Below, one piece after another: positions 1-54,688 of a stretch of DNA of 54,688 nt; the first letter of the stretch is position 1, and every line of letters starts with the position of its first letter. Both the position numbers and the translations under genes were made by a program. This stretch comes from a virus (lineage: Duplodnaviria > Caudoviricetes): the IMG/VR virus record IMGVR_UViG_3300042485_001890, positions 1-54,688 of that record; one strand, given 5' to 3'. Under the pieces are notes generated by a model. The model searched no databases and had not been told where the DNA came from. It saw nothing but the letters and a program-made list of their open reading frames with translations.

Positions 1-28
1 TTATACTGACGTAATTGATATTGCTCAC
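1..28 (-). CDS. 5' end of next structural-operon gene (partial; MSNINYVSI...)
   Basis: GTG overlapping the TGA stop of the 877-aa gene (CCGTGA); frame runs off the window edge. Confidence 0.4.
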
Positions 29-2658
29 GGTAATTTTTCTCCACGTTGCGGAAATGCTAGATATTTATTCTCAATGACACCGTCCAGCACATCAATCAGA
101 TATCTATCTGCGGTGAAATTTATTGATTTGAAATCAAAGTTGGCCTGCTTTATTCTAGAAATTATCTTGGCTCCTGATCCAGGTTTACTGTAACAAAGAA
201 CTAGAGCTTTGACGTATCCGGCTTCCACAAACGCTTGATTTTGTATACTTCTCATCCATAGTGGAAGGAATGTGCGGTCTCTTTCTCCTAGAGTTTTTAT
301 ACGACTTCGCATATTTTTAAAACTGTTGGGAAATACTCTTTGATGATCACTGTCGCTGATCAAAGGAATATTGCTGTCGATCTTTATGGTGTCATAACTT
401 ACAAGCACCTTGCTGTTGATGTTGTCGGAAAGCTCTACTGTTTGACTGATGCTTTTGCCATTTTTTTCAAATTCGTCCACAACTTCTACATAAACTGCTT
501 CATACAAAGTTTCTTGTGTAAGAGGATCTTTGGCTTCCGCATACTGTAGATCACCAAATCGTATCTGTTTACGATAGTGATTTCGACTCATGGCCTGTAC
601 ATAATTCACAGCTTCAACACTTTCAATTCCAGCAAACACCAGTATTTTTAATTCTGTTTGGATACTAAAATTGATATCACCGGGTCTATATAAATCATCG
701 GATCTAAATATATTGTTATCGGTAATAAAATTAAACCAATTTAATCTTTTTTCCTTGGTCTGAAATGCTTTGAGATATAAGTTGGCAAAGGTTTTTGTGT
801 TGTCTGCCACCACCAGCATTGTGAATGCTTTCACTGACTCTGCAAAATTTGCAGAATCTTTGGCCACAATTTCAAATTTAAAAGTTTTGTCAAAGCTGGT
901 GTTGTTGTCAAATGCTGGAGTATAGTCTCTAGACAATGTAGAACTATCTTCACCGGGATTCAAACTGTCAGTTCTTTCGTAAAATCTAGTGAGTCCAGGG
1001 CCGTTTTCGTCACCAAATTGTTTTACCTTGCCTATTATTATACCTGTAGACTGAAAGTCTAGTCCAGGCGGCAATGTGCCTGAGGCAATTTCATAGATTA
1101 CTCTGCCACCGTATCTCAAACTCCTAGCTTCCACAAACTTCTGACTGGGTTGATTGGGAACTATGGTTCCTAGATCACCGTCGGATATCCACTCTATACT
1201 GCTTTCAATTTCACCAATGATGTCTATACTGAATATTTTTTCAACAGTTGAAACACCCTTGGTCCAATATATGCTGTCCAATGCATCTGGAAATTGATTT
1301 CTACTGGCCTGCACAGCTATGTAGATAAAATCTCCATACCTTACGGCCTGTCCTATGGTATAGTTGAAAGTAGAACTCCAACTGCCCAGCAACACTGTGT
1401 AGACCAACGAGGACAGAGTAGCAGGATAATTAATGGCCTGTACGGTAAATTGATACGTTTTGGTTACAGCACTTTGATAAGGCACCCGACCAGCTATTTC
1501 ACCAGTGATAGAATCAATCACCATGCCCGGAGGCAGTTCACTCACAGTTTCCGGTATGATCACAGTCCAGTCATCGGGATCATTGGTTCTAATATTTGAT
1601 ACTGGAAAGTACACAGTTTCTGAACTAAGTTCCCATCGGCCAGTGGTAATTATTTCACCGGTATCTTTGTATCTGTAGGTACCACCGTTGGTAGGCAAAA
1701 ATATATATGTAATAGTGCCGGCAAGTGAAGGAGGATCATAAACATCTAGATAAACTGTGATGTAGTTATTGGCTCTTCGTCTACCTAGATTGCTTTCGGT
1801 GATCCATATTGGTTTACGATCACCTGTGGCATCCGCTCTGAACAGATTGGTATCGATCTGTAGTATACTGTTGTCTGCCTGCAAGAATTCTTCAGTGACT
1901 ACCCAAATCCTAAACAATCTTCTTATTTCGTTCTCACCGTCTGATACCGCAACAATAAACGTGTAGAATCTACTTAGGCGTCTAGGAGTTTGACTGGCTT
2001 CGGTGTAACCATAGGTGACATTGTCATAGAGATAGGAATCAAATCCGTTGCTTTTGGCCTCTGCTACATCCAGTGCTGTGATATCAAAGGCTTCGGTATC
2101 ATAACCTCCCGGTCCTGCGACGTCAAGAGCAAACACCGGATCAGTAAATCCAAATAGTCTTCCTTGACGTGTTAGTGTTAGACCAGGAGGTAATTCTCCA
2201 CCTGACGGCACAAGATAGTATTCAAGTACATCTCCGATGCTTTCATCTGTGTCTTCTGCTTCAAGTTGAAAATCCACAAAGGCATTATCAAGAACAAAAT
2301 AATTTTCACCTGAACCTACATTCAAGAACCCTTCTTTGGTCAACCAAGCTGGTTCATCGGAACCGTCAACATCGATACTGAAAGTTCGATCTTCAATGTC
2401 TTCTCCGTCGTCTGCACGAATTACGAATCTGCTGACTGTGTATTTTTCTACTTCTGTAGGACTGCCCTTGATAAACACCGTGCCCTGAGAACTATCTGTG
2501 GCAACCACTGTGTCTAGTCTTAGCCCTCTAGGCAATGAGCCTGCCAGCAAGGTAAATGTAATAGGACCAACATCGGATGTTGCTTCTAGAGGAATATCTA
2601 GAATAATCCTTTCGGTTACTATGCTTATTCTGCCAGCTGGAGTAATCCAAGTAATCAT
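25..2658 (-). CDS. virion structural protein with putative Ig (He_PIG-like) repeats
   Basis: 877-aa ORF; repeated G.LPPGL.L...G.I.G motifs typical of putative Ig domains; structural operon context. Confidence 0.7.
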   Translation of the reverse strand: MITWITPAGRISIVTERIILDIPLEATSDVGPITFTLLAGSLPRGLRLDTVVATDSSQGTVFIKGSPTEVEKYTVSRFVIRADDGEDIEDRTFSIDVDGSDEPAWLTKEGFLNVGSGENYFVLDNAFVDFQLEAEDTDESIGDVLEYYLVPSGGELPPGLTLTRQGRLFGFTDPVFALDVAGPGGYDTEAFDITALDVAEAKSNGFDSYLYDNVTYGYTEASQTPRRLSRFYTFIVAVSDGENEIRRLFRIWVVTEEFLQADNSILQIDTNLFRADATGDRKPIWITESNLGRRRANNYITVYLDVYDPPSLAGTITYIFLPTNGGTYRYKDTGEIITTGRWELSSETVYFPVSNIRTNDPDDWTVIIPETVSELPPGMVIDSITGEIAGRVPYQSAVTKTYQFTVQAINYPATLSSLVYTVLLGSWSSTFNYTIGQAVRYGDFIYIAVQASRNQFPDALDSIYWTKGVSTVEKIFSIDIIGEIESSIEWISDGDLGTIVPNQPSQKFVEARSLRYGGRVIYEIASGTLPPGLDFQSTGIIIGKVKQFGDENGPGLTRFYERTDSLNPGEDSSTLSRDYTPAFDNNTSFDKTFKFEIVAKDSANFAESVKAFTMLVVADNTKTFANLYLKAFQTKEKRLNWFNFITDNNIFRSDDLYRPGDINFSIQTELKILVFAGIESVEAVNYVQAMSRNHYRKQIRFGDLQYAEAKDPLTQETLYEAVYVEVVDEFEKNGKSISQTVELSDNINSKVLVSYDTIKIDSNIPLISDSDHQRVFPNSFKNMRSRIKTLGERDRTFLPLWMRSIQNQAFVEAGYVKALVLCYSKPGSGAKIISRIKQANFDFKSINFTADRYLIDVLDGVIENKYLAFPQRGEKLP

Positions 2659-2667
2659 TGGTTGTCC

Positions 2668-3216
2668 TTATACCAATGTGCCAAGATCTATGTTAAATGG
2701 TCCAGGAGTAGGGCAAGTGCCAAAGTCCACATTGGCAGCAGCTGATAGCACCTGCAGAGCTGTAGTATATTGATTGCCAATAGGGCCAAAATCAAAACCT
2801 AATAGCAATGCATTTAGATCCAAGTTGGTATCAACAGTGATATATGGAGTAGATCCAGTGACTGTGATATTGCTGCCACCTTGGATGGCAATATTGGTAT
2901 TATCTCCTGCCTGTACTATTCCTGCATTAGTGGTAATGCTGGTAAAAGCGTCCGGCTGTGTGGAACGAATTTCAATACTGTTGTCGTATTCTGTGACAAC
3001 AATTTTTGTACCAGATACCAAATTTCTAAATTTTAATATGCTGCCTGTTTTTTCTTTAAAAACTTTAGCGCCTAATTCTTGAGTATTTGCAGCAGTTAAA
3101 TCAAAGGTGGTTAATAGTTCTGCAAAGTTGGCATTGACTTTTTCAAAGGCCGTGCGTAGATCATCGCCTAGTCCGTCGTTTACTTGATTACCGATATTGA
3201 TTGTTTGTATGGCCAT
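2668..3216 (-). CDS. baseplate/tail-associated protein with T4 gp9/gp10-like N-terminus
   Basis: N-terminus INIGNQVNDGLGDDLRTAFEKVNANFAEL; TAAATA upstream. Confidence 0.7.
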   Translation of the reverse strand: MAIQTINIGNQVNDGLGDDLRTAFEKVNANFAELLTTFDLTAANTQELGAKVFKEKTGSILKFRNLVSGTKIVVTEYDNSIEIRSTQPDAFTSITTNAGIVQAGDNTNIAIQGGSNITVTGSTPYITVDTNLDLNALLLGFDFGPIGNQYTTALQVLSAAANVDFGTCPTPGPFNIDLGTLV

Positions 3217-3237
3217 ATTTCGCTCTCTTTAGTATAT

Positions 3238-3756
3238 TTACCGTTTATCAGTATCCAAACCTTGTGTGGCTAATAACTCTAGTATCTGACCTTGCACTGC
3301 GGGATCTTTGATACCCTGATCTACACATTTAGCCCAGGCAAAGTTGGTTAACCAAGTGCCCATATATAAATCATCTACTGCACACCAGTGGGTAATCTCA
3401 GGATGCTGATCTAGCCAAGCTGTGATTTCACCAGCCCGCTGTTCGTGATATGTGGCTGCTCCGGGCAACCACGCAGTATAGGCCAAGGGCATTTTTTCTA
3501 TGCCCTGTTCCTGATAAAATTCACACATTCCACTCAGGGTGGTTTCTCGTTTCCAATCACTAGAGATCACTATCTCAGCACCTGTTCGCTGTATGATATC
3601 ATTCAACACAGCTACCGCATCAGGATCAAAGTCGCTGAAAAAAGTTATACCCGTGTCAGCAAATTCATCTGATGTGGGCATACTGAACTCAGTTCTTGTA
3701 ACAGGCTTGGGACTCAAACACAGTACACCGTAGTGATCCAAGAATAACACTTTCAT
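3238..3756 (-). CDS. HAD-superfamily protein (Swiss-Army-knife RNA-repair type)
   Basis: VLFLDHYGVL, IVISSDWK, RAGEI..WL and WCAVDDL motifs. Confidence 0.75.
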   Translation of the reverse strand: MKVLFLDHYGVLCLSPKPVTRTEFSMPTSDEFADTGITFFSDFDPDAVAVLNDIIQRTGAEIVISSDWKRETTLSGMCEFYQEQGIEKMPLAYTAWLPGAATYHEQRAGEITAWLDQHPEITHWCAVDDLYMGTWLTNFAWAKCVDQGIKDPAVQGQILELLATQGLDTDKR

Positions 3757-6700
3757 ACGCTCTCAGTTTCTTTCTCAACTTCTAATGACAGCAACCATTG
3801 GATATGAGTTTCAATCTCCTCAATGCTTTGTGTTTGTTCAGCCAATCTAAATCCTTTGTATAATCTTTCTTCAACATTTGGATAATCATCTGCGGTGCGT
3901 AGTGTTCTGCTGTCCTTGACAAACTTCATATCTGTGATAGGATATACATTATTATAACGCATACTGGTTAGAATTGAATTGGCAAATAGATTCATATGAT
4001 AGTCTGTCATCACATTATAGAACTCAACCTCACCCACAATCCATTCTTTGCTGATCAGCGTGATTTCTTCACCTTGGTCATTGAATGTGGTTGTTCCTAT
4101 TGGAGTCTCTGGCATTGAGCCGTATGTGAACTTGCCAGCTTCTTTATTGAAAATTCTATGTGCTTTTGGTGAATCACCAACAATTTGCAATTCGCTGTGA
4201 TCACTGAATGTTAGTAAGCAAGACACCACTGCGGTCTGTGTTTTCTTGATCCATATAGGTTTGGCCGATGCAAACTCTCCAAGATCAAAGTCCCAGACCA
4301 GAATGTCGTCATTGTATGTGATATTCTCCACAGCCACCCTTGACATATCCGCCATGGTAATCAAGGTGCCTCTTACCAAGCAAGGATTTGTTCCTTCACC
4401 TGCTATTGGTGCACCATAACCAGTGCCTGATGCATTTGTGGCAAACGGAGTGAATATATAAGTGTCGCCGGGGGTGGTGTAGGTTGCAACGGCCACAATA
4501 TCAAATGATCCTGTGCCTGGAGATCCAGACAGGGTAATTCGGCTGTTGGCTGGAACAGACACTCCTATCACAGTAACACCAACAGCGGTCACTTCTGTGC
4601 CGCTGGCCACAGTGAATTGCACCTTGGCGTGGGCCGCACCATCAACCCCAACGGCTCCAGTGGTAACCACAGTGGGTATACTAGTGCCACCGCCTAATAC
4701 ACTTGCACCTGTGCTGTCAACAATATCACCACCTACTGGCAGTGTCAGTTCACCATCTGCACCAAATCGCCAATTAAATGTACTGCTGTCCGGAGTGTCT
4801 ATGGTGATGTCAATGTTGGTAGAGGATTTAATACCACCGTCATTGGGTAATGTTAAAGTACCATCGAGGCCAAAGGCCCATTGTTTATCAGTTACTTCTA
4901 CTACGATACCTCCATCACTGGAGATGCTGAAAGCCTGCAACGCTTGTATGCGGCAGTTATTACCGCCAAACCATATTGGACCACCATCTGGCAGTGTTAG
5001 ATCACCATCGGGGCCAAAGGTCCAACTGTGTTCTGGAACTGGACCAACATCACCTGTAATGATTTGCACAGTGCCTGTACTGGGCGCAAACAAACTGTTG
5101 ACTATTACAGTCGCAACAGCCGTTGCGTTTTCGGCATCGTTTATCCATTGTAAAGCGGCAGCACCACTTGTGCCTTGTGATAAAATGCCTACTGTGGTAT
5201 TAACACTTCCCTGGATGCCTTCAGCACCTTCGAGGTATCCCATGGTCATGCCACTTGGGAATGTTAAGTTGCCATCCTCACCAAACTGCCAACGGTGCAG
5301 AGTTGAGTCTGACAGGTTGATGTCAATGTTGATGGCACCTTCGCTACGGATATCGCCTGGTAGTTCTAGACCACCGTCGCCTTGAAACTTCCAATCATGG
5401 CTAACTGTCGACATGCTATCTGTACGATCAAATGATCTAATGGTTAGGCCACTGCGATATTCATCCTGCCAGTTTAGTTTAATCTGTGCTCGTTCGTCAC
5501 TGTCACCTTCACCATCTGGATCACCACTGTAGGCTCGAATAAGTTGTGTGGTATCGTCGTCAACCTCTACATTGATCCAACGCATTGAAGTTGTGCCATC
5601 GCCGCAGTCTTGTACAAATCTACCACCATTTGTACCAGTGACAATATCATCTGGTGCTGTTAGTATACCAGTCTGTCCAAAGTTCCAAGTATAGCTACTG
5701 CTATCTTCACTGTTGACTGTGATGTTGATGTCATTGTTACTGGTTAGACTATCGCCTGTGCCACCACCCAATACTGAGTTGCCTTCACTGTCCTTGATGT
5801 CACCACCTGTGGGCAGAGTTAGATCTCCAGCACCGTCGAACTGCCAAACTCGCTCGTTATCACCTTGATTGGTGAGGATTCGTACTGGGGCAGCATAATT
5901 TCCACCGTTCTCTGTGTAAGCACGAACAGTTAGGCCATCTTCGTCTTGTCTAATCCTACTGTTAACACCGCCAGCAACCGCGCCGTAGTCCCATACGATA
6001 CCTCTATTAACACCGCCAGTTTCGCCGCTGAATGTTGCATTACCTGTTGCGGAAAGTGTAAAGGTTTCTGTGCCGTTGACTAAACTGGAACCACCTCCGC
6101 CACCTAGTACACTAGTGCCTGTGCTGTTCTTGATATCTCCACCTGCTGGCAATATTAGATCACCATCTTCTCCAAACTGCCATCTACGCAGTGTTGAGTC
6201 TGTGAGGTTGATGTCAATGTTGATGTTGCCTTCACTGCGGATATTACCACCACCACTCGGAAATGTCAAAGCACCAGGCAATGTTAGACTACCGTTATTG
6301 TCAAATGACCAAGTATGATCACTGAAATCACTAGGATTTCTTACCTTTATAGCAACTCCTGATCCCCAGGTTGAAAGACTAAGGTCCTCGCCTGCAAAAA
6401 TCTCTGCAATGTTTGGCAGTGATAATTTCGAAGAGTATACAGCCTCTTCGCCCTCCCCAGTTATAATTTCTTCAAACTGGTATTGACTTTGACTTCCAGT
6501 GTGTAGTGAACCATTAAAATATATACTACCTGTTGATAATGAACCAGTGGCTGGCAGTGTTAATGAACCGTCTGAGCCGAGGCTAACTGTGTTGGCACCG
6601 TTGACCAATCTATCAAAGCTGGTAGGTATAGTGGGCTTGTTGGTCAAGTCTGTGTAACTTATAGTGCCAACAATGCCTGCGGACTGCACTATCCATTTAA

Positions 6701-6791
6701 CACCGTCCCAGGTGTAGGTTATGCCGTTGTCGCCAGTGTATTGTGTTGCATTTGCCACTAGCCCTGAGTTTGGAAAATTTAATATTGCCAT
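3753..6791 (-). CDS. tail fibre protein with C-terminal Hint autoprocessing domain
   Basis: 1012 aa; repeated W.F..DG.LTLP modules; C-terminal CLVRGTLITMAD...HRIF...FYNVMTDYHMNLFANSILTS. Confidence 0.75.
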   Translation of the reverse strand: MAILNFPNSGLVANATQYTGDNGITYTWDGVKWIVQSAGIVGTISYTDLTNKPTIPTSFDRLVNGANTVSLGSDGSLTLPATGSLSTGSIYFNGSLHTGSQSQYQFEEIITGEGEEAVYSSKLSLPNIAEIFAGEDLSLSTWGSGVAIKVRNPSDFSDHTWSFDNNGSLTLPGALTFPSGGGNIRSEGNINIDINLTDSTLRRWQFGEDGDLILPAGGDIKNSTGTSVLGGGGGSSLVNGTETFTLSATGNATFSGETGGVNRGIVWDYGAVAGGVNSRIRQDEDGLTVRAYTENGGNYAAPVRILTNQGDNERVWQFDGAGDLTLPTGGDIKDSEGNSVLGGGTGDSLTSNNDINITVNSEDSSSYTWNFGQTGILTAPDDIVTGTNGGRFVQDCGDGTTSMRWINVEVDDDTTQLIRAYSGDPDGEGDSDERAQIKLNWQDEYRSGLTIRSFDRTDSMSTVSHDWKFQGDGGLELPGDIRSEGAINIDINLSDSTLHRWQFGEDGNLTFPSGMTMGYLEGAEGIQGSVNTTVGILSQGTSGAAALQWINDAENATAVATVIVNSLFAPSTGTVQIITGDVGPVPEHSWTFGPDGDLTLPDGGPIWFGGNNCRIQALQAFSISSDGGIVVEVTDKQWAFGLDGTLTLPNDGGIKSSTNIDITIDTPDSSTFNWRFGADGELTLPVGGDIVDSTGASVLGGGTSIPTVVTTGAVGVDGAAHAKVQFTVASGTEVTAVGVTVIGVSVPANSRITLSGSPGTGSFDIVAVATYTTPGDTYIFTPFATNASGTGYGAPIAGEGTNPCLVRGTLITMADMSRVAVENITYNDDILVWDFDLGEFASAKPIWIKKTQTAVVSCLLTFSDHSELQIVGDSPKAHRIFNKEAGKFTYGSMPETPIGTTTFNDQGEEITLISKEWIVGEVEFYNVMTDYHMNLFANSILTSMRYNNVYPITDMKFVKDSRTLRTADDYPNVEERLYKGFRLAEQTQSIEEIETHIQWLLSLEVEKETESV

Positions 6792-6820
6792 TGTGTGTTC
6801 TCTTTAGGATATTTACCGTT

Positions 6821-7513
6821 TTATGGGTATCCAAATCTTGCTTTGTATGTGGTATACAGCGACTGAACATTGGACAGCGTTAATACACCATTATAGACTT
6901 TGATAAATCCTATATCAGCTGTTTGTACTTCACTGCCTGATGAACGACTGAACAATCGCAACTGATTGAAACCACCACCACCAGCATTGGTGCCGGTGAA
7001 CAATGTGCCAGTTGGCGAGGAACTGGTTGCAGAATATAGTTGTCCTAGACCTGTTGAAGTGTTCCAAGTAGCAAAATCAAGATGCCAGAAGAGATCAGCA
7101 CCCGATGACGGCAGGTTAACTGCAAAGTTAGGATAGAATGTTTGGTCGTGGCCGTTGTACAGACCCATGAGCCAGTCTTTGCTGGCTTCGCTTTGTGTGT
7201 TCAATAATCTACCATCAGCAGTTGCTATGCGTTTGTAGGCCATGAACACTGTGTAACTTTGTCCGGTGACATAGTTAGGACCACCATAGATAACATCAGT
7301 GCCCACGTTGTTGCTTTTTCTAAATACCCCACCGTTGGCAGATTGCCAAGAAATACTGCCGCCAGCATTGGCCACCGATAGTGTGTAAGTTCCTGTAGCA
7401 TCCGAGGTGCCGTTCACAGGCACAGCAGAATAGTTGGCTGCGTCTAAATCGTATACCAAAGTTGGCAGTGAGCTTCCGCCATAACTGGTCATTAATGCTG
7501 TTACGCCTGTCAT
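6821..7513 (-). CDS. LamG/concanavalin-A-like virion lectin-fold protein
   Basis: LVYDLDAANY start; DIGFIKVYNGVLT..VQSLY...KARFG end, typical of phage LamG-like domains. Confidence 0.65.
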   Translation of the reverse strand: MTGVTALMTSYGGSSLPTLVYDLDAANYSAVPVNGTSDATGTYTLSVANAGGSISWQSANGGVFRKSNNVGTDVIYGGPNYVTGQSYTVFMAYKRIATADGRLLNTQSEASKDWLMGLYNGHDQTFYPNFAVNLPSSGADLFWHLDFATWNTSTGLGQLYSATSSSPTGTLFTGTNAGGGGFNQLRLFSRSSGSEVQTADIGFIKVYNGVLTLSNVQSLYTTYKARFGYP

Positions 7514-7514
7514 A

Positions 7515-10500
7515 TTATGTTAGTCCTGTTCCGTTAATGTACCAGGTAGTGGCAGCTACCTTGACTGCTGTGGCCATACCGTTGGCCGCCAGTGTTCTTG
7601 TGCCAGTGCTGGTGCCACCCGCCAATCTCAGTGTGTCTGAGGTAATAGCAATAGTCACTGTGGTAGCACTTGGTCCAGCAATGAATGTAAGAGTGGTTCC
7701 TATTGGATAGGCCACTGATGCGGCTGCTGGAATGGTTATGGTCTGGCCTGTGGTTGTTACATAAATGTGTTCGCCAGCATCTGCTATGGTCAATGTGGCA
7801 GTGGTTGAAACTGCGCTTGCCGGGATACCTAGATAACCAGCACTTCTGGCTGTGCTGGCAGTGGTAGCTTCTGCTAGGGTGTTGATCACCACACCACCAG
7901 TGCCATTGCATTCTATTTCAAGATTGGCGTTTGTGACCGTTGTGCTGATTCTATTGCCCACAACAGTGATCTGATCCGTGTTGAATGTTTCAGCAGTGAC
8001 ACTATTACTGTATGAAACTTCTTTGGTACTGTCGTTGTATTGCAATACTCCACTGGTAGCACTGATATTCCTAATTGGTGCCACTTTGAATGTATTAGGT
8101 ATAGATTGATTCAACACACTGCCAGTGGCATTTAGAACGATTGAGTTAGCGGCTTGACCATTGTAGCCGGCAGCATAACCAATGGCCACAGAATTGACAC
8201 CTTGTTCACCGCCGCCAGCATAGTAACCAATAGCCACTGCGCCAGCACCTTGACCGGTATTACCAGCACTTACACCAATGGCCACTGTGTTAGCACCTTG
8301 AAGGCTGAGGCCAGCTGCATTGCCGATGGCTACAGCATCAACACTTTGTGAAGTTTCACCAGCACTTACACCAATGGCCACTGCATTTTGTCCCTGACTA
8401 ATAAGTCCAGCAGTGGTGCCAATGGCTACTGAGTAGGCACCTTGAGTAGTTTGACCAGCAGCATTACCGACAGCCACCGCGCCACTGCTCTGGCTGGTGA
8501 GCCCTGCTTGCGAACCAAATGCCACAGCATCGCCAGCTGTGTCTTTTATCACAGCACCATTTGTTAGTGTGATACTACCTGGCAATGTTAAACTGCCATC
8601 GTCACCAAATGTCCATTGTTTTGATGCTCCATCAGTATTGGTCCTGATGAGTATATTTGTTTGAGCGTATAACTCAGCAGATACCGACCCCATATACAAT
8701 GCAGTAGTATCATCACTAGTACTTGTTAGATATGCAACGTTGGCGTAAGTAGTAAAGTCTAGTTTAGCATTTCCTAATCCACTAATCGGTCCTGGTACTG
8801 TTAACTCACCATCTTCCCCAAAATGCCATCTACGCAGAGTTGAATCTGCAAGGTTAATGTCGATGTTGATGTTGCCTTCACTGCGGATATCACCTTGAAC
8901 ATAGTTGATTGTGATATTGCCTTCTGCATCACTGGCAGTGGTAATACCTCCTGCACCCGTAAACTTGATGAGTTCGTTGTTGCTGATTACTCTCTGTGTG
9001 GAATCATCTCCTGCCACACTGAACGAGAATGCTTGGGCTGCGGTGGTCTGTGTTGTGCCGTCTGGGAATGTTATTGCCAGCGTAATGTTGTCTTCTTCTA
9101 TGCCAAAGGTCCACCCATTAAATGCTACAAGAGGTTCGCTACCGTCACCTAGATCATTAGTAGCTCTTTGTCCGATCTTAAAGCTATTGTTGTCTAATTC
9201 AGTTAGGTATTCACTGATCAGTGTTGACTCACCCTCACCTAATGTATTGATAACTTGGAAGGAGCTGAGAATTCCGTTGGTGCTAACTTCAAATAGAGAT
9301 TGACCTGTTAGTGACGGGCCACCTTCGCCAAGACTATTAGTAACTCCGTTTGTGATAACTGTCTTTGATTGAGATACTTCAAGTTGACTTCCGCTGCCCT
9401 CTTCATCACCGGCAACATAATTGCTAATTGTATTACCGGCAATCTTAAGAACACCGTTAGGGAATGTTAGATCCCCATCTTCACCGAACTGCCATCTGCG
9501 CAGAGTTGAATCTGCCAAGTTGATGTCAATGTTGATGTTGCCGTTGCTCTTGATATCACCTGGTATGGTCAAATCACCTGCCGTGTCAAACTCCCAAATC
9601 TTGTTAGTCGCATTGGGGGTGGTTATTTGTATTTTACCGTTAGTGGTAGTACGCACATTGTGATCGTCAGTGCCCAAGAAGATACTGGTTTCTGTTAAAT
9701 CGCCTGTGGTCAAGTGTAGGTGATGATCACCTCCTACATATGAAGGTGCGTCACTGTTGATCAAACCTGATTCAACGCCTATACTTTCAGGATCGTAATT
9801 ATCTTCTTCAGGTGATACACGAATAGTAAATTCGTAGTCATCACTGTCAACGAGAATACTAAAGTCACCGCCGCTGCCGTCTAATGTTACTGTACCAGAG
9901 TCTGGATCAGCGATGCCAGCACCTTCTGGGTAGATCCACCAGTATAGTGTTTGATCAGCATATGTATCTGAATAAACATAGAAAGTAAGAGTATCACCAA
10001 CTTGAGCAGTATTGACATAATAATTTATTTCTATGCCGTTGTCAGTGTAGATATACGAGCCGCCGCCTTTAATTACTAACTTTTGGCTGGCTACCTCTGG
10101 GCTTGCTGGTGTAAGTTGAATAGTGGGATTGCTGGTAACAACGCCTTCTGAAATAACTCCGCCAGTTGGCAGTGTTAGGTCACCGTCCGCTCCAAACCGC
10201 CAATTGAATGTGCTGCTGTCCGGAGTGTCTATGGTGATGTCGATGTTGGTAGCGGATTTAATTCTACTGTCATCAGGCAGGATCAAGGTGCGGTCTGTGT
10301 TAAATGTCCAAGTTTGAGAGGGATCTTCAGCATTATCAACTAAGACTAGGTTGATTTCTTTGGTGTTGCCTTCATTCCATACACTGATATAAGAACCGTT
10401 TGCTGATTGAAGTTGCACCAGTCCATCACCTTCAATAGCCAGTTGATTTTCTGAAACGATAGCCTGTGCATTGACTTTGAAATTGCCAGTTGATTCTTGC

Positions 10501-11309
10501 ACAACCGAATAAGCACCGTTGACCAGACTGGAAGGTATAGTTCCTGTGATAGTAATATTGCCTTCTGCATCACTGGCTGTGGTGACTCCGCCTGCACCTA
10601 CAAACTTGATGACTTCATCTGCAGATATTAATCTCTGTGTTGAATCATCTGCAGCCACTGAAAACTGATATGTGCCGCCCAGGTTGGGCTTGTTGGTTAG
10701 GTCGTTGTAACTGCCGCTGAACAAAGTAGGTTTGTTGGTTAGGTCGTTGTAACTGGTGATACCTACACCATCTACGGGACTGGCATCAACCCAACTAGCA
10801 TCATAATAAACATATGTTCTGCCCGATGCAGTGTCATACCATAGGTCGCCTAGACTAGGGTCTGCTGGAGCAGTTGAACTGGTAGTTACACTAGATCCTC
10901 CGCCACCTGTTACTAGACTGCCATCGACCAATAGATTGCCGCCGGCGTCTACAGATAATGCTATGCCACCTAGGAAAATTGTGTTGTTGCTGACATACAG
11001 ACTGCGCCAAGGCAATGTTGAACTACCTAGATCGCCACCATTGGCCACACTAGGCAACATATCTCCGCCAACTGTTAAGTTACTGGTTATGGTGGTTGCT
11101 TGATCAATCACAACGGGTGTGCTGTCAGTGGTACTGATAGTACTACCAGTGAATTCAAACGCACCAATATTTAAATTAACATCCGCATTTATTCCCAGTG
11201 CTGTGTAAAGTTCTGTGAAGTTAGCATTGACTTTTTGGAACGCGGCTCGTAGGCTATCGCCTTTCTTGTCGTTAGCTGTGGTACCTACATTAATATTCTG
11301 TTTTGCCAT
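7515..11309 (-). CDS. long tail fibre protein with YadA-like head repeats
   Basis: gp10-like N-terminus (NDKKGDSLRAAFQKVNANFTELY); about nine AVAIG..AG...Q repeats; modules shared with 3753-6791. Confidence 0.75.
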   Translation of the reverse strand: MAKQNINVGTTANDKKGDSLRAAFQKVNANFTELYTALGINADVNLNIGAFEFTGSTISTTDSTPVVIDQATTITSNLTVGGDMLPSVANGGDLGSSTLPWRSLYVSNNTIFLGGIALSVDAGGNLLVDGSLVTGGGGSSVTTSSTAPADPSLGDLWYDTASGRTYVYYDASWVDASPVDGVGITSYNDLTNKPTLFSGSYNDLTNKPNLGGTYQFSVAADDSTQRLISADEVIKFVGAGGVTTASDAEGNITITGTIPSSLVNGAYSVVQESTGNFKVNAQAIVSENQLAIEGDGLVQLQSANGSYISVWNEGNTKEINLVLVDNAEDPSQTWTFNTDRTLILPDDSRIKSATNIDITIDTPDSSTFNWRFGADGDLTLPTGGVISEGVVTSNPTIQLTPASPEVASQKLVIKGGGSYIYTDNGIEINYYVNTAQVGDTLTFYVYSDTYADQTLYWWIYPEGAGIADPDSGTVTLDGSGGDFSILVDSDDYEFTIRVSPEEDNYDPESIGVESGLINSDAPSYVGGDHHLHLTTGDLTETSIFLGTDDHNVRTTTNGKIQITTPNATNKIWEFDTAGDLTIPGDIKSNGNINIDINLADSTLRRWQFGEDGDLTFPNGVLKIAGNTISNYVAGDEEGSGSQLEVSQSKTVITNGVTNSLGEGGPSLTGQSLFEVSTNGILSSFQVINTLGEGESTLISEYLTELDNNSFKIGQRATNDLGDGSEPLVAFNGWTFGIEEDNITLAITFPDGTTQTTAAQAFSFSVAGDDSTQRVISNNELIKFTGAGGITTASDAEGNITINYVQGDIRSEGNINIDINLADSTLRRWHFGEDGELTVPGPISGLGNAKLDFTTYANVAYLTSTSDDTTALYMGSVSAELYAQTNILIRTNTDGASKQWTFGDDGSLTLPGSITLTNGAVIKDTAGDAVAFGSQAGLTSQSSGAVAVGNAAGQTTQGAYSVAIGTTAGLISQGQNAVAIGVSAGETSQSVDAVAIGNAAGLSLQGANTVAIGVSAGNTGQGAGAVAIGYYAGGGEQGVNSVAIGYAAGYNGQAANSIVLNATGSVLNQSIPNTFKVAPIRNISATSGVLQYNDSTKEVSYSNSVTAETFNTDQITVVGNRISTTVTNANLEIECNGTGGVVINTLAEATTASTARSAGYLGIPASAVSTTATLTIADAGEHIYVTTTGQTITIPAAASVAYPIGTTLTFIAGPSATTVTIAITSDTLRLAGGTSTGTRTLAANGMATAVKVAATTWYINGTGLT

Positions 11310-11310
11310 T

Positions 11311-13359
11311 TTACGCTCCTATGCTCACGCGGTGTATTGCTAGTCGACTACTACTCGATATGTCAACAGGTCCACCACTGACTTGTCTTATAGCAACTCT
11401 AACAGCATCTCCTGCAGAGGCCGGCATTACAGTTGAGTAGTGTAGATAACTGCCAGTCCAAGAACCATTGAAAATTACAACCGCTTTAGTGACATCAAGG
11501 TTAGTATCTATAGTAAGAAAGCTACCCGGGTTTAATGTTACTGTGGTTGAGAAATATACTGACATGTTGATCTGATAGTAACCTGTGTATGGTACTGTAA
11601 ATGTTCCAGTACTATACGAATTAGCAGTGTCAACTGTGTCAACAAACTGTATAAATGAGGCACTTGCTCCGTCGTTTACTGTCTGCGTAGTTGTTGTGGC
11701 AGCAATTACTGTAACAGGACTATAACTTTTTAGTACACTACCGTCACTGAATGTAATACCATTAGATACAGTAAGCTCGTTTTCTACATTGACATCGCTA
11801 CTAAAAATTGTTTTAGGAGTAACAGTAATTGCTGAACTGTCTGCTGAATCAATCAATGATGTAAAAATATTTCCAGTAAACGTACCGCTAAGTGTGCCGC
11901 TTACTGATCCTAATGCGGAATTATACGTAACTTCTTTTGTACTAGAATCGTATTGTACAATGCCGCTTGTGCCAGTTTGATTTCTAACGGGATTAACATA
12001 GAAACCAGCCGCTGGTGCATCTAGTGTAAATCCAGATGCGTTAATTGCAATGGATCCTGAAACAGCTGACGGATACCCTGCTCCATTGCCTATAGAAATA
12101 GCGTAATCGCCTTGACCTGCACCTGCGGCGGCTCCGATAGCAACAGCACGATTCCCTTGATTAACATTGCCTGCACCAGAACCAATAGCAACAGCGTAGT
12201 CTCCTTGATTAAATCCACCTGCTACGATTCCGATAGCAACAGAGTCTAAACCTTGCAGTCCGTCGCCCCCTGCGCCTATACCTAGTGTTACTCTTGAATC
12301 TGATGTTCTTAATGTTGTGGCTTCTATATTACCGTAGATTGTGGCAGAGTTGCCATCTATGATCTGCGAACTATCATCTGCAAACACTGAACCTATAAAA
12401 TTTCCTCTCAGTACACCGTTAGTAGCATCTACCAACATGGTAGAGTCATCTGCAAACACTGAACCTCTGATATCTAAATTGCTGTTTACACTGAATGTTA
12501 GTGTATCTGTTGCAGTGTCTTTGGTAATTGTTAGTCCGTTACCGGATATCAAATTCAGTGTATCTGAAATATTGTCAGCTGCCACTGGCTGTAAGGTAGC
12601 ACCGTCTACAACAATAAATCTAAATGTTGGACTTGCTGGCGCCAAATTGGTAATGGTTACTATTCCTGTGCCATCACCAGTTACACCGATCTGACTAGCA
12701 GTTCCTACGATCTGTTTGACACCAAGATTGGTCAGGGTCACACTACCTGAAGCAGCACTTACTCCGATGCCACCTGCTGTGCCTGCCAAACTAGTAACGC
12801 CCAAATTGGTCAATGTCACTGTACCAGTTGCAGCACTGACTCCGATCTGCCCCACAGTACCTGCAAGGCCTATTACACCACTGTTGGCAATTGTTAGTGT
12901 GTCAGTAGTGGCATTGGTAGTCAATGTTATACCACTGTTGCCAGCTGCCACAGTCAGTGTATCTACCACACTGTCTGCCACAATATCCGACTGTCCTGCC
13001 ACTGAGAAAGTTTTAAAAGCTGTGTTTGCAGGATCTATAATCAGTTGTCCGTTTATAGTGGTACCCGATGGCAGATTTAATACACCTGCTAGATTGGCAG
13101 TTATCTGAGCTGAGCCAAGATATAAACTTGAACCAGCTAGATAAAGATCTCTCCAACGAGCTGTCGGGCTACCTAGATCATAAACTTCGCTAGCACTGGG
13201 CTTGATATCAGTGCTAAGACTGGTAAAGTCTAGTACTCCTCCCGGTCCCCCTATGCTACCGTACAGTTCATCAAAGTTGGCATTTATTTTTGTAAATGCT
13301 TCCTCTACTGTGCTCCATACAATTGGAGGACTGCCTGCGTTTAGTGTCTGTTGTGCCAT
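11311..13359 (-). CDS. tail fibre protein, YadA-like repeats and C1q/TNF-like C-terminal domain
   Basis: AFTKINANFDELY N-terminus; G/T-rich shaft; VAIG repeats; TGTFTVPYTGYYQINMSV C1q-like motif. Confidence 0.7.
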   Translation of the reverse strand: MAQQTLNAGSPPIVWSTVEEAFTKINANFDELYGSIGGPGGVLDFTSLSTDIKPSASEVYDLGSPTARWRDLYLAGSSLYLGSAQITANLAGVLNLPSGTTINGQLIIDPANTAFKTFSVAGQSDIVADSVVDTLTVAAGNSGITLTTNATTDTLTIANSGVIGLAGTVGQIGVSAATGTVTLTNLGVTSLAGTAGGIGVSAASGSVTLTNLGVKQIVGTASQIGVTGDGTGIVTITNLAPASPTFRFIVVDGATLQPVAADNISDTLNLISGNGLTITKDTATDTLTFSVNSNLDIRGSVFADDSTMLVDATNGVLRGNFIGSVFADDSSQIIDGNSATIYGNIEATTLRTSDSRVTLGIGAGGDGLQGLDSVAIGIVAGGFNQGDYAVAIGSGAGNVNQGNRAVAIGAAAGAGQGDYAISIGNGAGYPSAVSGSIAINASGFTLDAPAAGFYVNPVRNQTGTSGIVQYDSSTKEVTYNSALGSVSGTLSGTFTGNIFTSLIDSADSSAITVTPKTIFSSDVNVENELTVSNGITFSDGSVLKSYSPVTVIAATTTTQTVNDGASASFIQFVDTVDTANSYSTGTFTVPYTGYYQINMSVYFSTTVTLNPGSFLTIDTNLDVTKAVVIFNGSWTGSYLHYSTVMPASAGDAVRVAIRQVSGGPVDISSSSRLAIHRVSIGA

Positions 13360-16300
13360 TAGTTTCTTCCCACGGCCACTTCAATAGTGCCAATATGATC
13401 TGAATCGTAGTTCTCTAGTGCTTTGCCAATCACTGTGCCTGTTCTAGCATCGCCGCCTGCACTCACAGCACAGCCTGCAATGTTGCTGGCAATCAGCAGA
13501 TCCCCTTTCTCAATCTTTCCAACTACACGACAAGGCACCCTACCCTGTAGAGCCACTTGATTTTTAAATCCTGGGCAATCACCATTCATGGAATAGGCAG
13601 CATTATCGCTCACGACGCCAGCCACTCTATGATCACCTTGTCGATTGGCTATAGTGACTTCTTTGTCGCCGCCAAATATCAACACAGTGCCCACAGCATA
13701 CTCTCGATCGCCTTCGTAGTATTCTGCCAAATCCGCAGCGTAAGTTGCTTGGAATCTGCTGGAGCCATCCAGTGACCAATAGCCTGTAATCGTACCCGGA
13801 GTTGTTATACCACCTGTGCTGATACTGGTACAACTTTTTAATGCTGCTACACTGATACCGGTAGAATCAAGAGTGGCAAATGTTGTGGCACTGTCTTGAC
13901 TGCGGAATATGTGTTGTGTGTTGTTGTAGAAAGTTTTCTTATCATTGGCTGGTACTGTACCATCACCTATGAAAATACCCACTTGTCCCAAGAAACCATA
14001 GTACTGAAGAAATCCTCCAGTACCGCTGGCATTGCTATCAACAGATAGTATACCGTCGATTTTAAGCTGCGAAAGATCAACGTTACGTGCAGCAAAATCT
14101 CCGTTACTATCACGTTTTACCAAGGTGCTCGCAGTGTTTGATGAAGCTTCGTCAACAATACTATACGCCCAACTTGCACGAACGGTGCCATCTCCGCCGG
14201 TGTGTCGTAGATAGCCAGTAGTTGTGGCGCTGCCGTAATCTGACAGTCTCAGAGCCAAACCTTCATCAACCACAGTGGCAAAAGTCACTTCAGCAACATT
14301 GGCTGTTGAAGCTGAACTGTTGCCCAGCAGTCTATCTGCTCCAACCTGCGCCAATTTACTCAGCGCCAGACCGTTGTCTTTGACTGTGACCCAACCGTTG
14401 GTCAGTGTGAATTGCGCAGTATCAAAACTTGATATACCTCGCAGAGCTGAGACAGTACCACTTATGCCGGATCCTGTAGTTGTGCTGCTATAGGTTACTG
14501 TAGTGGTATTACACGCCAAAACAGTATGAGTTCCGTTGTATCCACTCACGGTTAATCCTGTGACTACAATTTTTTGTCCTGCTGTAAACGGAGCACTGGA
14601 CTGTGCTGAAGGGAATGTGATAGTGGCCACAGAACCGCTGCCAGTTGCAGTGATGTTGGTAATACTGGCTGATATGGTAGCATAGGCATTGTTCAAACTC
14701 AATTTGGCCTGATCAATAGCCGCTGTGGACATGATATTTGCATCGTCAATGACACCATCACTAATGGTAGTTCTTATGACGTTGGTTGTGCTGTCACCTA
14801 GCAATATGTCAAAAGTAACTTCGCCTGTGGGTGTCACATTGATAATGGTGTTACCTGTGCCATCCAAGGTTAACAATTGTCCCGATTGTGACTGTGTAAA
14901 GTTAAACAGGTTGGTTCCGTCTGTGTCTTTGAGATTGTTAATGGTTATGCTGTCCAGTCTGGCAGCATCACTGGCTAATGTAGGCACCCCAAGATTTTGA
15001 ATCTTGTACGAATTCATATCCATGTTAGCAGGTCCAACCCAAGGCAAATCTCCGCTGAGAGCCATGAATCCCACATTGTTAGGCACACGATCGCCTAGAG
15101 CAATAACGTTGCCATTGAAATCTAATCCCAGCCTACGACCAATATAGGTTCTAACTGCTGATTCTGTAGGCACCGCATCAACACGACCTTCGTCCATTGC
15201 TGTGGAGAATTCTGAAATAGTTGTACCACGTTTAAATCCTAGTCCGTCTAACTGACTCAGGGCAATACTAGCAGAGAATGTAACAGTGCCAGTACCCTGA
15301 TCAACTCTAAAGAATGGCCCCACGTTAAAGTTACCAAATTGGTCAGTGGTCACAAAGAATGTGCGACCCGAACCTCGTTCTTGCATCTGAGCACGTAGTA
15401 CCACTTGCCCTGTTTCAGTATCCGATTGCGTGGCATATGTCGGTACTGAAATAATTGAATTGACGGGCGGCCCGTAGATCTCACTAGGATAGTTAGTATC
15501 GGCATAGCCGCCTGTACCAATTTCCAATAGATCGTGTGATGTCACACGAGTCAAACTGATCCTAATAGTTAGTGTACCATCAGTCAGCGCACCTGGTCCT
15601 GGAGCTGATCCTTTGAGAGTAGGCGGATCATTGAATCTTACCACACTGCGTACTAATGCTGGACTGACTGTCAGCAGTGCATAGTCTTGAAGAGTTGTAT
15701 CACTGTCTTGATAATTGGTTATTTCGTATTCTTGGCCTTCGTGAACAAATCTATAAAATGTACCAGCAGCTATACCAGTTAGCAATCTATTGCCGTCACT
15801 GCCGCCTAGATTTCCTATACCAAATGTGGTATCACCACGTTCACCTTGAATCAGTTTGTAGGAGACAGTGGTGCCGGATGTAGTGATATCTAACACGCTG
15901 CCTTCTAGTTGGAAAGCTATCGTTCCTGTTGTGGCTGCTGTAGAAGACTGCACCACAATGCTGTTGGTAGCTGCAGAAACAGAATAAATCACTGAGTCCG
16001 CACCTAATGCGCCTGTACCACCAGTAGCTATGACACCACCGCTGTCTGTAGCAATGGTTGCGCTGGCAAATGTCACAGTGGTATTGGTACAGGTCACCAC
16101 GGTTTGTGCGCCATTGAATGGCACACCACCTACAGCAAATGCGCTCACAGTAATCAACTGGAATGGCAAATATGGAGGAACGTTTTGTGCAGCAAATGTC
16201 AATGTGCAGGTGGTACCGTTACCTACCGCAGTCACGCCGGTGATGTTTGGTCTTGTGACCAAACTTGACCCTAATACAAAATTTTCCAAGCAGGTGATAT

Positions 16301-19300
16301 CTGTAATAGTTGTAAAATAAGGACCTGCACCAGTGGACACTCCCAGTGTTGGTCCTACTGCAAATGCTAAAGCAGTAGGTACACCTATAAATGTGCTGTC
16401 TATCAAAGCTCTGGTACTGACACTGAAATCATTAGCAGTCAGCCCAGCTGTAATCACAAAGTATACTGTGTTTACAGTCAAACCTCCGGGCAACACACCA
16501 GCACTGAATCTTACAGGTTGACCAGCTGTGAGTCCGTGACTGTTTTTGGTAAACGTATTGGCCACTGTGCTTACACTGGTCACAGCGTTGGCTGCTCCTG
16601 TTTCTACCCCGGGCTCATACACAGTGATTTCTATGTAATCATAATTTTCTCTACCCTGTGCCAAGGCCAATCCATACGGAACCATAGTGGGACTTCCCGA
16701 CACTGCTGAACCAGTAAATGTGGTTATGCCTGCACCTGTTGCTGTAGCAGAAATAGTAAATGTTGTGGGTGTCGGCGCAGCCTTGACATAATATATGACA
16801 CCGTCGTCGACTGTGACACCTGCAGTAATTTCGTTGGGTAACACTGCGCCTGGAGGTTTAACAAATCTCACTTGATATCCTGCACGCTGTCTATGATTGA
16901 TATCAGTTGTTATAACTCCAGTGCCATAGTTTATACCTGTGACAGTATAGGTTTCTAGATCATATGTTTCATCATAGTTTGTGAATTCCAATTGCCTATA
17001 GACAAAATTACTGTCATTTATTATCAAAGCAGTACTAGGTCTAGTTGCTACTTCTACTATGTCTCCGTGTAACACATGAAAGCTGTTGTTTCTAACAGTG
17101 ACACGTTGTCCATGCGGTACTGCTGCTACAAGACCACCACCTGTGCTGATATTTAATTTTGCACGTTTGGTAGCAACGTCGTTGATCTGTGCCGTAGTGA
17201 TAACGTATCGTACAATTTGACCGCCATGATTGATTTCTAATTCACTGGATGGCAAAGGAAAGAAATCATCATAATTTACATATAATATGTTTTCTCCTTT
17301 TTCGTTCAATGTGTCAACTGTGGCAGCAAAAACTGTGGCAGTCTGCGCAAGATCAGTATAAAATCCAGTAGGAGTTGGAACTTCCAATGGATCACTGGCT
17401 TCTGCTACCAATGCAAAGTTTCCGTGAGCACTGGATCCACCTACACTTCTAATCTGTCCACCATTCAATGAATAGTAGGAAATTTGACAGTAGTAGGTAA
17501 ACATACTGACAGCTTCAGCTAGACCGCCGTTGGTAGTTATAAGACCGTAGCCTAGATCACAAACTTGTGTAAAGTCGTTGCTGAGCATGGAACGATTACC
17601 GGGCGTAAGAACTTCAAACACTCTGATAAAGCTGTGTACACCTGTCCCTGCACCCACAAAAGTTACTGCTGTGGTACTGCCAGCCACTGCGGCTACTCTA
17701 AATTGAGTAAGAGTAAATCCAGCCAGCAACACATAGTATTCTTGATTGGCAGCAATACCAGTTGGCAATGTTCCAGTGGAACTGAATTTTATAATAGCAC
17801 CTGGTTGTAGTTCGTGAGCAGATGCGGTAGTTATATTTGGAGTACTAAATGTACAGGTAATTGATCCAGCAGCAGGGGTGTAAGGTGTCAGTTCGTCCAA
17901 TATAAATTGAGCGGTACTAAATCCCCCTGTGGTGGATGTGGCAGCACCTGTTCCAAATGTATATCCTCTGATGTAGTTTATTCTGTAAATTTCACCACTG
18001 ACAATGAAACTGCAAGGCGTATTAGGAGGTCTCAGCAGTCCTGATACTCGTAAAAATATATTACTGTCTTTGCTGTCTATGACAAATTTCTGATTGCCTG
18101 CGAATCCATCCACAAACATACCGCCGGCAAATGTTTTGGTATTTACACTTCTACTAAAAGACGCAGATTCTTGACAGTACGGAGATTTTGCAAGAATCTG
18201 TCCCTCTGGGTCCAAGACCATTGAAAATCCACCTTGACCCTGGAAGGTCATGGCTCTTAGGATCACAGCATCGTTACACAAGAACATGTCCATATCGCCA
18301 TTGTCTTTGGGATAGTTTACTGCTCCACTGTTGCTGATAACGTCAACTATGGCATTGGTCAACAGTGTGATCACAGTGTCGGATCCTACTTCTGCCACCA
18401 AACCTTCGTCTAGAGTCTGTAGTGTTGGTACTGTGGCGGTAGTGGCCACACTACCGGACAATGTATATAATATTGCAATATTCACATTGTCGATAATGTC
18501 TTGGGCCAAGGTGTTGATGCGCTGAATACCTGCCACAGTCTGAGACAGTTGCGCACCAATAGCCAAGGCAGGATTACTGCCCGGAACTGCTGGTCCCTTG
18601 TATTTCAATGCAGCAGAAATTGTACGATTCTGGCCACTCCATTTCAAATCAAATACCATAGAGTCTATGATCAATCCAACGTCCCTATAACAGATATCTT
18701 CATTATAGTTAAATGCAGACGTAAATGGAGCAGTGTTTGTTGAAATTTGATTATTGATCCAACCTATGACCTGATCTTGAATAAACTTTCTGTTCAAAGT
18801 AATCAGTCGTGCAGCACTGGTATAGTTGCCTTTGTTATTGATCAACGGATAAACAGGCTGTGAAGAATCTGCTAGATAGTGATAACCGTACAGTTCGGTA
18901 GCCACAGTTAATCCGTCTACAATAGGATCTCGTCTAAAATTCAAAAATGCCCAGGGACTGGAACTATCAAATCCTATCTGTGGTCTAATAATAGTTCTGC
19001 GAAATTCATCGCCTATCACTGCAACGTTTTGAGGCACACGCAATGGTAGATTTTCTAGATAAATGCCAGTTTCCACGAATACCGAAATTTGAATACGTTT
19101 GGTTACATCGCCGAATGATATAGCTTCTGGATATCCTAAATCTCCAGGTTCTAAAAATTTTCCACTGATGATATCAACGTCAAATTCTTCGTTGCCGGAT
19201 GAGTCCAGGGTACCGTCGTGTGCTAGAATCTGCGCAAGGGCACCGGAAGTTTCTCCACGAAGATATAACCCTTCTCGTATGTCTTTGGCTGCATTAGCAG

Positions 19301-20798
19301 CCACAGTGCTCAATGCCGGGTTGCCGGTAAAGTCTGTTCTGTACCCACTAGTAGACAGTCTAAATCTTGGAAGACTCACAAGTATAGATGGCTGAGAAGT
19401 AAACCCAGATCCTCCGTTGGTAATACTGATACTGTTTATACCGCCATCAATTGCGCTGACATCTGCTACACCAAAGGCTCCGCTGCCACCACCGCCATTA
19501 AATCTCACCGACACTAGTCCATATCCAGATCCACGGCCGCCTGAGTTAACCTGTACTCTGGCCACTTTGAATGTGAGATTCAAAGTGCATCCAGTTCTAA
19601 CACCAATACTACTGCCGGGACAGGTAGTGGCTGCAGGAGCCACTGGCGCTGGCAACACACTGTAGTTGCCGCCAGTGATCTGTCTAATGGCAGTGACCGG
19701 ACCTCGTCCTCCTGTGCCACCGGGACCAACTGACAGCACTTGATATCTTGCTGGAGTGCCTGTGCCTGTTGCAACAGTAAGTATGTCACCAGGTAGATAG
19801 TTTAAGCCTCCACTAGCAATCTCAACGGTATCCACATTCATAAAAATAAATGCTGGACTAAACCCAGTGCCTGTAGTAGCACCGGTATCGTCAATTTCTA
19901 CCAAGGTACAAGGCTCATCTCCGTTGTTCCAGGTAAGAACTTTCTTGTAAGGACCAATTTCTAACGGTGCCTCGAGTACCAATTCTTCTGCTCGTTTAAG
20001 AGCAGCTTCTAGAGTTTTATATGCATAGGCCAAACTGCGACCTTGTCTGTCCAGACCAACACCCGGCCGATCATCTAAACCGGCTGTACTCACATACAGA
20101 TTCACTGTGCTACTGTAACCAGAACTGTCAACATATCGTTTAGTGGCAGCAATCAAACCATTGTAGGCCACATCATCATCGTCTACAGGATCTCTTGAAA
20201 GTATCAGCGGTCCTGTCATGGTACCAAATGCAGTGTTGGTGGTATTAGTAGCAGGATCAAGGGCATCTATTCCTTGAAGAGATATCTTGGAATCCACATA
20301 GCCTTTGTTGGCCGCCAATCTATTTGTTTCTGTGGCAGTAGATCCGTGAACTGTGTTTATCCTACCGATCGAATCAGTAAGTTCGGAAAAAGATCCAATG
20401 TTAGGTAAATTTCCAATGGGATATCTGACACCACCACCTTGAGCATTAACTGGACCTCCTAGATTCGGACTAGGATCACCTGAGATGTCTGAAAACAGGC
20501 TGTTGACCACAATGGAATTTTGACTGGTATCAAAATCAATTTGAATACCTTCACCTGCTTCTAGTTTTTTAAAAACTACTCCGTCTGTGGTATCATTGAC
20601 AACAACCAAGGCATTTTCGTAATCGTTGGGGAATGATGCAGGGGTATCGTCTAGGCCTATGAACGTGAGTTTTTCACCTAGTCCTAGTGAACTATAGAGT
20701 TCTCTAAAGTTATCGTTAACAGATCTAAAACTGTCTCTGATACTGTCGCCAGTGCCGTCGTTGCCAATTGCACCAATATTAATAATTTTTCTTGCCAT
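13359..20798 (-). CDS. giant baseplate/tail structural protein with C-terminal peptidase G2-like intramolecular chaperone
   Basis: 2479 aa; NDGTGDSIRDSFRSVNDNFRELY N-terminus; C-terminal ADLAEYY...AGVVS...VALQGRVPCRVVGKIEKGDLL. Confidence 0.75.
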   Translation of the reverse strand: MARKIINIGAIGNDGTGDSIRDSFRSVNDNFRELYSSLGLGEKLTFIGLDDTPASFPNDYENALVVVNDTTDGVVFKKLEAGEGIQIDFDTSQNSIVVNSLFSDISGDPSPNLGGPVNAQGGGVRYPIGNLPNIGSFSELTDSIGRINTVHGSTATETNRLAANKGYVDSKISLQGIDALDPATNTTNTAFGTMTGPLILSRDPVDDDDVAYNGLIAATKRYVDSSGYSSTVNLYVSTAGLDDRPGVGLDRQGRSLAYAYKTLEAALKRAEELVLEAPLEIGPYKKVLTWNNGDEPCTLVEIDDTGATTGTGFSPAFIFMNVDTVEIASGGLNYLPGDILTVATGTGTPARYQVLSVGPGGTGGRGPVTAIRQITGGNYSVLPAPVAPAATTCPGSSIGVRTGCTLNLTFKVARVQVNSGGRGSGYGLVSVRFNGGGGSGAFGVADVSAIDGGINSISITNGGSGFTSQPSILVSLPRFRLSTSGYRTDFTGNPALSTVAANAAKDIREGLYLRGETSGALAQILAHDGTLDSSGNEEFDVDIISGKFLEPGDLGYPEAISFGDVTKRIQISVFVETGIYLENLPLRVPQNVAVIGDEFRRTIIRPQIGFDSSSPWAFLNFRRDPIVDGLTVATELYGYHYLADSSQPVYPLINNKGNYTSAARLITLNRKFIQDQVIGWINNQISTNTAPFTSAFNYNEDICYRDVGLIIDSMVFDLKWSGQNRTISAALKYKGPAVPGSNPALAIGAQLSQTVAGIQRINTLAQDIIDNVNIAILYTLSGSVATTATVPTLQTLDEGLVAEVGSDTVITLLTNAIVDVISNSGAVNYPKDNGDMDMFLCNDAVILRAMTFQGQGGFSMVLDPEGQILAKSPYCQESASFSRSVNTKTFAGGMFVDGFAGNQKFVIDSKDSNIFLRVSGLLRPPNTPCSFIVSGEIYRINYIRGYTFGTGAATSTTGGFSTAQFILDELTPYTPAAGSITCTFSTPNITTASAHELQPGAIIKFSSTGTLPTGIAANQEYYVLLAGFTLTQFRVAAVAGSTTAVTFVGAGTGVHSFIRVFEVLTPGNRSMLSNDFTQVCDLGYGLITTNGGLAEAVSMFTYYCQISYYSLNGGQIRSVGGSSAHGNFALVAEASDPLEVPTPTGFYTDLAQTATVFAATVDTLNEKGENILYVNYDDFFPLPSSELEINHGGQIVRYVITTAQINDVATKRAKLNISTGGGLVAAVPHGQRVTVRNNSFHVLHGDIVEVATRPSTALIINDSNFVYRQLEFTNYDETYDLETYTVTGINYGTGVITTDINHRQRAGYQVRFVKPPGAVLPNEITAGVTVDDGVIYYVKAAPTPTTFTISATATGAGITTFTGSAVSGSPTMVPYGLALAQGRENYDYIEITVYEPGVETGAANAVTSVSTVANTFTKNSHGLTAGQPVRFSAGVLPGGLTVNTVYFVITAGLTANDFSVSTRALIDSTFIGVPTALAFAVGPTLGVSTGAGPYFTTITDITCLENFVLGSSLVTRPNITGVTAVGNGTTCTLTFAAQNVPPYLPFQLITVSAFAVGGVPFNGAQTVVTCTNTTVTFASATIATDSGGVIATGGTGALGADSVIYSVSAATNSIVVQSSTAATTGTIAFQLEGSVLDITTSGTTVSYKLIQGERGDTTFGIGNLGGSDGNRLLTGIAAGTFYRFVHEGQEYEITNYQDSDTTLQDYALLTVSPALVRSVVRFNDPPTLKGSAPGPGALTDGTLTIRISLTRVTSHDLLEIGTGGYADTNYPSEIYGPPVNSIISVPTYATQSDTETGQVVLRAQMQERGSGRTFFVTTDQFGNFNVGPFFRVDQGTGTVTFSASIALSQLDGLGFKRGTTISEFSTAMDEGRVDAVPTESAVRTYIGRRLGLDFNGNVIALGDRVPNNVGFMALSGDLPWVGPANMDMNSYKIQNLGVPTLASDAARLDSITINNLKDTDGTNLFNFTQSQSGQLLTLDGTGNTIINVTPTGEVTFDILLGDSTTNVIRTTISDGVIDDANIMSTAAIDQAKLSLNNAYATISASITNITATGSGSVATITFPSAQSSAPFTAGQKIVVTGLTVSGYNGTHTVLACNTTTVTYSSTTTGSGISGTVSALRGISSFDTAQFTLTNGWVTVKDNGLALSKLAQVGADRLLGNSSASTANVAEVTFATVVDEGLALRLSDYGSATTTGYLRHTGGDGTVRASWAYSIVDEASSNTASTLVKRDSNGDFAARNVDLSQLKIDGILSVDSNASGTGGFLQYYGFLGQVGIFIGDGTVPANDKKTFYNNTQHIFRSQDSATTFATLDSTGISVAALKSCTSISTGGITTPGTITGYWSLDGSSRFQATYAADLAEYYEGDREYAVGTVLIFGGDKEVTIANRQGDHRVAGVVSDNAAYSMNGDCPGFKNQVALQGRVPCRVVGKIEKGDLLIASNIAGCAVSAGGDARTGTVIGKALENYDSDHIGTIEVAVGRN

Positions 20799-20828
20799 AG
20801 CAAATCCTATGTGTTTGGATATCGATAA

Positions 20829-20864
20829 TATTTATCCAAAGTTTTTATAAGCCTAATGTAAATA
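20829..20864. promoter_or_regulatory. divergent T4-like late promoters (TAAATA on each strand)
   Basis: tattta at 20829-20834 (minus) and TAAATA at 20859-20864 (plus, 4 nt before ATG 20869). Confidence 0.6.
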
Positions 20865-20868
20865 ATAG

Positions 20869-21156
20869 ATGTTCATTCAGACCAAATCACAGAAAAATCA
20901 ATATGTTAGGCTCAGTAAGCTGGGCAATCAACACAGTTACACAAGGACAAAAACCATTGTGACTTTAAAGTGTGATGACTGTGATGACGTATTTGAAAGA
21001 GATCTAAAAAAAATAGATAGAAAGCGTTTGAACAACAACTATTTTCATTGTTGTTCTGAGTGCGATATCAAGCGATTTGCGCAGCGAACAGGAGCAGATC
21101 ACAAAAAAATCTGGGATATGCCCACTGATGCAGATCTAGATATTTCTAAACTCTAA
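20869..21156 (+). CDS. small putative zinc-binding protein
   Basis: 95 aa with CDDC and CCSEC; preceded by TAAATA. Confidence 0.6.
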   Translation: MFIQTKSQKNQYVRLSKLGNQHSYTRTKTIVTLKCDDCDDVFERDLKKIDRKRLNNNYFHCCSECDIKRFAQRTGADHKKIWDMPTDADLDISKL

Positions 21157-21472
21157 AACTTTCACCGCAACCACAGCGGTCACGTTCATTGGGATTGACG
21201 AAATCAAATCCCTCATTGAGTCCATTGCGGACCCAATCCATTGTTAGTCCTTTTAGATACACTAGGCTTTTGGCATCAACTAATATTACAAAGTCTTGTT
21301 GAACAAAATTAGTAACACCCTCTTCAGCAGTGTACTCGTCCACATACTCCAATACATAAGCCAATCCACTGCAACCAGTAGTTCTGACACCTATACGAAT
21401 GCCAACACCCTTGCCACGTTTTGCCAAGTTCTGTTTAATGCGTTTACTGGCTGTGTCTGTTACGATAATCAT
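21146..21472 (-). CDS. iscA: iron-sulfur cluster assembly protein IscA
   Basis: TTGCSGLAY and RCGCGESF motifs; likely start MIIVTD at 21472, overlapping the iscU end. Confidence 0.93.
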   Translation of the reverse strand: MIIVTDTASKRIKQNLAKRGKGVGIRIGVRTTGCSGLAYVLEYVDEYTAEEGVTNFVQQDFVILVDAKSLVYLKGLTMDWVRNGLNEGFDFVNPNERDRCGCGESFRV

Positions 21473-21830
21473 CAACGGCTGCTTTGATAGCATCTTCTGC
21501 TAGAATACTACAGTGTATCTTAACTGGGGGTAGTGCTAGTTCTTGGGCGATGTCGGAGTTTTTGATTGCTCCGGCTTGGTCGAGTGTTTTGCCTTTGACC
21601 CACTCCGTAATGAGGCTCGAGCTCGCAATAGCCGATCCGCAGCCATACGTTTTAAATTTTGCATCTGTAATAATACCTGTATCATGATCAACCTTTATTT
21701 GTAATTTCATTACGTCGCCGCAAGCAGGTGCGCCAACCATACCAGTACCAATATCAGGATCACTCTTGTCAAAAGACCCCACATTCCTGGGATTTTCATA
21801 GTGATCAATTACCTTGTCCGAGTACGCCAT
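21444..21830 (-). CDS. iscU: Fe-S cluster scaffold IscU
   Basis: MAYSDKVIDHYENPRNVG, GAPACGDVM, YGCGSAIASSS, LPPVKIHCS. Confidence 0.96.
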   Translation of the reverse strand: MAYSDKVIDHYENPRNVGSFDKSDPDIGTGMVGAPACGDVMKLQIKVDHDTGIITDAKFKTYGCGSAIASSSLITEWVKGKTLDQAGAIKNSDIAQELALPPVKIHCSILAEDAIKAAVDDYRNRHSQ

Positions 21831-22362
21831 TGATTATCCTCCAATCGATTATTTTCCATATGTTTTGCAAGTATTTCTTTTTGTCTGCCTGATAATCCAG
21901 CGCCCAAGCGTGTTCCCACCAATCAATTAACAGCACAATATCGTTCCTGATTTCGTGATTCACAATGGTTTTGATCTCGCCATCTCGAGCTAGATATGCC
22001 CATCCACTGCCCTGTATACTCATGGCTGTTTTTTCAAATTCTTCTTTGAAACGATCAAAAGTATCAAAGTGCTTTTCTATAAACTGTAAAATAGCATCGT
22101 AGGGTCTGTTGGCCCCTTCTGGTTTTTGCAGTTGACCAAAATAGATATTATGCAAAAACGCACCAGCTTCGTTGAAGTTGTCATCACCCTCGCCCTTGTT
22201 ATATCGATCAACATAGGCCTTGTACAGTGTACCGTAGTGATAATCTATAGTTTCTTTGGATTTTATTGGTGCCAACTCATCACGGTCGTAGGGCAATGTT
22301 AACTGTATGAGTTTGTCTTTTTTGCCTTCGATTATAAACTTTTGAATGAATTTAAATTCCAT
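21805..22362 (-). CDS. sod: Fe/Mn superoxide dismutase
   Basis: LPY...L.P, TIDYHY, FLHNIYF, GSGW and DWWEHA metal-ligand motifs. Confidence 0.88.
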   Translation of the reverse strand: MEFKFIQKFIIEGKKDKLIQLTLPYDRDELAPIKSKETIDYHYGTLYKAYVDRYNKGEGDDNFNEAGAFLHNIYFGQLQKPEGANRPYDAILQFIEKHFDTFDRFKEEFEKTAMSIQGSGWAYLARDGEIKTIVNHEIRNDIVLLIDWWEHAWALDYQADKKKYLQNIWKIIDWRIINGVLGQGN

Positions 22363-22367
22363 ACTTG

Positions 22368-22383
22368 TATTTACCGCTAAATA
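22368..22383. promoter_or_regulatory. back-to-back late promoters
   Basis: tattta at 22368-22373 and TAAATA at 22378-22383. Confidence 0.6.
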
Positions 22384-22404
22384 AATTCCTAAGGAGATTT
22401 CGAT

Positions 22405-22743
22405 ATGATCGGATTTATTAAGAAACTTTTCGGAGCCAAGGACACTGCACCTGCACCGACACCTGCTGAAGCACCGTATAAAATAGACACATCATCTATT
22501 AATCCAATGTCACCAGTTGCGGTGCCAGTAGTTGAGGCAGCACCTGCACCAGTAGTTGATGCAGTAGTTGTTGTGGCAGAGGCAGTTGCTCCGACAGCTG
22601 TAGTTGAACAAGCACCTGCTAAAAAGCCCGCGCCTAAAAAGCAACAACCAGCTAAAAAGTCTGCTGCTCCAAAGACTGCAACGGCAAAAGCACCGCCTAA
22701 ACCAAAAGCACCGCCTAAACCAAAAGCAAAGCCGGCTGCTTAA
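22405..22743 (+). CDS. Ala/Pro/Lys-rich low-complexity protein (histone-H1-like tail)
   Basis: AAGGAG RBS; PAKK/KAPPKP repeats including an 18-bp direct repeat near 22686-22727. Confidence 0.65.
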   Translation: MIGFIKKLFGAKDTAPAPTPAEAPYKIDTSSINPMSPVAVPVVEAAPAPVVDAVVVVAEAVAPTAVVEQAPAKKPAPKKQQPAKKSAAPKTATAKAPPKPKAPPKPKAKPAA

Positions 22744-23749
22744 GACTCTGTTCATAGAGTGCAAAGCTGGATAGATTTTTAGCCTTGCTTTCGCACATGA
22801 TGTCAAAGTCGTCACGGAATGTCAAGGCCCATTCATTCACTGCTGTGTTCCAGTAAAATTCTGAATGTGCTCTGAGTTTCTGTTTCTTGTAGCCCTGCTC
22901 TAAGAGGGTCGGAAGATGGGGACGGATGTGTCCGGGATGGTCAATAAGACAGTCTTCCCGTGATAAACTGTAATGTAACACAGGGCGAACACCACGCCAA
23001 CTATCAATAATCCTTTTAACACGATCGTCAGTTGCTTCAATATATTCTCCAGAATTAATCCAATGATGGTGAATGTCCATGACCAGAGCACAGTCTTTGA
23101 CCAATTCAATGCTTGAGTCAATACCCCAGGTCATTTCATCATTCTCGATGGTAAGACAATTGCGAGCCTCGGGTGTCATTTTGCTTAGAGCATCACGAAC
23201 ACCTTGTGGACCCAGCTTGCCGGAGATATGCACATTGATCTTGAAGTCTTGGAATGTCTTACCATATCCCATCCACCGAGCCATATCTGTATGGTACTCG
23301 AACTCTTCTATTGAACGTTCTACTATGCCCGGGTTAATAGACGCCAACACGCAAAACTGGCCAGGATGAAAGCTGAGCCTAACATTATTCTTCCTAGCCA
23401 CATCACCCACACGGGCAAATCCTCTTTCTGCAAAGGCTCTAACATCGGGCTGCCGCCAAAACCACTTCCAACTAGGCTCAGTGTATACAGGAAGTATATC
23501 ACTTGACAGTCGTACCATTCTAAGATCTTCATCTAGTGTTCCTACCCTGCTGACTAATTTGTAGCAGGCTTCTATGTTTCGTTCCATCAAATCCCAAAGT
23601 CGCTGTTCTGCTTCTTGAGGATGTTCACGCAACCACCTAACTGTGGTCGCACCTGTATTTAAGTCTCTATCTCTAGCATTGATCTTCATGCCATTAACCT
23701 CTTCAGGATCATTGATCCACTTGCAGGCAAAACCAATTCGTTTAATCAT
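22715..23749 (-). CDS. uvsE: UV damage endonuclease
   Basis: RIGFACK, RLSSDILP, RLSFHPGQF, TIENDE, DIHHH, AHS and MCESKAK motifs. Confidence 0.9.
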   Translation of the reverse strand: MIKRIGFACKWINDPEEVNGMKINARDRDLNTGATTVRWLREHPQEAEQRLWDLMERNIEACYKLVSRVGTLDEDLRMVRLSSDILPVYTEPSWKWFWRQPDVRAFAERGFARVGDVARKNNVRLSFHPGQFCVLASINPGIVERSIEEFEYHTDMARWMGYGKTFQDFKINVHISGKLGPQGVRDALSKMTPEARNCLTIENDEMTWGIDSSIELVKDCALVMDIHHHWINSGEYIEATDDRVKRIIDSWRGVRPVLHYSLSREDCLIDHPGHIRPHLPTLLEQGYKKQKLRAHSEFYWNTAVNEWALTFRDDFDIMCESKAKNLSSFALYEQSLKQPALLLV

Positions 23750-24024
23750 TTTTTAACTTTCGCTGAGATTACATTAGCAATGCGGAAGGATCGCCATTCC
23801 TTTTTATCTAAGCACCAGACATTCATAATATCTGGGTTAGATTTCTTTACTTTTGCTACTTCGCCTTCAGCAAGTACTTTAGGTTCTAGCACAGGTGGCA
23901 CAATCGTTGGATCAAGTGTGCAAGGCATTGATCGAGTTTCGCCATTCACTTTGGTAAACTCAACAACACACTCGTTTTCAAGAAGCAGAGTGCGTAATGC
24001 TTCAGGGGTAATAGTATTTGTCAT
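23746..24024 (-). CDS. WYL-like/SH3 beta-barrel (DUF2693-like) phage protein
   Basis: VEFTKVNGETRSMPCTL...VWCLDKKEWRSFRIANV. Confidence 0.65.
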   Translation of the reverse strand: MTNTITPEALRTLLLENECVVEFTKVNGETRSMPCTLDPTIVPPVLEPKVLAEGEVAKVKKSNPDIMNVWCLDKKEWRSFRIANVISAKVKK

Positions 24025-24030
24025 ACTACT

Positions 24031-24059
24031 AGTATAACATCATTACCGCCAGTTGTCAA
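24031..24059 (-). promoter_or_regulatory. sigma70-type promoter
   Basis: TTGACA-N17-TATACT, 6 nt before ATG 24024. Confidence 0.7.
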
Positions 24060-24855
24060 CAACATACGGATCCAGAACATCGTGAGGATTCGGATCTCCG
24101 TGAAACACACAAACACTGCAATTGATTGGAATTTTTGGATTGATTACTGATTTAAAATTTCGTTTACCGTCCTTTAACACCAGTTCTTCTCTGCTACGTA
24201 TTTCCCATTTGTAACTTTGTATCCATTCTATAGGCCAAAATTTTATACGATCCTTACTGGTTTTCCATATCCAATCTTGATCACCTTGTAATTTCTGTGC
24301 TTCGTTGGGATTGTTATTAAATTGTTGATAGATATGACTCTGAGAACCGTGCATCCAACTCATTACAGAACTATTTAGATACATCCAAGAAGGGTGAAAT
24401 TTTCTATTAAAATCTTTTATACCTAAGAAACTATGTCCGTGCCCAATTGCAAGGCTATCAATATTGGCGTGTATCACTACGTCAAGATCAAAATAAACGA
24501 TCCTACCACTGATTGGTAAATTGGGATCGAACATATGCACCTTGTGCCACCATATTTTTTTATAATTTTTCATAGGTTGCACAATACTTCGAACACCTTC
24601 TATAGGATGTTGATCATCAGTAAGACACACAAATTCGTAAGGAACTGTTAGATGGCGAGATACCATATTTCTAAGACGTTCAATGTACTCACGGCCGTAC
24701 TTAGTTCCAAATTTCACACACAGAACAGTTATTTTTTCAAGATTAGTATCTACAATAACTTGTTGTTGTGGTTGCCGAGATTCTTTTTCAAGTCTCCTTA
24801 AGGCTTTAAGACGCTTTCGTTCTTGTTTAGTTTGAGGAGGATTTAACAATTCCAT
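24043..24855 (-). CDS. GT-A fold glycosyltransferase
   Basis: [28 protein letters not shown] (DxD), [19 protein letters not shown]. Confidence 0.8.
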
Positions 24856-25660
24856 CTATTTTTATAAGATTTTCTAATACGTTTTTGAGGTTAGACAATG
24901 TGATCATATTAGGACCATCACTAGGAGCGTTGTCTGGATCTTGATGACATTCCATGAACACAGCACTTACGCATCCGGTGGCCACTGCTGCCCTCGCGAG
25001 GTACGGGACCATAGTGCGATCCCCTCCGGAGACTGTGCCCAATCCCCCTGGCTGCTGAACAGAATGTGTGGCATCAAAGACCACTGGATACCCGGTGCTT
25101 GCCATAATGGGTAGACTACGCATATCAACAACAAGATTATTATATCCATGAGTGTATCCTCTTTCACATAACATAATTCGTTCATTGCCAGTTGAAGCAA
25201 TCTTTTCTGCAACGTTCTTCATATCGTGAGGAGCAAGAAACTGTCCCTTCTTGACATTGATAGCACAGCCTGTAGCACCTGCTGCTAACAATAAATCAGT
25301 TTGCCTACAGAGAAACGCTGGAATCTGTAATACATCAATACCAGCTGTAGCACACAATTCTGCCTGATAACTTTCGTGAATGTCAGTTAAAACTGGCACC
25401 CCGAGATTATGTTTAACAGTATTAAGAATCTTTAAACCTTCGTCGATTCCAATGCCTCGTTTAGTTGATATACTAGATCGATTGGCTTTGTCAAAACTGC
25501 TTTTATAGATAAACTTAATGCCCAGACTATCACAGGTTTCTTTTATGCTGTGTGCAGTTTCGAGTGTATGATCTAGACTTTCAATTTGACAAGGCCCAGC
25601 AATTAATACCAACGGCTCGTTGTTTCCTAATTTTATATTATGAATGTTAAATGTGCGCAT
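24827..25660 (-). CDS. kdsA: Kdo-8-phosphate synthase
   Basis: [57 protein letters not shown]; start MRTFN 5 nt after TAAATA. Confidence 0.95.
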
Positions 25661-25668
25661 ATTATTAT

Positions 25669-25860
25669 TTACCAATGTCTAATGGTATTAGCAATAATAA
25701 ACAGACAAGTAACTATGTGTATCACTACCCAAAATGTTTTAAAGAATAAGGCAATTCTTGCTTCACGTAGTGTAAGTATTGGCACATCTGGCCGATCGTC
25801 ATCAGTGTTCCCCATAAGGTGCCCGGTTGCCCGGGCCCATATCTTTTCTAAGCTGTTCAC
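25669..25860 (-). CDS. small membrane protein
   Basis: 63 aa; C-terminal hydrophobic helix; translationally coupled to queD. Confidence 0.6.
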
Positions 25861-26363
25861 GCAAACAAATCCTCATTCCATTCACGATGACCTTCACGGA
25901 ACGCCATATTGGCCTGTGTTTCACGTACTTCTACACGATAGCACCAAAGTCTTGCCGCTTCACCTGGACCCCACATCTCCGGAATGTAAACACCATTCAC
26001 ATATTTGTAAAGCATATCACTCAATGCTTCACAGCCCAGTGCGGGTAGAATAACAATCTTGGCCATATTCTTTTCTTGTAGCATTTTGAATACTTCAAGT
26101 TGAGGATCGTCTTGTGCTACAATTAGTGTATGATCAAATTGATCCTCTAGTGTTTTCTTTAGTTCTTTTAAACCACCATAGTCAGCCGCCCAATTGCGGA
26201 CATCCAGGTCGTTGGTGCCAAAGTAAAATTTCATACTAAATGAATAGCCGTGAATTAGATTACAGTGACTATCACTTCTCCATTGCCTGTAAGCACAGGG
26301 AAATGCATCGTGATATTCTTTTGTCGAAGTGTACTTATAAAGTACGGGTTGTAGATTTGCCAT
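25857..26363 (-). CDS. queD: 6-pyruvoyl/6-carboxy-tetrahydropterin synthase (QueD family)
   Basis: SHCNLIHGYS, DYGGLK, FDHTL and VEVRET motifs; AAGGAG RBS. Confidence 0.85.
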   Translation of the reverse strand: MANLQPVLYKYTSTKEYHDAFPCAYRQWRSDSHCNLIHGYSFSMKFYFGTNDLDVRNWAADYGGLKELKKTLEDQFDHTLIVAQDDPQLEVFKMLQEKNMAKIVILPALGCEALSDMLYKYVNGVYIPEMWGPGEAARLWCYRVEVRETQANMAFREGHREWNEDLFA

Positions 26364-26450
26364 CTCTAGTCTCCTTTGTAAGGTAGCAAGTTTGACGACA
26401 TGCAGAGTTTATAAAGCGGGATGAATGACGTAGAAAGTCCGCTAAGTTTT

Positions 26451-26479
26451 AGTATACAGTCTATTTAACTGTTATGCAA
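26451..26479 (-). promoter_or_regulatory. sigma70-type promoter upstream of queD leader
   Basis: TTGCAT-N17-TATACT. Confidence 0.55.
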
Positions 26480-27100
26480 CTGATTCTTAAAATTTTCTAT
26501 GCTGAGAAACTCGACATTAGATTTTCGCCATTCTGCCGGCATTGGCCAATTGTCATGATTCACAACATTATATTCTATAGTGGGAAACAATTTGAATACT
26601 TTGGCTGCTTGCCATATCCAATAGCTAGGATCAATTGAGTGTGATCCTCCGGCAGAATAATTTTTTGTATTTTTATAAAGATTGTTTACCAATCTGTCAT
26701 TACCATACAGATCAAAACCTAATAGATAAATTTTTTTAATGTCTGGCAACTGAGAAGCGACCAGTAATGCATAAGTTCCACTACCCCAGTTTCTGGGTTG
26801 ATCGATTCTATTGTTTTCTTGATTGGGAATATCAGGTAATAGGATTATATTTTTATGCTTTTGCACCTTGCGAAACCATTGATATGCGTGTTCTCGAACA
26901 TATATGAATGTTGAAGCTGTATTTGGATTCTCTACAGCTTCTCTCACCATACGTTCATCACAGCAAACAAGATGATTAACCACAGCGTCTCGATGTATGG
27001 CATTACATCCTACCAATGATATGTTACCTAGTAAATTTTGTATATTAATAAAACCACGGCTTTCGCCATTGCCTAGAACTAACACAGAATCATGCATCAT
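26465..27100 (-). CDS. MptE/MAF-flag10-like or GT29-like nucleotide-sugar enzyme
   Basis: VLVLGNGESR, GCNAIHRD, GSGTYA, IYLLGFDLY. Confidence 0.55.
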   Translation of the reverse strand: MMHDSVLVLGNGESRGFINIQNLLGNISLVGCNAIHRDAVVNHLVCCDERMVREAVENPNTASTFIYVREHAYQWFRKVQKHKNIILLPDIPNQENNRIDQPRNWGSGTYALLVASQLPDIKKIYLLGFDLYGNDRLVNNLYKNTKNYSAGGSHSIDPSYWIWQAAKVFKLFPTIEYNVVNHDNWPMPAEWRKSNVEFLSIENFKNQLHNS

Positions 27101-27969
27101 CTATCTCTTTCTTTGATTTCTCCAAATGGCAACCAAACTCCTGGATCTCCAGATTTTACACATACCCAACCTACGTGCTTTTTAATTTCAGGTTCTGAAT
27201 TCCAAACTATATCTCCTCGATTATATGCACCGTAATCTGGAGATGCACTTGCATAGGTGTGAACTCTGTCGTTGAATTTAATACCACCATTAACGTGCAG
27301 GTCTACTCTTGTGTCCATGGTACCTGCACCTACTTTGAGTTTACCATTCATTGACACCTGTATGCTGCCAGATTTTTTATTTCCTAGTCTAATGTCGCCG
27401 CCAGCTTCTATGATGATCCTTGCTGTGTTATCAGTGACCAATTCAATATCGTGACTGGCATAGGTGCCCAGTCTAGCTTTAGAACCTTCAACAGTGCCTA
27501 TAATAATTTCTACACCATCTTGAGCAACACTTAGTGCAGCATTGGGTTGATCTGTGCCAAGTCCTAAACGATCATTAGCACTATTGTAATGCACGTATTG
27601 ATTGATAACCATTGAACCGTCTACAATCAATCCTTTGAGTCTGCCAACCTCTCTAAGATTACTTTTGCTAATACCGCTGCCTAGTTCAGTGGCAGTCAAC
27701 ACCGCAGTATTTCCTATTGATACCTGTTTGTTTTTTGCAAGATCTAATGATTCTGATAAAAAGAATCTGTCCGGTTCACTGTTAAATACCAATTGCTTGA
27801 CATTGCCTTGGCCTGACCAAAGCATTCCTTTGCCATTCAATCCATTATCTCCGGACTTGAATGTAATAAAGGGAGTATTGTCTAGACTCATTTCGTGACC
27901 TTTGCCTAGGGCAAGATCCTTTAGAGTTTTTGTTATAACATCAATAGCTTGTTCTAAATTATCTGACAT
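27097..27969 (-). CDS. putative virion fibre-like protein (paralog of 27973-29127)
   Basis: shares GKG.LW.G.GNVKQ, KSNLRE.GRL.GLIVDG, RLGLGT..PNA and GDIVWNS.P motifs. Confidence 0.6.
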   Translation of the reverse strand: MSDNLEQAIDVITKTLKDLALGKGHEMSLDNTPFITFKSGDNGLNGKGMLWSGQGNVKQLVFNSEPDRFFLSESLDLAKNKQVSIGNTAVLTATELGSGISKSNLREVGRLKGLIVDGSMVINQYVHYNSANDRLGLGTDQPNAALSVAQDGVEIIIGTVEGSKARLGTYASHDIELVTDNTARIIIEAGGDIRLGNKKSGSIQVSMNGKLKVGAGTMDTRVDLHVNGGIKFNDRVHTYASASPDYGAYNRGDIVWNSEPEIKKHVGWVCVKSGDPGVWLPFGEIKERDR

Positions 27970-27972
27970 ATT

Positions 27973-29127
27973 TTATTCCATAACAAGACCGTAGCGTTTC
28001 CACAGTCCTGGTGCACCTGCTCTTACACAGACCCATCCTACAGGCTTACCTATGTCTGGACTGCTGTTCCAAACAATGTCTCCAACTCTGTGACTTCCGT
28101 TGCTAGGAAATTCTTCGGCATATGAATGCATACGCCCGTGAAATCTTATTGGACCATTCACGTGTAAGTCAACATTGGGGTCAGGATTATTAACTCTTAT
28201 GCTTAATTTTCCATGAATTGCTACCTGAATAGGTTCAAGTTCAGTGTTGCCCAGTTGTATATTTCCACTAGGTGATACACTTAATCTAGTTGTGTTGTCT
28301 GTAATGATATCAAATGGCATACTGGCATATGTACCTACCATGCCTCTTGTCTGCTCTTTGGTTCCAAGAACAACTTCAACACCGTCTTCTGCCACAGATA
28401 ATCCTGCATTAGGAGTTTCAGTTCCTAGACCCAGTCTGTTATTTGCACTATTGTAGTAGACATATTGATCAATATTGACATTGCCATCTACGATCAATCC
28501 TCGCAGCCTTCCTAGTTCACGTAGATTGCTCTTTACCACAGACGATCCCAGTTCAGTAGCTGTGAGAATAGGCACTCCGCCAATGATCAATGTGCGATCT
28601 TTGAATAGTTCAATGTGCTCAGATGAGAAAAATCTATCTGGCTTATTGTTAAAAACAAATTGTTTTACATTGCCTTCGCCAAACCAAAGCAAACCTTTGC
28701 CAAATATAGAATCATCGTTGACTTTTTTAAATTCTAAAGAAGAAGAACGTTCGACTCTTAGATCTGCAGTTAGTTCGTTGACCTCTAACTTAGCTGCTCG
28801 AATAGTTCCAGATGCAGTAATATCCTGTGCTGTAAGTGATTGTTCCACAGATAGATTCCCAAGAATTCCGTCTGTAGAAATTTTCTTGATATGAACATTA
28901 TTGTTCTTGATTAAGATTTGATTCTCTTCAGCTTCGTCTTTGATTCCTCTGCTGGCAAATCCGAATATTATCCCACCATTAATATGGTCCCCAGATAAAC
29001 TACGCTTGGGTAATTTTTCTGGAATCGATGTAATATCCAAAGGGGTGCTCTTTGCATTATTGTCAACTAGACTTTTAATGCTATTTCCTAGATAAACTAG
29101 GGCGTTATCAATGTTGGAATCTGTCAT
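27973..29127 (-). CDS. putative virion fibre-like protein (paralog of 27097-27969)
   Basis: same shared motifs; TAAATA 7 nt upstream of the start. Confidence 0.6.
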   Translation of the reverse strand: MTDSNIDNALVYLGNSIKSLVDNNAKSTPLDITSIPEKLPKRSLSGDHINGGIIFGFASRGIKDEAEENQILIKNNNVHIKKISTDGILGNLSVEQSLTAQDITASGTIRAAKLEVNELTADLRVERSSSLEFKKVNDDSIFGKGLLWFGEGNVKQFVFNNKPDRFFSSEHIELFKDRTLIIGGVPILTATELGSSVVKSNLRELGRLRGLIVDGNVNIDQYVYYNSANNRLGLGTETPNAGLSVAEDGVEVVLGTKEQTRGMVGTYASMPFDIITDNTTRLSVSPSGNIQLGNTELEPIQVAIHGKLSIRVNNPDPNVDLHVNGPIRFHGRMHSYAEEFPSNGSHRVGDIVWNSSPDIGKPVGWVCVRAGAPGLWKRYGLVME

Positions 29128-29158
29128 AGTATGATATTTATCAATATCATACTCGTAA

Positions 29159-29185
29159 GAAAGGGCGACATAATCGCCCTTTTCT
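29159..29185. terminator. intrinsic terminator hairpin
   Basis: gaaagggcga-cataa-tcgccctttt inverted repeat after the 390-aa gene. Confidence 0.65.
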
Positions 29186-29199
29186 AAAAAGATTTCAAT

Positions 29200-30372
29200 T
29201 TATTGAACCTTCAACAGCATAATTTCTTCGTTGATTCGACCGTTCATCTTAGTATCTACTGCATTGATATCCTCGAGGAACTTGCGAAGAACTACTTTAC
29301 CGGCCTCTTTAAAGGCCTTAAGTTGTTCTGCAGGCTTACGCAGAGTTTTTTGCACACTTTTCATTTCACTAAAACCTGTGATTGTGGTGCCTTTGATACC
29401 AAGTTCTTGAAACTCGGCGGCTATGTATTTGCCAAGTTTACGTGTTTTGCTATTAAAAACCCATAATTCCTGAGCACCAATAATGTCTGCAGGGTTGATA
29501 CTGACCAGTTTGAGCGGTTCGTCACTCTTCTTGTATTTGAGTTTAGCAATAAGTTTGTCTTTGCTGACAGCCTTTTTAGCACGAGGCTTCTTGTTAACCT
29601 TGGCCTCTTGCATTAACATATTGCAGGCACTTTCAATTTCTTGTAAAAATGCAATAAAGGATTTAATCTGCTTCTTGCTACGATGACTATAACCTTCACG
29701 TAACTGTTCATCAGCTTTGCCGCTAGCAAGCTCAAGCAGTTCTGTAAGATTTCGAGAATAAAAATCACGAATAATTCGAGCGTGAGCTGCCTTGGCCTGT
29801 TTGGCCTTGAGCAAGTTCAACACTTTAAATGCCTTTGGATCAAATGTTTCGGGATCAGTTTGAAATGCTTCGATAGCTGTTTCAATTTCCTCAGTCATTC
29901 CCAAAGATACTTCACGCAGTCTTTCTTGGATACTAGGAGTATAGACATCCTTTTTAACTTCAACAACTTCTTCACTGTCGTCTAAGTCGTCTCGACCCTG
30001 TTCAATAACTTCGTTGATACGGGCTCTCAGCCAAACAGCAGTGTCTCGACCGTCGTTAAAGTCTGCACGAACTGATGGCATACCTTTGATCAGGCAGGCT
30101 GCAACGGCCCCCATTGTCATACCGCAACGGTTATCCTTGGTTTTCTTAAATGCAGAAATATCTTCTTTGGTACAGCCCTGGCGACTCATCCAATCTATGA
30201 CCTTGGGTTTAAGTTCCTTAGCAGAACTTTCCAAACGATACCAGGCCATAGCAGAATGGAATTGACGCAAGAATTGATTAGTATCCCAGGTTTCGTGTCC
30301 TTCCCATTTTGGGCTAAAATCACGACCCTTCTTTGCACGAACTTCTGCCAAATGTTTTGCGGTAGTAGCCAT
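29200..30372 (-). CDS. hypothetical protein (390 aa, basic)
   Basis: long ORF, AGGAG RBS, consensus promoter upstream. Confidence 0.8.
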   Translation of the reverse strand: MATTAKHLAEVRAKKGRDFSPKWEGHETWDTNQFLRQFHSAMAWYRLESSAKELKPKVIDWMSRQGCTKEDISAFKKTKDNRCGMTMGAVAACLIKGMPSVRADFNDGRDTAVWLRARINEVIEQGRDDLDDSEEVVEVKKDVYTPSIQERLREVSLGMTEEIETAIEAFQTDPETFDPKAFKVLNLLKAKQAKAAHARIIRDFYSRNLTELLELASGKADEQLREGYSHRSKKQIKSFIAFLQEIESACNMLMQEAKVNKKPRAKKAVSKDKLIAKLKYKKSDEPLKLVSINPADIIGAQELWVFNSKTRKLGKYIAAEFQELGIKGTTITGFSEMKSVQKTLRKPAEQLKAFKEAGKVVLRKFLEDINAVDTKMNGRINEEIMLLKVQ

Positions 30373-30403
30373 TTTTCACTCCTGTGTGTTAAACTATACT
30401 TAT

Positions 30404-30432
30404 AGTATAACATCGTTCTCTGGGATTGTCAA
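30404..30432 (-). promoter_or_regulatory. sigma70-type early promoter
   Basis: TTGACA-N17-TATACT. Confidence 0.75.
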
Positions 30433-30623
30433 CCGTTTTCAAATCGTTTTACTTTCTCCAAATCGCCTTCTTCGTTTTCTAAATAAACGATACTGGCAAT
30501 ATAGCCTAAATCTAATTGAGTCTGAGCAATTTCAAAAGCCTGCTTACGGCTGTTAGTTGTTTCAATCAACTCTTCTTGGCCAGCTTCGTCCTCGGCCCAT
30601 ACTTCATAAAGTTCCCAGTTCAT
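30429..30623 (-). CDS. small acidic hypothetical protein
   Basis: 64 aa, AAGGAG RBS. Confidence 0.65.
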   Translation of the reverse strand: MNWELYEVWAEDEAGQEELIETTNSRKQAFEIAQTQLDLGYIASIVYLENEEGDLEKVKRFENG

Positions 30624-30646
30624 TTTGGACAGTGTTCTCCTTTTGG

Positions 30647-31213
30647 TTAATCGTCCGCTTCATCGTCTTGAACCACCCAGCCCAGACGAAATAGATCCTC
30701 TCGGATCTCATCAGTGACTACACCTTCCCCAACATAGGCATCGTATTCCTTTGCCTTAGCTTGTTGTTCTAGTGATAGTTTTTGAAATTCTTCTTCGGTT
30801 AGTCTCTCACCCCGAATGCCACTACAGTACCAATCAATGTAGTCGCCCTGTTGTCGCATATCGGCAATGATACCGCCAGCATATCGCCAACTGCACGACC
30901 AACGTTGATTCTTTAGAATTGGCATAACGTCATATTTGATAAAATCCCTATTGCACATTGACGCATAGAGATTTTGAGCATAGACATCACTTTCACGTAC
31001 CTTAATCAGAATCCAATCAGTTGTACGAAGATCGTATTCCATATTGTCTTTACGCCAATTGGGATCTTCTTCTTTGATCAGTTTGTCAAAATTATGTTCT
31101 TCGTACATTTTAATATATGATTTACTGGGCTTTTTACCCTCTTCCTTACAGCGTTCAATATACTTTTCTTTTTGGAAAGTATGGCGCTCAGGGCTTCTTG
31201 AAATTTTTGACAT
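30647..31213 (-). CDS. hypothetical protein
   Basis: 188-aa ORF in a coupled run. Confidence 0.7.
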   Translation of the reverse strand: MSKISRSPERHTFQKEKYIERCKEEGKKPSKSYIKMYEEHNFDKLIKEEDPNWRKDNMEYDLRTTDWILIKVRESDVYAQNLYASMCNRDFIKYDVMPILKNQRWSCSWRYAGGIIADMRQQGDYIDWYCSGIRGERLTEEEFQKLSLEQQAKAKEYDAYVGEGVVTDEIREDLFRLGWVVQDDEADD

Positions 31214-31523
31214 CTTGCACAGCTTGTTTTAATGTTTCACTGTAATTAAGAGCAGATTGCTCTGACAAATGAATATTAGTTTCGAAGTCTACATGACCTT
31301 TGACTAGCAATGTCCATATGTGTTTCCAACGTGACATAGACCAAAAGTTAGTTCTTGTTTGAGTATAAATGGTTACAGTTACACCAGTATCTTCTGCTTC
31401 TATATCAATGGTATGTGTACAATCATCGGAGCCACATTCGCAGACAACCTTGTACAGCTTAGATGAGCCCCACTCGTTAACTTTTAAAATACTCCTAGCT
31501 GGAGTTTCGGCTATTAGGTCCAT
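31188..31523 (-). CDS. hypothetical protein (CxC...C.H motif)
   Basis: 111-aa ORF overlapping its neighbours. Confidence 0.65.
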   Translation of the reverse strand: MDLIAETPARSILKVNEWGSSKLYKVVCECGSDDCTHTIDIEAEDTGVTVTIYTQTRTNFWSMSRWKHIWTLLVKGHVDFETNIHLSEQSALNYSETLKQAVQDVKNFKKP

Positions 31524-32350
31524 AGACTATCTCGAGCTTTGATTAAACGGATCATCATGGCTTCGTCTTCGGCTGCGTGTTCTTCTTCAATTTTCTGTAG
31601 CAGTTCGTGTGATCGTGTGCTGAGTTCTTCAAGTTCGGGAGTCTTCTTGCTGCCAAAAAGTCTGCCATCGTTGAGTATCCGAGCCTTTTCGCAGTATTCT
31701 GTCCAGCCACTTGCATCGTGTGGGTCTGGACGATTTGGGTACACAGTGGTCCACCATAGATAAAGCTCTTTAATTTCCTTGGCACGAATGGCCTGTCCAG
31801 TGGGCTTGCCGTACTCTGGATGATCAGGTTCGCACCAGTCGGTGTTAGTCAGAGTCATTGCCCAATCTAAATGATCAATACCTGCTTGTGGACAACGCCA
31901 TACACGCCAACGGAACCAACCGCTAGCCCAAAAGGGAGGATCATACTTTGCACGAGCTTCTTTATCTCCCCAGGCAATGTGACTCCACGCAGATTCTATC
32001 TCCACAAAATCGACAAGCTCATTAAATAGACAAGGAAGGAAACGATTGCCAACATCGCACCACTGACCGGGTCTAATGTCTTTAGGGTGTGCAGTAAGAC
32101 TATGAGTACGACTAACCCAGCGATTATTGATATAGTACTTAACATCGTAAATTTTCCTAACAGGCCAAGTGACAAAATCTTGAACATAGCTAAGGCCTTC
32201 TTCAGCAATCCAATAGCGAACTGGATGATAGCGTTTTGCTTCGTCTTCCCAGTTGTGCCATTCGTCACTGGTTCCCATTTTTAGTTTGGGTTTGCCGCGA
32301 ACCCAATCTGCAAAGGGTGAGCATGACCAGTAGTTGGTGTGATGTGCCAT
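31514..32350 (-). CDS. Trp-rich hypothetical protein
   Basis: 278-aa ORF downstream of a consensus promoter. Confidence 0.75.
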   Translation of the reverse strand: MAHHTNYWSCSPFADWVRGKPKLKMGTSDEWHNWEDEAKRYHPVRYWIAEEGLSYVQDFVTWPVRKIYDVKYYINNRWVSRTHSLTAHPKDIRPGQWCDVGNRFLPCLFNELVDFVEIESAWSHIAWGDKEARAKYDPPFWASGWFRWRVWRCPQAGIDHLDWAMTLTNTDWCEPDHPEYGKPTGQAIRAKEIKELYLWWTTVYPNRPDPHDASGWTEYCEKARILNDGRLFGSKKTPELEELSTRSHELLQKIEEEHAAEDEAMMIRLIKARDSLWT

Positions 32351-32381
32351 AGTATAGTATATGTTCTCTGTTAGTAAAGTA

Positions 32382-32410
32382 ATTATACTATCTTTCTAGA
32401 AACCTGTCAA
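32382..32410 (-). promoter_or_regulatory. sigma70-type early promoter
   Basis: TTGACA-N17-TATAAT. Confidence 0.75.
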
Positions 32411-32427
32411 TACAATTCTTTTTTGAA

Positions 32428-32811
32428 TCAAATCTTTCTTTGGTATCCTGCAAGATTGAGCATGATACTGTATTGCTCGTAGGCTTTTTGAACAGCTTGA
32501 TTTGACTGCCGATACCAACTTTCTTCTCTTTCTTTTTCCATAAGCATAGCAAACATATCAGCATCGCTGTAGCCGTGTTTATGATTGCCAAAAAACCTCT
32601 GTTCCATTTCGACTAGAGCTCGAAATCTACTTTCTGGTATTTGAACTGTGTAAACTTTTTCTGTTTCATATTCTACAAAATCCCTGCTTACAATATCTGC
32701 TCGCATAGGATCTGTAAAATACCTAGGAGGATGGTATCTAGCTCTACGTTTTTGATCATCTACGATTTGTATCTCGTAGTTTTTGCAAAACTGATCAATT
32801 TTTTCTTTCAT
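32428..32811 (-). CDS. hypothetical protein
   Basis: 127-aa ORF coupled to thyX (ATGA overlap). Confidence 0.7.
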   Translation of the reverse strand: MKEKIDQFCKNYEIQIVDDQKRRARYHPPRYFTDPMRADIVSRDFVEYETEKVYTVQIPESRFRALVEMEQRFFGNHKHGYSDADMFAMLMEKEREESWYRQSNQAVQKAYEQYSIMLNLAGYQRKI

Positions 32812-33473
32812 TGAACTAGGCTTTCACTCATTGGAAATATAGCAGCAATGGCTCGAGCACAGGCCATTGCAATCAGCTGATGTTCCTTCTGTGTACCATT
32901 GCCACTACGCAGTTCGATAAAATGAATCCAGCTACGCAGTGTGCCGTTCATATACAATCTGCTTTCAATTAGACCCTCGGGTAACACAGCACGAGCCTGT
33001 TCCTTGGCTATGCCGTTCTTGATAGCCCACTCGTATTCTCGTTGTGCGGCATAGATGACTCGTTGTTGAGCTCTGTACCATTCGTTTTGTAACAGTTGAT
33101 CTTCCACTGAGACACTGTTCTGTCTGTTCTTGGGGTCTTGCAGTCTAGCTTCTCTTGTAACGAACTTGAGATCTTTAGTTGGGTCAGCATAGCGTTGACT
33201 GAACTCTTGGAAGCTGAAACTTCTGTGTCTAAGAATTTGTCGGGCAATGTCTCTAGTTGTGGTAATTTCGACGCAGGCGGAGACCATCTCAAGTGGGCTC
33301 CAGTGAGCGTGTCTGACCAAGTATCTAATAAGCTTCTCTGATGTTTCAGAGTTAAATTGGTTGCTTGGGTTGGACACACGGGCGCAATACGCAATGAGTT
33401 CCTGCGCATCATCGATGCCCAAATCTCTAAATTCGTCTGTGGGTTGTGAATAGGATACCAGCTTAACATCCAT
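32808..33473 (-). CDS. thyX: flavin-dependent thymidylate synthase
   Basis: HWSPLE, RQILRHRSFSFQEFSQRY, EQARAVLP, TQKEH. Confidence 0.95.
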   Translation of the reverse strand: MDVKLVSYSQPTDEFRDLGIDDAQELIAYCARVSNPSNQFNSETSEKLIRYLVRHAHWSPLEMVSACVEITTTRDIARQILRHRSFSFQEFSQRYADPTKDLKFVTREARLQDPKNRQNSVSVEDQLLQNEWYRAQQRVIYAAQREYEWAIKNGIAKEQARAVLPEGLIESRLYMNGTLRSWIHFIELRSGNGTQKEHQLIAMACARAIAAIFPMSESLVQ

Positions 33474-33477
33474 ATAT

Positions 33478-33993
33478 TTACTCTTCTTCTTGGGGTAATT
33501 CCTGACAGAGTTTCTCCATCAGCTTGTAATGTTCATAGGCTTTTTTAAGTGCTTCGAACTTTTCTAGTTTAGCAGGGTCTGGCACGAGTATGGCCAAGCG
33601 TTCTTCCATCTTGTCCATGAACTGTTTGAGACTTTTTCCGGCTACTGTGATATCAGTGCCAGCGGCCATGTCAATACCGGTATTGCTGATATTAACAGTT
33701 GGGGGATTATTCCAGTTGCTGCCTGTACCTGTTGAAGTATAAAACTGTCCACTAGTTCCAGTAGTCCATTGATTATTACTATTATTAATTGTAGTAATGT
33801 TACCAATAGTATTGCCACCATAGGTAAAGGTGCTACTAGGTAGGGTTATTGTATTAATACTCGAATATTGATCCGACGACCCAGTAAGTGTAATTGTATC
33901 CAGGGTGTCGATCATGGTGCTTGCCTGAGCAGCACCATAATCACCTAGATCAATTTCAATATCATCAAATGTGATATCGTCCTTGTTGTTCAT
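33478..33993 (-). CDS. hypothetical protein (T/S/N-rich)
   Basis: 171-aa ORF. Confidence 0.65.
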   Translation of the reverse strand: MNNKDDITFDDIEIDLGDYGAAQASTMIDTLDTITLTGSSDQYSSINTITLPSSTFTYGGNTIGNITTINNSNNQWTTGTSGQFYTSTGTGSNWNNPPTVNISNTGIDMAAGTDITVAGKSLKQFMDKMEERLAILVPDPAKLEKFEALKKAYEHYKLMEKLCQELPQEEE

Positions 33994-33995
33994 CT

Positions 33996-34187
33996 TTAGG
34001 CCTTGGCTTCTTTGCGAGCGTTCTTTTCTTCTGTGATTTCGTTGCGACGAGCCTTAACACCTTTGGCCACTTCTTGAAGAGCTTTGCGAGCACGAGTACC
34101 TGCGGCACCGTTGCCGGCTGTGAATTTTGCGTCCTCAGCTAAGAATGCTTCGAAATCTGTTTTGAGTTGTTCTACTGTTGTTGACAT
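33996..34187 (-). CDS. histone H1-like Hc1 family protein
   Basis: KFTAGNGAAGTRARKALQE...RNEI motif. Confidence 0.75.
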   Translation of the reverse strand: MSTTVEQLKTDFEAFLAEDAKFTAGNGAAGTRARKALQEVAKGVKARRNEITEEKNARKEAKA

Positions 34188-34231
34188 AATATATTTCCTT
34201 AAAGTTATGTTCTAATACTTATTATCGTATA

Positions 34232-34342
34232 TGGTATGGTCGGTAGGTTTCGAACCTACAAGGGCTACGTCTATGACTACGCCCCGTCCCCTTACCAAGC
34301 TATGGGCTTGGCGGGAGGTCTGCCTATTCCACTCACGACCAC
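34232..34342 (-). ncRNA. atypical 111-nt tRNA-like RNA (Leu-like scaffold, elongated anticodon arm)
   Basis: acceptor GUGGUCG/CGACCAU-A-CCA; T-arm GUAGG-UUCGAAA-CCUAC; D-loop GAAUAGGCAGA; long variable arm; own TTGACT-N16-TATACT promoter at 34349-34376. Confidence 0.7.
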
Positions 34343-34390
34343 AATATTAGTATACAGGAAATAATACTAGAGTCAAGTCTTTTCTGTCAA

Positions 34391-35785
34391 TTATGTGAAC
34401 AATTGGTAACTTACAGTCCAAAGTAAATTGAAACCAGCTGTAACCGATGTACTGGTAATTGGTCTTAGTCTAATTGTGCCAGTTGCACTGTCGTAGTCTG
34501 CGGTAATCGAACTAATAAGATTAGTAGCTCCACTGGTAGCTGCCGCGGCCTGAGCATTTACAATAGTAACAGCGGCTGAGCTATTTGCCAACAACACTTC
34601 GCTAATATGTACATTGTTAGCTTGACTGACTTTGAATGTTGCTCGACAACCTTTATAGATTGTGGAGTTATAAGAAATGGTTGTATATGTCTCTGCGGTA
34701 CCTGATGCCAATTGAACATAAGTGCCGTTTTGAACACCATTTACTACTCGATCAACTCCTTGTGTCTGTAAAGTGGTACTGATATAGTCTCTGTTAACGC
34801 TGTTTTGCACAACACTGTCGCCAACGGTCAGTGTACCGTCAACTGTTAAATTGCTGCTAAAGGTAGCTGCTTGAGAAACTACAATACTGCTGGAATCTGT
34901 AGTTGATATAGTAGATCCTGTAATTCTTACAGCTTCAATATTTACAGCGCCGGAGCCATTGCCTTGAACAGTAATATTGCCATTTGTGGTCAATGCTTCA
35001 ATTAAGTTTGATTGGAATGCACCGGTATTGGCAATCTTAGCTACCGCTGTAATAGTAGCACCCTGTCTTACCCTAAATGTCATATAACCAGGTACTACTC
35101 CACTAGAAACTGCACCCTCTACACCTACAGTAATACTTGCTGCTGTTCGGAAAGTTGTACCGTCGTGTCCATTAAAGGTTATATCTATAATGTCGTCACC
35201 GTTTACCACTGCTGTAGGCGCTGCATTTGTTCCTCTAGTCCTAACAATATTAATAGGGTTAGCATCAACCGTGTTATGATGTTGTTGAATATTGAAAAAA
35301 GTAGAATCTGCTGCATCATAGGTGTCTTTGAAAAATATAGCAGTACCCCTTATTGCCAAAGAAGCATCTGTTGTTTGATCTGTAGGAGTACCAAAACTTC
35401 CTGTGAAATTTACAATATTAGATAGTACATCGCCTTTAATCTGCCCTGCCACAGCGTCAACTAATAATGTTGAAGCATCGGAGAAAACGCTACCAGTTAA
35501 ATCGCCATCAAACGGACCTGTAGCTGCCACAGTTACAGTGGCGTCAATTCTGCCAGCTGCATCATTGTAAGCAAAAGTAATTCCAGAATGCGATCCTGTG
35601 GTAAACAACGATGCTGCGGTATCTTGGGCATCTTCTGTGCTAATACCGGTAGTAGTAACACCTCCAGCAGTTGTGCCATTACCCACAAATAATTGTCCGG
35701 TAGTAGTATCGTGGATCAGCTCGCCAGTCAATGGTGTGATTGCAAGTCGCTGTGCAGTGGTTCCTCTGCGTATTTGTAATGGCAT
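34391..35785 (-). CDS. tail fibre protein with Mtd/hyaluronidase-like N-terminal domain
   Basis: MPLQIRRGT.AQR....P.TGEL..DTTT..LFVGNG.TAGG; AGGAG RBS and TAAATA upstream. Confidence 0.75.
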   Translation of the reverse strand: MPLQIRRGTTAQRLAITPLTGELIHDTTTGQLFVGNGTTAGGVTTTGISTEDAQDTAASLFTTGSHSGITFAYNDAAGRIDATVTVAATGPFDGDLTGSVFSDASTLLVDAVAGQIKGDVLSNIVNFTGSFGTPTDQTTDASLAIRGTAIFFKDTYDAADSTFFNIQQHHNTVDANPINIVRTRGTNAAPTAVVNGDDIIDITFNGHDGTTFRTAASITVGVEGAVSSGVVPGYMTFRVRQGATITAVAKIANTGAFQSNLIEALTTNGNITVQGNGSGAVNIEAVRITGSTISTTDSSSIVVSQAATFSSNLTVDGTLTVGDSVVQNSVNRDYISTTLQTQGVDRVVNGVQNGTYVQLASGTAETYTTISYNSTIYKGCRATFKVSQANNVHISEVLLANSSAAVTIVNAQAAAATSGATNLISSITADYDSATGTIRLRPITSTSVTAGFNLLWTVSYQLFT

Positions 35786-35813
35786 TATTAACTCCTGAAT
35801 TTCTATTCTACTA

Positions 35814-35882
35814 TATTTATTCCAATATTAAATTTACTGTTCTTGCAGTGAATTATATTCACGGTGTTCTAACGTATAAATA
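35814..35882. promoter_or_regulatory. divergent late promoters
   Basis: tattta at 35814-35819; perfect TATAAATA at 35875-35882. Confidence 0.65.
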
Positions 35883-35910
35883 CTGTATTAAACACCAATG
35901 GAGTGCGCAA

Positions 35911-36351
35911 ATGTACACAGTTATAACAAAATGGACACCAAATTCTGATGGTGCTAGATATTTAAGTTTTGCAGCAGTTAAAAACATAATAACTGCTGAT
36001 AATATGGAAAATGGATTACCTTTAGTTCCCCCAGAAAAATATGATGCTGGAATTTACGGAGCATGGGCAGTAGCTGTAGTGCAATACAGCAATTATTTTT
36101 TAGAAACTGGTGGCAATATAGACTATCGATTTTTTTACAACGATCAAGGATCTGTAATAACAGCACAAATATTTGACCTAGAAGAAGTTCATACTGGTGT
36201 ATTATCTCAAAGTTTTTACAATGATTTTGTGTCAGCAAGACAGGCATTTACTGCACTAGTTGATGTGAGTTTTGAAATTAAAAAAACTTCTTTGGATCTT
36301 GGGGCGATTGATTCTTATGAAGAGGCAGCAGCAATATTTGCCACGTTATAA
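35911..36351 (+). CDS. hypothetical protein (146 aa)
   Basis: ATG 35911 with GGAG RBS after TATAAATA; upstream extension in the ORF track is unlikely. Confidence 0.65.
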   Translation: MYTVITKWTPNSDGARYLSFAAVKNIITADNMENGLPLVPPEKYDAGIYGAWAVAVVQYSNYFLETGGNIDYRFFYNDQGSVITAQIFDLEEVHTGVLSQSFYNDFVSARQAFTALVDVSFEIKKTSLDLGAIDSYEEAAAIFATL

Positions 36352-36365
36352 AATTGTACTGTTAA

Positions 36366-37133
36366 ATGCATCCTATAGTAGTAGCGTATCCGAGATCGGG
36401 CAGTGAGATACTAACTAATATTGTTTTTAATTATGCACATCAGGTTTGGAATTCTGAAAGATGTCTCCAAGAATTCCTATTAGTAACATTTTTTAGAAGT
36501 TATGATTTCTCTTTTGTCAATAACAAAATTGAAGGCTCATACTGGTCAATCCCCAAAGACCAATGGAAAGAAAATTGGAATAGTATAAAAGACAAAACCT
36601 TTGAGATTTCTCAAGAAAGAATTTCTTGGCTACAAACCAATCCCAATTATGTCTTCAAGTTAATTACTACTCCTAGATTAACAGATTCCCAATATGACTG
36701 GTGTTTAAAAAATTTCCATTGTATTTTTATACAACGTAACGATAAAATTAGATCGTTTCTAAGTTTTTTATTTTTGTATTACATAGGCACACACCATTCT
36801 CTAGATGCCGATACTATTAAAAAACAAAATTTAAAAATTAAATTTGATATTAATTTTGCAAAATTGTGGGTTTGGGATTATAAAAAATATAACTTGTTGC
36901 GAGATTCTTCAACTGATAAATCAATATTAGTCTACGAAGATCTCCTAGTCGATGGTGCAGTAAGTGAAGATAAAATTTTAAAAACTTTAGGATGGGAAAT
37001 ACCTAAAGATTACAAGTTCTATAAGTTTCAAACTAAACCAACGCCATACGAAGACGACGACATTATAAATTATTTTGAAAATCCGGATGAAGTAAGAGCT
37101 TATATTAAGAGCTTGCCGGAAATTTTTGATTGA
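36366..37133 (+). CDS. sulfotransferase-like P-loop protein
   Basis: VVAYPRSGSE (5'-PSB-like), IFIQRND...SFLS (3'-PB-like), LVYEDL. Confidence 0.65.
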   Translation: MHPIVVAYPRSGSEILTNIVFNYAHQVWNSERCLQEFLLVTFFRSYDFSFVNNKIEGSYWSIPKDQWKENWNSIKDKTFEISQERISWLQTNPNYVFKLITTPRLTDSQYDWCLKNFHCIFIQRNDKIRSFLSFLFLYYIGTHHSLDADTIKKQNLKIKFDINFAKLWVWDYKKYNLLRDSSTDKSILVYEDLLVDGAVSEDKILKTLGWEIPKDYKFYKFQTKPTPYEDDDIINYFENPDEVRAYIKSLPEIFD

Positions 37134-38295
37134 AAATTTCCTTAACTTTACCTTCATTACTAATTAACACAGTTTTGTCCGTGTTAGACATTATAACAAT
37201 TGCAGCAGACGATTGATAAGTTTTTTGACTTACAGGTAATTCATCCCAAGGCCAAGCGTGTTTATAAACAGCATCAACTGATGAGTGTGTTTCTATACCT
37301 CGCCAATTAACAGCTGAAAATTTCCGTTTAGGTTCGGTATTCATCAAATAGACTCTACTAATGTAACCTAGTGCATTGTACTTTACGAGCTCACCTGAAA
37401 ATTGTGTTTGTGTAGTGTAGCAGTTAATAGTTAAATCAACTTGATTTGCTGCTAATTGTTTAGCAAGTGATCCGTAGAACATATGCCCGTTTAATCTAAA
37501 ATTTATTTCTACACAAAAAAACTCTCCTGCATTGTGTTTAATTTCTAAATGCACAGGTCCAAACTTATGATCAAGTTTATCAAGCCATATGGTAGCTACT
37601 TCGTATATTTTATTGATCAGTTGCGGGTCTTCGTTGTAGTGCATTAGCTCTACTTTCTCTTTCCAAATTTTATCTGTAGAATTTCTTATGTATTTCCAAA
37701 CAGCTACTAACTTATGGTTACCGTTGCAACTTACAAAGTCAACAGCATATTCATCCCCATTAAAAAATTTAGATATAAAGAAATTTTCTCTGTCTGTTAT
37801 ATCTACAGTTTGAGAATTTACAAACGATACGTCTAAACATCCGCCTGAATATTCCACAGGAGCAGGTTTAATAACACATTCATTGTGGCTATTGGCAAAT
37901 TCTTTAAAATTTGTAATTGCAGATTCTTGACCCAATGTTTGATACAATACAAATTTATTGTATCTCTCATTGGCAAATGTTAAACTATGTTTATTGTTTA
38001 GATTTAATACATAGTCTATTGCATCTTTTAATTGTTGGCCACTTTCTGTACAAGAAAATACAAATAAAATATTATGTTTGTATTCATTGAGTTCTTCTAT
38101 TAACACGTTAATGTCTTCAAAAATAAAAGATCTAATAAACAAACTGTTAGTAACAGTAGAAAAGTTTTCATCAAATGACTTTTTACTACTAAAAATATGT
38201 ATAGGAATAATATTCTGAAAGAAGCATCTATGCACTAATGCATTGTGCGAGCGAAAAGAATCAATAATTATAACGTATTTTTTTGTGCTAACCAT
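37105..38295 (-). CDS. ATP-grasp ligase (L-amino-acid ligase-like)
   Basis: NKF, CVIKP...SGG, GDEYAVD.VS.NG.H, GPVHLEIK, VEINFRLNG. Confidence 0.8.
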   Translation of the reverse strand: MVSTKKYVIIIDSFRSHNALVHRCFFQNIIPIHIFSSKKSFDENFSTVTNSLFIRSFIFEDINVLIEELNEYKHNILFVFSCTESGQQLKDAIDYVLNLNNKHSLTFANERYNKFVLYQTLGQESAITNFKEFANSHNECVIKPAPVEYSGGCLDVSFVNSQTVDITDRENFFISKFFNGDEYAVDFVSCNGNHKLVAVWKYIRNSTDKIWKEKVELMHYNEDPQLINKIYEVATIWLDKLDHKFGPVHLEIKHNAGEFFCVEINFRLNGHMFYGSLAKQLAANQVDLTINCYTTQTQFSGELVKYNALGYISRVYLMNTEPKRKFSAVNWRGIETHSSVDAVYKHAWPWDELPVSQKTYQSSAAIVIMSNTDKTVLISNEGKVKEIFNQKFPASS

Positions 38296-39119
38296 GTTGT
38301 TATACTTTCACCTAGTGGGATCCTAATAGTGCCGTTTGGTCTTGTGTAAAACTTATAGCTTGTGTTTTGAGTTGTAGCTAGTATGGCACTTTGACTTGGA
38401 TCAAAGTCTTCAAAATGTTTACAGAATTCTAATTGGTGTTCTTTTAATTTAGAAGCTAATGTTATTATGTCTACTTCTTTACAAATGTTTGCTATTAGAT
38501 TAAACGGCTGTAGGCCAACATATCCAAAGGTTTTTTGTAGCACATGTAAATTTTGAATTTTTTTCTTACTTAAAATAAGGCCGCATCTTAGTTCAGGAAG
38601 TCCTAAGTTTTTGCTAAAACCTAACAACAATATTTCTGTGTTAGATGGCACCGGAGTTTTATCTAAACAAGTTCCTATATATGCACCGTCTAATATATGT
38701 ACTTTACTATCCCATACGGTTGCGTGAACTGAACCATCTATAGTACTGGGATTAGTATCGTAACTTATATGACAATTTGTAATACTAGGTACTTCGGTGG
38801 CACTTTTAATAGTCTTAAGCCAGAAGTAATCACCTAGCAACATCTTAATATCTATGTTTTTAAAATGAATAGGCATATACTCTAATGCCTGAGTAATACC
38901 GTTGTTCATAAAATACATATAGGGAAATTGATCTATATCTATAAGCGGACGATACCAGTCCCTAAAAACAGCTTCAAGTTGGGATACATTTAGCAGTTGC
39001 TCTCTTTCATAGTATCTGTAATGGCGTTTTGCTAATTCAACAATTTCAGGCAGTCGTATTGGAGTTACTTTAGGAAAAGGAAAAATATTTGATTGATCTA
39101 CAAATGTTGGGATCTGCAT
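38268..39119 (-). CDS. PLP-dependent enzyme, aminotransferase class I/II-like
   Basis: NGITQAL, TNPSTIDG, ILDGAY, GFSKNLGLPELRCG; probable start MQIPT 5 nt after TAAATA. Confidence 0.75.
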   Translation of the reverse strand: MQIPTFVDQSNIFPFPKVTPIRLPEIVELAKRHYRYYEREQLLNVSQLEAVFRDWYRPLIDIDQFPYMYFMNNGITQALEYMPIHFKNIDIKMLLGDYFWLKTIKSATEVPSITNCHISYDTNPSTIDGSVHATVWDSKVHILDGAYIGTCLDKTPVPSNTEILLLGFSKNLGLPELRCGLILSKKKIQNLHVLQKTFGYVGLQPFNLIANICKEVDIITLASKLKEHQLEFCKHFEDFDPSQSAILATTQNTSYKFYTRPNGTIRIPLGESITTWLAQKNTL

Positions 39120-39124
39120 GTTAA

Positions 39125-39144
39125 TATTTAACTCCATATAAATA
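39125..39144. promoter_or_regulatory. back-to-back late promoters
   Basis: tattta at 39125-39130 and TATAAATA at 39137-39144, each 5 nt from an ATG. Confidence 0.7.
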
Positions 39145-39149
39145 CTTTT

Positions 39150-39713
39150 ATGAATTTTATGAAATTAAAACATAACCTTGATATATCCAATTATGTAGTT
39201 AACGAAACATATATTTCATACGGACTTACCGATGACACAATATTCAAAGGAGTTAAGTATTCAAAAACTGATACTTCATTTAAATCAAAAATATTTTCGT
39301 TAATTCCTGAAGAATGTCAACAATACTTTACTATGTCAGTAATGGAAATAAATTGGACTATCCCGCCTCATACAGACAGTGACATTACTGCAACCATAAA
39401 TTGTTATGTTAAAACAGGCAATTGTACAACTCAGTTTTATAAATTAAAACCAGAGATTACAGATCCGAAAACTCCGTTATGGAAACCCGCCGCCCAAACA
39501 ACAGGAAGAATGTTTTCGTTAGATGACTTAGACGAAGTTGATAAGTTTAATGCTAATCCTGGCGAAATATATTTGTTAAACGTTTCACAACCTCATTCAG
39601 TAAGAAGGCCGCCCGACGTGGTGTACGTTGATCGAGTCGCAATTTGTTTACAGTCTAAAAAGTTTAATTTTAATGAAACAATAAAATTATTAGAAGCCAC
39701 TGGCAATTTATGA
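39150..39713 (+). CDS. cupin/2OG-Fe(II) dioxygenase-like protein
   Basis: IPPHTD...LLNVSQPHSV...RVAICL (HxD...H...R). Confidence 0.65.
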   Translation: MNFMKLKHNLDISNYVVNETYISYGLTDDTIFKGVKYSKTDTSFKSKIFSLIPEECQQYFTMSVMEINWTIPPHTDSDITATINCYVKTGNCTTQFYKLKPEITDPKTPLWKPAAQTTGRMFSLDDLDEVDKFNANPGEIYLLNVSQPHSVRRPPDVVYVDRVAICLQSKKFNFNETIKLLEATGNL

Positions 39714-40481
39714 TTTGCTAATAAGTTTTGCTAGTTGTCCTTCAACGTCAAATTCCCACCATCTATGTGTGTTTATAAGCTCTCGTTGATTGTGGTGGTG
39801 GTTATTATGCCATCCGAATCCTAATGTAAGGAATCCTATTAGAATATTATTTTGGCTGGTATCCGGAGTGTCAAAATTTCTGTAGTTTATAAACGGAATA
39901 TTCATGTGTGTGATACTGCTTACAATATTTTCTCTAGTGTGTTCTAACAGCACAGGAATAATATATAGGCTTAACAATAAATTAATGTCAATGCCCAGTA
40001 GAATTAAAAACACAGCCCAGTTAATTTTAATAAAGTGTTTACTTAACCACATCAATGCAGGGTCTTTAAACACTTTCCTTGAGCAGTAATTTTGTAAACT
40101 AATAACGCGGTTGGTACTTTCTTTTAATCGATAGATCAAAAAACTTTGTACGAATCCGTGTTGCGATGGACTACTTGGATCTTGCGGACTATCGCTAATT
40201 TTGTGGTGCTTTTGATGTATAGCTACCCAAAAGTGTATAGGTGCAAAGCCACCGATAGTACTCAATACTCCTAACAACAGTTCCACTGGGCGCCACGTTT
40301 CAAATTGTCTATGAGCAAATAACTTATGACTTCCTACACCATTGCCGATCGGGCCAACCAAAAACCATGCTATTGCAACTAGCCACCAATTGATAGTCAG
40401 TTCTCCTAGTGCAACTCCACCTATCATTATAAGTGCAATGATGTGCAGAGGTAACCAGTATCTCCAAAAATATCTATTCAT
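39708..40481 (-). CDS. membrane fatty acid desaturase 1
   Basis: His boxes HKLFAH, HQKHH, HNNHH; TM helices. Confidence 0.9.
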   Translation of the reverse strand: MNRYFWRYWLPLHIIALIMIGGVALGELTINWWLVAIAWFLVGPIGNGVGSHKLFAHRQFETWRPVELLLGVLSTIGGFAPIHFWVAIHQKHHKISDSPQDPSSPSQHGFVQSFLIYRLKESTNRVISLQNYCSRKVFKDPALMWLSKHFIKINWAVFLILLGIDINLLLSLYIIPVLLEHTRENIVSSITHMNIPFINYRNFDTPDTSQNNILIGFLTLGFGWHNNHHHNQRELINTHRWWEFDVEGQLAKLISKS

Positions 40482-41242
40482 GCAGTTTTTCCAAAGTAGT
40501 GTTTTACTAATAATGCTGTTACGTCTATTTCGTGCGGGCGGTGACCAAAGTTATAGTTACTAGGTTCTGCGTGATGATTGTTATGCCATCCTTCGCCCAT
40601 AGTGAGCCATCCTGCCCAATTGTTATTTTTTGCTGTGTCAGCTTCTAATGTGTAGTTTACATATCCATGGCGGTGACAGTACCAGTTAACAAATAAGTTT
40701 GCTTCTACTTTCCAGAGTATTGAGGCCGGAACAAAGACGTACCAAAAGAATTTAGCACTTATTAGATACACTAGTAAACTGACTACAAATAATATTTTGT
40801 AATAGTGTTTGTCGTAGGCTACTAAAAATTTATCTCTAATTAAATCTCGCTGTATTTTCATATCTAAAGATTTAAACTTTTTTTCTAAGCCAAACTCCCA
40901 AAATAGTGTGCCCCATAAGCCACGAACTGGCCCGTGTATATCTAATTCTCGATCACTGTGTTTATGGTGATGTCTGTGACTTATTGCAAATTTTAATGGG
41001 CTGTGATTAACTTGGAAGATGCTTAAAAAGATTATTAAGTTTTTCTTAAATTCGCTACCTGCGGTAAAACTTCTATGACTAATCAGTCTATGATGCAGAC
41101 TAAGACACAAATGATTAAATCTAATCATGAACCACATTGGGATTAACCATAGCCAATCTTCGTGTGTATACATCAAACTAAATCCTATTATGGCTAGTAT
41201 GCAGAATAAAAATATAACAAGTTCGTACTTAGGTAGTTTCAT
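40478..41242 (-). CDS. membrane fatty acid desaturase 2
   Basis: HRLISH, HRHHH, VNWYCH, GEGWHNNHH. Confidence 0.9.
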   Translation of the reverse strand: MKLPKYELVIFLFCILAIIGFSLMYTHEDWLWLIPMWFMIRFNHLCLSLHHRLISHRSFTAGSEFKKNLIIFLSIFQVNHSPLKFAISHRHHHKHSDRELDIHGPVRGLWGTLFWEFGLEKKFKSLDMKIQRDLIRDKFLVAYDKHYYKILFVVSLLVYLISAKFFWYVFVPASILWKVEANLFVNWYCHRHGYVNYTLEADTAKNNNWAGWLTMGEGWHNNHHAEPSNYNFGHRPHEIDVTALLVKHYFGKTA

Positions 41243-41958
41243 TAATTTGCAATTTTTATAAATTTAAAAAACTTAATTAGCAGTTTTCCCGGATCTCTAT
41301 CTTCTATTTTAGAAGGAATGTTATGATGATCAACATGATAAGAGCCCAGTGTTGCCCACGCATAAGTTGTGTTATTCTTTACACCGTTAGTATCGTGTTG
41401 AAACCATGCATTACTAGCCATCTCTAAAATAAAACTTAAACACATACACACTAGAATTCCGATTGTAAAATGTACAGACATTAAAGAAGCTAGTAAAATA
41501 GTTCCCCAAATTAATTTAAATTGATGCGTAGCCAAGAACATACAGCTAGGATTTTTGAGTAAATCTTTTACTATCATAATACCAACGGTTGGAGTTTTTT
41601 TTGACCACATCCATCCAATAAAACTATTAAATTTTCCTGTTTTAGGACTGTGCAAATCTAAATCTGTATCACTGTGTTTATGATGGTATCTATGTCCTTT
41701 TGAATAATTTAAAGGATCACTTAACATAACAAATAAACTTAGATACCCAATGATAAAATAAAACGGTTCTTTTAATTTAAATTGTCCGTGGCATATAGAC
41801 CTATGAACAAAATTATAACCTATTTGATAACACAGCACATATGTTAATACAAATCCATATAGTGTTGCAATACCTATGCCAAAAAAGAATGGTAGTATTA
41901 TAGTCAGCAAAAATACAGGGATGTTTACCTTTATCAAATATTTTAAAAAAACAGTCAT
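41242..41958 (-). CDS. membrane fatty acid desaturase 3 (divergent)
   Basis: HRSICH, HRYHH, third box HVDHH. Confidence 0.85.
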   Translation of the reverse strand: MTVFLKYLIKVNIPVFLLTIILPFFFGIGIATLYGFVLTYVLCYQIGYNFVHRSICHGQFKLKEPFYFIIGYLSLFVMLSDPLNYSKGHRYHHKHSDTDLDLHSPKTGKFNSFIGWMWSKKTPTVGIMIVKDLLKNPSCMFLATHQFKLIWGTILLASLMSVHFTIGILVCMCLSFILEMASNAWFQHDTNGVKNNTTYAWATLGSYHVDHHNIPSKIEDRDPGKLLIKFFKFIKIAN

Positions 41959-42722
41959 TATGTGTTTTCTTTGAAAAAGTGCCTAATCATAAATGCAGGC
42001 GGGTCGATCTCCCACCAAGTTTCTCCTTGCCACCAGCGACCAGGATTAGCATGATGATTATTATGCCATCCTTCGCCAAGTGACAGTACACTTGCTAACC
42101 AGTTGTTATGACTTAGATCATTTACTTCGTATTTTCTATAACCCCATAAATGCGGTAGTACACCAATAGCCTGAGCCCCATGAAAACACCCAACTGCAGG
42201 TAACGCATATACAAACCCAGCTAATCTTATATCGATTAATGCTAATATTATTAGAATAGAAAAACTAATTAAAAAATAATTTTTATGTACAAATCTTAAA
42301 GGTGTTGACGTTAGAAATGGCGTTATAAACCGCTTTGGTATAATAATATTAGGCCAAATACCGAACCAAGTTTTTAATTTACCACGTGCAGGGTTATGAG
42401 GATCTTTGTCTGTATCTGAACTGGTATGATGTAAACGATGCACACTACACCACATTGCCGGACTTCCTAGACTAGTAGGAATTGAAGACAATAACAATAT
42501 CCATTCTTTAAATTTAGTAGTTGAAAACGCTCGATGGCTATAATATCTGTGTAGAGAAACATTCACACCGACAATCCCAGTCCATAAAAAACACAAAAAT
42601 CCTATCAAGAACCAATAATACTCTTCTGAAATGACGGCCGCATATATGGCTGCTAACGCTATTATATGGTTAACAATGTGCAATATTCTAAACTGTACTG
42701 TTCTGGTAAGATTTATTTTCAT
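41958..42722 (-). CDS. membrane fatty acid desaturase 4
   Basis: HRYYSH, HRLHH, GEGWHNNHH. Confidence 0.9.
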   Translation of the reverse strand: MKINLTRTVQFRILHIVNHIIALAAIYAAVISEEYYWFLIGFLCFLWTGIVGVNVSLHRYYSHRAFSTTKFKEWILLLSSIPTSLGSPAMWCSVHRLHHTSSDTDKDPHNPARGKLKTWFGIWPNIIIPKRFITPFLTSTPLRFVHKNYFLISFSILIILALIDIRLAGFVYALPAVGCFHGAQAIGVLPHLWGYRKYEVNDLSHNNWLASVLSLGEGWHNNHHANPGRWWQGETWWEIDPPAFMIRHFFKENT

Positions 42723-43401
42723 TATTTTTAATATAGTTTTTTAACACACACGCCGATTTAAGATTCCAAGATACGATCATTACAGGTTTATATATATGCA
42801 GAGGAACAGCTGTTCGAAAAATTGAATAATTATACTTATCTAGATCATCTTGATTAAAGAATACAGCTTCTAAACTTAGAAAATATTTTCCGTTGGTATT
42901 AGGAAATGTTTTTACCAGTTCTTGATTTAAAAATTCTTCTACATTTTCGGTTCTTAAAATTTTTCTAGATAGTCTTACTGTAAATAACATTTTGGTAATA
43001 CCCTGAGATTCAAAATGTTCAGATGCCAGCGTTGACAACGTATCCATGTCTTCTCCGGGACTACTCCAAGTTTTATTTTTATGATATACTAGAGCAAGAT
43101 ATGTGTATGGTAGAATATCATTAGGTCTGAGACAGTACTGATCTGATAGAAAAACTTTAGGTTTGAACACTATTATGATTTTTTCAAGCTCTCCATTTTC
43201 AAATTTGCTGCATACAACAAAATCTTTTTGTGAAAACTTTTGAAATGATAATTTATACCAGGCTACCATTCTCTCAATAGATTCGTAGCTGTAGAGTTTG
43301 ATCTGTCTATTTTTTTCAAATTCTAAATAGTGGTCAAGGATTGACTCGAGATGCTGATGATCTGTTGAATCGAGAGGATCGAGAAATCTAAAAAAAGGCA
43401 T
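42688..43401 (-). CDS. hypothetical protein, possibly GNAT-fold
   Basis: probable start MPFFRF; weak GNAT-like pattern (FENGEL...EHFESQGITKMLF); TAAATA at 43421-43426. Confidence 0.45.
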   Translation of the reverse strand: MPFFRFLDPLDSTDHQHLESILDHYLEFEKNRQIKLYSYESIERMVAWYKLSFQKFSQKDFVVCSKFENGELEKIIIVFKPKVFLSDQYCLRPNDILPYTYLALVYHKNKTWSSPGEDMDTLSTLASEHFESQGITKMLFTVRLSRKILRTENVEEFLNQELVKTFPNTNGKYFLSLEAVFFNQDDLDKYNYSIFRTAVPLHIYKPVMIVSWNLKSACVLKNYIKNNENKSYQNSTV

Positions 43402-43451
43402 AGAATATATAGTGTTTAGGTATTTATGTCCTATGTTTTTAATGGTGGTTG

Positions 43452-44366
43452 CTACTGAAATTGAGACAATCGAGCTACAGCGTCTGGATAATATTCTAGA
43501 TATTCGCCATTCCATTTTTCTCTATGGTCTTTTACTGCTTCCATATTAGGATGATTTATTATAGGCGATTGATAAATTTTTTCGTATCCTGTATATTTTA
43601 ATCTTGTTTTCTTATCAAAGTCATAGACATCCATATTAAAATCGGAACCATTGTTAAACACATACGATTTTGTAGAATTACTTCCTTTTTTTCCAGGAAT
43701 CATATTATTACCTAATTGGGCCATTTTGGGATCCAATAGAAAAGACAGCATCATTTCTGGAGTATACGATAATAAAAAAGGACAACCGTTGAGATTAAAT
43801 TTTTTATAGTAACGTAAAATAGAATGTATGTATTGTAATTCTTGAAGATACCATTTATTTGTTTTTTCTTCATATTTTAAATATGGTGGATCATTTCCTA
43901 AAATAGTAAATCCATCTAACTGGCTCGCAACATATAAAGTTGCAGGGACTGCAAATGCACAACAATCTATCGATTTAGCAATTTCCCAATGTTGACCACT
44001 GATGACAAACTTATCAAAGTCTAACTCATAAATTTTTGGTTTTAAATTGTATGCATCACAAAAATTAAATGCATGAATAGTATCATGGTCATTATAGATA
44101 GTATTTTCTTTGACGTTGTTGAGTTGAATAATAACAGGAGTAAATTTAATTCCAAGGTGCAGTAACACTCTTGCAACATATTCACTGTCTAGACCTCCGC
44201 TGTACAGTAGTTGTATTTCTCCAGTGCGATTAGCATTGACATATTCTGTTGCCAGTAACGTTTCTTGAAAGTAAGTTCCAACTTTCCTTTTGGGAGGATC
44301 AATGTTAACATGCCAAGTATCTCCGCTGCCCAACCCCTGCATGTAATTATTTTTAAGTAGTTCCAT
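43452..44366 (-). CDS. PP-loop (adenine nucleotide alpha-hydrolase) ATP pyrophosphatase, asparagine-synthase/QueC-like
   Basis: LLYSGGLDSE; C-terminal K...F...R.KYTGYE. Confidence 0.7.
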   Translation of the reverse strand: MELLKNNYMQGLGSGDTWHVNIDPPKRKVGTYFQETLLATEYVNANRTGEIQLLYSGGLDSEYVARVLLHLGIKFTPVIIQLNNVKENTIYNDHDTIHAFNFCDAYNLKPKIYELDFDKFVISGQHWEIAKSIDCCAFAVPATLYVASQLDGFTILGNDPPYLKYEEKTNKWYLQELQYIHSILRYYKKFNLNGCPFLLSYTPEMMLSFLLDPKMAQLGNNMIPGKKGSNSTKSYVFNNGSDFNMDVYDFDKKTRLKYTGYEKIYQSPIINHPNMEAVKDHREKWNGEYLEYYPDAVARLSQFQ

Positions 44367-45168
44367 TGATTTTTAAATAGTTTCTATAATGTAATTTTTG
44401 AATTTCTAAATTTTCAAAATTTACTTCATTGATAAGCTCTGCTTGTTCTCGATCCTGCTTCCAGGCTGTCTCCCAGACAGTGTTATTTAAATCCCATTGA
44501 TCACTATCGTCGGTATATTTAAAAACATGAACATTAGACTGATCTGTATTTTGTTTTTCAATGACAGTTACAAACAATGATCCTCTTTGCCATTCTATCA
44601 TTGTGTATGGATATACTGCTATCCAAGCGGCAGCTAGTCCTTGTTTATCGTAAACAAATTGTGTGCTACCATTTGTATAATATTCCCATTTTATATCTGA
44701 GAAATCAGTAATTCCAATTTGATCATAAACTCCCTGATGCACTGTGGGAATATGATCAACATCTAAAAACAAATCCATTATGTTAATATGGTTAGATTTA
44801 ACAAGGTCGACTCTAGTTTCCACAAGTTTTAAATTAGAAAAATCTTCTGGTATTTTAAAATTTACAGGTTGTGAAAATAAAAGACTATTCCATAAATAAA
44901 CCGATTGTGTTTGTAAGGCGGTTTGATTTTTACAATAGTGTTCTGTCCTTCCACTAGTAACAGGTCGACCGTCCAACGTAAATGTCCAGTTGTGATATGG
45001 GCAAATTCTATTTCCCGATCCTGACACTGTAGAAATAATACTTTTTTGATGTGGACATATGTTAGATATTAATTCTAGTCTGTCATGATTTGCCAGTATA
45101 AATTTATTATATTGAGGTAGGACTGAAAAGGTATTACCTGCAACTGATTTTTTGTGTGCAAGAAACAT
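44353..45168 (-). CDS. Rieske [2Fe-2S] non-heme iron oxygenase alpha subunit
   Basis: CPH...CPYHNWTF.LDG; DVDHIPTVH mononuclear-Fe motif; C-terminal QD. Confidence 0.88.
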   Translation of the reverse strand: MFLAHKKSVAGNTFSVLPQYNKFILANHDRLELISNICPHQKSIISTVSGSGNRICPYHNWTFTLDGRPVTSGRTEHYCKNQTALQTQSVYLWNSLLFSQPVNFKIPEDFSNLKLVETRVDLVKSNHINIMDLFLDVDHIPTVHQGVYDQIGITDFSDIKWEYYTNGSTQFVYDKQGLAAAWIAVYPYTMIEWQRGSLFVTVIEKQNTDQSNVHVFKYTDDSDQWDLNNTVWETAWKQDREQAELINEVNFENLEIQKLHYRNYLKINGTT

Positions 45169-45170
45169 TT

Positions 45171-45944
45171 TTATTTTCGTATAAGTTTAATAATTAATCC
45201 TGAGATATCAACTTCCCACCACTTTGTACCAAAATATGCATTTTTAGGAAATCTATGATGATTGTTGTGCCATGCCTCGCCCCAACTAGGAATAGCCCAT
45301 AACCAGTTGTTTGAACTTTGATCTGTTAGATTATACGTGCGATAGCCACCGTACCAGTTTGGCATGTGCCCTACATAGTTAACAATATTACTCATTAATC
45401 CCGTAATTACAGCAGGCAGCCAATGTGCAAATATCATCAGCCAAAATCCGCCAATGATAAAAAGTGTTCCGCTGTAAGCAATAAGGATAGCAAAATAATA
45501 ACGGTGCAAGAACTGTTGAAATTTATCAGTGACTAGATCACGCATACGCCATTTAGTATCAGCACTAACTTCGTTAACATAATCTAGTGTAAAAATTTTA
45601 ACGCCTTTGTGTAAAGGGCTGTGTGGGTCTTCTGGTTTGTCGCTCTTTAAGTGATGGTTGATGTGAATAGCTACCCAAGCTAACGGACTACCCGTGCCTG
45701 CAAAACAGCCTACCACTGAAAGTATTTTAGTTAGCCACGGATATGTTTTGTAACTGTTATGCGTTAACTGTCTATGATATGTTATTACGATTCCTAAACA
45801 CCCGTAAACAAAGTAGCCTAGCAAAACTAACAACAATTCAGTTGCACTCAAGCCGTAGATATATACGCCTAGTATAGATCCTAGCAAAGATATGATTAAA
45901 AATAGTTGGGCACCTAACGTACTGCTTGAAAAATAGTTCTTCAT
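45171..45944 (-). CDS. membrane fatty acid desaturase 5
   Basis: HRQLTH, HINHH, VNYVGH, GEAWHNNHH. Confidence 0.92.
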   Translation of the reverse strand: MKNYFSSSTLGAQLFLIISLLGSILGVYIYGLSATELLLVLLGYFVYGCLGIVITYHRQLTHNSYKTYPWLTKILSVVGCFAGTGSPLAWVAIHINHHLKSDKPEDPHSPLHKGVKIFTLDYVNEVSADTKWRMRDLVTDKFQQFLHRYYFAILIAYSGTLFIIGGFWLMIFAHWLPAVITGLMSNIVNYVGHMPNWYGGYRTYNLTDQSSNNWLWAIPSWGEAWHNNHHRFPKNAYFGTKWWEVDISGLIIKLIRK

Positions 45945-45948
45945 GCAA

Positions 45949-46530
45949 CTATTTATCGGGTAGATTATGTCCTTTAAGTTTTCTAGCTTTTATCGCAATG
46001 TTATCTGGTTTTAATTCCTGACCCATTAATCTCCAGTACAATTCAAATTCTGGTTTGGTATTTGCAGGAACTACAGCTAGAGTAGTTAAGTCATACTTTT
46101 CCTGAATTGCGTATGAGTTTTTCTTCCATTGCCTTTCGTATACACGTTCTAGACGTTCTGCTATACTATAAAAGTATTGATAGTATCCTCGACCTTCTGC
46201 TACTTCAAATGCCGCTTTAAATAGCATTCCAAATTCAGGTCGATTAAAATTAAAATAGGACGTATAAACGGAACTAAAAAAATTTGAGATTACCCAAAAT
46301 TTTCCTCGCATCTTGCTTTCGTAAAATCCTATAGTTATCCAACTAATTAATTTACCATCTTCAAAATAACCAATTGTTACGGAATTGTTAGATTTGGATT
46401 GTTCTCGAAGAATTTGATACTGTTCAATTGACATAGGAGAAGTACCACTTATTTTTTTACGAGAAAAAAAGACTTGATCATAAATTTCTTCGTACTCGTA
46501 ATTGCCAGTAATATCGCGAACTTCTATCAT
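45949..46530 (-). CDS. GNAT-like hypothetical protein
   Basis: GYFEDGKLISWI...LFKAAFEVAEGRGY pattern. Confidence 0.5.
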   Translation of the reverse strand: MIEVRDITGNYEYEEIYDQVFFSRKKISGTSPMSIEQYQILREQSKSNNSVTIGYFEDGKLISWITIGFYESKMRGKFWVISNFFSSVYTSYFNFNRPEFGMLFKAAFEVAEGRGYYQYFYSIAERLERVYERQWKKNSYAIQEKYDLTTLAVVPANTKPEFELYWRLMGQELKPDNIAIKARKLKGHNLPDK

Positions 46531-46534
46531 AATG

Positions 46535-47287
46535 TTACTGTTTTATAAAATTTATTAATACACCGATTGGATCATATTCGTACCTACGTACCTTAGTAGA
46601 CACAAGTTGGGCATTGGCATGATGATTATTATGCCAAGCATCGCCTAGAATAAAAGGCCATAGATACGGATTGTTAGTACTTTGATCAGTTGTTTCAAAG
46701 TTTCTATAACCTTTCATATGTGCAAAATAGTTAAACATAGTTTGAGTTACACTGACTAAAAATACAGGGATAGCCCACATATAAAATATCAAATTAAAAT
46801 TAATTATAGACAACAATACTAGGAAACTTAATATTAGCAATAGATAATACTTGTCGATTTTTATATGTACGGCAGTTAATAATTCTTTTACAATAAAGTG
46901 ATTGATTTTTGTATTTTCTTGTATAGGTTTAAATCCTATAAAATTAAAATTTTCATTGTGCGGACTGTGAGGATCTTTTTTGGTGTCAGAAGTTGCATGA
47001 TGAATCCTGTGTATATAGACCCAACCTAGGGGACTTCCGCGGCCCGCTAGCACAGCAAACACAGTAAAGAACCATTTGATTACTGAGTTTAGTTTAAAAC
47101 TTTTGTGGCTATAATATCTGTGCAGCATCATGCTGATTCCTAGCACACTATACCCGTAGAACATCAATACGGACAGCAATATGTATTTCCAAGAAACATC
47201 TGCAACAAATGGACACACTATAATAAGTGCAATTGACAAGAGTTGGATTATACGCAATGTATTCGGGGAAGATGAGAATAGTTTCAC
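46535..47287 (-). CDS. membrane fatty acid desaturase 6
   Basis: HRYYSH, HRIHH, FNYFAH, GDAWHNNHH; GTG start 4 nt after TAAATA. Confidence 0.92.
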   Translation of the reverse strand: MKLFSSSPNTLRIIQLLSIALIIVCPFVADVSWKYILLSVLMFYGYSVLGISMMLHRYYSHKSFKLNSVIKWFFTVFAVLAGRGSPLGWVYIHRIHHATSDTKKDPHSPHNENFNFIGFKPIQENTKINHFIVKELLTAVHIKIDKYYLLLILSFLVLLSIINFNLIFYMWAIPVFLVSVTQTMFNYFAHMKGYRNFETTDQSTNNPYLWPFILGDAWHNNHHANAQLVSTKVRRYEYDPIGVLINFIKQ

Positions 47288-47291
47288 TCAG

Positions 47292-47326
47292 TATTTATTA
47301 TGTAACTCATGACGCCTGATTAAATA
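47292..47326. promoter_or_regulatory. divergent late promoters
   Basis: tattta at 47292-47297 and TAAATA at 47321-47326. Confidence 0.65.
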
Positions 47327-47330
47327 ACAT

Positions 47331-47951
47331 ATGAACAATATCATATTGCTACCGATTGATCTGCCTAAGCTGGAATTAAACAGAGACAAGACATTAGAAT
47401 ACTTTGATGCTAGAAAAGAAAGACATCAAGATTGGAATTGGGTCAACTTTAAAAAAACAAATCAGCCAATTGATCCGGAACTATTGAAACTTTTTCCAGA
47501 TCTGGATGAAAAACTACGTGCGATTCCGTTGCTAGATTATGATAACGGTGGACATTTTGATTTTAGAGAACAATTTGTCAATAACAAACCCCACCAGGAT
47601 CCTATTGCCAAGACACTAGCACCCTCCAATCTAGGTCCCACTGCTTACAAAAATCTAGTGATGCGTGATGTATTGGAGACATTTTATGTTTTACCAAACT
47701 CTACAAATCCTGATATTGTTCAATATGATACAAGGCCTAAAGAAGAATTAAATCCAGTATTTCCTATACTTCCTGATACCACTGATTGGTTTGTGTTAAA
47801 TAATCATTTAGGATATCACGGATCATTTATGGCGCCGGCCGAGTATAGAAAAATTACAATGTTTATTGCAGGCAAACTAGATTCTATAAAACATTTAGAA
47901 CTCCTGAATAGAAGTATTGAAAAATATAAAGATTATATAATTTATAATTAA
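47331..47951 (+). CDS. cupin/2OG-Fe(II)-like protein
   Basis: PHQD...FVLNN...YHGS...KI. Confidence 0.5.
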   Translation: MNNIILLPIDLPKLELNRDKTLEYFDARKERHQDWNWVNFKKTNQPIDPELLKLFPDLDEKLRAIPLLDYDNGGHFDFREQFVNNKPHQDPIAKTLAPSNLGPTAYKNLVMRDVLETFYVLPNSTNPDIVQYDTRPKEELNPVFPILPDTTDWFVLNNHLGYHGSFMAPAEYRKITMFIAGKLDSIKHLELLNRSIEKYKDYIIYN

Positions 47952-47961
47952 TTACTGTAAA

Positions 47962-48567
47962 ATGATTCCTGTATCAGTTCCGTTAATTTTTCCTAAGGTT
48001 ATACCCAATGACTGGGAAATATGGAATAACGTATGGGAACAAAATAAAAAATTTGTGCCGAAGTCGTTACAGACAAAAAATATAGAACAAGTTTACTGGG
48101 TGGGATTTGATATCTATGTCAAACCAGGTATAAACCCAAATGATATCATGCCGTATACATGCAAGAATGTAAACTGTCCTGAACTATTTCCATCATTATT
48201 TGACAACATAGATAAACTGCCCATTGAAGTGCATCTAGTCCGGGTGTTGCAAAGTTTAGGTAGAGTCCATGCTCATCATGACTATGCAAAGGAGACAGAA
48301 TACAATTCAATAAGAAGTTTATTAATTGATAACAATCCAAAACAAACTTGGTGGTATGAAGATAGCAATACCAATAAGCACTATCTAAAATTACCGGAAG
48401 ACACTAACACATGGTGGTATGATGATGCAAAAGTAAAACACGCTACTGATTTTTACATCGGGCATAAAAAACAACTAATTATGTATCAAGGATTAATTAA
48501 AGATTGTTTACAATCTGTATTAGAGGATAGTAAACAAAAATATTCAGATTACGTCATTTACGTTTAA
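47962..48567 (+). CDS. cupin/2OG-Fe(II)-like protein
   Basis: VHAHHD...WYDD...KHAT...KQL. Confidence 0.5.
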   Translation: MIPVSVPLIFPKVIPNDWEIWNNVWEQNKKFVPKSLQTKNIEQVYWVGFDIYVKPGINPNDIMPYTCKNVNCPELFPSLFDNIDKLPIEVHLVRVLQSLGRVHAHHDYAKETEYNSIRSLLIDNNPKQTWWYEDSNTNKHYLKLPEDTNTWWYDDAKVKHATDFYIGHKKQLIMYQGLIKDCLQSVLEDSKQKYSDYVIYV

Positions 48568-48613
48568 CAAGAAAAAAGGTAATCTTATATAATAATTATT
48601 TATTGGTAGATAA

Positions 48614-49321
48614 TTAAATTTCTGGACTCCAATAAATTGCTGAATCTTTATAATGTTCGGCAGAAGATACAATTAAGTTTTGAAGATGTTGAGGCATTTC
48701 AGACGTGGTTTTGCCAGTGCTTACTATTACAGCAAGTCTTTTTGAACTGGGTATATTTTTATTCACAGCATGGATTGCTCTCACGTTATTGATATAAAAT
48801 ACTTGTTGCGGATTTGGAATATTAGCCGCATATTGTACATCTTGAATAAATTCCCAAGGTCCAAGAGGATCAATTGCTGATAGTAATTCTGAATGTGAAT
48901 TGTGTGGAAGTTTTGTTGGTTTAATCAACAGAGAGTTTTCTAACTCTGTGTTTTCTAAATACATACGTAGTCCCCATTTATCAGGATCACGGTGCCAAAA
49001 TCCTAATCCACGATAATTGTCTTTTACAGGTAGTAAAACAATAGAGTCAATTTCTGAACTTGCTAAGTTGTATGCATCTCCAAAAAAAGAAGCTAATTGT
49101 GGAAATTCTTTATCAAAATTAAAACGCCATGCTCTATCGTATTTTGCATATATGATAGTCCACGGATATATATCACCTGTTATATGTTTACTTGCATCTG
49201 GTCGAGATTGAATTGTTTGAGTAACATAAAATTTATGTACCCACGATAACAACTTTGTATAATCATAAGTTGGAAAATCTAGCGACACTAACGGTGTATA
49301 TAAAATATCAATTGGCCTCAT
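48614..49321 (-). CDS. cupin/2OG-Fe(II)-like protein
   Basis: FWHRD...FYINNVRAIHAV...RLAV; TAAATA 5 nt upstream. Confidence 0.5.
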   Translation of the reverse strand: MRPIDILYTPLVSLDFPTYDYTKLLSWVHKFYVTQTIQSRPDASKHITGDIYPWTIIYAKYDRAWRFNFDKEFPQLASFFGDAYNLASSEIDSIVLLPVKDNYRGLGFWHRDPDKWGLRMYLENTELENSLLIKPTKLPHNSHSELLSAIDPLGPWEFIQDVQYAANIPNPQQVFYINNVRAIHAVNKNIPSSKRLAVIVSTGKTTSEMPQHLQNLIVSSAEHYKDSAIYWSPEI

Positions 49322-49392
49322 GACTATATTTAACAGTTATATATTATATAAAAATCTATATAGTGTGTTGAAAAACATGCTCAGGAAACCAA

Positions 49393-49980
49393 TTACATTG
49401 TGGGTCCGTTGCCACTCTTAAATCCAACGGTACCACCTTCTGCTTCAATACGTTTGATAACATCTTCAAACAAGATAGGAGCGAAATCCGGAGTTTGTTC
49501 TACACATACACAATGATAGCGAGTATCAATTACAGGAATTCCATACTTACCTGCAGGTTCCATCATTACACGATTGGCGTGTAAGTGACCGTGAATGTTA
49601 GTACCAAAGCGGCCTAATGACTCTGGGTGCAACGGAATATGACTTAAAATAAGTCCGTTCATCACGTGGTAGGCACGTAATTCTCTAAAGTGTTCGCGAT
49701 AGTCCTCGTCTCTAAAGATATCGTGGTTACCGCGTATTAACACTTTGTCACCGTTTAACCGATGTAAGATTTTCAAGGCCTTGCGGTTAATAACAACATC
49801 ACCTAAATGGTAGACTTTGTCAGTGGGTTTTACACGTTCGTTCCACGCCTTGACCATTGCTTCGTCCATTTCGTCGGCATCGGCCCACGGACGTAATTTT
49901 GTAACACCATCGTTACGTGTGAAGCGGCATACACCTGTGTGTCCAAAGTGCGTGTCGCTTACTAAGAATACACTTGGCAT
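49393..49980 (-). CDS. calcineurin-like metallophosphoesterase
   Basis: SDTHFGH, HLGDV, RGNHD, SHIP, IHGHLH. Confidence 0.9.
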   Translation of the reverse strand: MPSVFLVSDTHFGHTGVCRFTRNDGVTKLRPWADADEMDEAMVKAWNERVKPTDKVYHLGDVVINRKALKILHRLNGDKVLIRGNHDIFRDEDYREHFRELRAYHVMNGLILSHIPLHPESLGRFGTNIHGHLHANRVMMEPAGKYGIPVIDTRYHCVCVEQTPDFAPILFEDVIKRIEAEGGTVGFKSGNGPTM

Positions 49981-49993
49981 ATCTGCCTCCTTG

Positions 49994-50167
49994 TTAGTAA
50001 GTTTCTTTTACAATATCAAATTCTTCTGTAGGCCATTTGGCCTTGAACTCATCTGACTTAACATACTCATTATATGCTTTGGCATCAAAGAATACTTTGT
50101 TAAACTCAGTTTTAAATTCACCTTTTTTGGTTACCGTTAAGTAAACCGATTTTGCTTTACCTGCCAT
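49994..50167 (-). CDS. small hypothetical protein (57 aa, MAGKAKSVYLT...)
   Basis: open frame with AAAGG RBS filling the gap; below the ORF-track cutoff. Confidence 0.6.
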   Translation of the reverse strand: MAGKAKSVYLTVTKKGEFKTEFNKVFFDAKAYNEYVKSDEFKAKWPTEEFDIVKETY

Positions 50168-50177
50168 TTTGTGCCTT

Positions 50178-50486
50178 TCAAGCTGTTAACCAATCGTCGC
50201 TGTCTCTGTATTCTAGAGATTCGCTGCCGTCATACTCTGTTACTTTAAACTGAACTCCTACGGGAATCCACTCTACCTGTAATGTATCCATACCTCCAGA
50301 ATATATTTCTGGATACTTTAACTCTACATATACCTTGAGTTCATCCCAACGTTCTGTTTCTACATATTTTACTATAGTTGGGTCAAAAACAATTTCTGGA
50401 TATTCTGTGTTCCAAGTATACCATCCTGCCCCAAATCCTGGAGAATATACGATTCCTACTTTTCCATTTTCTATTAACTTGTTCAT
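50178..50486 (-). CDS. hypothetical phage protein
   Basis: YSPGFGAGWYTWN...EYDGSE; start MNKLIE. Confidence 0.7.
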   Translation of the reverse strand: MNKLIENGKVGIVYSPGFGAGWYTWNTEYPEIVFDPTIVKYVETERWDELKVYVELKYPEIYSGGMDTLQVEWIPVGVQFKVTEYDGSESLEYRDSDDWLTA

Positions 50487-50488
50487 GT

Positions 50489-50695
50489 TTAACATTCTAA
50501 ATCGATGTGACGGCCTTTGTCCAAATCTAAACGAAGGTTTCTACTTACACGTTCCGCAATGACCTGATCAAGTCTGCGTTCTTCAATCTTTTTAGCATAG
50601 TCTTGTTCTCGTTGTTTTTCCAAACGAGCTTGATCTAATCGGTACTGTTCTAGGTTATATTTTATAACACTTTGTTCTGCTCTTGAAATTTCCAT
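50489..50695 (-). CDS. hypothetical protein
   Basis: MEISRAEQ... 68 aa. Confidence 0.55.
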   Translation of the reverse strand: MEISRAEQSVIKYNLEQYRLDQARLEKQREQDYAKKIEERRLDQVIAERVSRNLRLDLDKGRHIDLEC

Positions 50696-50702
50696 GATAT
50701 TT

Positions 50703-50921
50703 TTATAACCTATAAGAAACACGACCTTTTGATAGATCGTAAGGGCTAACTTCTATCTTGACACGATCGCCTAGAATGATACGAATCTTATGTTGCTTGA
50801 GTTTGCCACTGGTGTAACACAGCATCAAGTTGGGCATATTGTCAATCTTAACTTTATACATACTGCCCGGCAGAACTTCTTCTACAACGCCTGTTAATTC
50901 GATTATATCTTCTTTGGCCAT
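50703..50921 (-). CDS. infA: translation initiation factor IF-1
   Basis: MAKEDIIELTG.V.EVLP...SGKL....IRIILGDRVKIEVSPYDLSKGRV.YR. Confidence 0.95.
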   Translation of the reverse strand: MAKEDIIELTGVVEEVLPGSMYKVKIDNMPNLMLCYTSGKLKQHKIRIILGDRVKIEVSPYDLSKGRVSYRL

Positions 50922-50928
50922 CTAGTTT

Positions 50929-51153
50929 TTATCTTTCCTTTTTAACGCGGCCAATTCGGCTCGCCTTGTTCCAATCGTATTTAACGCCATCTGGGCACTT
51001 TCCATCTTTGATACTGTCTACACCAAATAATCCCACGATTTCAAATTCGCCACCTTGAATGGTAACGAACACATTTAATTCTTTGGCAAATGCCAGGGCC
51101 AAATCCAAATTGGCAAACTCTGTTGAGCTTTGTTTTTCTATTACTTTGTACAT
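50929..51153 (-). CDS. hypothetical protein (74 aa)
   Basis: start MYKVIE 6 nt after TATAAT; the longer ORF-track version overlaps tRNAs. Confidence 0.65.
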   Translation of the reverse strand: MYKVIEKQSSTEFANLDLALAFAKELNVFVTIQGGEFEIVGLFGVDSIKDGKCPDGVKYDWNKASRIGRVKKER

Positions 51154-51159
51154 ACGACT

Positions 51160-51188
51160 ATTATACTGCCTTTCTTTCAATTTGTCAA
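51160..51188 (-). promoter_or_regulatory. sigma70-type promoter
   Basis: TTGACA-N17-TATAAT. Confidence 0.75.
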
Positions 51189-51189
51189 G

Positions 51190-51263
51190 TGGTGCTCTAG
51201 CCAAGAATTGAACTTGGAATTCAGTCTTACCAAGACTGTGTAATACCATTTTACTACAAGAGC
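51190..51263 (-). tRNA. tRNA-Thr(GGT)
   Basis: cloverleaf; anticodon arm CAGTC-TTGGTAA-GACTG; GTTCAA T-loop; CCA. Confidence 0.85.
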
Positions 51264-51264
51264 G

Positions 51265-51339
51265 TGGTCCGGCCAGCAGGAATCGAACCCACATTCGTGA
51301 GGTAGAAGCTCACTGTATTATCCATTATACTATGGCCAG
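51265..51339 (-). tRNA. tRNA-Arg(TCT)
   Basis: GTGAG-CTTCTAC-CTCAC; GGTTCGATTCC; CCA. Confidence 0.88.
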
Positions 51340-51340
51340 A

Positions 51341-51383
51341 TAAAGAAAAACCTCACCCTACAACTATGTTGTATTGGGTGAGG
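51341..51383 (-). terminator. long hairpin with U-tract
   Basis: CCTCACCC..TACAAC-ATA-GTTGTAGGGTGAGG-TTTTTCTTT on the minus strand. Confidence 0.55.
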
Positions 51384-51441
51384 CCGTGTTGTTGATGACA
51401 GACTACTTATCGCATTATACTCCGCCTGTCAGGGAGAGTTA

Positions 51442-51876
51442 TTATTTTACATCGTATTCGTAGTTTACTGTATTCAGATTCTCTCTGTAAACTCCAGCTC
51501 CATTTTTAGTATGAAACTTTTTAGCCATCTCAGTTTTTGGACTAAGTGTAACAAAACGAGTTATACTAGGAAATTGTTGTTGTATTTCTGCTACAGTTGC
51601 TCTCAGCAATTCTACACCAGCCCCCGGGGCATAACTCCAAATGGTATAGAAAATTGCCGCGGTTGGCACTTCCGTATCTTTGATCAAATCATTAACGTCT
51701 TCTGGAATGAAATCGTGTAAACTCACACACACCATAGCTCGAGGAATGTCATCAACTAGAGCACTTACAAACTTGTTCTTGCCTACCCTAAACTCTTTAG
51801 GCAACTCAGGGCGAACAGGATCATCCTTGATGTAGTCTAAGAGTGGGTCAGTGAGATTAGTGATAAAGGATAACAT
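51442..51876 (-). CDS. malonyl-CoA-decarboxylase-like GNAT-fold protein
   Basis: TAAIFYTIWS...GAG..L.......QFPSITRFVTLSP resembles the MCD C-terminal domain. Confidence 0.55.
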   Translation of the reverse strand: MLSFITNLTDPLLDYIKDDPVRPELPKEFRVGKNKFVSALVDDIPRAMVCVSLHDFIPEDVNDLIKDTEVPTAAIFYTIWSYAPGAGVELLRATVAEIQQQFPSITRFVTLSPKTEMAKKFHTKNGAGVYRENLNTVNYEYDVK

Positions 51877-51938
51877 TTTTTTCTTTCAGTTTATATGCGT
51901 ACTTATCTCTTTTATGTAAAAAGTGTGTTACAATTTTA

Positions 51939-52517
51939 TTACGGTAAATATTCCACGTCAACTGCTAGAATAAATCTATAATCATTACTTTGAACTACAC
52001 CCGGTCGGTGCCATTGATTGCTAGGATACAACAACCAACTGTAATCACTAGGACGAACAAAAAACTTACCATCACCGTCGGGTCCATTAGGAGCCATTTC
52101 AGTTCCGCAGTAATCACGGTCTTTTACATCCTCGGGAATATGCAGATAAAATATACCACTTAACATCTTGGCATTTGGATTAGTAGGATGCCAATGATCG
52201 TGCCAAAGTTTTTCACGATCTTCTGCACCTTCTAGATTGGTCATAAATGACCAAGCCATCATGTTATTAACTTTTACTTCTCGTCCAAGATACATAAAAA
52301 CACTGAACAAGAAACTCATACGGTACTTTAACCATACAGCTTCGGGTCTTGCAAATATGTTTTCTTGAGTTTGATACTTTGGACTATTCTTAAAATAATT
52401 GCCCTCGGCAACAATATTTCTAATAATGCCTATGGCTTCTTTATTATCCTGCTCAGTGATTATTGAGCTGAAATCAAATTTTTGAAACGTAGAGTTTCTG
52501 TCAATAACTGTGTGCAT
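51939..52517 (-). CDS. putative 2OG-Fe(II) oxygenase
   Basis: WHDH...LSGIFYL...GTE...YPSNQWHRP...RFILA. Confidence 0.7.
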   Translation of the reverse strand: MHTVIDRNSTFQKFDFSSIITEQDNKEAIGIIRNIVAEGNYFKNSPKYQTQENIFARPEAVWLKYRMSFLFSVFMYLGREVKVNNMMAWSFMTNLEGAEDREKLWHDHWHPTNPNAKMLSGIFYLHIPEDVKDRDYCGTEMAPNGPDGDGKFFVRPSDYSWLLYPSNQWHRPGVVQSNDYRFILAVDVEYLP

Positions 52518-52521
52518 AATT

Positions 52522-52595
52522 TGGAGCGGGGTAACAGAATCGAACTGTCAGCATTAGCTTGGAAGGCTAAGGTATTACCACTATACGAACCCCGC
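52522..52595 (-). tRNA. tRNA-Gly(TCC)
   Basis: TTAGC-CTTCCAA-GCTAA; U73; CCA. Confidence 0.9.
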
Positions 52596-52609
52596 ATTGT
52601 TATTTCTAT

Positions 52610-52795
52610 TTATTCGTCGTCTTCTGGAGGGTTGGCCAAAGGTGAAGTTGAAGGCTTTTTCTTAGACCACATTGAATACGATTCCCCCTCAACTCTACCA
52701 CTTTGATTTGGTTTAAGTTGTTGCACCTGACCACCCTTGGCAAGGAATTCTTCTAGTGCCGCTTCAGTTGCTGCTTGATTTTCTGCTTTTGTCAT
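52610..52795 (-). CDS. small hypothetical protein
   Basis: 61 aa with EEFLAKGGQVQ motif common in phage ORFs. Confidence 0.6.
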   Translation of the reverse strand: MTKAENQAATEAALEEFLAKGGQVQQLKPNQSGRVEGESYSMWSKKKPSTSPLANPPEDDE

Positions 52796-52814
52796 TGTTG
52801 CCTTTTATAAAAAT

Positions 52815-52891
52815 TGGTCGGAGTACAAGGATTCGAACCTTGGACCCCCTGGTCCCAAACCAGGTGCGCTACCAGACTGCGCCACACTCCG
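52815..52891 (-). tRNA. tRNA-Pro(TGG)
   Basis: CGGAGTG acceptor; CCTGG-TTTGGGA-CCAGG; CCA. Confidence 0.92.
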
Positions 52892-52893
52892 AA

Positions 52894-53043
52894 TTAACTG
52901 GGAATCATATGAGGAACATAGGGCACTGCTCTAGGACCATGTCGTTGTTGTAGAAGCTTCATTGCTTCTTGTGCTGTTTCTGCACCAACACGATCCTTAA
53001 ATTCTTTGCCGTTAACTCTAATTGTTGCTTCAAATAATTTCAT
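52894..53043 (-). CDS. small hypothetical protein (49 aa, MKLFEATIRVNGKEF...)
   Basis: open frame exactly filling the space between two tRNAs. Confidence 0.5.
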   Translation of the reverse strand: MKLFEATIRVNGKEFKDRVGAETAQEAMKLLQQRHGPRAVPYVPHMIPS

Positions 53044-53048
53044 AATAT

Positions 53049-53127
53049 TGGTTGCGGGGGGAGGATTCGCACCTCCGATCTCCAGCTTATGAGACTGGCG
53101 GGGACGACTAGACTCCCCTACCCCGCG
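53049..53127 (-). tRNA. tRNA-Met(CAT), initiator-like but divergent
   Basis: CGCGGGG 5' end with C1:A72 mismatch; CTCATAA loop; T-loop TGCGAAT; CCA. Confidence 0.8.
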
Positions 53128-53134
53128 GTAATTA

Positions 53135-53340
53135 GTGTCTAGCTACTCACACCACATGAGCCCTAGACTGAGCGGTTACTCTGTCCATAACATTTATTCT
53201 TCTGGAAAGGTGTTAAACCTCACCCTAGGCAGTTTCCAGTATCCCCCAACAGGGACTGTAAGGTCAGGTCCTAGTGTACCCCCTGGTCTATCGTTACAGG
53301 GACGCTATTTCGTTAACGTAGAAATAGTAAGACGGGGTCT
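53135..53340 (-). ncRNA. candidate structured ncRNA
   Basis: about 205 nt with many complementary segments and no credible ORF. Confidence 0.45.
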
Positions 53341-53341
53341 G

Positions 53342-53914
53342 TTAGATCAGGCCTTCCGATTGTAGTGTTGCCACTACTTCTTCACTGAGTGGAATCTCTG
53401 TTTTGATATTCAACTCAAGAACTTCATCGTTGATCTTCTGCTTCTGTTTTTTGAGATTTTTAATCTCTGCACCGATGGCATTTAGCTGTTCGTGACCAAT
53501 CACGTTGGTAGACACAGTGTCACTGAATCCGTAGATACGACTACGGCTAGTCTCACTCTTGTCGTTACGAATCTTGTCCAACTTTCCGTTGATCACCTCA
53601 AGATTAATCACAGGATCTACTACGAGATCTTCAAGTTGACCAATTCGTTTGTCCACAAAGGCAGCAGTGGCCAATTTTAAATCAATGCCGCTTTGTGCGT
53701 TGGCACTGCCCACAAGACCACGAATGTTATACAGGGCCAGCAATAGACGTTGTCTACGACTGTCGTTGTTAAACAGTGTATCGTTGGCATTCTTTAGTTC
53801 TTGGGCCACATCTTGAAATTCATTGAGATCAATCGATGTCGCAATTTTAATGCCCTTGATCGCATCATTGATGCTGTTTTGTAGGGCACTGGCTTTTCTA
53901 AGTGAAATATTCAT
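53342..53914 (-). CDS. coiled-coil hypothetical protein (possibly DIP1984-like)
   Basis: 190 aa; MNISLRKA..LQ start; LKKQKQKINDEVLELN..TEI end. Confidence 0.7.
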   Translation of the reverse strand: MNISLRKASALQNSINDAIKGIKIATSIDLNEFQDVAQELKNANDTLFNNDSRRQRLLLALYNIRGLVGSANAQSGIDLKLATAAFVDKRIGQLEDLVVDPVINLEVINGKLDKIRNDKSETSRSRIYGFSDTVSTNVIGHEQLNAIGAEIKNLKKQKQKINDEVLELNIKTEIPLSEEVVATLQSEGLI

Positions 53915-54143
53915 CTCTTTGTCCTTTACGTTTTTTTGGAATCTTGTTTAAATAATCTTTAAAGGTATACTTGCCTTCTTCGATTTCTCGAAGTGCTGTA
54001 GAAATAAATGTTTTTCCTGCTTCGGCTACTCGTGGCGCTGACCCGTTTTTTAACTCTCGGGCTCGTTGGCTAGCCACCAATACCAGATCGAATCTATTTC
54101 CGATTTGTTCTACTGCTAGTTCTGATGTTAATCTCTGTGTCAT
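53898..54143 (-). CDS. rpoZ: RNA polymerase omega subunit
   Basis: T.E.AVEQIGNRFDLVLVASQRAREL...TALREIEEG. Confidence 0.88.
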   Translation of the reverse strand: MTQRLTSELAVEQIGNRFDLVLVASQRARELKNGSAPRVAEAGKTFISTALREIEEGKYTFKDYLNKIPKKRKGQRDEYFT

Positions 54144-54159
54144 ATTTTTCCTAGGTTAA

Positions 54160-54422
54160 ATGACGGGTCCATGAAAGGTCAAGTAAAAGACTGGACAATA
54201 TACAATGAAGAGTTGTAATCTTCGTTGACAATGATCAATATGCAATCCACAGAGGTCACTATATTTCCGGTAATCAATAAACAAATATCTTTTGGGGCCG
54301 GAACACCGTGACACGAATACTTTTTCAGAGTATTTGGAGTTAAGTTCCATTTGGCATGAAGCCAAACAGTGGTGTCTTCTCTCATCTACCTTTCACTTCG
54401 CCGATTGTCTATTGCTAGACAA
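54160..54422 (-). ncRNA. candidate structured leader/ncRNA
   Basis: long-range stem GUGAAAGGU/ACCUUUCAU, GNRA hairpin, several internal hairpins, periodic AUUG repeats. Confidence 0.5.
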
Positions 54423-54429
54423 CAAAACT

Positions 54430-54458
54430 ATTATAGCACTATACAAGATGTTTGTCAA
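54430..54458 (-). promoter_or_regulatory. consensus sigma70 promoter
   Basis: TTGACA-N17-TATAAT with TGn extended -10. Confidence 0.8.
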
Positions 54459-54474
54459 CATCTTTTGACTATCT

Positions 54475-54548
54475 TGGTGCCCCATGACAGAATCGAACTG
54501 CCATCACCTGATTACAAAACAGGTGTTCTACCATTAAACTAATAGGGC
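54475..54548 (-). tRNA. tRNA-Thr(TGT)
   Basis: CCTGT-TTTGTAA-TCAGG; GTTCGATT; CCA. Confidence 0.88.
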
Positions 54549-54562
54549 CTAATATTATATTT

Positions 54563-54638
54563 TGGTGGAGGATAACGGATTCGAACCGTTTGCTCCTGGT
54601 TGCAAACCAGGTGTGTTAGCCAAGTATACCAATCCCCC
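54563..54638 (-). tRNA. tRNA-Ala(TGC)
   Basis: GGGGGAT acceptor with G3:U70; CCTGG-TTTGCAA-CCAGG; CCA. Confidence 0.9.
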
Positions 54639-54644
54639 ACATTA

Positions 54645-54688
54645 TCACTTACCTTCGTTGAGTTTATACTCTTCGAGTTTTTCTTTAA
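54645..54688 (-). CDS. 3' end of upstream gene (partial, ...KEKLEEYKLNEGK*)
   Basis: open frame from the window edge ending in TGA TAA. Confidence 0.4.
   Translation of the reverse strand, partial: KEKLEEYKLNEGK

Follow-up and report, generated by a model that had tools for sequence, protein, structure and literature searches.

A conserved Hint-plus-tail module as a candidate self-processing cassette at the C-terminus of viral fibre-like proteins

The ORF at 3753..6791 (minus strand) of the window analysed here, which is the whole 54,688-nt stretch of the IMG/VR record IMGVR_UViG_3300042485_001890, is translated into a 1012-aa fibre-like protein, the virus being uncultured, marine and T4-like, and residues 804-943 of this protein were confirmed as a Hint domain, far beyond chance, by profile matching and predicted fold. 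Known Hint domains include those of inteins, Hedgehog, BILs and toxin precursors. With about even confidence, the C-terminal 209 residues are considered a self-processing cassette in which a BIL/Hog-type Hint (804-943) is followed by an accessory tail (944-1012) with a predicted fold. The most likely course, for which the balance of belief is again roughly even, would be thioester formation at Pro803/Cys804 followed by self-removal of the module. The features of this region are the following:

4383..6791, minus strand: passenger, residues 1-803, from ORF and translation, with eight W.FG.DG.LTLP-type repeats
4413..4679, minus strand: putative beta-rich pre-Hint domain, residues 705-793, within a profile match of alignment A1 covering window 3762 to 4679
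4380..4385, minus strand: predicted scissile bond Pro803/Cys804, from the invariance of the Cys and the fold alignment to intein residue 1
3963..4382, minus strand: Hint domain, residues 804-943, from fold and conservation
3756..3962, minus strand: tail, residues 944-1012, with a conserved core (944-986, window 3834-3962) and then a variable amphipathic helix
3753..3756, minus strand: ATGA, in which the fibre stop overlaps the start of the next gene, read from the sequence as translational coupling
3238..3756, minus strand: HAD-like gene, 172 aa (Pfam HAD_SAK_2, E = 6e-19; PHROG 1818)

Gene context and the N-terminal parts of the relatives suggest that the 1012-aa protein is a tail fibre, as its ORF sits among ORFs with baseplate-wedge and tail-fibre PHROG matches; the full-length protein (P0001) had no match of its own in Pfam or PHROG. 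The pre-Hint domain closes with an ATN..GTGYG motif about 10 residues ahead of Cys804, and an (A/V)T(N/T)..GT.Y-like motif upstream of the Cys was found in many rows of alignment A1.

The start of a Hint domain had been placed at Cys804 by an earlier note made from the letters alone, and both the translation and the conservation boundary bear this out, as Cys804 (codon 4380-4382) opens CLVRGTLITMAD and conservation in alignment A1 starts exactly at this Cys. The Hint residues comprise Cys804, Thr809, His878 (block B) and Asn926/Thr929/His932/Asn934 (block F). In particular, the block-B His that had been read in KAHRIF (residues 876-881) is His878. The domain end, given there as LTS without His-Asn and with some 69 further residues, was likewise found as described: ILTS occupies residues 940-943, the penultimate His and terminal Asn of block G are absent at the Hint end (which reads L-T-S943-Met944), and exactly 69 residues, with a conserved core, remain to the C-terminus.

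The Hint assignment rests on profile and fold evidence because the window sequence matches no family library. The module (taken as the last 215 or 315 residues) gave no match in Pfam, NCBIfam or PHROGs at the limits used, and a single-sequence phmmer search against the PDB returned chance-level matches alone (E >= 0.66). A FlgF match (E = 0.031), which fell outside the module in the whole protein, was discarded as being at chance level. A profile built from 35 relatives matched the BUBL BIL2 Hint in the PDB (E = 0.002) over blocks A, B and F/G, its alignment to 6tmm pairing the block-B HR as well as the block-F/G N.FANG.L, and BIL Hint domains were the sole PDB sequences reached by this family profile at that E-value. 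Moreover, the AF2 model of the module (pLDDT 93.7, pTM 0.90) retrieved 56 PDB matches by Foldseek at E <= 0.001, and among the matches listed (44) all were Hint domains of BILs, inteins or hedgehog, including 6tmm (E = 3.3e-10), 2LWY (E = 1.8e-9) and hedgehog 1at0 (E = 2.0e-6). Structural superposition by VIA-align covered model residues 3-149 with Z 12-18 across BIL, intein and hedgehog chains. The values were Z 18.4 for Tetrahymena BUBL BIL2 (rmsd 1.8, 141 residues), 16.5 for the DnaB intein, 16.4 for the Clostridium thermocellum BIL 2LWY (rmsd 1.7, 134 residues) and 14.9 for hedgehog 1AT0 (rmsd 1.9, 133 residues, model 7..148 on chain 258..401). Model residue 7 pairs with residue 1 of the intein and residue 258 of hedgehog, and model residues 7..147-149 pair with the intein from residue 1 to its end and with hedgehog 258..401. 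Thus, the comparison with Hog, BIL and intein Hints that had been proposed earlier upheld the horseshoe-like Hint fold, but its best match was a BIL domain and not hedgehog, and the predicted module is nearest to BIL domains.

The Hint and tail were found together as a large unnamed family that forms 1707 clusters at 50% identity and draws on viral contigs of marine, freshwater and gut origin, on giant-virus bins and on genomes of 300-570 kb. The databases hold only automatic names for its members (e.g. 'Hint domain-containing protein'), and a text search of the literature returned no paper describing a Hint domain that viral fibres regularly carry as a C-terminal cassette. A tblastn search of the module against 50,697 deposited phage records gave no match, so a test in a cultured system cannot have happened. 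The cassette is C-terminal in almost all members, with a median remainder of 14 residues past the model end (247 proteins), while the N-terminal parts of the relatives are unrelated (Mtd_N, a YadA head, a Chlorovirus glycoprotein repeat, B_lectin, Laminin_G_3 and He_PIG). In each of the five records checked, the genome had a single copy.

Residue conservation was counted over 300 distinct module sequences. Cys1 and the block-B His were invariant (294/294 and 299/299, respectively), the columns of Asn926 and Asn934 kept Asn in 294/297 and 296/297, the block-A Gly-Thr and the block-F Asn/Thr/His/Asn were kept at 96-100%, and the Hint ended in Thr-Ser in 296/298 and in L-T-S in 295-296 of 298 relatives. 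The flanking positions varied more. The residue at -1 to the Cys was Ile in 124, Pro in 71 (including the clade of the window), Leu in 31 and Val in 28 of 294 sequences, and the one directly after T-S was Cys in 193, Asn in 37 and Met in 36 of 298, being Met944 in the window protein.

The first ~43 residues of the tail equal the Hint in conservation, with Asn948, Tyr950, Lys959, Arg982, Glu985 and Gln986 invariant or near-invariant in the core. The AF2 model gave 10-residue block means of pLDDT of 93-97 through model residue 210, with helices at 178-183 and 193-205. The tail is hydrophilic (GRAVY -0.78, 23 of its 69 residues charged), without any hydrophobic 19-residue stretch (highest 19-residue mean 0.05). 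Library scans returned no family match for the tail, and an ESM-Atlas look-up with the tail alone gave, as mere leads, short fragments from Hint-bearing clusters with scores <= 0.91.

With a nucleophilic Cys, a block-B His, no His-Asn and a conserved tail, the module layout is, as far as residues can tell, Hog-like or B-type-BIL-like. Splicing and Asn-driven C-cleavage are excluded on sequence grounds because the terminal His-Asn is absent. N-terminal chemistry would be the only one possible for the module, because Met stands where an intein has its Asn and the relatives end in L-T-S. The invariance of the catalytic residues argues for catalysis and not for a mere scaffold, and the reaction to be expected is the formation of an N-terminal thioester at Pro803/Cys804. 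Under self-removal, Cys804 would attack the Pro803 carbonyl (N-S acyl shift) with the assistance of His878, turning the peptide bond into a thioester. With neither a terminal Asn nor a second Cys, splicing and C-terminal cleavage would be impossible and the thioester could be resolved solely by an outside nucleophile, hydrolysis or thiolysis inside the infected cell being judged the likeliest outcome. The products would be a mature fibre of 803 residues, its C-terminus free, and a ~24-kDa Hint-plus-tail piece that would be thrown away. The cassette would thus help the fibre to mature or assemble, sitting at its distal end as a removable domain. We infer cleavage, thioester resolution and the assembly role from these features.

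This reading is in line with B-type BILs, which are described as keeping the intein motifs save the C-terminal one and as undergoing N-terminal cleavage (PMC7765530), and with hydrolysis being reported as a known side reaction even for Hedgehog (PMC9163320). Furthermore, the unrelated N-terminal parts are the pattern that a generic maturation cassette would give. On the other hand, several observations count against self-removal. Pro at -1, as in the window clade (71/294), supports the acyl shift poorly in intein work. The conservation of the tail core and its invariant polar residues exceed the needs of a disposable spacer and would be expected if the tail recognised an adduct or bound a partner. 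About half of the loci have the HAD-like gene either coupled or fused to the module, which pure self-removal does not explain. Finally, chaperone domains are often present on several fibres, unlike the single copy per genome of the five records.

The tail and the HAD-like gene lead to a tentative, rather unlikely alternative, namely a Hog-like acyl transfer in which the tail core would hold a specific nucleophile and the fibre would end in an ester or amide adduct. The HAD-like protein might prepare or present this nucleophile, for which small molecules, lipids, sugars and protein amines come into question. A Hedgehog-style viral reaction, in which the tail core would position the nucleophile, the fibre would be covalently tagged or anchored and HAD would be part of the machinery, is likewise doubtful. 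Doubt extends equally to its candidate nucleophiles, which would be either a small molecule, made by the virus or part of the cell envelope, or else a hydroxyl or amine group on another protein or on the host receptor. This alternative is favoured by the layout itself (a Hint without the terminal Asn plus ~69 extra residues) and by the strongly conserved tail core (Asn, Tyr, Lys, Arg, Glu, Gln), which is confidently predicted to fold against the Hint. It is also favoured by the Cys straight after T-S in 193/298 relatives, at the position of hedgehog C143. This column equivalence was inferred from the VIA-aligned ranges (model 7..148 on chain 258..401). In the description of PMC12054796, C143 of the SCYA motif forms a branched thioester that is attacked by cholesterol, and most relatives read T-S-C where Hedgehog has A-S-C(143) (PMC12054796, PMC9163320). 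In addition, sub-threshold matches to the Pfam Hint family PF01079 were found in 12/35 relatives (best E = 4.9e-5; 21.3 bits for P0046 vs. a cut-off of 29.7), while the window module had no match at E <= 10.

Against the Hog-like transfer, the window protein has Met944 at the C143 position, and in structure hedgehog is a more distant match to its modelled Hint than BIL domains and inteins are. D46/D303 is reported as the general-base Asp activating the sterol hydroxyl (PMC12054796), and in a by-eye comparison with the published HhC sequence no Asp was seen at the D46 offset, where the family reads W-I-K. Of the Hog TXXH motif (T69 and H72 in the same source), the His is invariant in the family; Thr stands at -4 from it, and not at -3, in 252/299 sequences, and the window protein has Ile and a 4-residue insertion. 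The sterol-recognition region (SRR) is described as a hydrophobic helix-loop-helix with motifs K/L (HWY) (PMC2362128, PMC9163320). Compared with this hydrophobic and dynamic region, the tail is similar in length but hydrophilic, predicted to be rigid and devoid of SRR motifs. SCYA and HWY motifs are absent from the window protein, and no membrane or sterol context was evident. Hence, of the Hog-type reading offered in the earlier note, the missing terminal Asn and the extra tail, here found to be conserved, stand, while the nearer likeness to BIL, Met944 and the hydrophilic tail weaken it.

The HAD-like gene carries the motifs FLDH.GV, SSDWK and DDL, with Tyr instead of Asp at D+2. Its AF2 model (pLDDT 93.4) gave weak matches to HAD phosphatases in a fold search (best E = 0.046), the stronger rows of which include the capless HAD phosphatases KdsC, GmhB, MDP-1 and T4 Pnkp. 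The gene lies directly downstream of the module in 38/80 loci, which favours the Hog-like transfer, as does its fusion to the module in two proteins (P0217 and the L074 ORF); the ATGA abutment, or TTGA or GTGA, was also seen in related loci. However, no HAD adjoins the module in the other 42/80 loci, where the downstream genes vary, and HAD as an obligatory partner is thereby ruled out. HAD was sought anywhere in G001, G003, G004 and G012 and was not found, and G002 had a weak match elsewhere. It was missing from 3/4 near-complete module-bearing genomes, the fourth having a weak, distant match elsewhere, and these absences also count against the Hog-like transfer. The same applies to the desaturase island, which the earlier note had suggested as the source of the nucleophile. 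FA_desaturase was found in 3/14 module-bearing viral records, a count that leaves out record L045, and in 0/4 records >= 90% complete. The island is thus absent from 11/14 records and from all four near-complete ones, and co-occurrence across the 14 records rules the link out.

It is improbable that the Hint and tail are kept uncleaved, whether as a tip with a structural or receptor-binding role or as a latent thioester 'warhead' that would react with a host-surface nucleophile and make adsorption covalent. In favour of this, fibres of this type generally have their C-terminus at the distal end, facing the receptor, spontaneous cleavage may be slowed by the Pro at -1, the AF2 model shows a compact module with a confident fold, and its single copy in 5/5 records would also fit a tip. 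However, an identity of ~50% across marine, freshwater and gut viruses on unrelated N-terminal parts is unlike a host-specific tip, the invariance of the Cys and His points to chemistry and not to binding alone, and a thioester equilibrium exposed over the lifetime of the virion would hydrolyse.

The release of a payload, in which cleavage would free the Hint-tail (or Hint-tail-HAD) as a soluble factor with the fibre as its carrier, is very improbable. The stalk-HINT architecture described for polymorphic toxins (PMC3482391), weak PT-HINT matches in 3/35 relatives, the HAD fusions and the DUF285 repeats that follow the module in relative P0207 speak in its favour. In contrast, the tail is conserved and not polymorphic, it has no enzyme-like family match, and a terminal Asn that could separate a C-terminal domain from the Hint is missing. 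Furthermore, no immunity-like gene pattern was seen downstream of the module in the 80 loci, and the downstream genes are variable where HAD is absent. A decayed intein or selfish Hint remnant without function for the virus is, on its sequence features, close to refuted: the Hint fold is shared by inteins, which are common in large phage genomes, many terminase and polymerase inteins being on record, but the module interrupts no conserved host protein and lacks both a C-extein and a homing endonuclease, and the catalytic residues and tail are strongly conserved across 1707 clusters.

Among the known systems, BIL domains (6TMM/6Y75 and 2LWY) are the best structural matches of the module by VIA-align and Foldseek, a likeness limited by a sequence identity of 17-19%. 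BILs are described as self-cleaving domains of variable, non-conserved surface proteins, with a conserved His-Asn at the C-terminal end of the A-type and without the intein C-terminal motif in the B-type (PMC7765530). The A-type end is absent from the module, which ends in T-S, while the B-type features (motifs A, B and F without the C-terminal motif) give a qualitative match. The solved BIL2 construct is a C1A-N143A double mutant and hence has a terminal Asn, which the module does not have; conversely, BILs have neither the conserved 69-residue tail nor a HAD partner. Pfam Hint_2 gave weak matches in 5/35 relatives (best E = 0.016) and 1.7e-4 for P0217, and none for the window protein. Compared with inteins, the module is C-terminal on unrelated N-terminal parts instead of inserted in a conserved host protein, and Asn occupies the position after T-S in just 37/298 relatives.

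The module shares with Hog the Hint fold, the C-terminal position, Cys1, the block-B His, the missing terminal Asn and ~70 extra residues. If the Hog-like reading were true, Hog-type ligation of a protein to an adduct would have its first case outside eukaryotes, viral adhesins would have a new mode of modification or attachment, and a tail-directed thioester transfer would extend Hedgehog-type ligation to viruses. With pretoxin HINTs it shares a fibrous stalk followed by a HINT peptidase close to the C-terminus, since polymorphic toxins are described with a stalk-HINT-C-terminal-domain layout whose stalks include phage tail-fibre repeats (PMC3482391). However, these carry a variable toxin and an immunity gene, while the tail of the module is conserved, short and non-enzymatic.

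Finally, Peptidase_S74 chaperones would have a like role under self-removal, being C-terminal self-removing modules on varied fibres as described in PMC8326128 and PMC10579305. The chemistry is unrelated, with a Ser-Lys dyad and a helical trimer in Peptidase_S74 and a Cys thioester in the module, which has no Pfam match to Peptidase_S74 and the fold of a Hint. On the reading preferred here, the cassette would therefore be a functional analogue of the self-cleaving intramolecular chaperones of phage fibres, to which it is unrelated, and, if true, self-removal would give fibre maturation a second, chemically different route and would amount to a self-cleaving tag made by nature.

The fibre-like protein P0001 and the HAD-like gene adjoining it were placed in the window as follows.

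3753..6791, minus strand: P0001, 1012 residues
3238..3756, minus strand: HAD-like partner gene, 172 aa, HAD_SAK_2-type (E = 6e-19)

The translation of P0001 agreed with the sequence described in the earlier note: codon 4380-4382 encodes Cys804, the start of CLVRGTLITMAD, residues 876-881 read KAHRIF, and FYNVMTD...LFANSILTS ends in LTS at Ser943, followed by exactly 69 residues to the protein end. The residue preceding the Cys was Pro. No model in Pfam, NCBIfam or PHROG matched this C-terminal module when P0001 was scanned at full length or by its C-terminal 215 or 315 residues, and a single-sequence PDB search with P0001 gave no significant match. Furthermore, the N-terminus of P0001 (MAILNFPN...YTGDNGITYTWDGVKW) was common to the proteins P0135 and P0162 and unlike that of four neighbouring ORFs; these neighbours and eight W.FG.DG.LTLP repeats suggest that P0001 is a fibre.

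The presence of a Hint domain, also claimed in the earlier note, was borne out by profile and structural matches. The profile of 35 aligned module relatives matched in the PDB the bacterial intein-like (BIL) domain BIL2, the Hint domain of the Tetrahymena BUBL1 locus (E = 0.002), with an alignment spanning block A, the block-B His-Arg and N.FANG.L of blocks F/G, followed by PI-SceI (E = 0.034). The AlphaFold2 model of the module, built with the same alignment, had a pLDDT of 93.7 and a pTM of 0.90, and the tail kept 10-residue block means of 93-97 up to model residue 210. This model was matched by BILs, inteins and Hedgehog.

Structural matches of the module model (Foldseek E; VIA Z, rmsd, aligned residues)
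BIL2, Tetrahymena (6tmm/6y75): 3.3e-10; 18.4, 1.8, 141
Ssp DnaB intein: 2.5e-6; 16.5, 1.8, 135
C. thermocellum BIL (2lwy): 1.8e-9; 16.4, 1.7, 134
gp41-1 intein: 3.7e-7; 15.9, 1.8, 127
Hedgehog 1at0: 2.0e-6; 14.9, 1.9, 133

In VIA, intein residue 1 and hedgehog residue 258 paired with the Cys of the model, and the intein ends and hedgehog residue 401 with model residues 147-149, which places the Hint domain at 804-943 and the tail at 944-1012. Sub-threshold Pfam matches appeared among the 35 relatives (Hom_end_hint 16, Hint 12, Hint_2 5, PT-HINT 3), and no existing family model took in the module family at gathering score.

Conservation, which in the 35-member alignment began exactly at the Cys, was counted over 300 distinct module sequences from 329 instances. 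The nucleophilic Cys (294/294) and the block-B His (299/299) were invariant, the block-A Thr was kept in 291 of 294, and block F showed Asn, Thr, His and Asn in 294, 291, 287 and 296 of 297 sequences. The final Hint strand ended in L-T-S in 295-296 of 298. The residue after T-S, which occupies the position of the intein terminal Asn and, by the VIA aligned ranges, that of hedgehog C143, was most often Cys (193 of 298), then Asn (37) or Met (36), P0001 having Met944, while the residue before the Cys was Ile (124), Pro (71, the window included), Leu (31) or Val (28) (n = 294). Moreover, the tail core, R(F/Y)NN(I/V)YPI.DMKF.KD.R ... GLRL.EQ, was as conserved as the Hint domain (Asn948 298/298, Glu985 297/297, and Tyr950, Lys959 and Arg982 each at least 99%), and the last tail helix was variable. 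In P0001, the tail was hydrophilic (GRAVY -0.78) and had no hydrophobic 19-residue stretch.

The last 218 residues of P0001 had 306 relatives (E <= 0.01) in proteins of 556-1771 residues, and when 1.84 billion cluster representatives were searched exhaustively with phmmer, 1707 matched at E <= 0.001, 598 of them at E <= 1e-30. The module was nearly always C-terminal (median of 14 residues beyond the model end in 247 stored proteins), behind unrelated N-termini (Mtd_N, YadA head, Chlorovirus glycoprotein repeat, B_lectin, Laminin_G_3, He_PIG). The exceptions were P0219 (1052 aa; a tandem pair of Hint-plus-tail-core modules at 645-832 and 847-1041), P0207 (1065 aa; internal module 498-698, then DUF285 repeats) and P0217, with a HAD domain C-terminal to the module. 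In IMG/VR, 96 stretches carried the module, of which 80 were kept, among them bins of giant viruses and genomes with terminal repeats (322, 355 and 572 kb); it was absent from all 50,697 deposited phage records searched. A Gaeavirus protein in BFVD, automatically named 'Hint domain-containing protein', carried the module too (48% identity, TMq 0.88). Among species-representative genomes, 14 loci were found, all titled as MAGs. Three of these (L090, L091 and L092) lay on one 453,797-base contig of a gut metagenome bin titled Clostridia MAG, a contig that might come from a very large phage assigned to a bacterial bin, whereas each of five whole records searched had a single copy.

The window is the entire IMG/VR record (54,688 bases), with a CheckV completeness of 10%, so that the parent genome would comprise several hundred kb. 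Four ORFs near P0001 (2668-3216, 7515-11309, 11311-13359 and 13359-20798, all minus), one of them of 2479 aa, had the common N-terminus MA.Q.IN.G..ND..GD..R.AF.K.N.NF.EL, which matched T4 gp9/gp10-type baseplate-wedge models in all except ORF 11311-13359. Since PHROG matches in this region were likewise to baseplate-wedge or tail-fibre proteins, the source is likely a large T4-like myovirus. An auxiliary gene cluster was found at 21444-26363 and 32808-33473 (NifU-like, Fe/Mn superoxide dismutase, UvdE UV endonuclease, glycosyltransferase, DAHP/KDO8P-synthase family enzyme, 6-pyruvoyl-tetrahydropterin synthase and ThyX). A desaturase island occupied about 37-47 kb (37105-47287), with a G+C of 0.32-0.35 vs. 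0.40-0.47 in the structural block.

37105-38295: ATP-grasp protein
39708-42722, 45171-45944, 46535-47287: seven FA_desaturase paralogues
44353-45168: Rieske protein

The earlier note had proposed that the fibre might be coupled to a product of this island, a link to be refuted by lack of co-occurrence. PF00487 was found in 3 of 14 module-bearing viral records (five copies in G004, one each in G007 and in G010, which is closely related to the window) and in none of the four at least 90% complete, which by that criterion refutes the link; the island goes with some lineages and not with the module. G004, with its five FA_desaturase genes, is a distant module-bearing record (228,849 bases; locus L039; 43% identity), so some large viral genomes outside the window's close kin have multi-desaturase islands as well.

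The start of the HAD-like gene overlaps the fibre stop codon as ATGA, placing it directly downstream and translationally coupled; across related loci (the window, L002-L074) the overlap was ATGA, TTGA or GTGA. Of the 80 related loci, 38 had a homologue that abutted or overlapped the module gene at the same place and strand; these are not independent events because some loci are near-duplicates. At L074 the HAD lay in the same open frame as the module, and this fusion and P0217 shared 43% identity. With counts uncorrected for relatedness, HAD followed 26/36 Cys-type, 3/13 Met-type and 0/11 Asn-type modules in the 80 loci. Other, variable downstream genes in 42/80 loci rule out an obligatory partner; the HAD profile had no match anywhere in G001, G003, G004 and G012, and a weak one elsewhere in G002. 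The protein kept D7 (catalytic Asp), S65/S66, K69 and D128/D129, with Tyr, Gln or Gly at D+2, and its model (pLDDT 93.4) weakly resembled solved HAD phosphatases (best E = 0.046).

As described in the cited literature, Cys1 of Hint domains performs an N-S acyl shift with the block-B His, domains lacking the terminal Asn neither splice nor cleave C-terminally, and an external nucleophile then resolves the thioester; in Hedgehog this is cholesterol, and water or thiols do so as a side reaction and in cleaving BILs (PMC7765530, PMC9163320, PMC12054796). The invariant Cys and His argue that the first step, in which an N-S acyl shift would yield a thioester, is real in the module family. Resolution of the thioester would proceed by simple self-removal or by directed transfer, and here the evidence is split. 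We give an even chance to a self-cleaving maturation cassette, a reading favoured by a module that stands generically at the C-terminus of fibres unrelated to one another, resembles BILs in structure, has a hydrophilic tail and, in P0001, lacks the second Cys of Hedgehog. A Hog-like transfer, directing the thioester to a nucleophile, appears doubtful; it is favoured by a tail that is folded and conserved to an unusual degree, by T-S-C in two thirds of the relatives and by a HAD-like protein that is coupled to the module or fused with it. That the module persists as a tip domain is improbable, that it releases a payload is very improbable, and a selfish remnant is hardly credible.

No description of a Hint cassette on viral fibres was found in the full-text literature searched, which covered a part of the PMC articles. 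The module is widespread in uncultured large viruses, its self-processing being so far predicted. By the features tested, it belongs to none of the intein, A-type BIL, Hog and PT-HINT families, and was classed as a Hint subfamily of its own, recognisable by its signature tail and often partnered by a HAD gene. In its working it would resemble B-type BILs or Hog domains.

Follow-up and report, generated by a model that had tools for sequence, protein, structure and literature searches.

A strain-variable gene cassette in a lake phage

An unbroken series of 18 open reading frames lies at 35911–49321 in the open reading frame listing of the window (the window being the whole stretch of DNA that was analysed, 54,688 nucleotides). 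The GC content of this series is 0.332, compared with 0.425 in the remaining window, and the drop is sharp in sliding windows. These values, and the Mtd_N match of the neighbouring gene on the left, bear out the first-pass annotation of this DNA, which had described 18 contiguous genes, more AT-rich than the structural block and placed beside an Mtd-N tail-fibre gene. The features are as follows.

34391–35785 (−): left flank, outside the cassette, Mtd_N tail-fibre-like gene (Pfam Mtd_N, E 2.2e-10)
35855–49392 (no strand): strain-variable accessory cassette, from GC and contig comparison across metagenome runs
35911–36351 (+): g02, unassigned protein, 146 aa from the ATG at 35911 (no Pfam or PHROG match)
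36366–37133 (+): g03, no family match
37105–38295 (−): g04, ATP-grasp ligase (ATP-grasp_4 31.6 bits, ATP-grasp_3 25.7 bits, both above cutoff)
38268–39137 (−): g05, possible truncated fold-type-I PLP protein, unproven (Aminotran_1_2, E 0.0082, sub-threshold)
39150–39713 (+): g06, HxD...H...R oxygenase-like, probable Fe/2OG cupin (hhalign to family c6, 78%)
39708–40481 (−): des1, SCD-type membrane desaturase (PF00487, 47.6 bits)
40478–41242 (−): des2, SCD-type membrane desaturase (PF00487, 46.6 bits)
41242–41958 (−): des3, divergent SCD-type desaturase (PF00487, 35.9 bits, every His ligand retained)
41958–42722 (−): des4, SCD-type membrane desaturase (PF00487, 58 bits)
42688–43515 (−): g11, no family match, start uncertain (the homologue in viral locus L007 aligns from about residue 45)
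43452–44366 (−): g12, stand-alone PP-loop enzyme with the asparagine-synthetase-B synthetase-domain fold (motif and model fold)
44353–45168 (−): g13, compact alpha-only Rieske non-haem-iron monooxygenase (Rieske, E 7.5e-7)
45171–45944 (−): des5, SCD-type membrane desaturase (PF00487, 70.1 bits)
45949–46530 (−): g15, divergent GNAT-like protein (hhalign to family c7, 97%)
46535–47287 (−): des6, SCD-type membrane desaturase (PF00487, 61.6 bits)
47331–47951 (+): g17, member of an HxD...H family known from viral sequence (hhalign: g18 family 96%, g19 91%)
47962–48567 (+): g18, member of the g17 HxD...H family (family alignment)
48614–49321 (−): g19, distant member of the g17/g18 family (hhalign to g17, 91%)
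49393–49980 (−): right flank, outside the cassette, phage phosphoesterase (phrog_547, 1.2e-48)

Contigs identical to the island were found in all four independent lake metagenome runs, and one independent contig spans 35757–45957 with a single mismatch. The left border is bridged by independent contigs in 4/4 runs and the right border in 3/4. A contig of run X17 has 35854 joined to 49393, the shorter side of the joint being 85 letters long, with intervening letters possible, and in run X15 a loose end at 35854 continues into unlike sequence. Because independent contigs carry both the island and its borders, and because of the alternative joint 35854–49393, the island is strain-variable and not a chimera. 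It is a real accessory cassette, at 35855–49392, of a large uncultivated lake phage whose record is about 10% complete by CheckV. An assembly chimera, a danger named in the first-pass annotation, or bacterial contamination fused to the phage contig, might be argued from the sharp fall in GC and from the occurrence of the core genes in no deposited phage, and is hardly credible: besides the evidence of the independent runs, two viral loci from other assemblies (L007 and L026) have identical gene order, the module adjoins the same phosphoesterase in L007, L011, L012 and L014, and it is also present within a 364 kb record that is complete by CheckV.

Six membrane desaturases

Six of the open reading frames exceed the Pfam FA_desaturase cutoff (35.9–70.1 bits against 29.7). 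In an alignment all six retain the motifs HxxxxH, HxxHH and HxxHH together with a ninth invariant histidine, and the earlier description of six genes with the three His boxes of membrane di-iron desaturases is confirmed in full. Their class is given by matches to SCD1 at 1.5e-32, as against 5e-4 for AlkB, and they are also SCD/DesA-like; a single His-box pattern is common to all six, and a delta-12-like member was not seen among them.

In the tree, the clade of des1 includes copies from L007, L012, L015, L017 and L018, des4 clusters with copies from L007, L008 (two), L012 and L015, the des5 clade contains L008 and L011, and the des6 clade L007 and L008. In all four of these lineages, then, distant loci are represented (support 90–100). 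The other two, des2 on a long branch and des3 with a stem branch length of 2.16, each have their sole orthologue in L007. The six are enzymes of the stearoyl-CoA-desaturase type that diverged anciently, and in every one of them the di-iron ligand set is complete. Deposited phages match des5 only with single desaturase genes, at 27–28% identity.

The Rieske and PP-loop pair

The adjacent genes g12 and g13 form the core of the cassette, and the first-pass calls of a PP-loop protein and a Rieske oxygenase both hold. In g12 the family alignment has S56, G57, G58, D60 and S61 invariant (SGGxDS). Its predicted model (pLDDT 93.5), compared by VIA-align, matches ASNS with Z 14.1, AsnB with 13.6, the carbapenam and beta-lactam synthetases with 12.1 and TsnB9 with 10.3, over 237–250 residues at 8–12% identity; this range of Z 10–14 exceeds the Z 9–10 of LarE, TilS and NAD synthetase. 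Pfam Asn_synthase has no match to g12, which at 304 aa is without an N-terminal glutaminase domain, AsnB-type chains aligning from residue 118 onwards. The model shows g12 to be a stand-alone enzyme whose PP-loop is intact and whose fold is that of the asparagine-synthetase-B synthetase, and by analogy this fold implies carboxylate adenylation followed by amide formation.

For g13 the invariant residues of the family alignment are C38, H40, C56 and H59 in the Rieske domain, and D136, H139, H144 and D239 in the catalytic domain. It matches CntA at 2e-10, and in Foldseek its model (pLDDT 91.6) has a TM score of 0.75 to CntA and matches SxtT at 1.8e-15. It is a compact alpha-only Rieske monooxygenase nearest to CntA, stachydrine demethylase and SxtT. 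We note that these closest relatives act on small cationic molecules and not on lipids, which counts against a lipid-based reading of the cassette.

Oxygenase-like proteins and the remaining genes

Four proteins carry an HxD...H pattern and are, to judge from their sequences, probably Fe/2OG-type oxygenase-like (g06, g17, g18 and g19). In the g06 family H74, D76, H149 and R162 are invariant, and in L007 a g19-like gene stands in the place of g06. In the g17–g19 family (47331–49321, alignment A7), H105 is invariant, while D107 and H160 are each kept by 90% or more of the 58 sequences. The g18 family occurs in 8/16 sources and 548 representative clusters, and g18 has an Atlas lead to Asp_Arg_Hydrox in 27% of one neighbouring cluster; homologues of g19 are found in L007 and L026. 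The earlier label of cupins therefore has these conserved residues in its favour, although only one of eight members of the g06 family matches Asp_Arg_Hydrox (E 0.0076), and none of 13 members of the g17–g19 family has a Pfam match, nor was a PDB sequence match found for that family.

The ATP-grasp assignment of g04, with two Pfam cutoffs exceeded, is confirmed; the NCBIfam matches PRK07206 (2.5e-26) and DdaF (4e-8) are both under cutoff, and the gene was found in one viral relative only. The PLP enzyme proposed for g05 remains below threshold (Aminotran_1_2 15.8 bits against 19.7; a weak NCBIfam transaminase match, E 0.0015; no PDB match), with homologues in L007 and L026. The two GNATs have fared differently. 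The g15 profile matched 15 PDB sequences with E down to 0.0015, and nine of these are named acetyltransferases; there are Atlas leads as well, and g15 is probably a GNAT-like acyltransferase; its homologue adjoins the PP-loop gene in a bacterial locus (L023). The second candidate, g11, finds no family in Pfam, PHROGs, NCBIfam or PDB, its L007 homologue being 68% identical. The same holds for g03, once called sulfotransferase-like, which has no match in Pfam, NCBIfam, PHROGs or PDB and whose single viral relative has the gene split. For g02 the open reading frame listing takes a TTG at 35740, yet there is an ATG at 35911, and the homologue in L026 (57% identical) aligns over only 147 aa.

Related viral and bacterial loci

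The Rieske and PP-loop genes are adjacent in 14/14 related viral loci, and 13/14 have desaturases, the matches in whole related records numbering 8, 4, 6, 5 and 1. In five of the loci (L012, L013, L015, L016 and L020) the genes run Rieske, PP-loop, c21, c22, c14 on a single strand, with c8 just upstream. Scanning one representative each annotates c21 as FabZ (146 bits against a cutoff of 113), c8 as AcpS (86 bits against 59.8), c22 as a phage ACP (PP-binding 3e-5, well under the NCBIfam cutoffs), c14 as a FabF-like ketoacyl synthase with both ketoacyl-synthase domains (158 bits against a 494-bit NCBIfam cutoff), and a further cluster, c34, as a UbiB-like ABC1 kinase. One relative's record is 364 kb long and 100% complete by CheckV. 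Around the core the content is mosaic, and the ATP-grasp gene, g03 and g02 each occur in one close relative only.

The whole 54.7 kb record has no ACP, KS, acyl-AMP ligase or rubredoxin, and searching it with profiles made from the AcpS, FabZ, ACP and KS of the phages gave no match. The earlier observation that neither an ACP nor an acyl-AMP ligase can be seen was correct, and it had been suggested that the missing carrier must be the host's or be encoded elsewhere; the relatives do encode ACP, AcpS, FabZ and a FabF-like KS alongside the core. The core pair occurs in no deposited phage, and no description of this system was found in the literature searched.

The PP-loop family is also bacterial, being present in 33/201 genomes of one Bdellovibrionota order. 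An Asp_Arg_Hydrox gene lies within 10 kb of 9/48 PP-loop copies, where about 0.6 would be expected from hit density, and 21/33 genomes with the PP-loop family have such a gene compared with 40/168 others. Among 15 bacterial neighbourhoods examined, desaturases were nearby in four, B12/radical-SAM enzymes in three and ATP-grasp in one, and an additional ACP lies close to the PP-loop gene in one of five bacterial genomes.

Possible functions of the cassette

The reading that we favour, tentatively, is that the cassette is a toolkit yielding an unsaturated, oxidised, amide-linked lipid, and that these phages are probably producing, or remodelling, a special lipid in the cells they infect. A dedicated acyl-tailoring function gains support because the core pair is adjacent in every related locus, the desaturases are conserved as separate lineages, and the relatives carry ACP, AcpS, FabZ and KS. 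On these grounds the proposal that this is a dedicated pathway and not a simple auxiliary metabolic gene is strengthened, while the particular analogies offered for it fail. The bacterial neighbourhoods of the PP-loop family are independent evidence in its favour. Against it stand the lack of carrier genes in the record, the mosaic content around the core, the low NCBIfam scores of the phage ACP and KS, and the missing phage-type Rieske in bacteria. We infer the substrate, order of steps and product as follows. After infection the desaturases would enter the host inner membrane and put several double bonds into acyl chains, differing in position or carrier. The chains would be drawn from host lipids or acyl-ACP; in the relatives they may be built on phage ACP, primed by phage AcpS, and extended or dehydrated by phage KS and FabZ. 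The PP-loop enzyme would adenylate a carboxylate and join ammonia or an amine to it as an amide; additional N-acyl or peptide-type bonds might come from the GNAT-like and ATP-grasp proteins, and the Rieske and HxD...H oxygenases could hydroxylate or demethylate the product, with electrons supplied by host carriers. The product formed in the infected cell would be of the N-acyl-amide or aminolipid type.

Alternatively, the cassette may be a bag of independent auxiliary metabolic genes, in which ordinary delta-9-like desaturases serve membrane fluidity in cold lake water and the rest (Rieske, PP-loop, ATP-grasp and others) is unrelated cargo gathered in a hypervariable spot beside the tail-fibre gene. 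We consider this unlikely, but as a serious contender. The enzymes are SCD/DesA-like, the cassette is strain-variable, its mosaic content is equally expected of such a spot, the window has no carrier or ligase, and single phage desaturases are interpreted as altering host lipids in the available parts of the published accounts (PMC7678222; PMC5776448). However, one redundant activity hardly explains 6–8 deeply diverged paralogues kept apart across distant phages, the core pair is adjacent in 14/14 viral loci and is co-directional with ACP, FabZ and KS in five loci, and the bacterial PP-loop family is likewise linked to AspH-like oxygenases and desaturases.

It is improbable that the system modifies peptides or proteins, whether RiPP-like or on virion or host envelope proteins. 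Here the AsnB-like enzyme would form an isopeptide or lactam, the ATP-grasp protein cross-links, and the AspH-like enzymes hydroxylated Asp or Asn, while the B12/radical-SAM enzyme would methylate and the GNAT acylate; the desaturases would be mere neighbours or give the acyl group of a lipopeptide. Lasso-peptide cyclases are AsnB homologues, and lactam-forming enzymes are found among the AsnB-family folds. Bacterial PP-loop paralogues are in tandem in 5/14 neighbourhoods, beside AspH-like, B12/radical-SAM and ATP-grasp genes, and the radical-SAM protein also matches RiPP C-methyltransferase models. Against this, in the phage relatives the core goes with ACP, AcpS, FabZ and KS as well as with membrane desaturases (in all loci but one), and g12 lacks the N-terminal domain of AsnB-type cyclases.

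A polyyne or alkyne pathway of the Jam/Cay/Pgn type, in which a fatty acid held on an ACP would undergo multiple thiotemplated desaturations until conjugated triple bonds result, is very doubtful. The available part of one account gives the polyyne core as acyl-AMP ligase, ACP, three desaturases, thioesterase and rubredoxin, with ACP-bound chains as the substrate of the polyyne desaturases (PMC9828172), and that of another places JamB in a stearoyl-CoA-desaturase-like clade (PMC2593844), a likeness to the island enzymes by class. The dedicated ACP and AcpS of the relatives would fit. Nevertheless, acyl-AMP ligase, PF00975 thioesterase and rubredoxin are absent from five relatives, the complete 364 kb record included, the window has neither ligase nor rubredoxin, and the six desaturases have their one His-box pattern with no delta-12-like member. 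The JamB/CayBCE analogy of the first-pass annotation thus fails on most defining features, the presence of three or more desaturases being the only one seen in the window.

The further analogy to beta-ethynylserine (Bes) synthesis, drawn from ATP-grasp, PLP and Fe/2OG enzymes, is largely refuted and has almost no probability left: an ATP-grasp protein, a sub-threshold PLP-like protein and HxD...H oxygenase-like proteins are present, but family scans of the island detected no cystathionine-lyase-like or haem-oxygenase-like protein and no Fe/2OG halogenase, which make up the Bes core in the available part of its description (PMC8341276), nothing Bes-specific was found, and no part of the island is less conserved than the ATP-grasp and PLP-like genes, which only one close relative shares.

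Comparison with known systems

With the asparagine synthetase B family (AsnB, beta-lactam synthetase, carbapenam synthetase and TsnB9) g12 shares the fold and the intact PP-loop, and differs in its short length, missing glutaminase domain, low identity and lack of a Pfam Asn_synthase match. Similarly, g13 has the Rieske cluster ligands, iron site and catalytic-domain fold of CntA, stachydrine demethylase and SxtT/GxtA, but is about 100 residues shorter (271 aa), with 13–17% identity, and stands among lipid and acyl genes where CntA and SxtT are concerned with quaternary amines or alkaloids. In the Bdellovibrionota neighbourhoods the same PP-loop family is accompanied by AspH-like oxygenases, B12/radical-SAM enzymes, desaturases, ATP-grasp and a GNAT-like protein of the g15 type; the PP-loop proteins there are only 27–34% identical to those of the phages, and none of the three bacterial genomes checked has the phage-type Rieske.

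The cay and pgn polyyne clusters and JamABC, as far as the available parts of their descriptions go, share with the phage loci several SCD-like membrane desaturases working on one acyl chain, a carrier-protein logic (here in the relatives) and the need for an outside electron donor; in place of their acyl-AMP ligase, thioesterase and rubredoxin the phage loci have KS, FabZ, Rieske and the AsnB-like enzyme. Finally, the desaturase genes of cyanophages, pelagiphages and Lake Baikal phages are likewise phage-borne and of the acyl-CoA/acyl-lipid membrane type, in what is available of their descriptions (PMC7678222; PMC5776448). Those are single-gene systems, whereas here six (up to eight) deeply diverged paralogues stand in one cassette, accompanied by a Rieske oxygenase and an AsnB-like enzyme, to which the relatives add phage ACP, AcpS, FabZ and KS.

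Genomic context and borders of the island

The window, which derives from a phage, has an Mtd_N tail-fibre-like gene, matches to PHROG tail-fibre, virion and endonuclease families, and seven tRNA genes. A backbone protein shares 33% identity with PA5oct-type jumbo phage proteins, T4-like phages being more distant. The record, which the window covers in full at 54,688 bp, is linear and is estimated by CheckV to be approximately 10% complete. The first-pass annotation was right in placing 18 contiguous, AT-rich ORFs at 35911-49321: the GC content is 0.332, compared to 0.425 in the rest of the window. The following island features are referred to individually.

35855-49392: the island as a whole
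36366-37133: g03, first labelled sulfotransferase-like
38268-39137: g05, first labelled a PLP enzyme
39150-39713: g06, first labelled a cupin
42688-43515: g11, first labelled a GNAT
43452-44366: g12, PP-loop enzyme
44353-45168: g13, Rieske protein
45949-46530: g15, GNAT-like protein
within 47331-49321: g17, g18 and g19, HxD...H family

In 24 lake-water metagenome runs, the sampled words of 34000-43900 are present to 89% or more; 11 of the runs are not flagged as a possible source, and contigs were compared for four of these 11. Contigs identical to the island occur in all four runs, one of them covering 35757-45957 with 1 mismatch. The left border is crossed in all four by contigs starting at 35720-35757, and the right border in three by a 951-base contig (48510-49460). 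Alternative joints are also seen. A further contig in run X17 joins 35854 to 49393, with or without letters in between, run X15 has a loose end at 35854 that continues into unlike sequence, and in run X16 position 35804 is joined to 45186. Because contigs from independent runs reproduce the island, bridge its borders and show alternative joints, the clear conclusion is that the island is a cassette that varies between strains, its borders sharp and located near 35854 and 49393, and an assembly chimera is ruled out. The listed pieces include none that alone covers 35592-35755, within the tail-fibre gene, where continuity is that of the window assembly itself. The summed contig depth is greater in the flanks than in the island; this is not a measure of copy number, so that only joints and bridging contigs were used. 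The island gave no megablast match to deposited phages, and PHROGs gave no family for 10 of its orphans.

Immediately to the right of the island is a tRNA cluster (51190-54638, minus strand; Thr-GGT, Arg-TCT, Gly-TCC, Pro-TGG, Met-CAT, Thr-TGT and Ala-TGC). The same region contains three small minus-strand ORFs: one of 72 aa (50703-50921), which by eye we take to resemble translation initiation factor IF-1 and which falls in a protein cluster (c16) common to four related loci; one of 81 aa (53898-54143) that by eye resembles the RNA polymerase omega subunit, RpoZ; and one of 192 aa (51939-52517) with HDHWH and WH motifs and no PHROG match, which may be another small oxygenase-like protein. Elsewhere there is a 2479-aa ORF (13359-20798, minus strand), with flanking ORFs of 1264, 1012, 877 and 682 aa, the last three having no PHROG match at E<=1e-5.

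The desaturases

The six membrane di-iron desaturases with three histidine boxes that were first annotated (des1 to des6) are borne out. All six ORFs exceed the Pfam FA_desaturase cutoff (35.9-70.1 bits, against 29.7), with pairwise identities of 22-31%, and all retain H57, H62, H94, H97, H98, H193, H226, H229 and H230, these being one HxxxxH and two HxxHH motifs together with a ninth histidine. This nine-histidine pattern is that of SCD1. A profile built from the six sequences matches mammalian SCD1 at 1.5e-32 and AlkB at 5e-4, and the NCBIfam DesA-family model matches the four copies scanned at 6e-17 to 1e-27, all below its 400-bit cutoff. For SCD1, the part of PMC8341276 available to us describes the HxxxxH motif and both HxxHH motifs. 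On sequence criteria, all six are therefore assigned to the stearoyl-CoA-desaturase (delta-9-like) class of membrane di-iron enzymes.

The paralogues are old and have been maintained. In a maximum-likelihood tree of 32 distinct desaturase copies, des1, des4, des5 and des6 each cluster with copies from distant loci with support of 90-100, while des2 and des3 are common only to the window and one close relative (L007), on long branches. The whole records of five relatives contain 8, 4, 6, 5 and 1 desaturase matches. Compared to deposited phages, des5 gave only three weak single-gene matches.

The Rieske, PP-loop and ATP-grasp enzymes

The annotation of g13 as a Rieske oxygenase is well founded. 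The cluster ligands C38, H40, C56 and H59 and the iron-site residues H139, H144 and D239 are invariant in 30 sequences, and the nearest solved relative by sequence is the carnitine monooxygenase CntA (2e-10), the alignment spanning residues 3-207 and covering the catalytic domain. PF00848 is present in some of the homologues. The structural model has a pLDDT of 91.6, and Foldseek matches it to SxtT/GxtA (E to 1.8e-15), CntA (TM 0.75) and stachydrine demethylase (TM 0.73). The 271-residue protein is a miniature alpha-only Rieske monooxygenase.

For g12, the PP-loop label holds: the SGGxDS motif (S56, G57, G58, D60 and S61) is invariant in 28 sequences, and the model (pLDDT 93.5) is placed by Foldseek in the PP-loop fold, with TM scores of only 0.43-0.45. 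A structural alignment independent of Foldseek is more specific. It gives Z scores of 14.1 for ASNS and 13.6 for AsnB (250 and 249 residues; model residues 2-287), 12.1 for carbapenam and beta-lactam synthetases and 10.3 for the hydroxyamidotransferase TsnB9, with LarE, TilS and NAD synthetase below the AsnB family at 9-10. In predicted fold, g12 comes closest to the asparagine synthetase B family, over the whole of its synthetase domain. It shares with that family the synthetase-domain fold and the PP-loop motif; in contrast, it begins at the synthetase domain and has no N-terminal glutaminase domain. No Pfam (Asn_synthase) or NCBIfam match was found at E<=10 and E<=0.01. For these two reasons g12 is described as working like AsnB, and not as a member of the family. 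Its fold suggests a carboxylate-adenylating, amide-forming enzyme.

A LarE/TtuA-like sulfur-transferase role for g12, which has invariant cysteines at C103 and C135, was also considered, and is ranked below the AsnB-like role because of the Z scores. A predicted complex of the Rieske and PP-loop proteins scored 0.00, which gives no verdict either way. The ATP-grasp enzyme of the first-pass annotation is confirmed by a family match.

Related viral loci

A search with the Rieske protein identified 14 viral loci, onto which all island proteins were mapped, and 437 ORFs were clustered. L009 and L010, and likewise L015 and L016, have identical gene maps and scores, and L017-L019 are nearly identical. 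In all 14 the Rieske and PP-loop genes are adjoining, and desaturases are present in 13, the exception being a 5.7 kb contig. Co-conservation, proposed at first pass as a check, is thus found for this core, and not for the ATP-grasp, g03 and g02 genes, which were seen in one close relative only.

L007, whose Rieske protein is 87% identical, retains the gene order des6-like, g15, des5 (in two pieces), Rieske, PP-loop, g11, des4 through to des1, g19-like and PLP-like. In contig L026 the order is g19-like, PLP-like, ATP-grasp, g03 (split) and g02. The splits, in the des5 orthologue (L007:9425-9995) and the g03 orthologue (L026:2650-3301), are a frameshift or an assembly error. The phosphoesterase that flanks the island is also near the module in L007, L011, L012 and L014. 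Comparison of families by hhalign links g15 to cluster c7 (97%), g17 to the g18 family (96%), g17 to g19 (91%) and g06 to cluster c6 (78%), so that the majority of orphan proteins in the window fall into families found repeatedly in such islands.

There are two Rieske/PP-loop pairs in L011 (9099-10816 and about 11100-12900), and two tandem PP-loop paralogues after a single Rieske gene in L014 (3622-5409), so that the core itself duplicates. A family of about 180 aa (c4; no Pfam match for the one representative scanned) adjoins the Rieske or AcpS gene in nine viral loci (L012, L013, L015-L020 and L011), and is found again in a bacterial genome (L042, about 5000-5800; E 3e-7), where it adjoins a desaturase gene and has a PP-loop gene nearby. 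A homologue of TctC-type tripartite tricarboxylate receptors (E 8.6e-8, one representative) lies near the module at L009:14428-15324 and L011:14115-14969, adjoining a 400-aa family (c17).

Five loci (L012, L013, L015, L016 and L020) have in common the gene string desaturase, c4, c8 / Rieske, PP-loop, c21, c22, c14, g18-family, c6 ... c7 ... desaturase. Several of its clusters are related to fatty acid synthesis.

Protein clusters in related loci (one representative scanned per cluster)
c8: AcpS; 86 bits, cutoff 59.8
c21: FabZ; 146 bits, cutoff 113
c22: divergent ACP; PP-binding 3e-5
c14: FabF-like KS; both domains by Pfam, NCBIfam 158 bits, cutoff 494
c34: UbiB-like ABC1 kinase; family scan
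c53: B12/radical-SAM; closest models PhpK and 'lipid biosynthesis B12-binding/radical SAM'
c77: ATP-grasp; family scan
c41: GNAT; family scan

In the window, which is a genome fragment, the PP-binding, ketoacyl-synthase, AMP-binding and rubredoxin families are without a match, and phage-specific profiles also found none; the first-pass statement that no ACP or acyl-AMP ligase is visible in it is correct. As to a phage-encoded electron carrier, no Fer2 or rubredoxin was found in five relatives, and none was seen by eye among the window's small ORFs.

Other island proteins

The remaining labels fared less well. The GNAT assignment of g15 has partial support: nine of 15 matches of its profile to the PDB are named acetyltransferases (E 0.0015-0.28), its Atlas neighbours are GNAT-type with few features in common, and it is linked to c7 by hhalign; against this, Pfam gave no match, and hhalign did not connect it at >=70% with c41, the GNAT cluster anchored in Pfam. 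For the 'cupins' (g06 and g17-g19) the conserved HxD...H motifs stand and the family evidence is weak. Pfam matched one of eight members of the g06 family (Asp_Arg_Hydrox) and none of 13 of the g17-g19 family, and PDB sequence searches gave nothing useful for either. By hhalign, the g17-g19 family (A7) aligns with A6 at 64%, and links from the oxygenase-like families to a Pfam-positive AspH-like protein of the bacterial contig L023 are weak (2-13%).

The PLP label of g05 stays below threshold, with only a sub-threshold class I/II aminotransferase signal and no useful PDB match; by eye there is an SK...G...R.G stretch which we take to resemble the aminotransferase PLP-lysine motif. PHROGs, Pfam, NCBIfam and PDB sequence searches lend no support to g03 as sulfotransferase-like or to g11 as a second GNAT.

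Bacterial counterparts

When genomes were scanned with the PP-loop profile, two Alphaproteobacteria MAGs proved to carry distant homologues (27-29% identical), where the sole common neighbours are one uncharacterised protein and a GNAT-domain protein. The profile also matched the Bdellovibrionaceae contig L023, which is bacterial because it carries LspA and an S13 peptidase. Here the PP-loop gene is accompanied by a protein of the g15 family, by two desaturases and by an Asp_Arg_Hydrox protein (3.7e-10) that has an upstream paralogue. The PP-loop family is present in 33 of 201 sampled genomes of the same Bdellovibrionota order, in up to six copies. An Asp_Arg_Hydrox gene lies within 10 kb of nine of the 48 copies (7 genomes), where about 0.6 would be expected from the hit density, three of the nine being in one cluster; the family occurs in 21 of the 33 PP-loop genomes compared to 40 of the 168 others. 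Fifteen neighbourhoods, picked from the best-scoring matches, were fetched. In the 14 beyond L023, annotated with profiles built for this analysis, there are AspH-like proteins in four, B12/radical-SAM proteins in three (E to 2e-100), desaturases in three (once with c4), ATP-grasp in one and tandem PP-loop paralogues in five. The phage-type Rieske protein is missing from the three bacterial genomes checked. Since bacterial and phage PP-loop proteins are only 27-34% identical, inference of a host was rejected, and no recent transfer is inferred.

It is worth adding that desaturases are unusually numerous in this order (in G041 and G116, among others): 170 of the 201 genomes have at least one, with up to 12 matches per genome.

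Interpretation

The data favour, somewhat tentatively, a functionally linked acyl/lipid toolkit. Several specialised desaturases would act on acyl chains supplied by the host or, in the relatives, by a phage ACP system. From an adenylated carboxylate the AsnB-like enzyme would form an amide, the GNAT-like and ATP-grasp enzymes may add further N-acyl bonds, and oxidation of the product would fall to the Rieske and Fe/2OG-type proteins.

The strongest rival, which we consider unlikely, is a hypervariable island of independent auxiliary genes in which the desaturases simply raise membrane unsaturation, the role proposed for single phage desaturases in the part of PMC7678222 available to us. A more ambitious proposal, less probable again, is a self-contained, carrier-based lipid natural-product pathway. 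Here a phage ACP, primed by AcpS from the phage, would hold the acyl chain while up to eight specialised desaturases polyunsaturate it. The stand-alone AsnB-like enzyme, always paired with the miniature Rieske oxygenase, would substitute for ligase and thioesterase, releasing or capping the chain in amide or hydroxamate form. The resulting bioactive unsaturated fatty amide would serve as signal, toxin or membrane effector, and the cassette would be swapped between strains like a host-range determinant. If true, it would be the first case of a bacteriophage producing a specialised lipid metabolite. A peptide-modifying system, prompted by the bacterial PP-loop neighbourhoods, is improbable.

The first-pass analogy with polyyne or alkyne pathways is more doubtful still. 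The core of the cay/pgn type, according to the portion of PMC9828172 consulted, comprises fatty acyl-AMP ligase together with a dedicated ACP, at least three membrane desaturases (JamB-like and delta-12-like), a thioesterase and rubredoxin/ferritin, and JamB is of the same SCD-like class as the island desaturases, as far as the consulted part of PMC2593844 goes. The island has six desaturases, all of one SCD-like class in comparisons with SCD1 and AlkB, and an ACP is present in the relatives (c22) though not in the window, about 10% of a genome. However, the analogy fails on the other components: the ligase family PF00501 is absent from the window (E<=1) and from all five relatives (E<=0.001), one of which is rated 100% complete; the thioesterase family PF00975 and the rubredoxin family PF00301 are absent from all five, and PF00301 also from the window; and no thioesterase family was found among the 20 island and flank proteins scanned. 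The Bes (beta-ethynylserine) analogy can be set aside, as the core given in the accessible part of PMC8341276 is a cystathionine-lyase-type PLP enzyme, a haem-oxygenase-like oxidase and an Fe/2OG halogenase, and Pfam scans gave only the sub-threshold signal of g05 and no haem-oxygenase-like match.

Comparison with known phage lipid genes

No Rieske or PP-loop homologue was found among 50,697 deposited phage records. Public metagenomes contain 437 Rieske and 330 PP-loop protein clusters (at 90% identity), on contigs of up to about 365 kb. The position of the cassette next to a tail-fibre gene, and its presence in some co-occurring strains but not others, raise the question of whether a lipid product affects adsorption, superinfection or host survival. 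Should the parts of the toolkit act in concert, bacteriophages would produce specialised lipids in the cells that they infect. The island would further yield a predicted family of very small Rieske oxygenases, a putative AsnB-type amide synthetase of minimal size, and eight or more lineages of short desaturases whose regiospecificity may vary.

Among the open-access papers searched in full text, those that came up deal with single phage desaturases, and none reports multi-desaturase sets, a Rieske/AsnB-like pair or phage FAS genes together. Phage lipid genes have hitherto been treated as single fluidity helpers, whereas the island points to a conserved and widespread multi-enzyme module that in some phages takes in an ACP, AcpS, FabZ and KS belonging to the phage itself. 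We place the island among phage lipid auxiliary genes, a known kind, as one with an unusual and widespread core.
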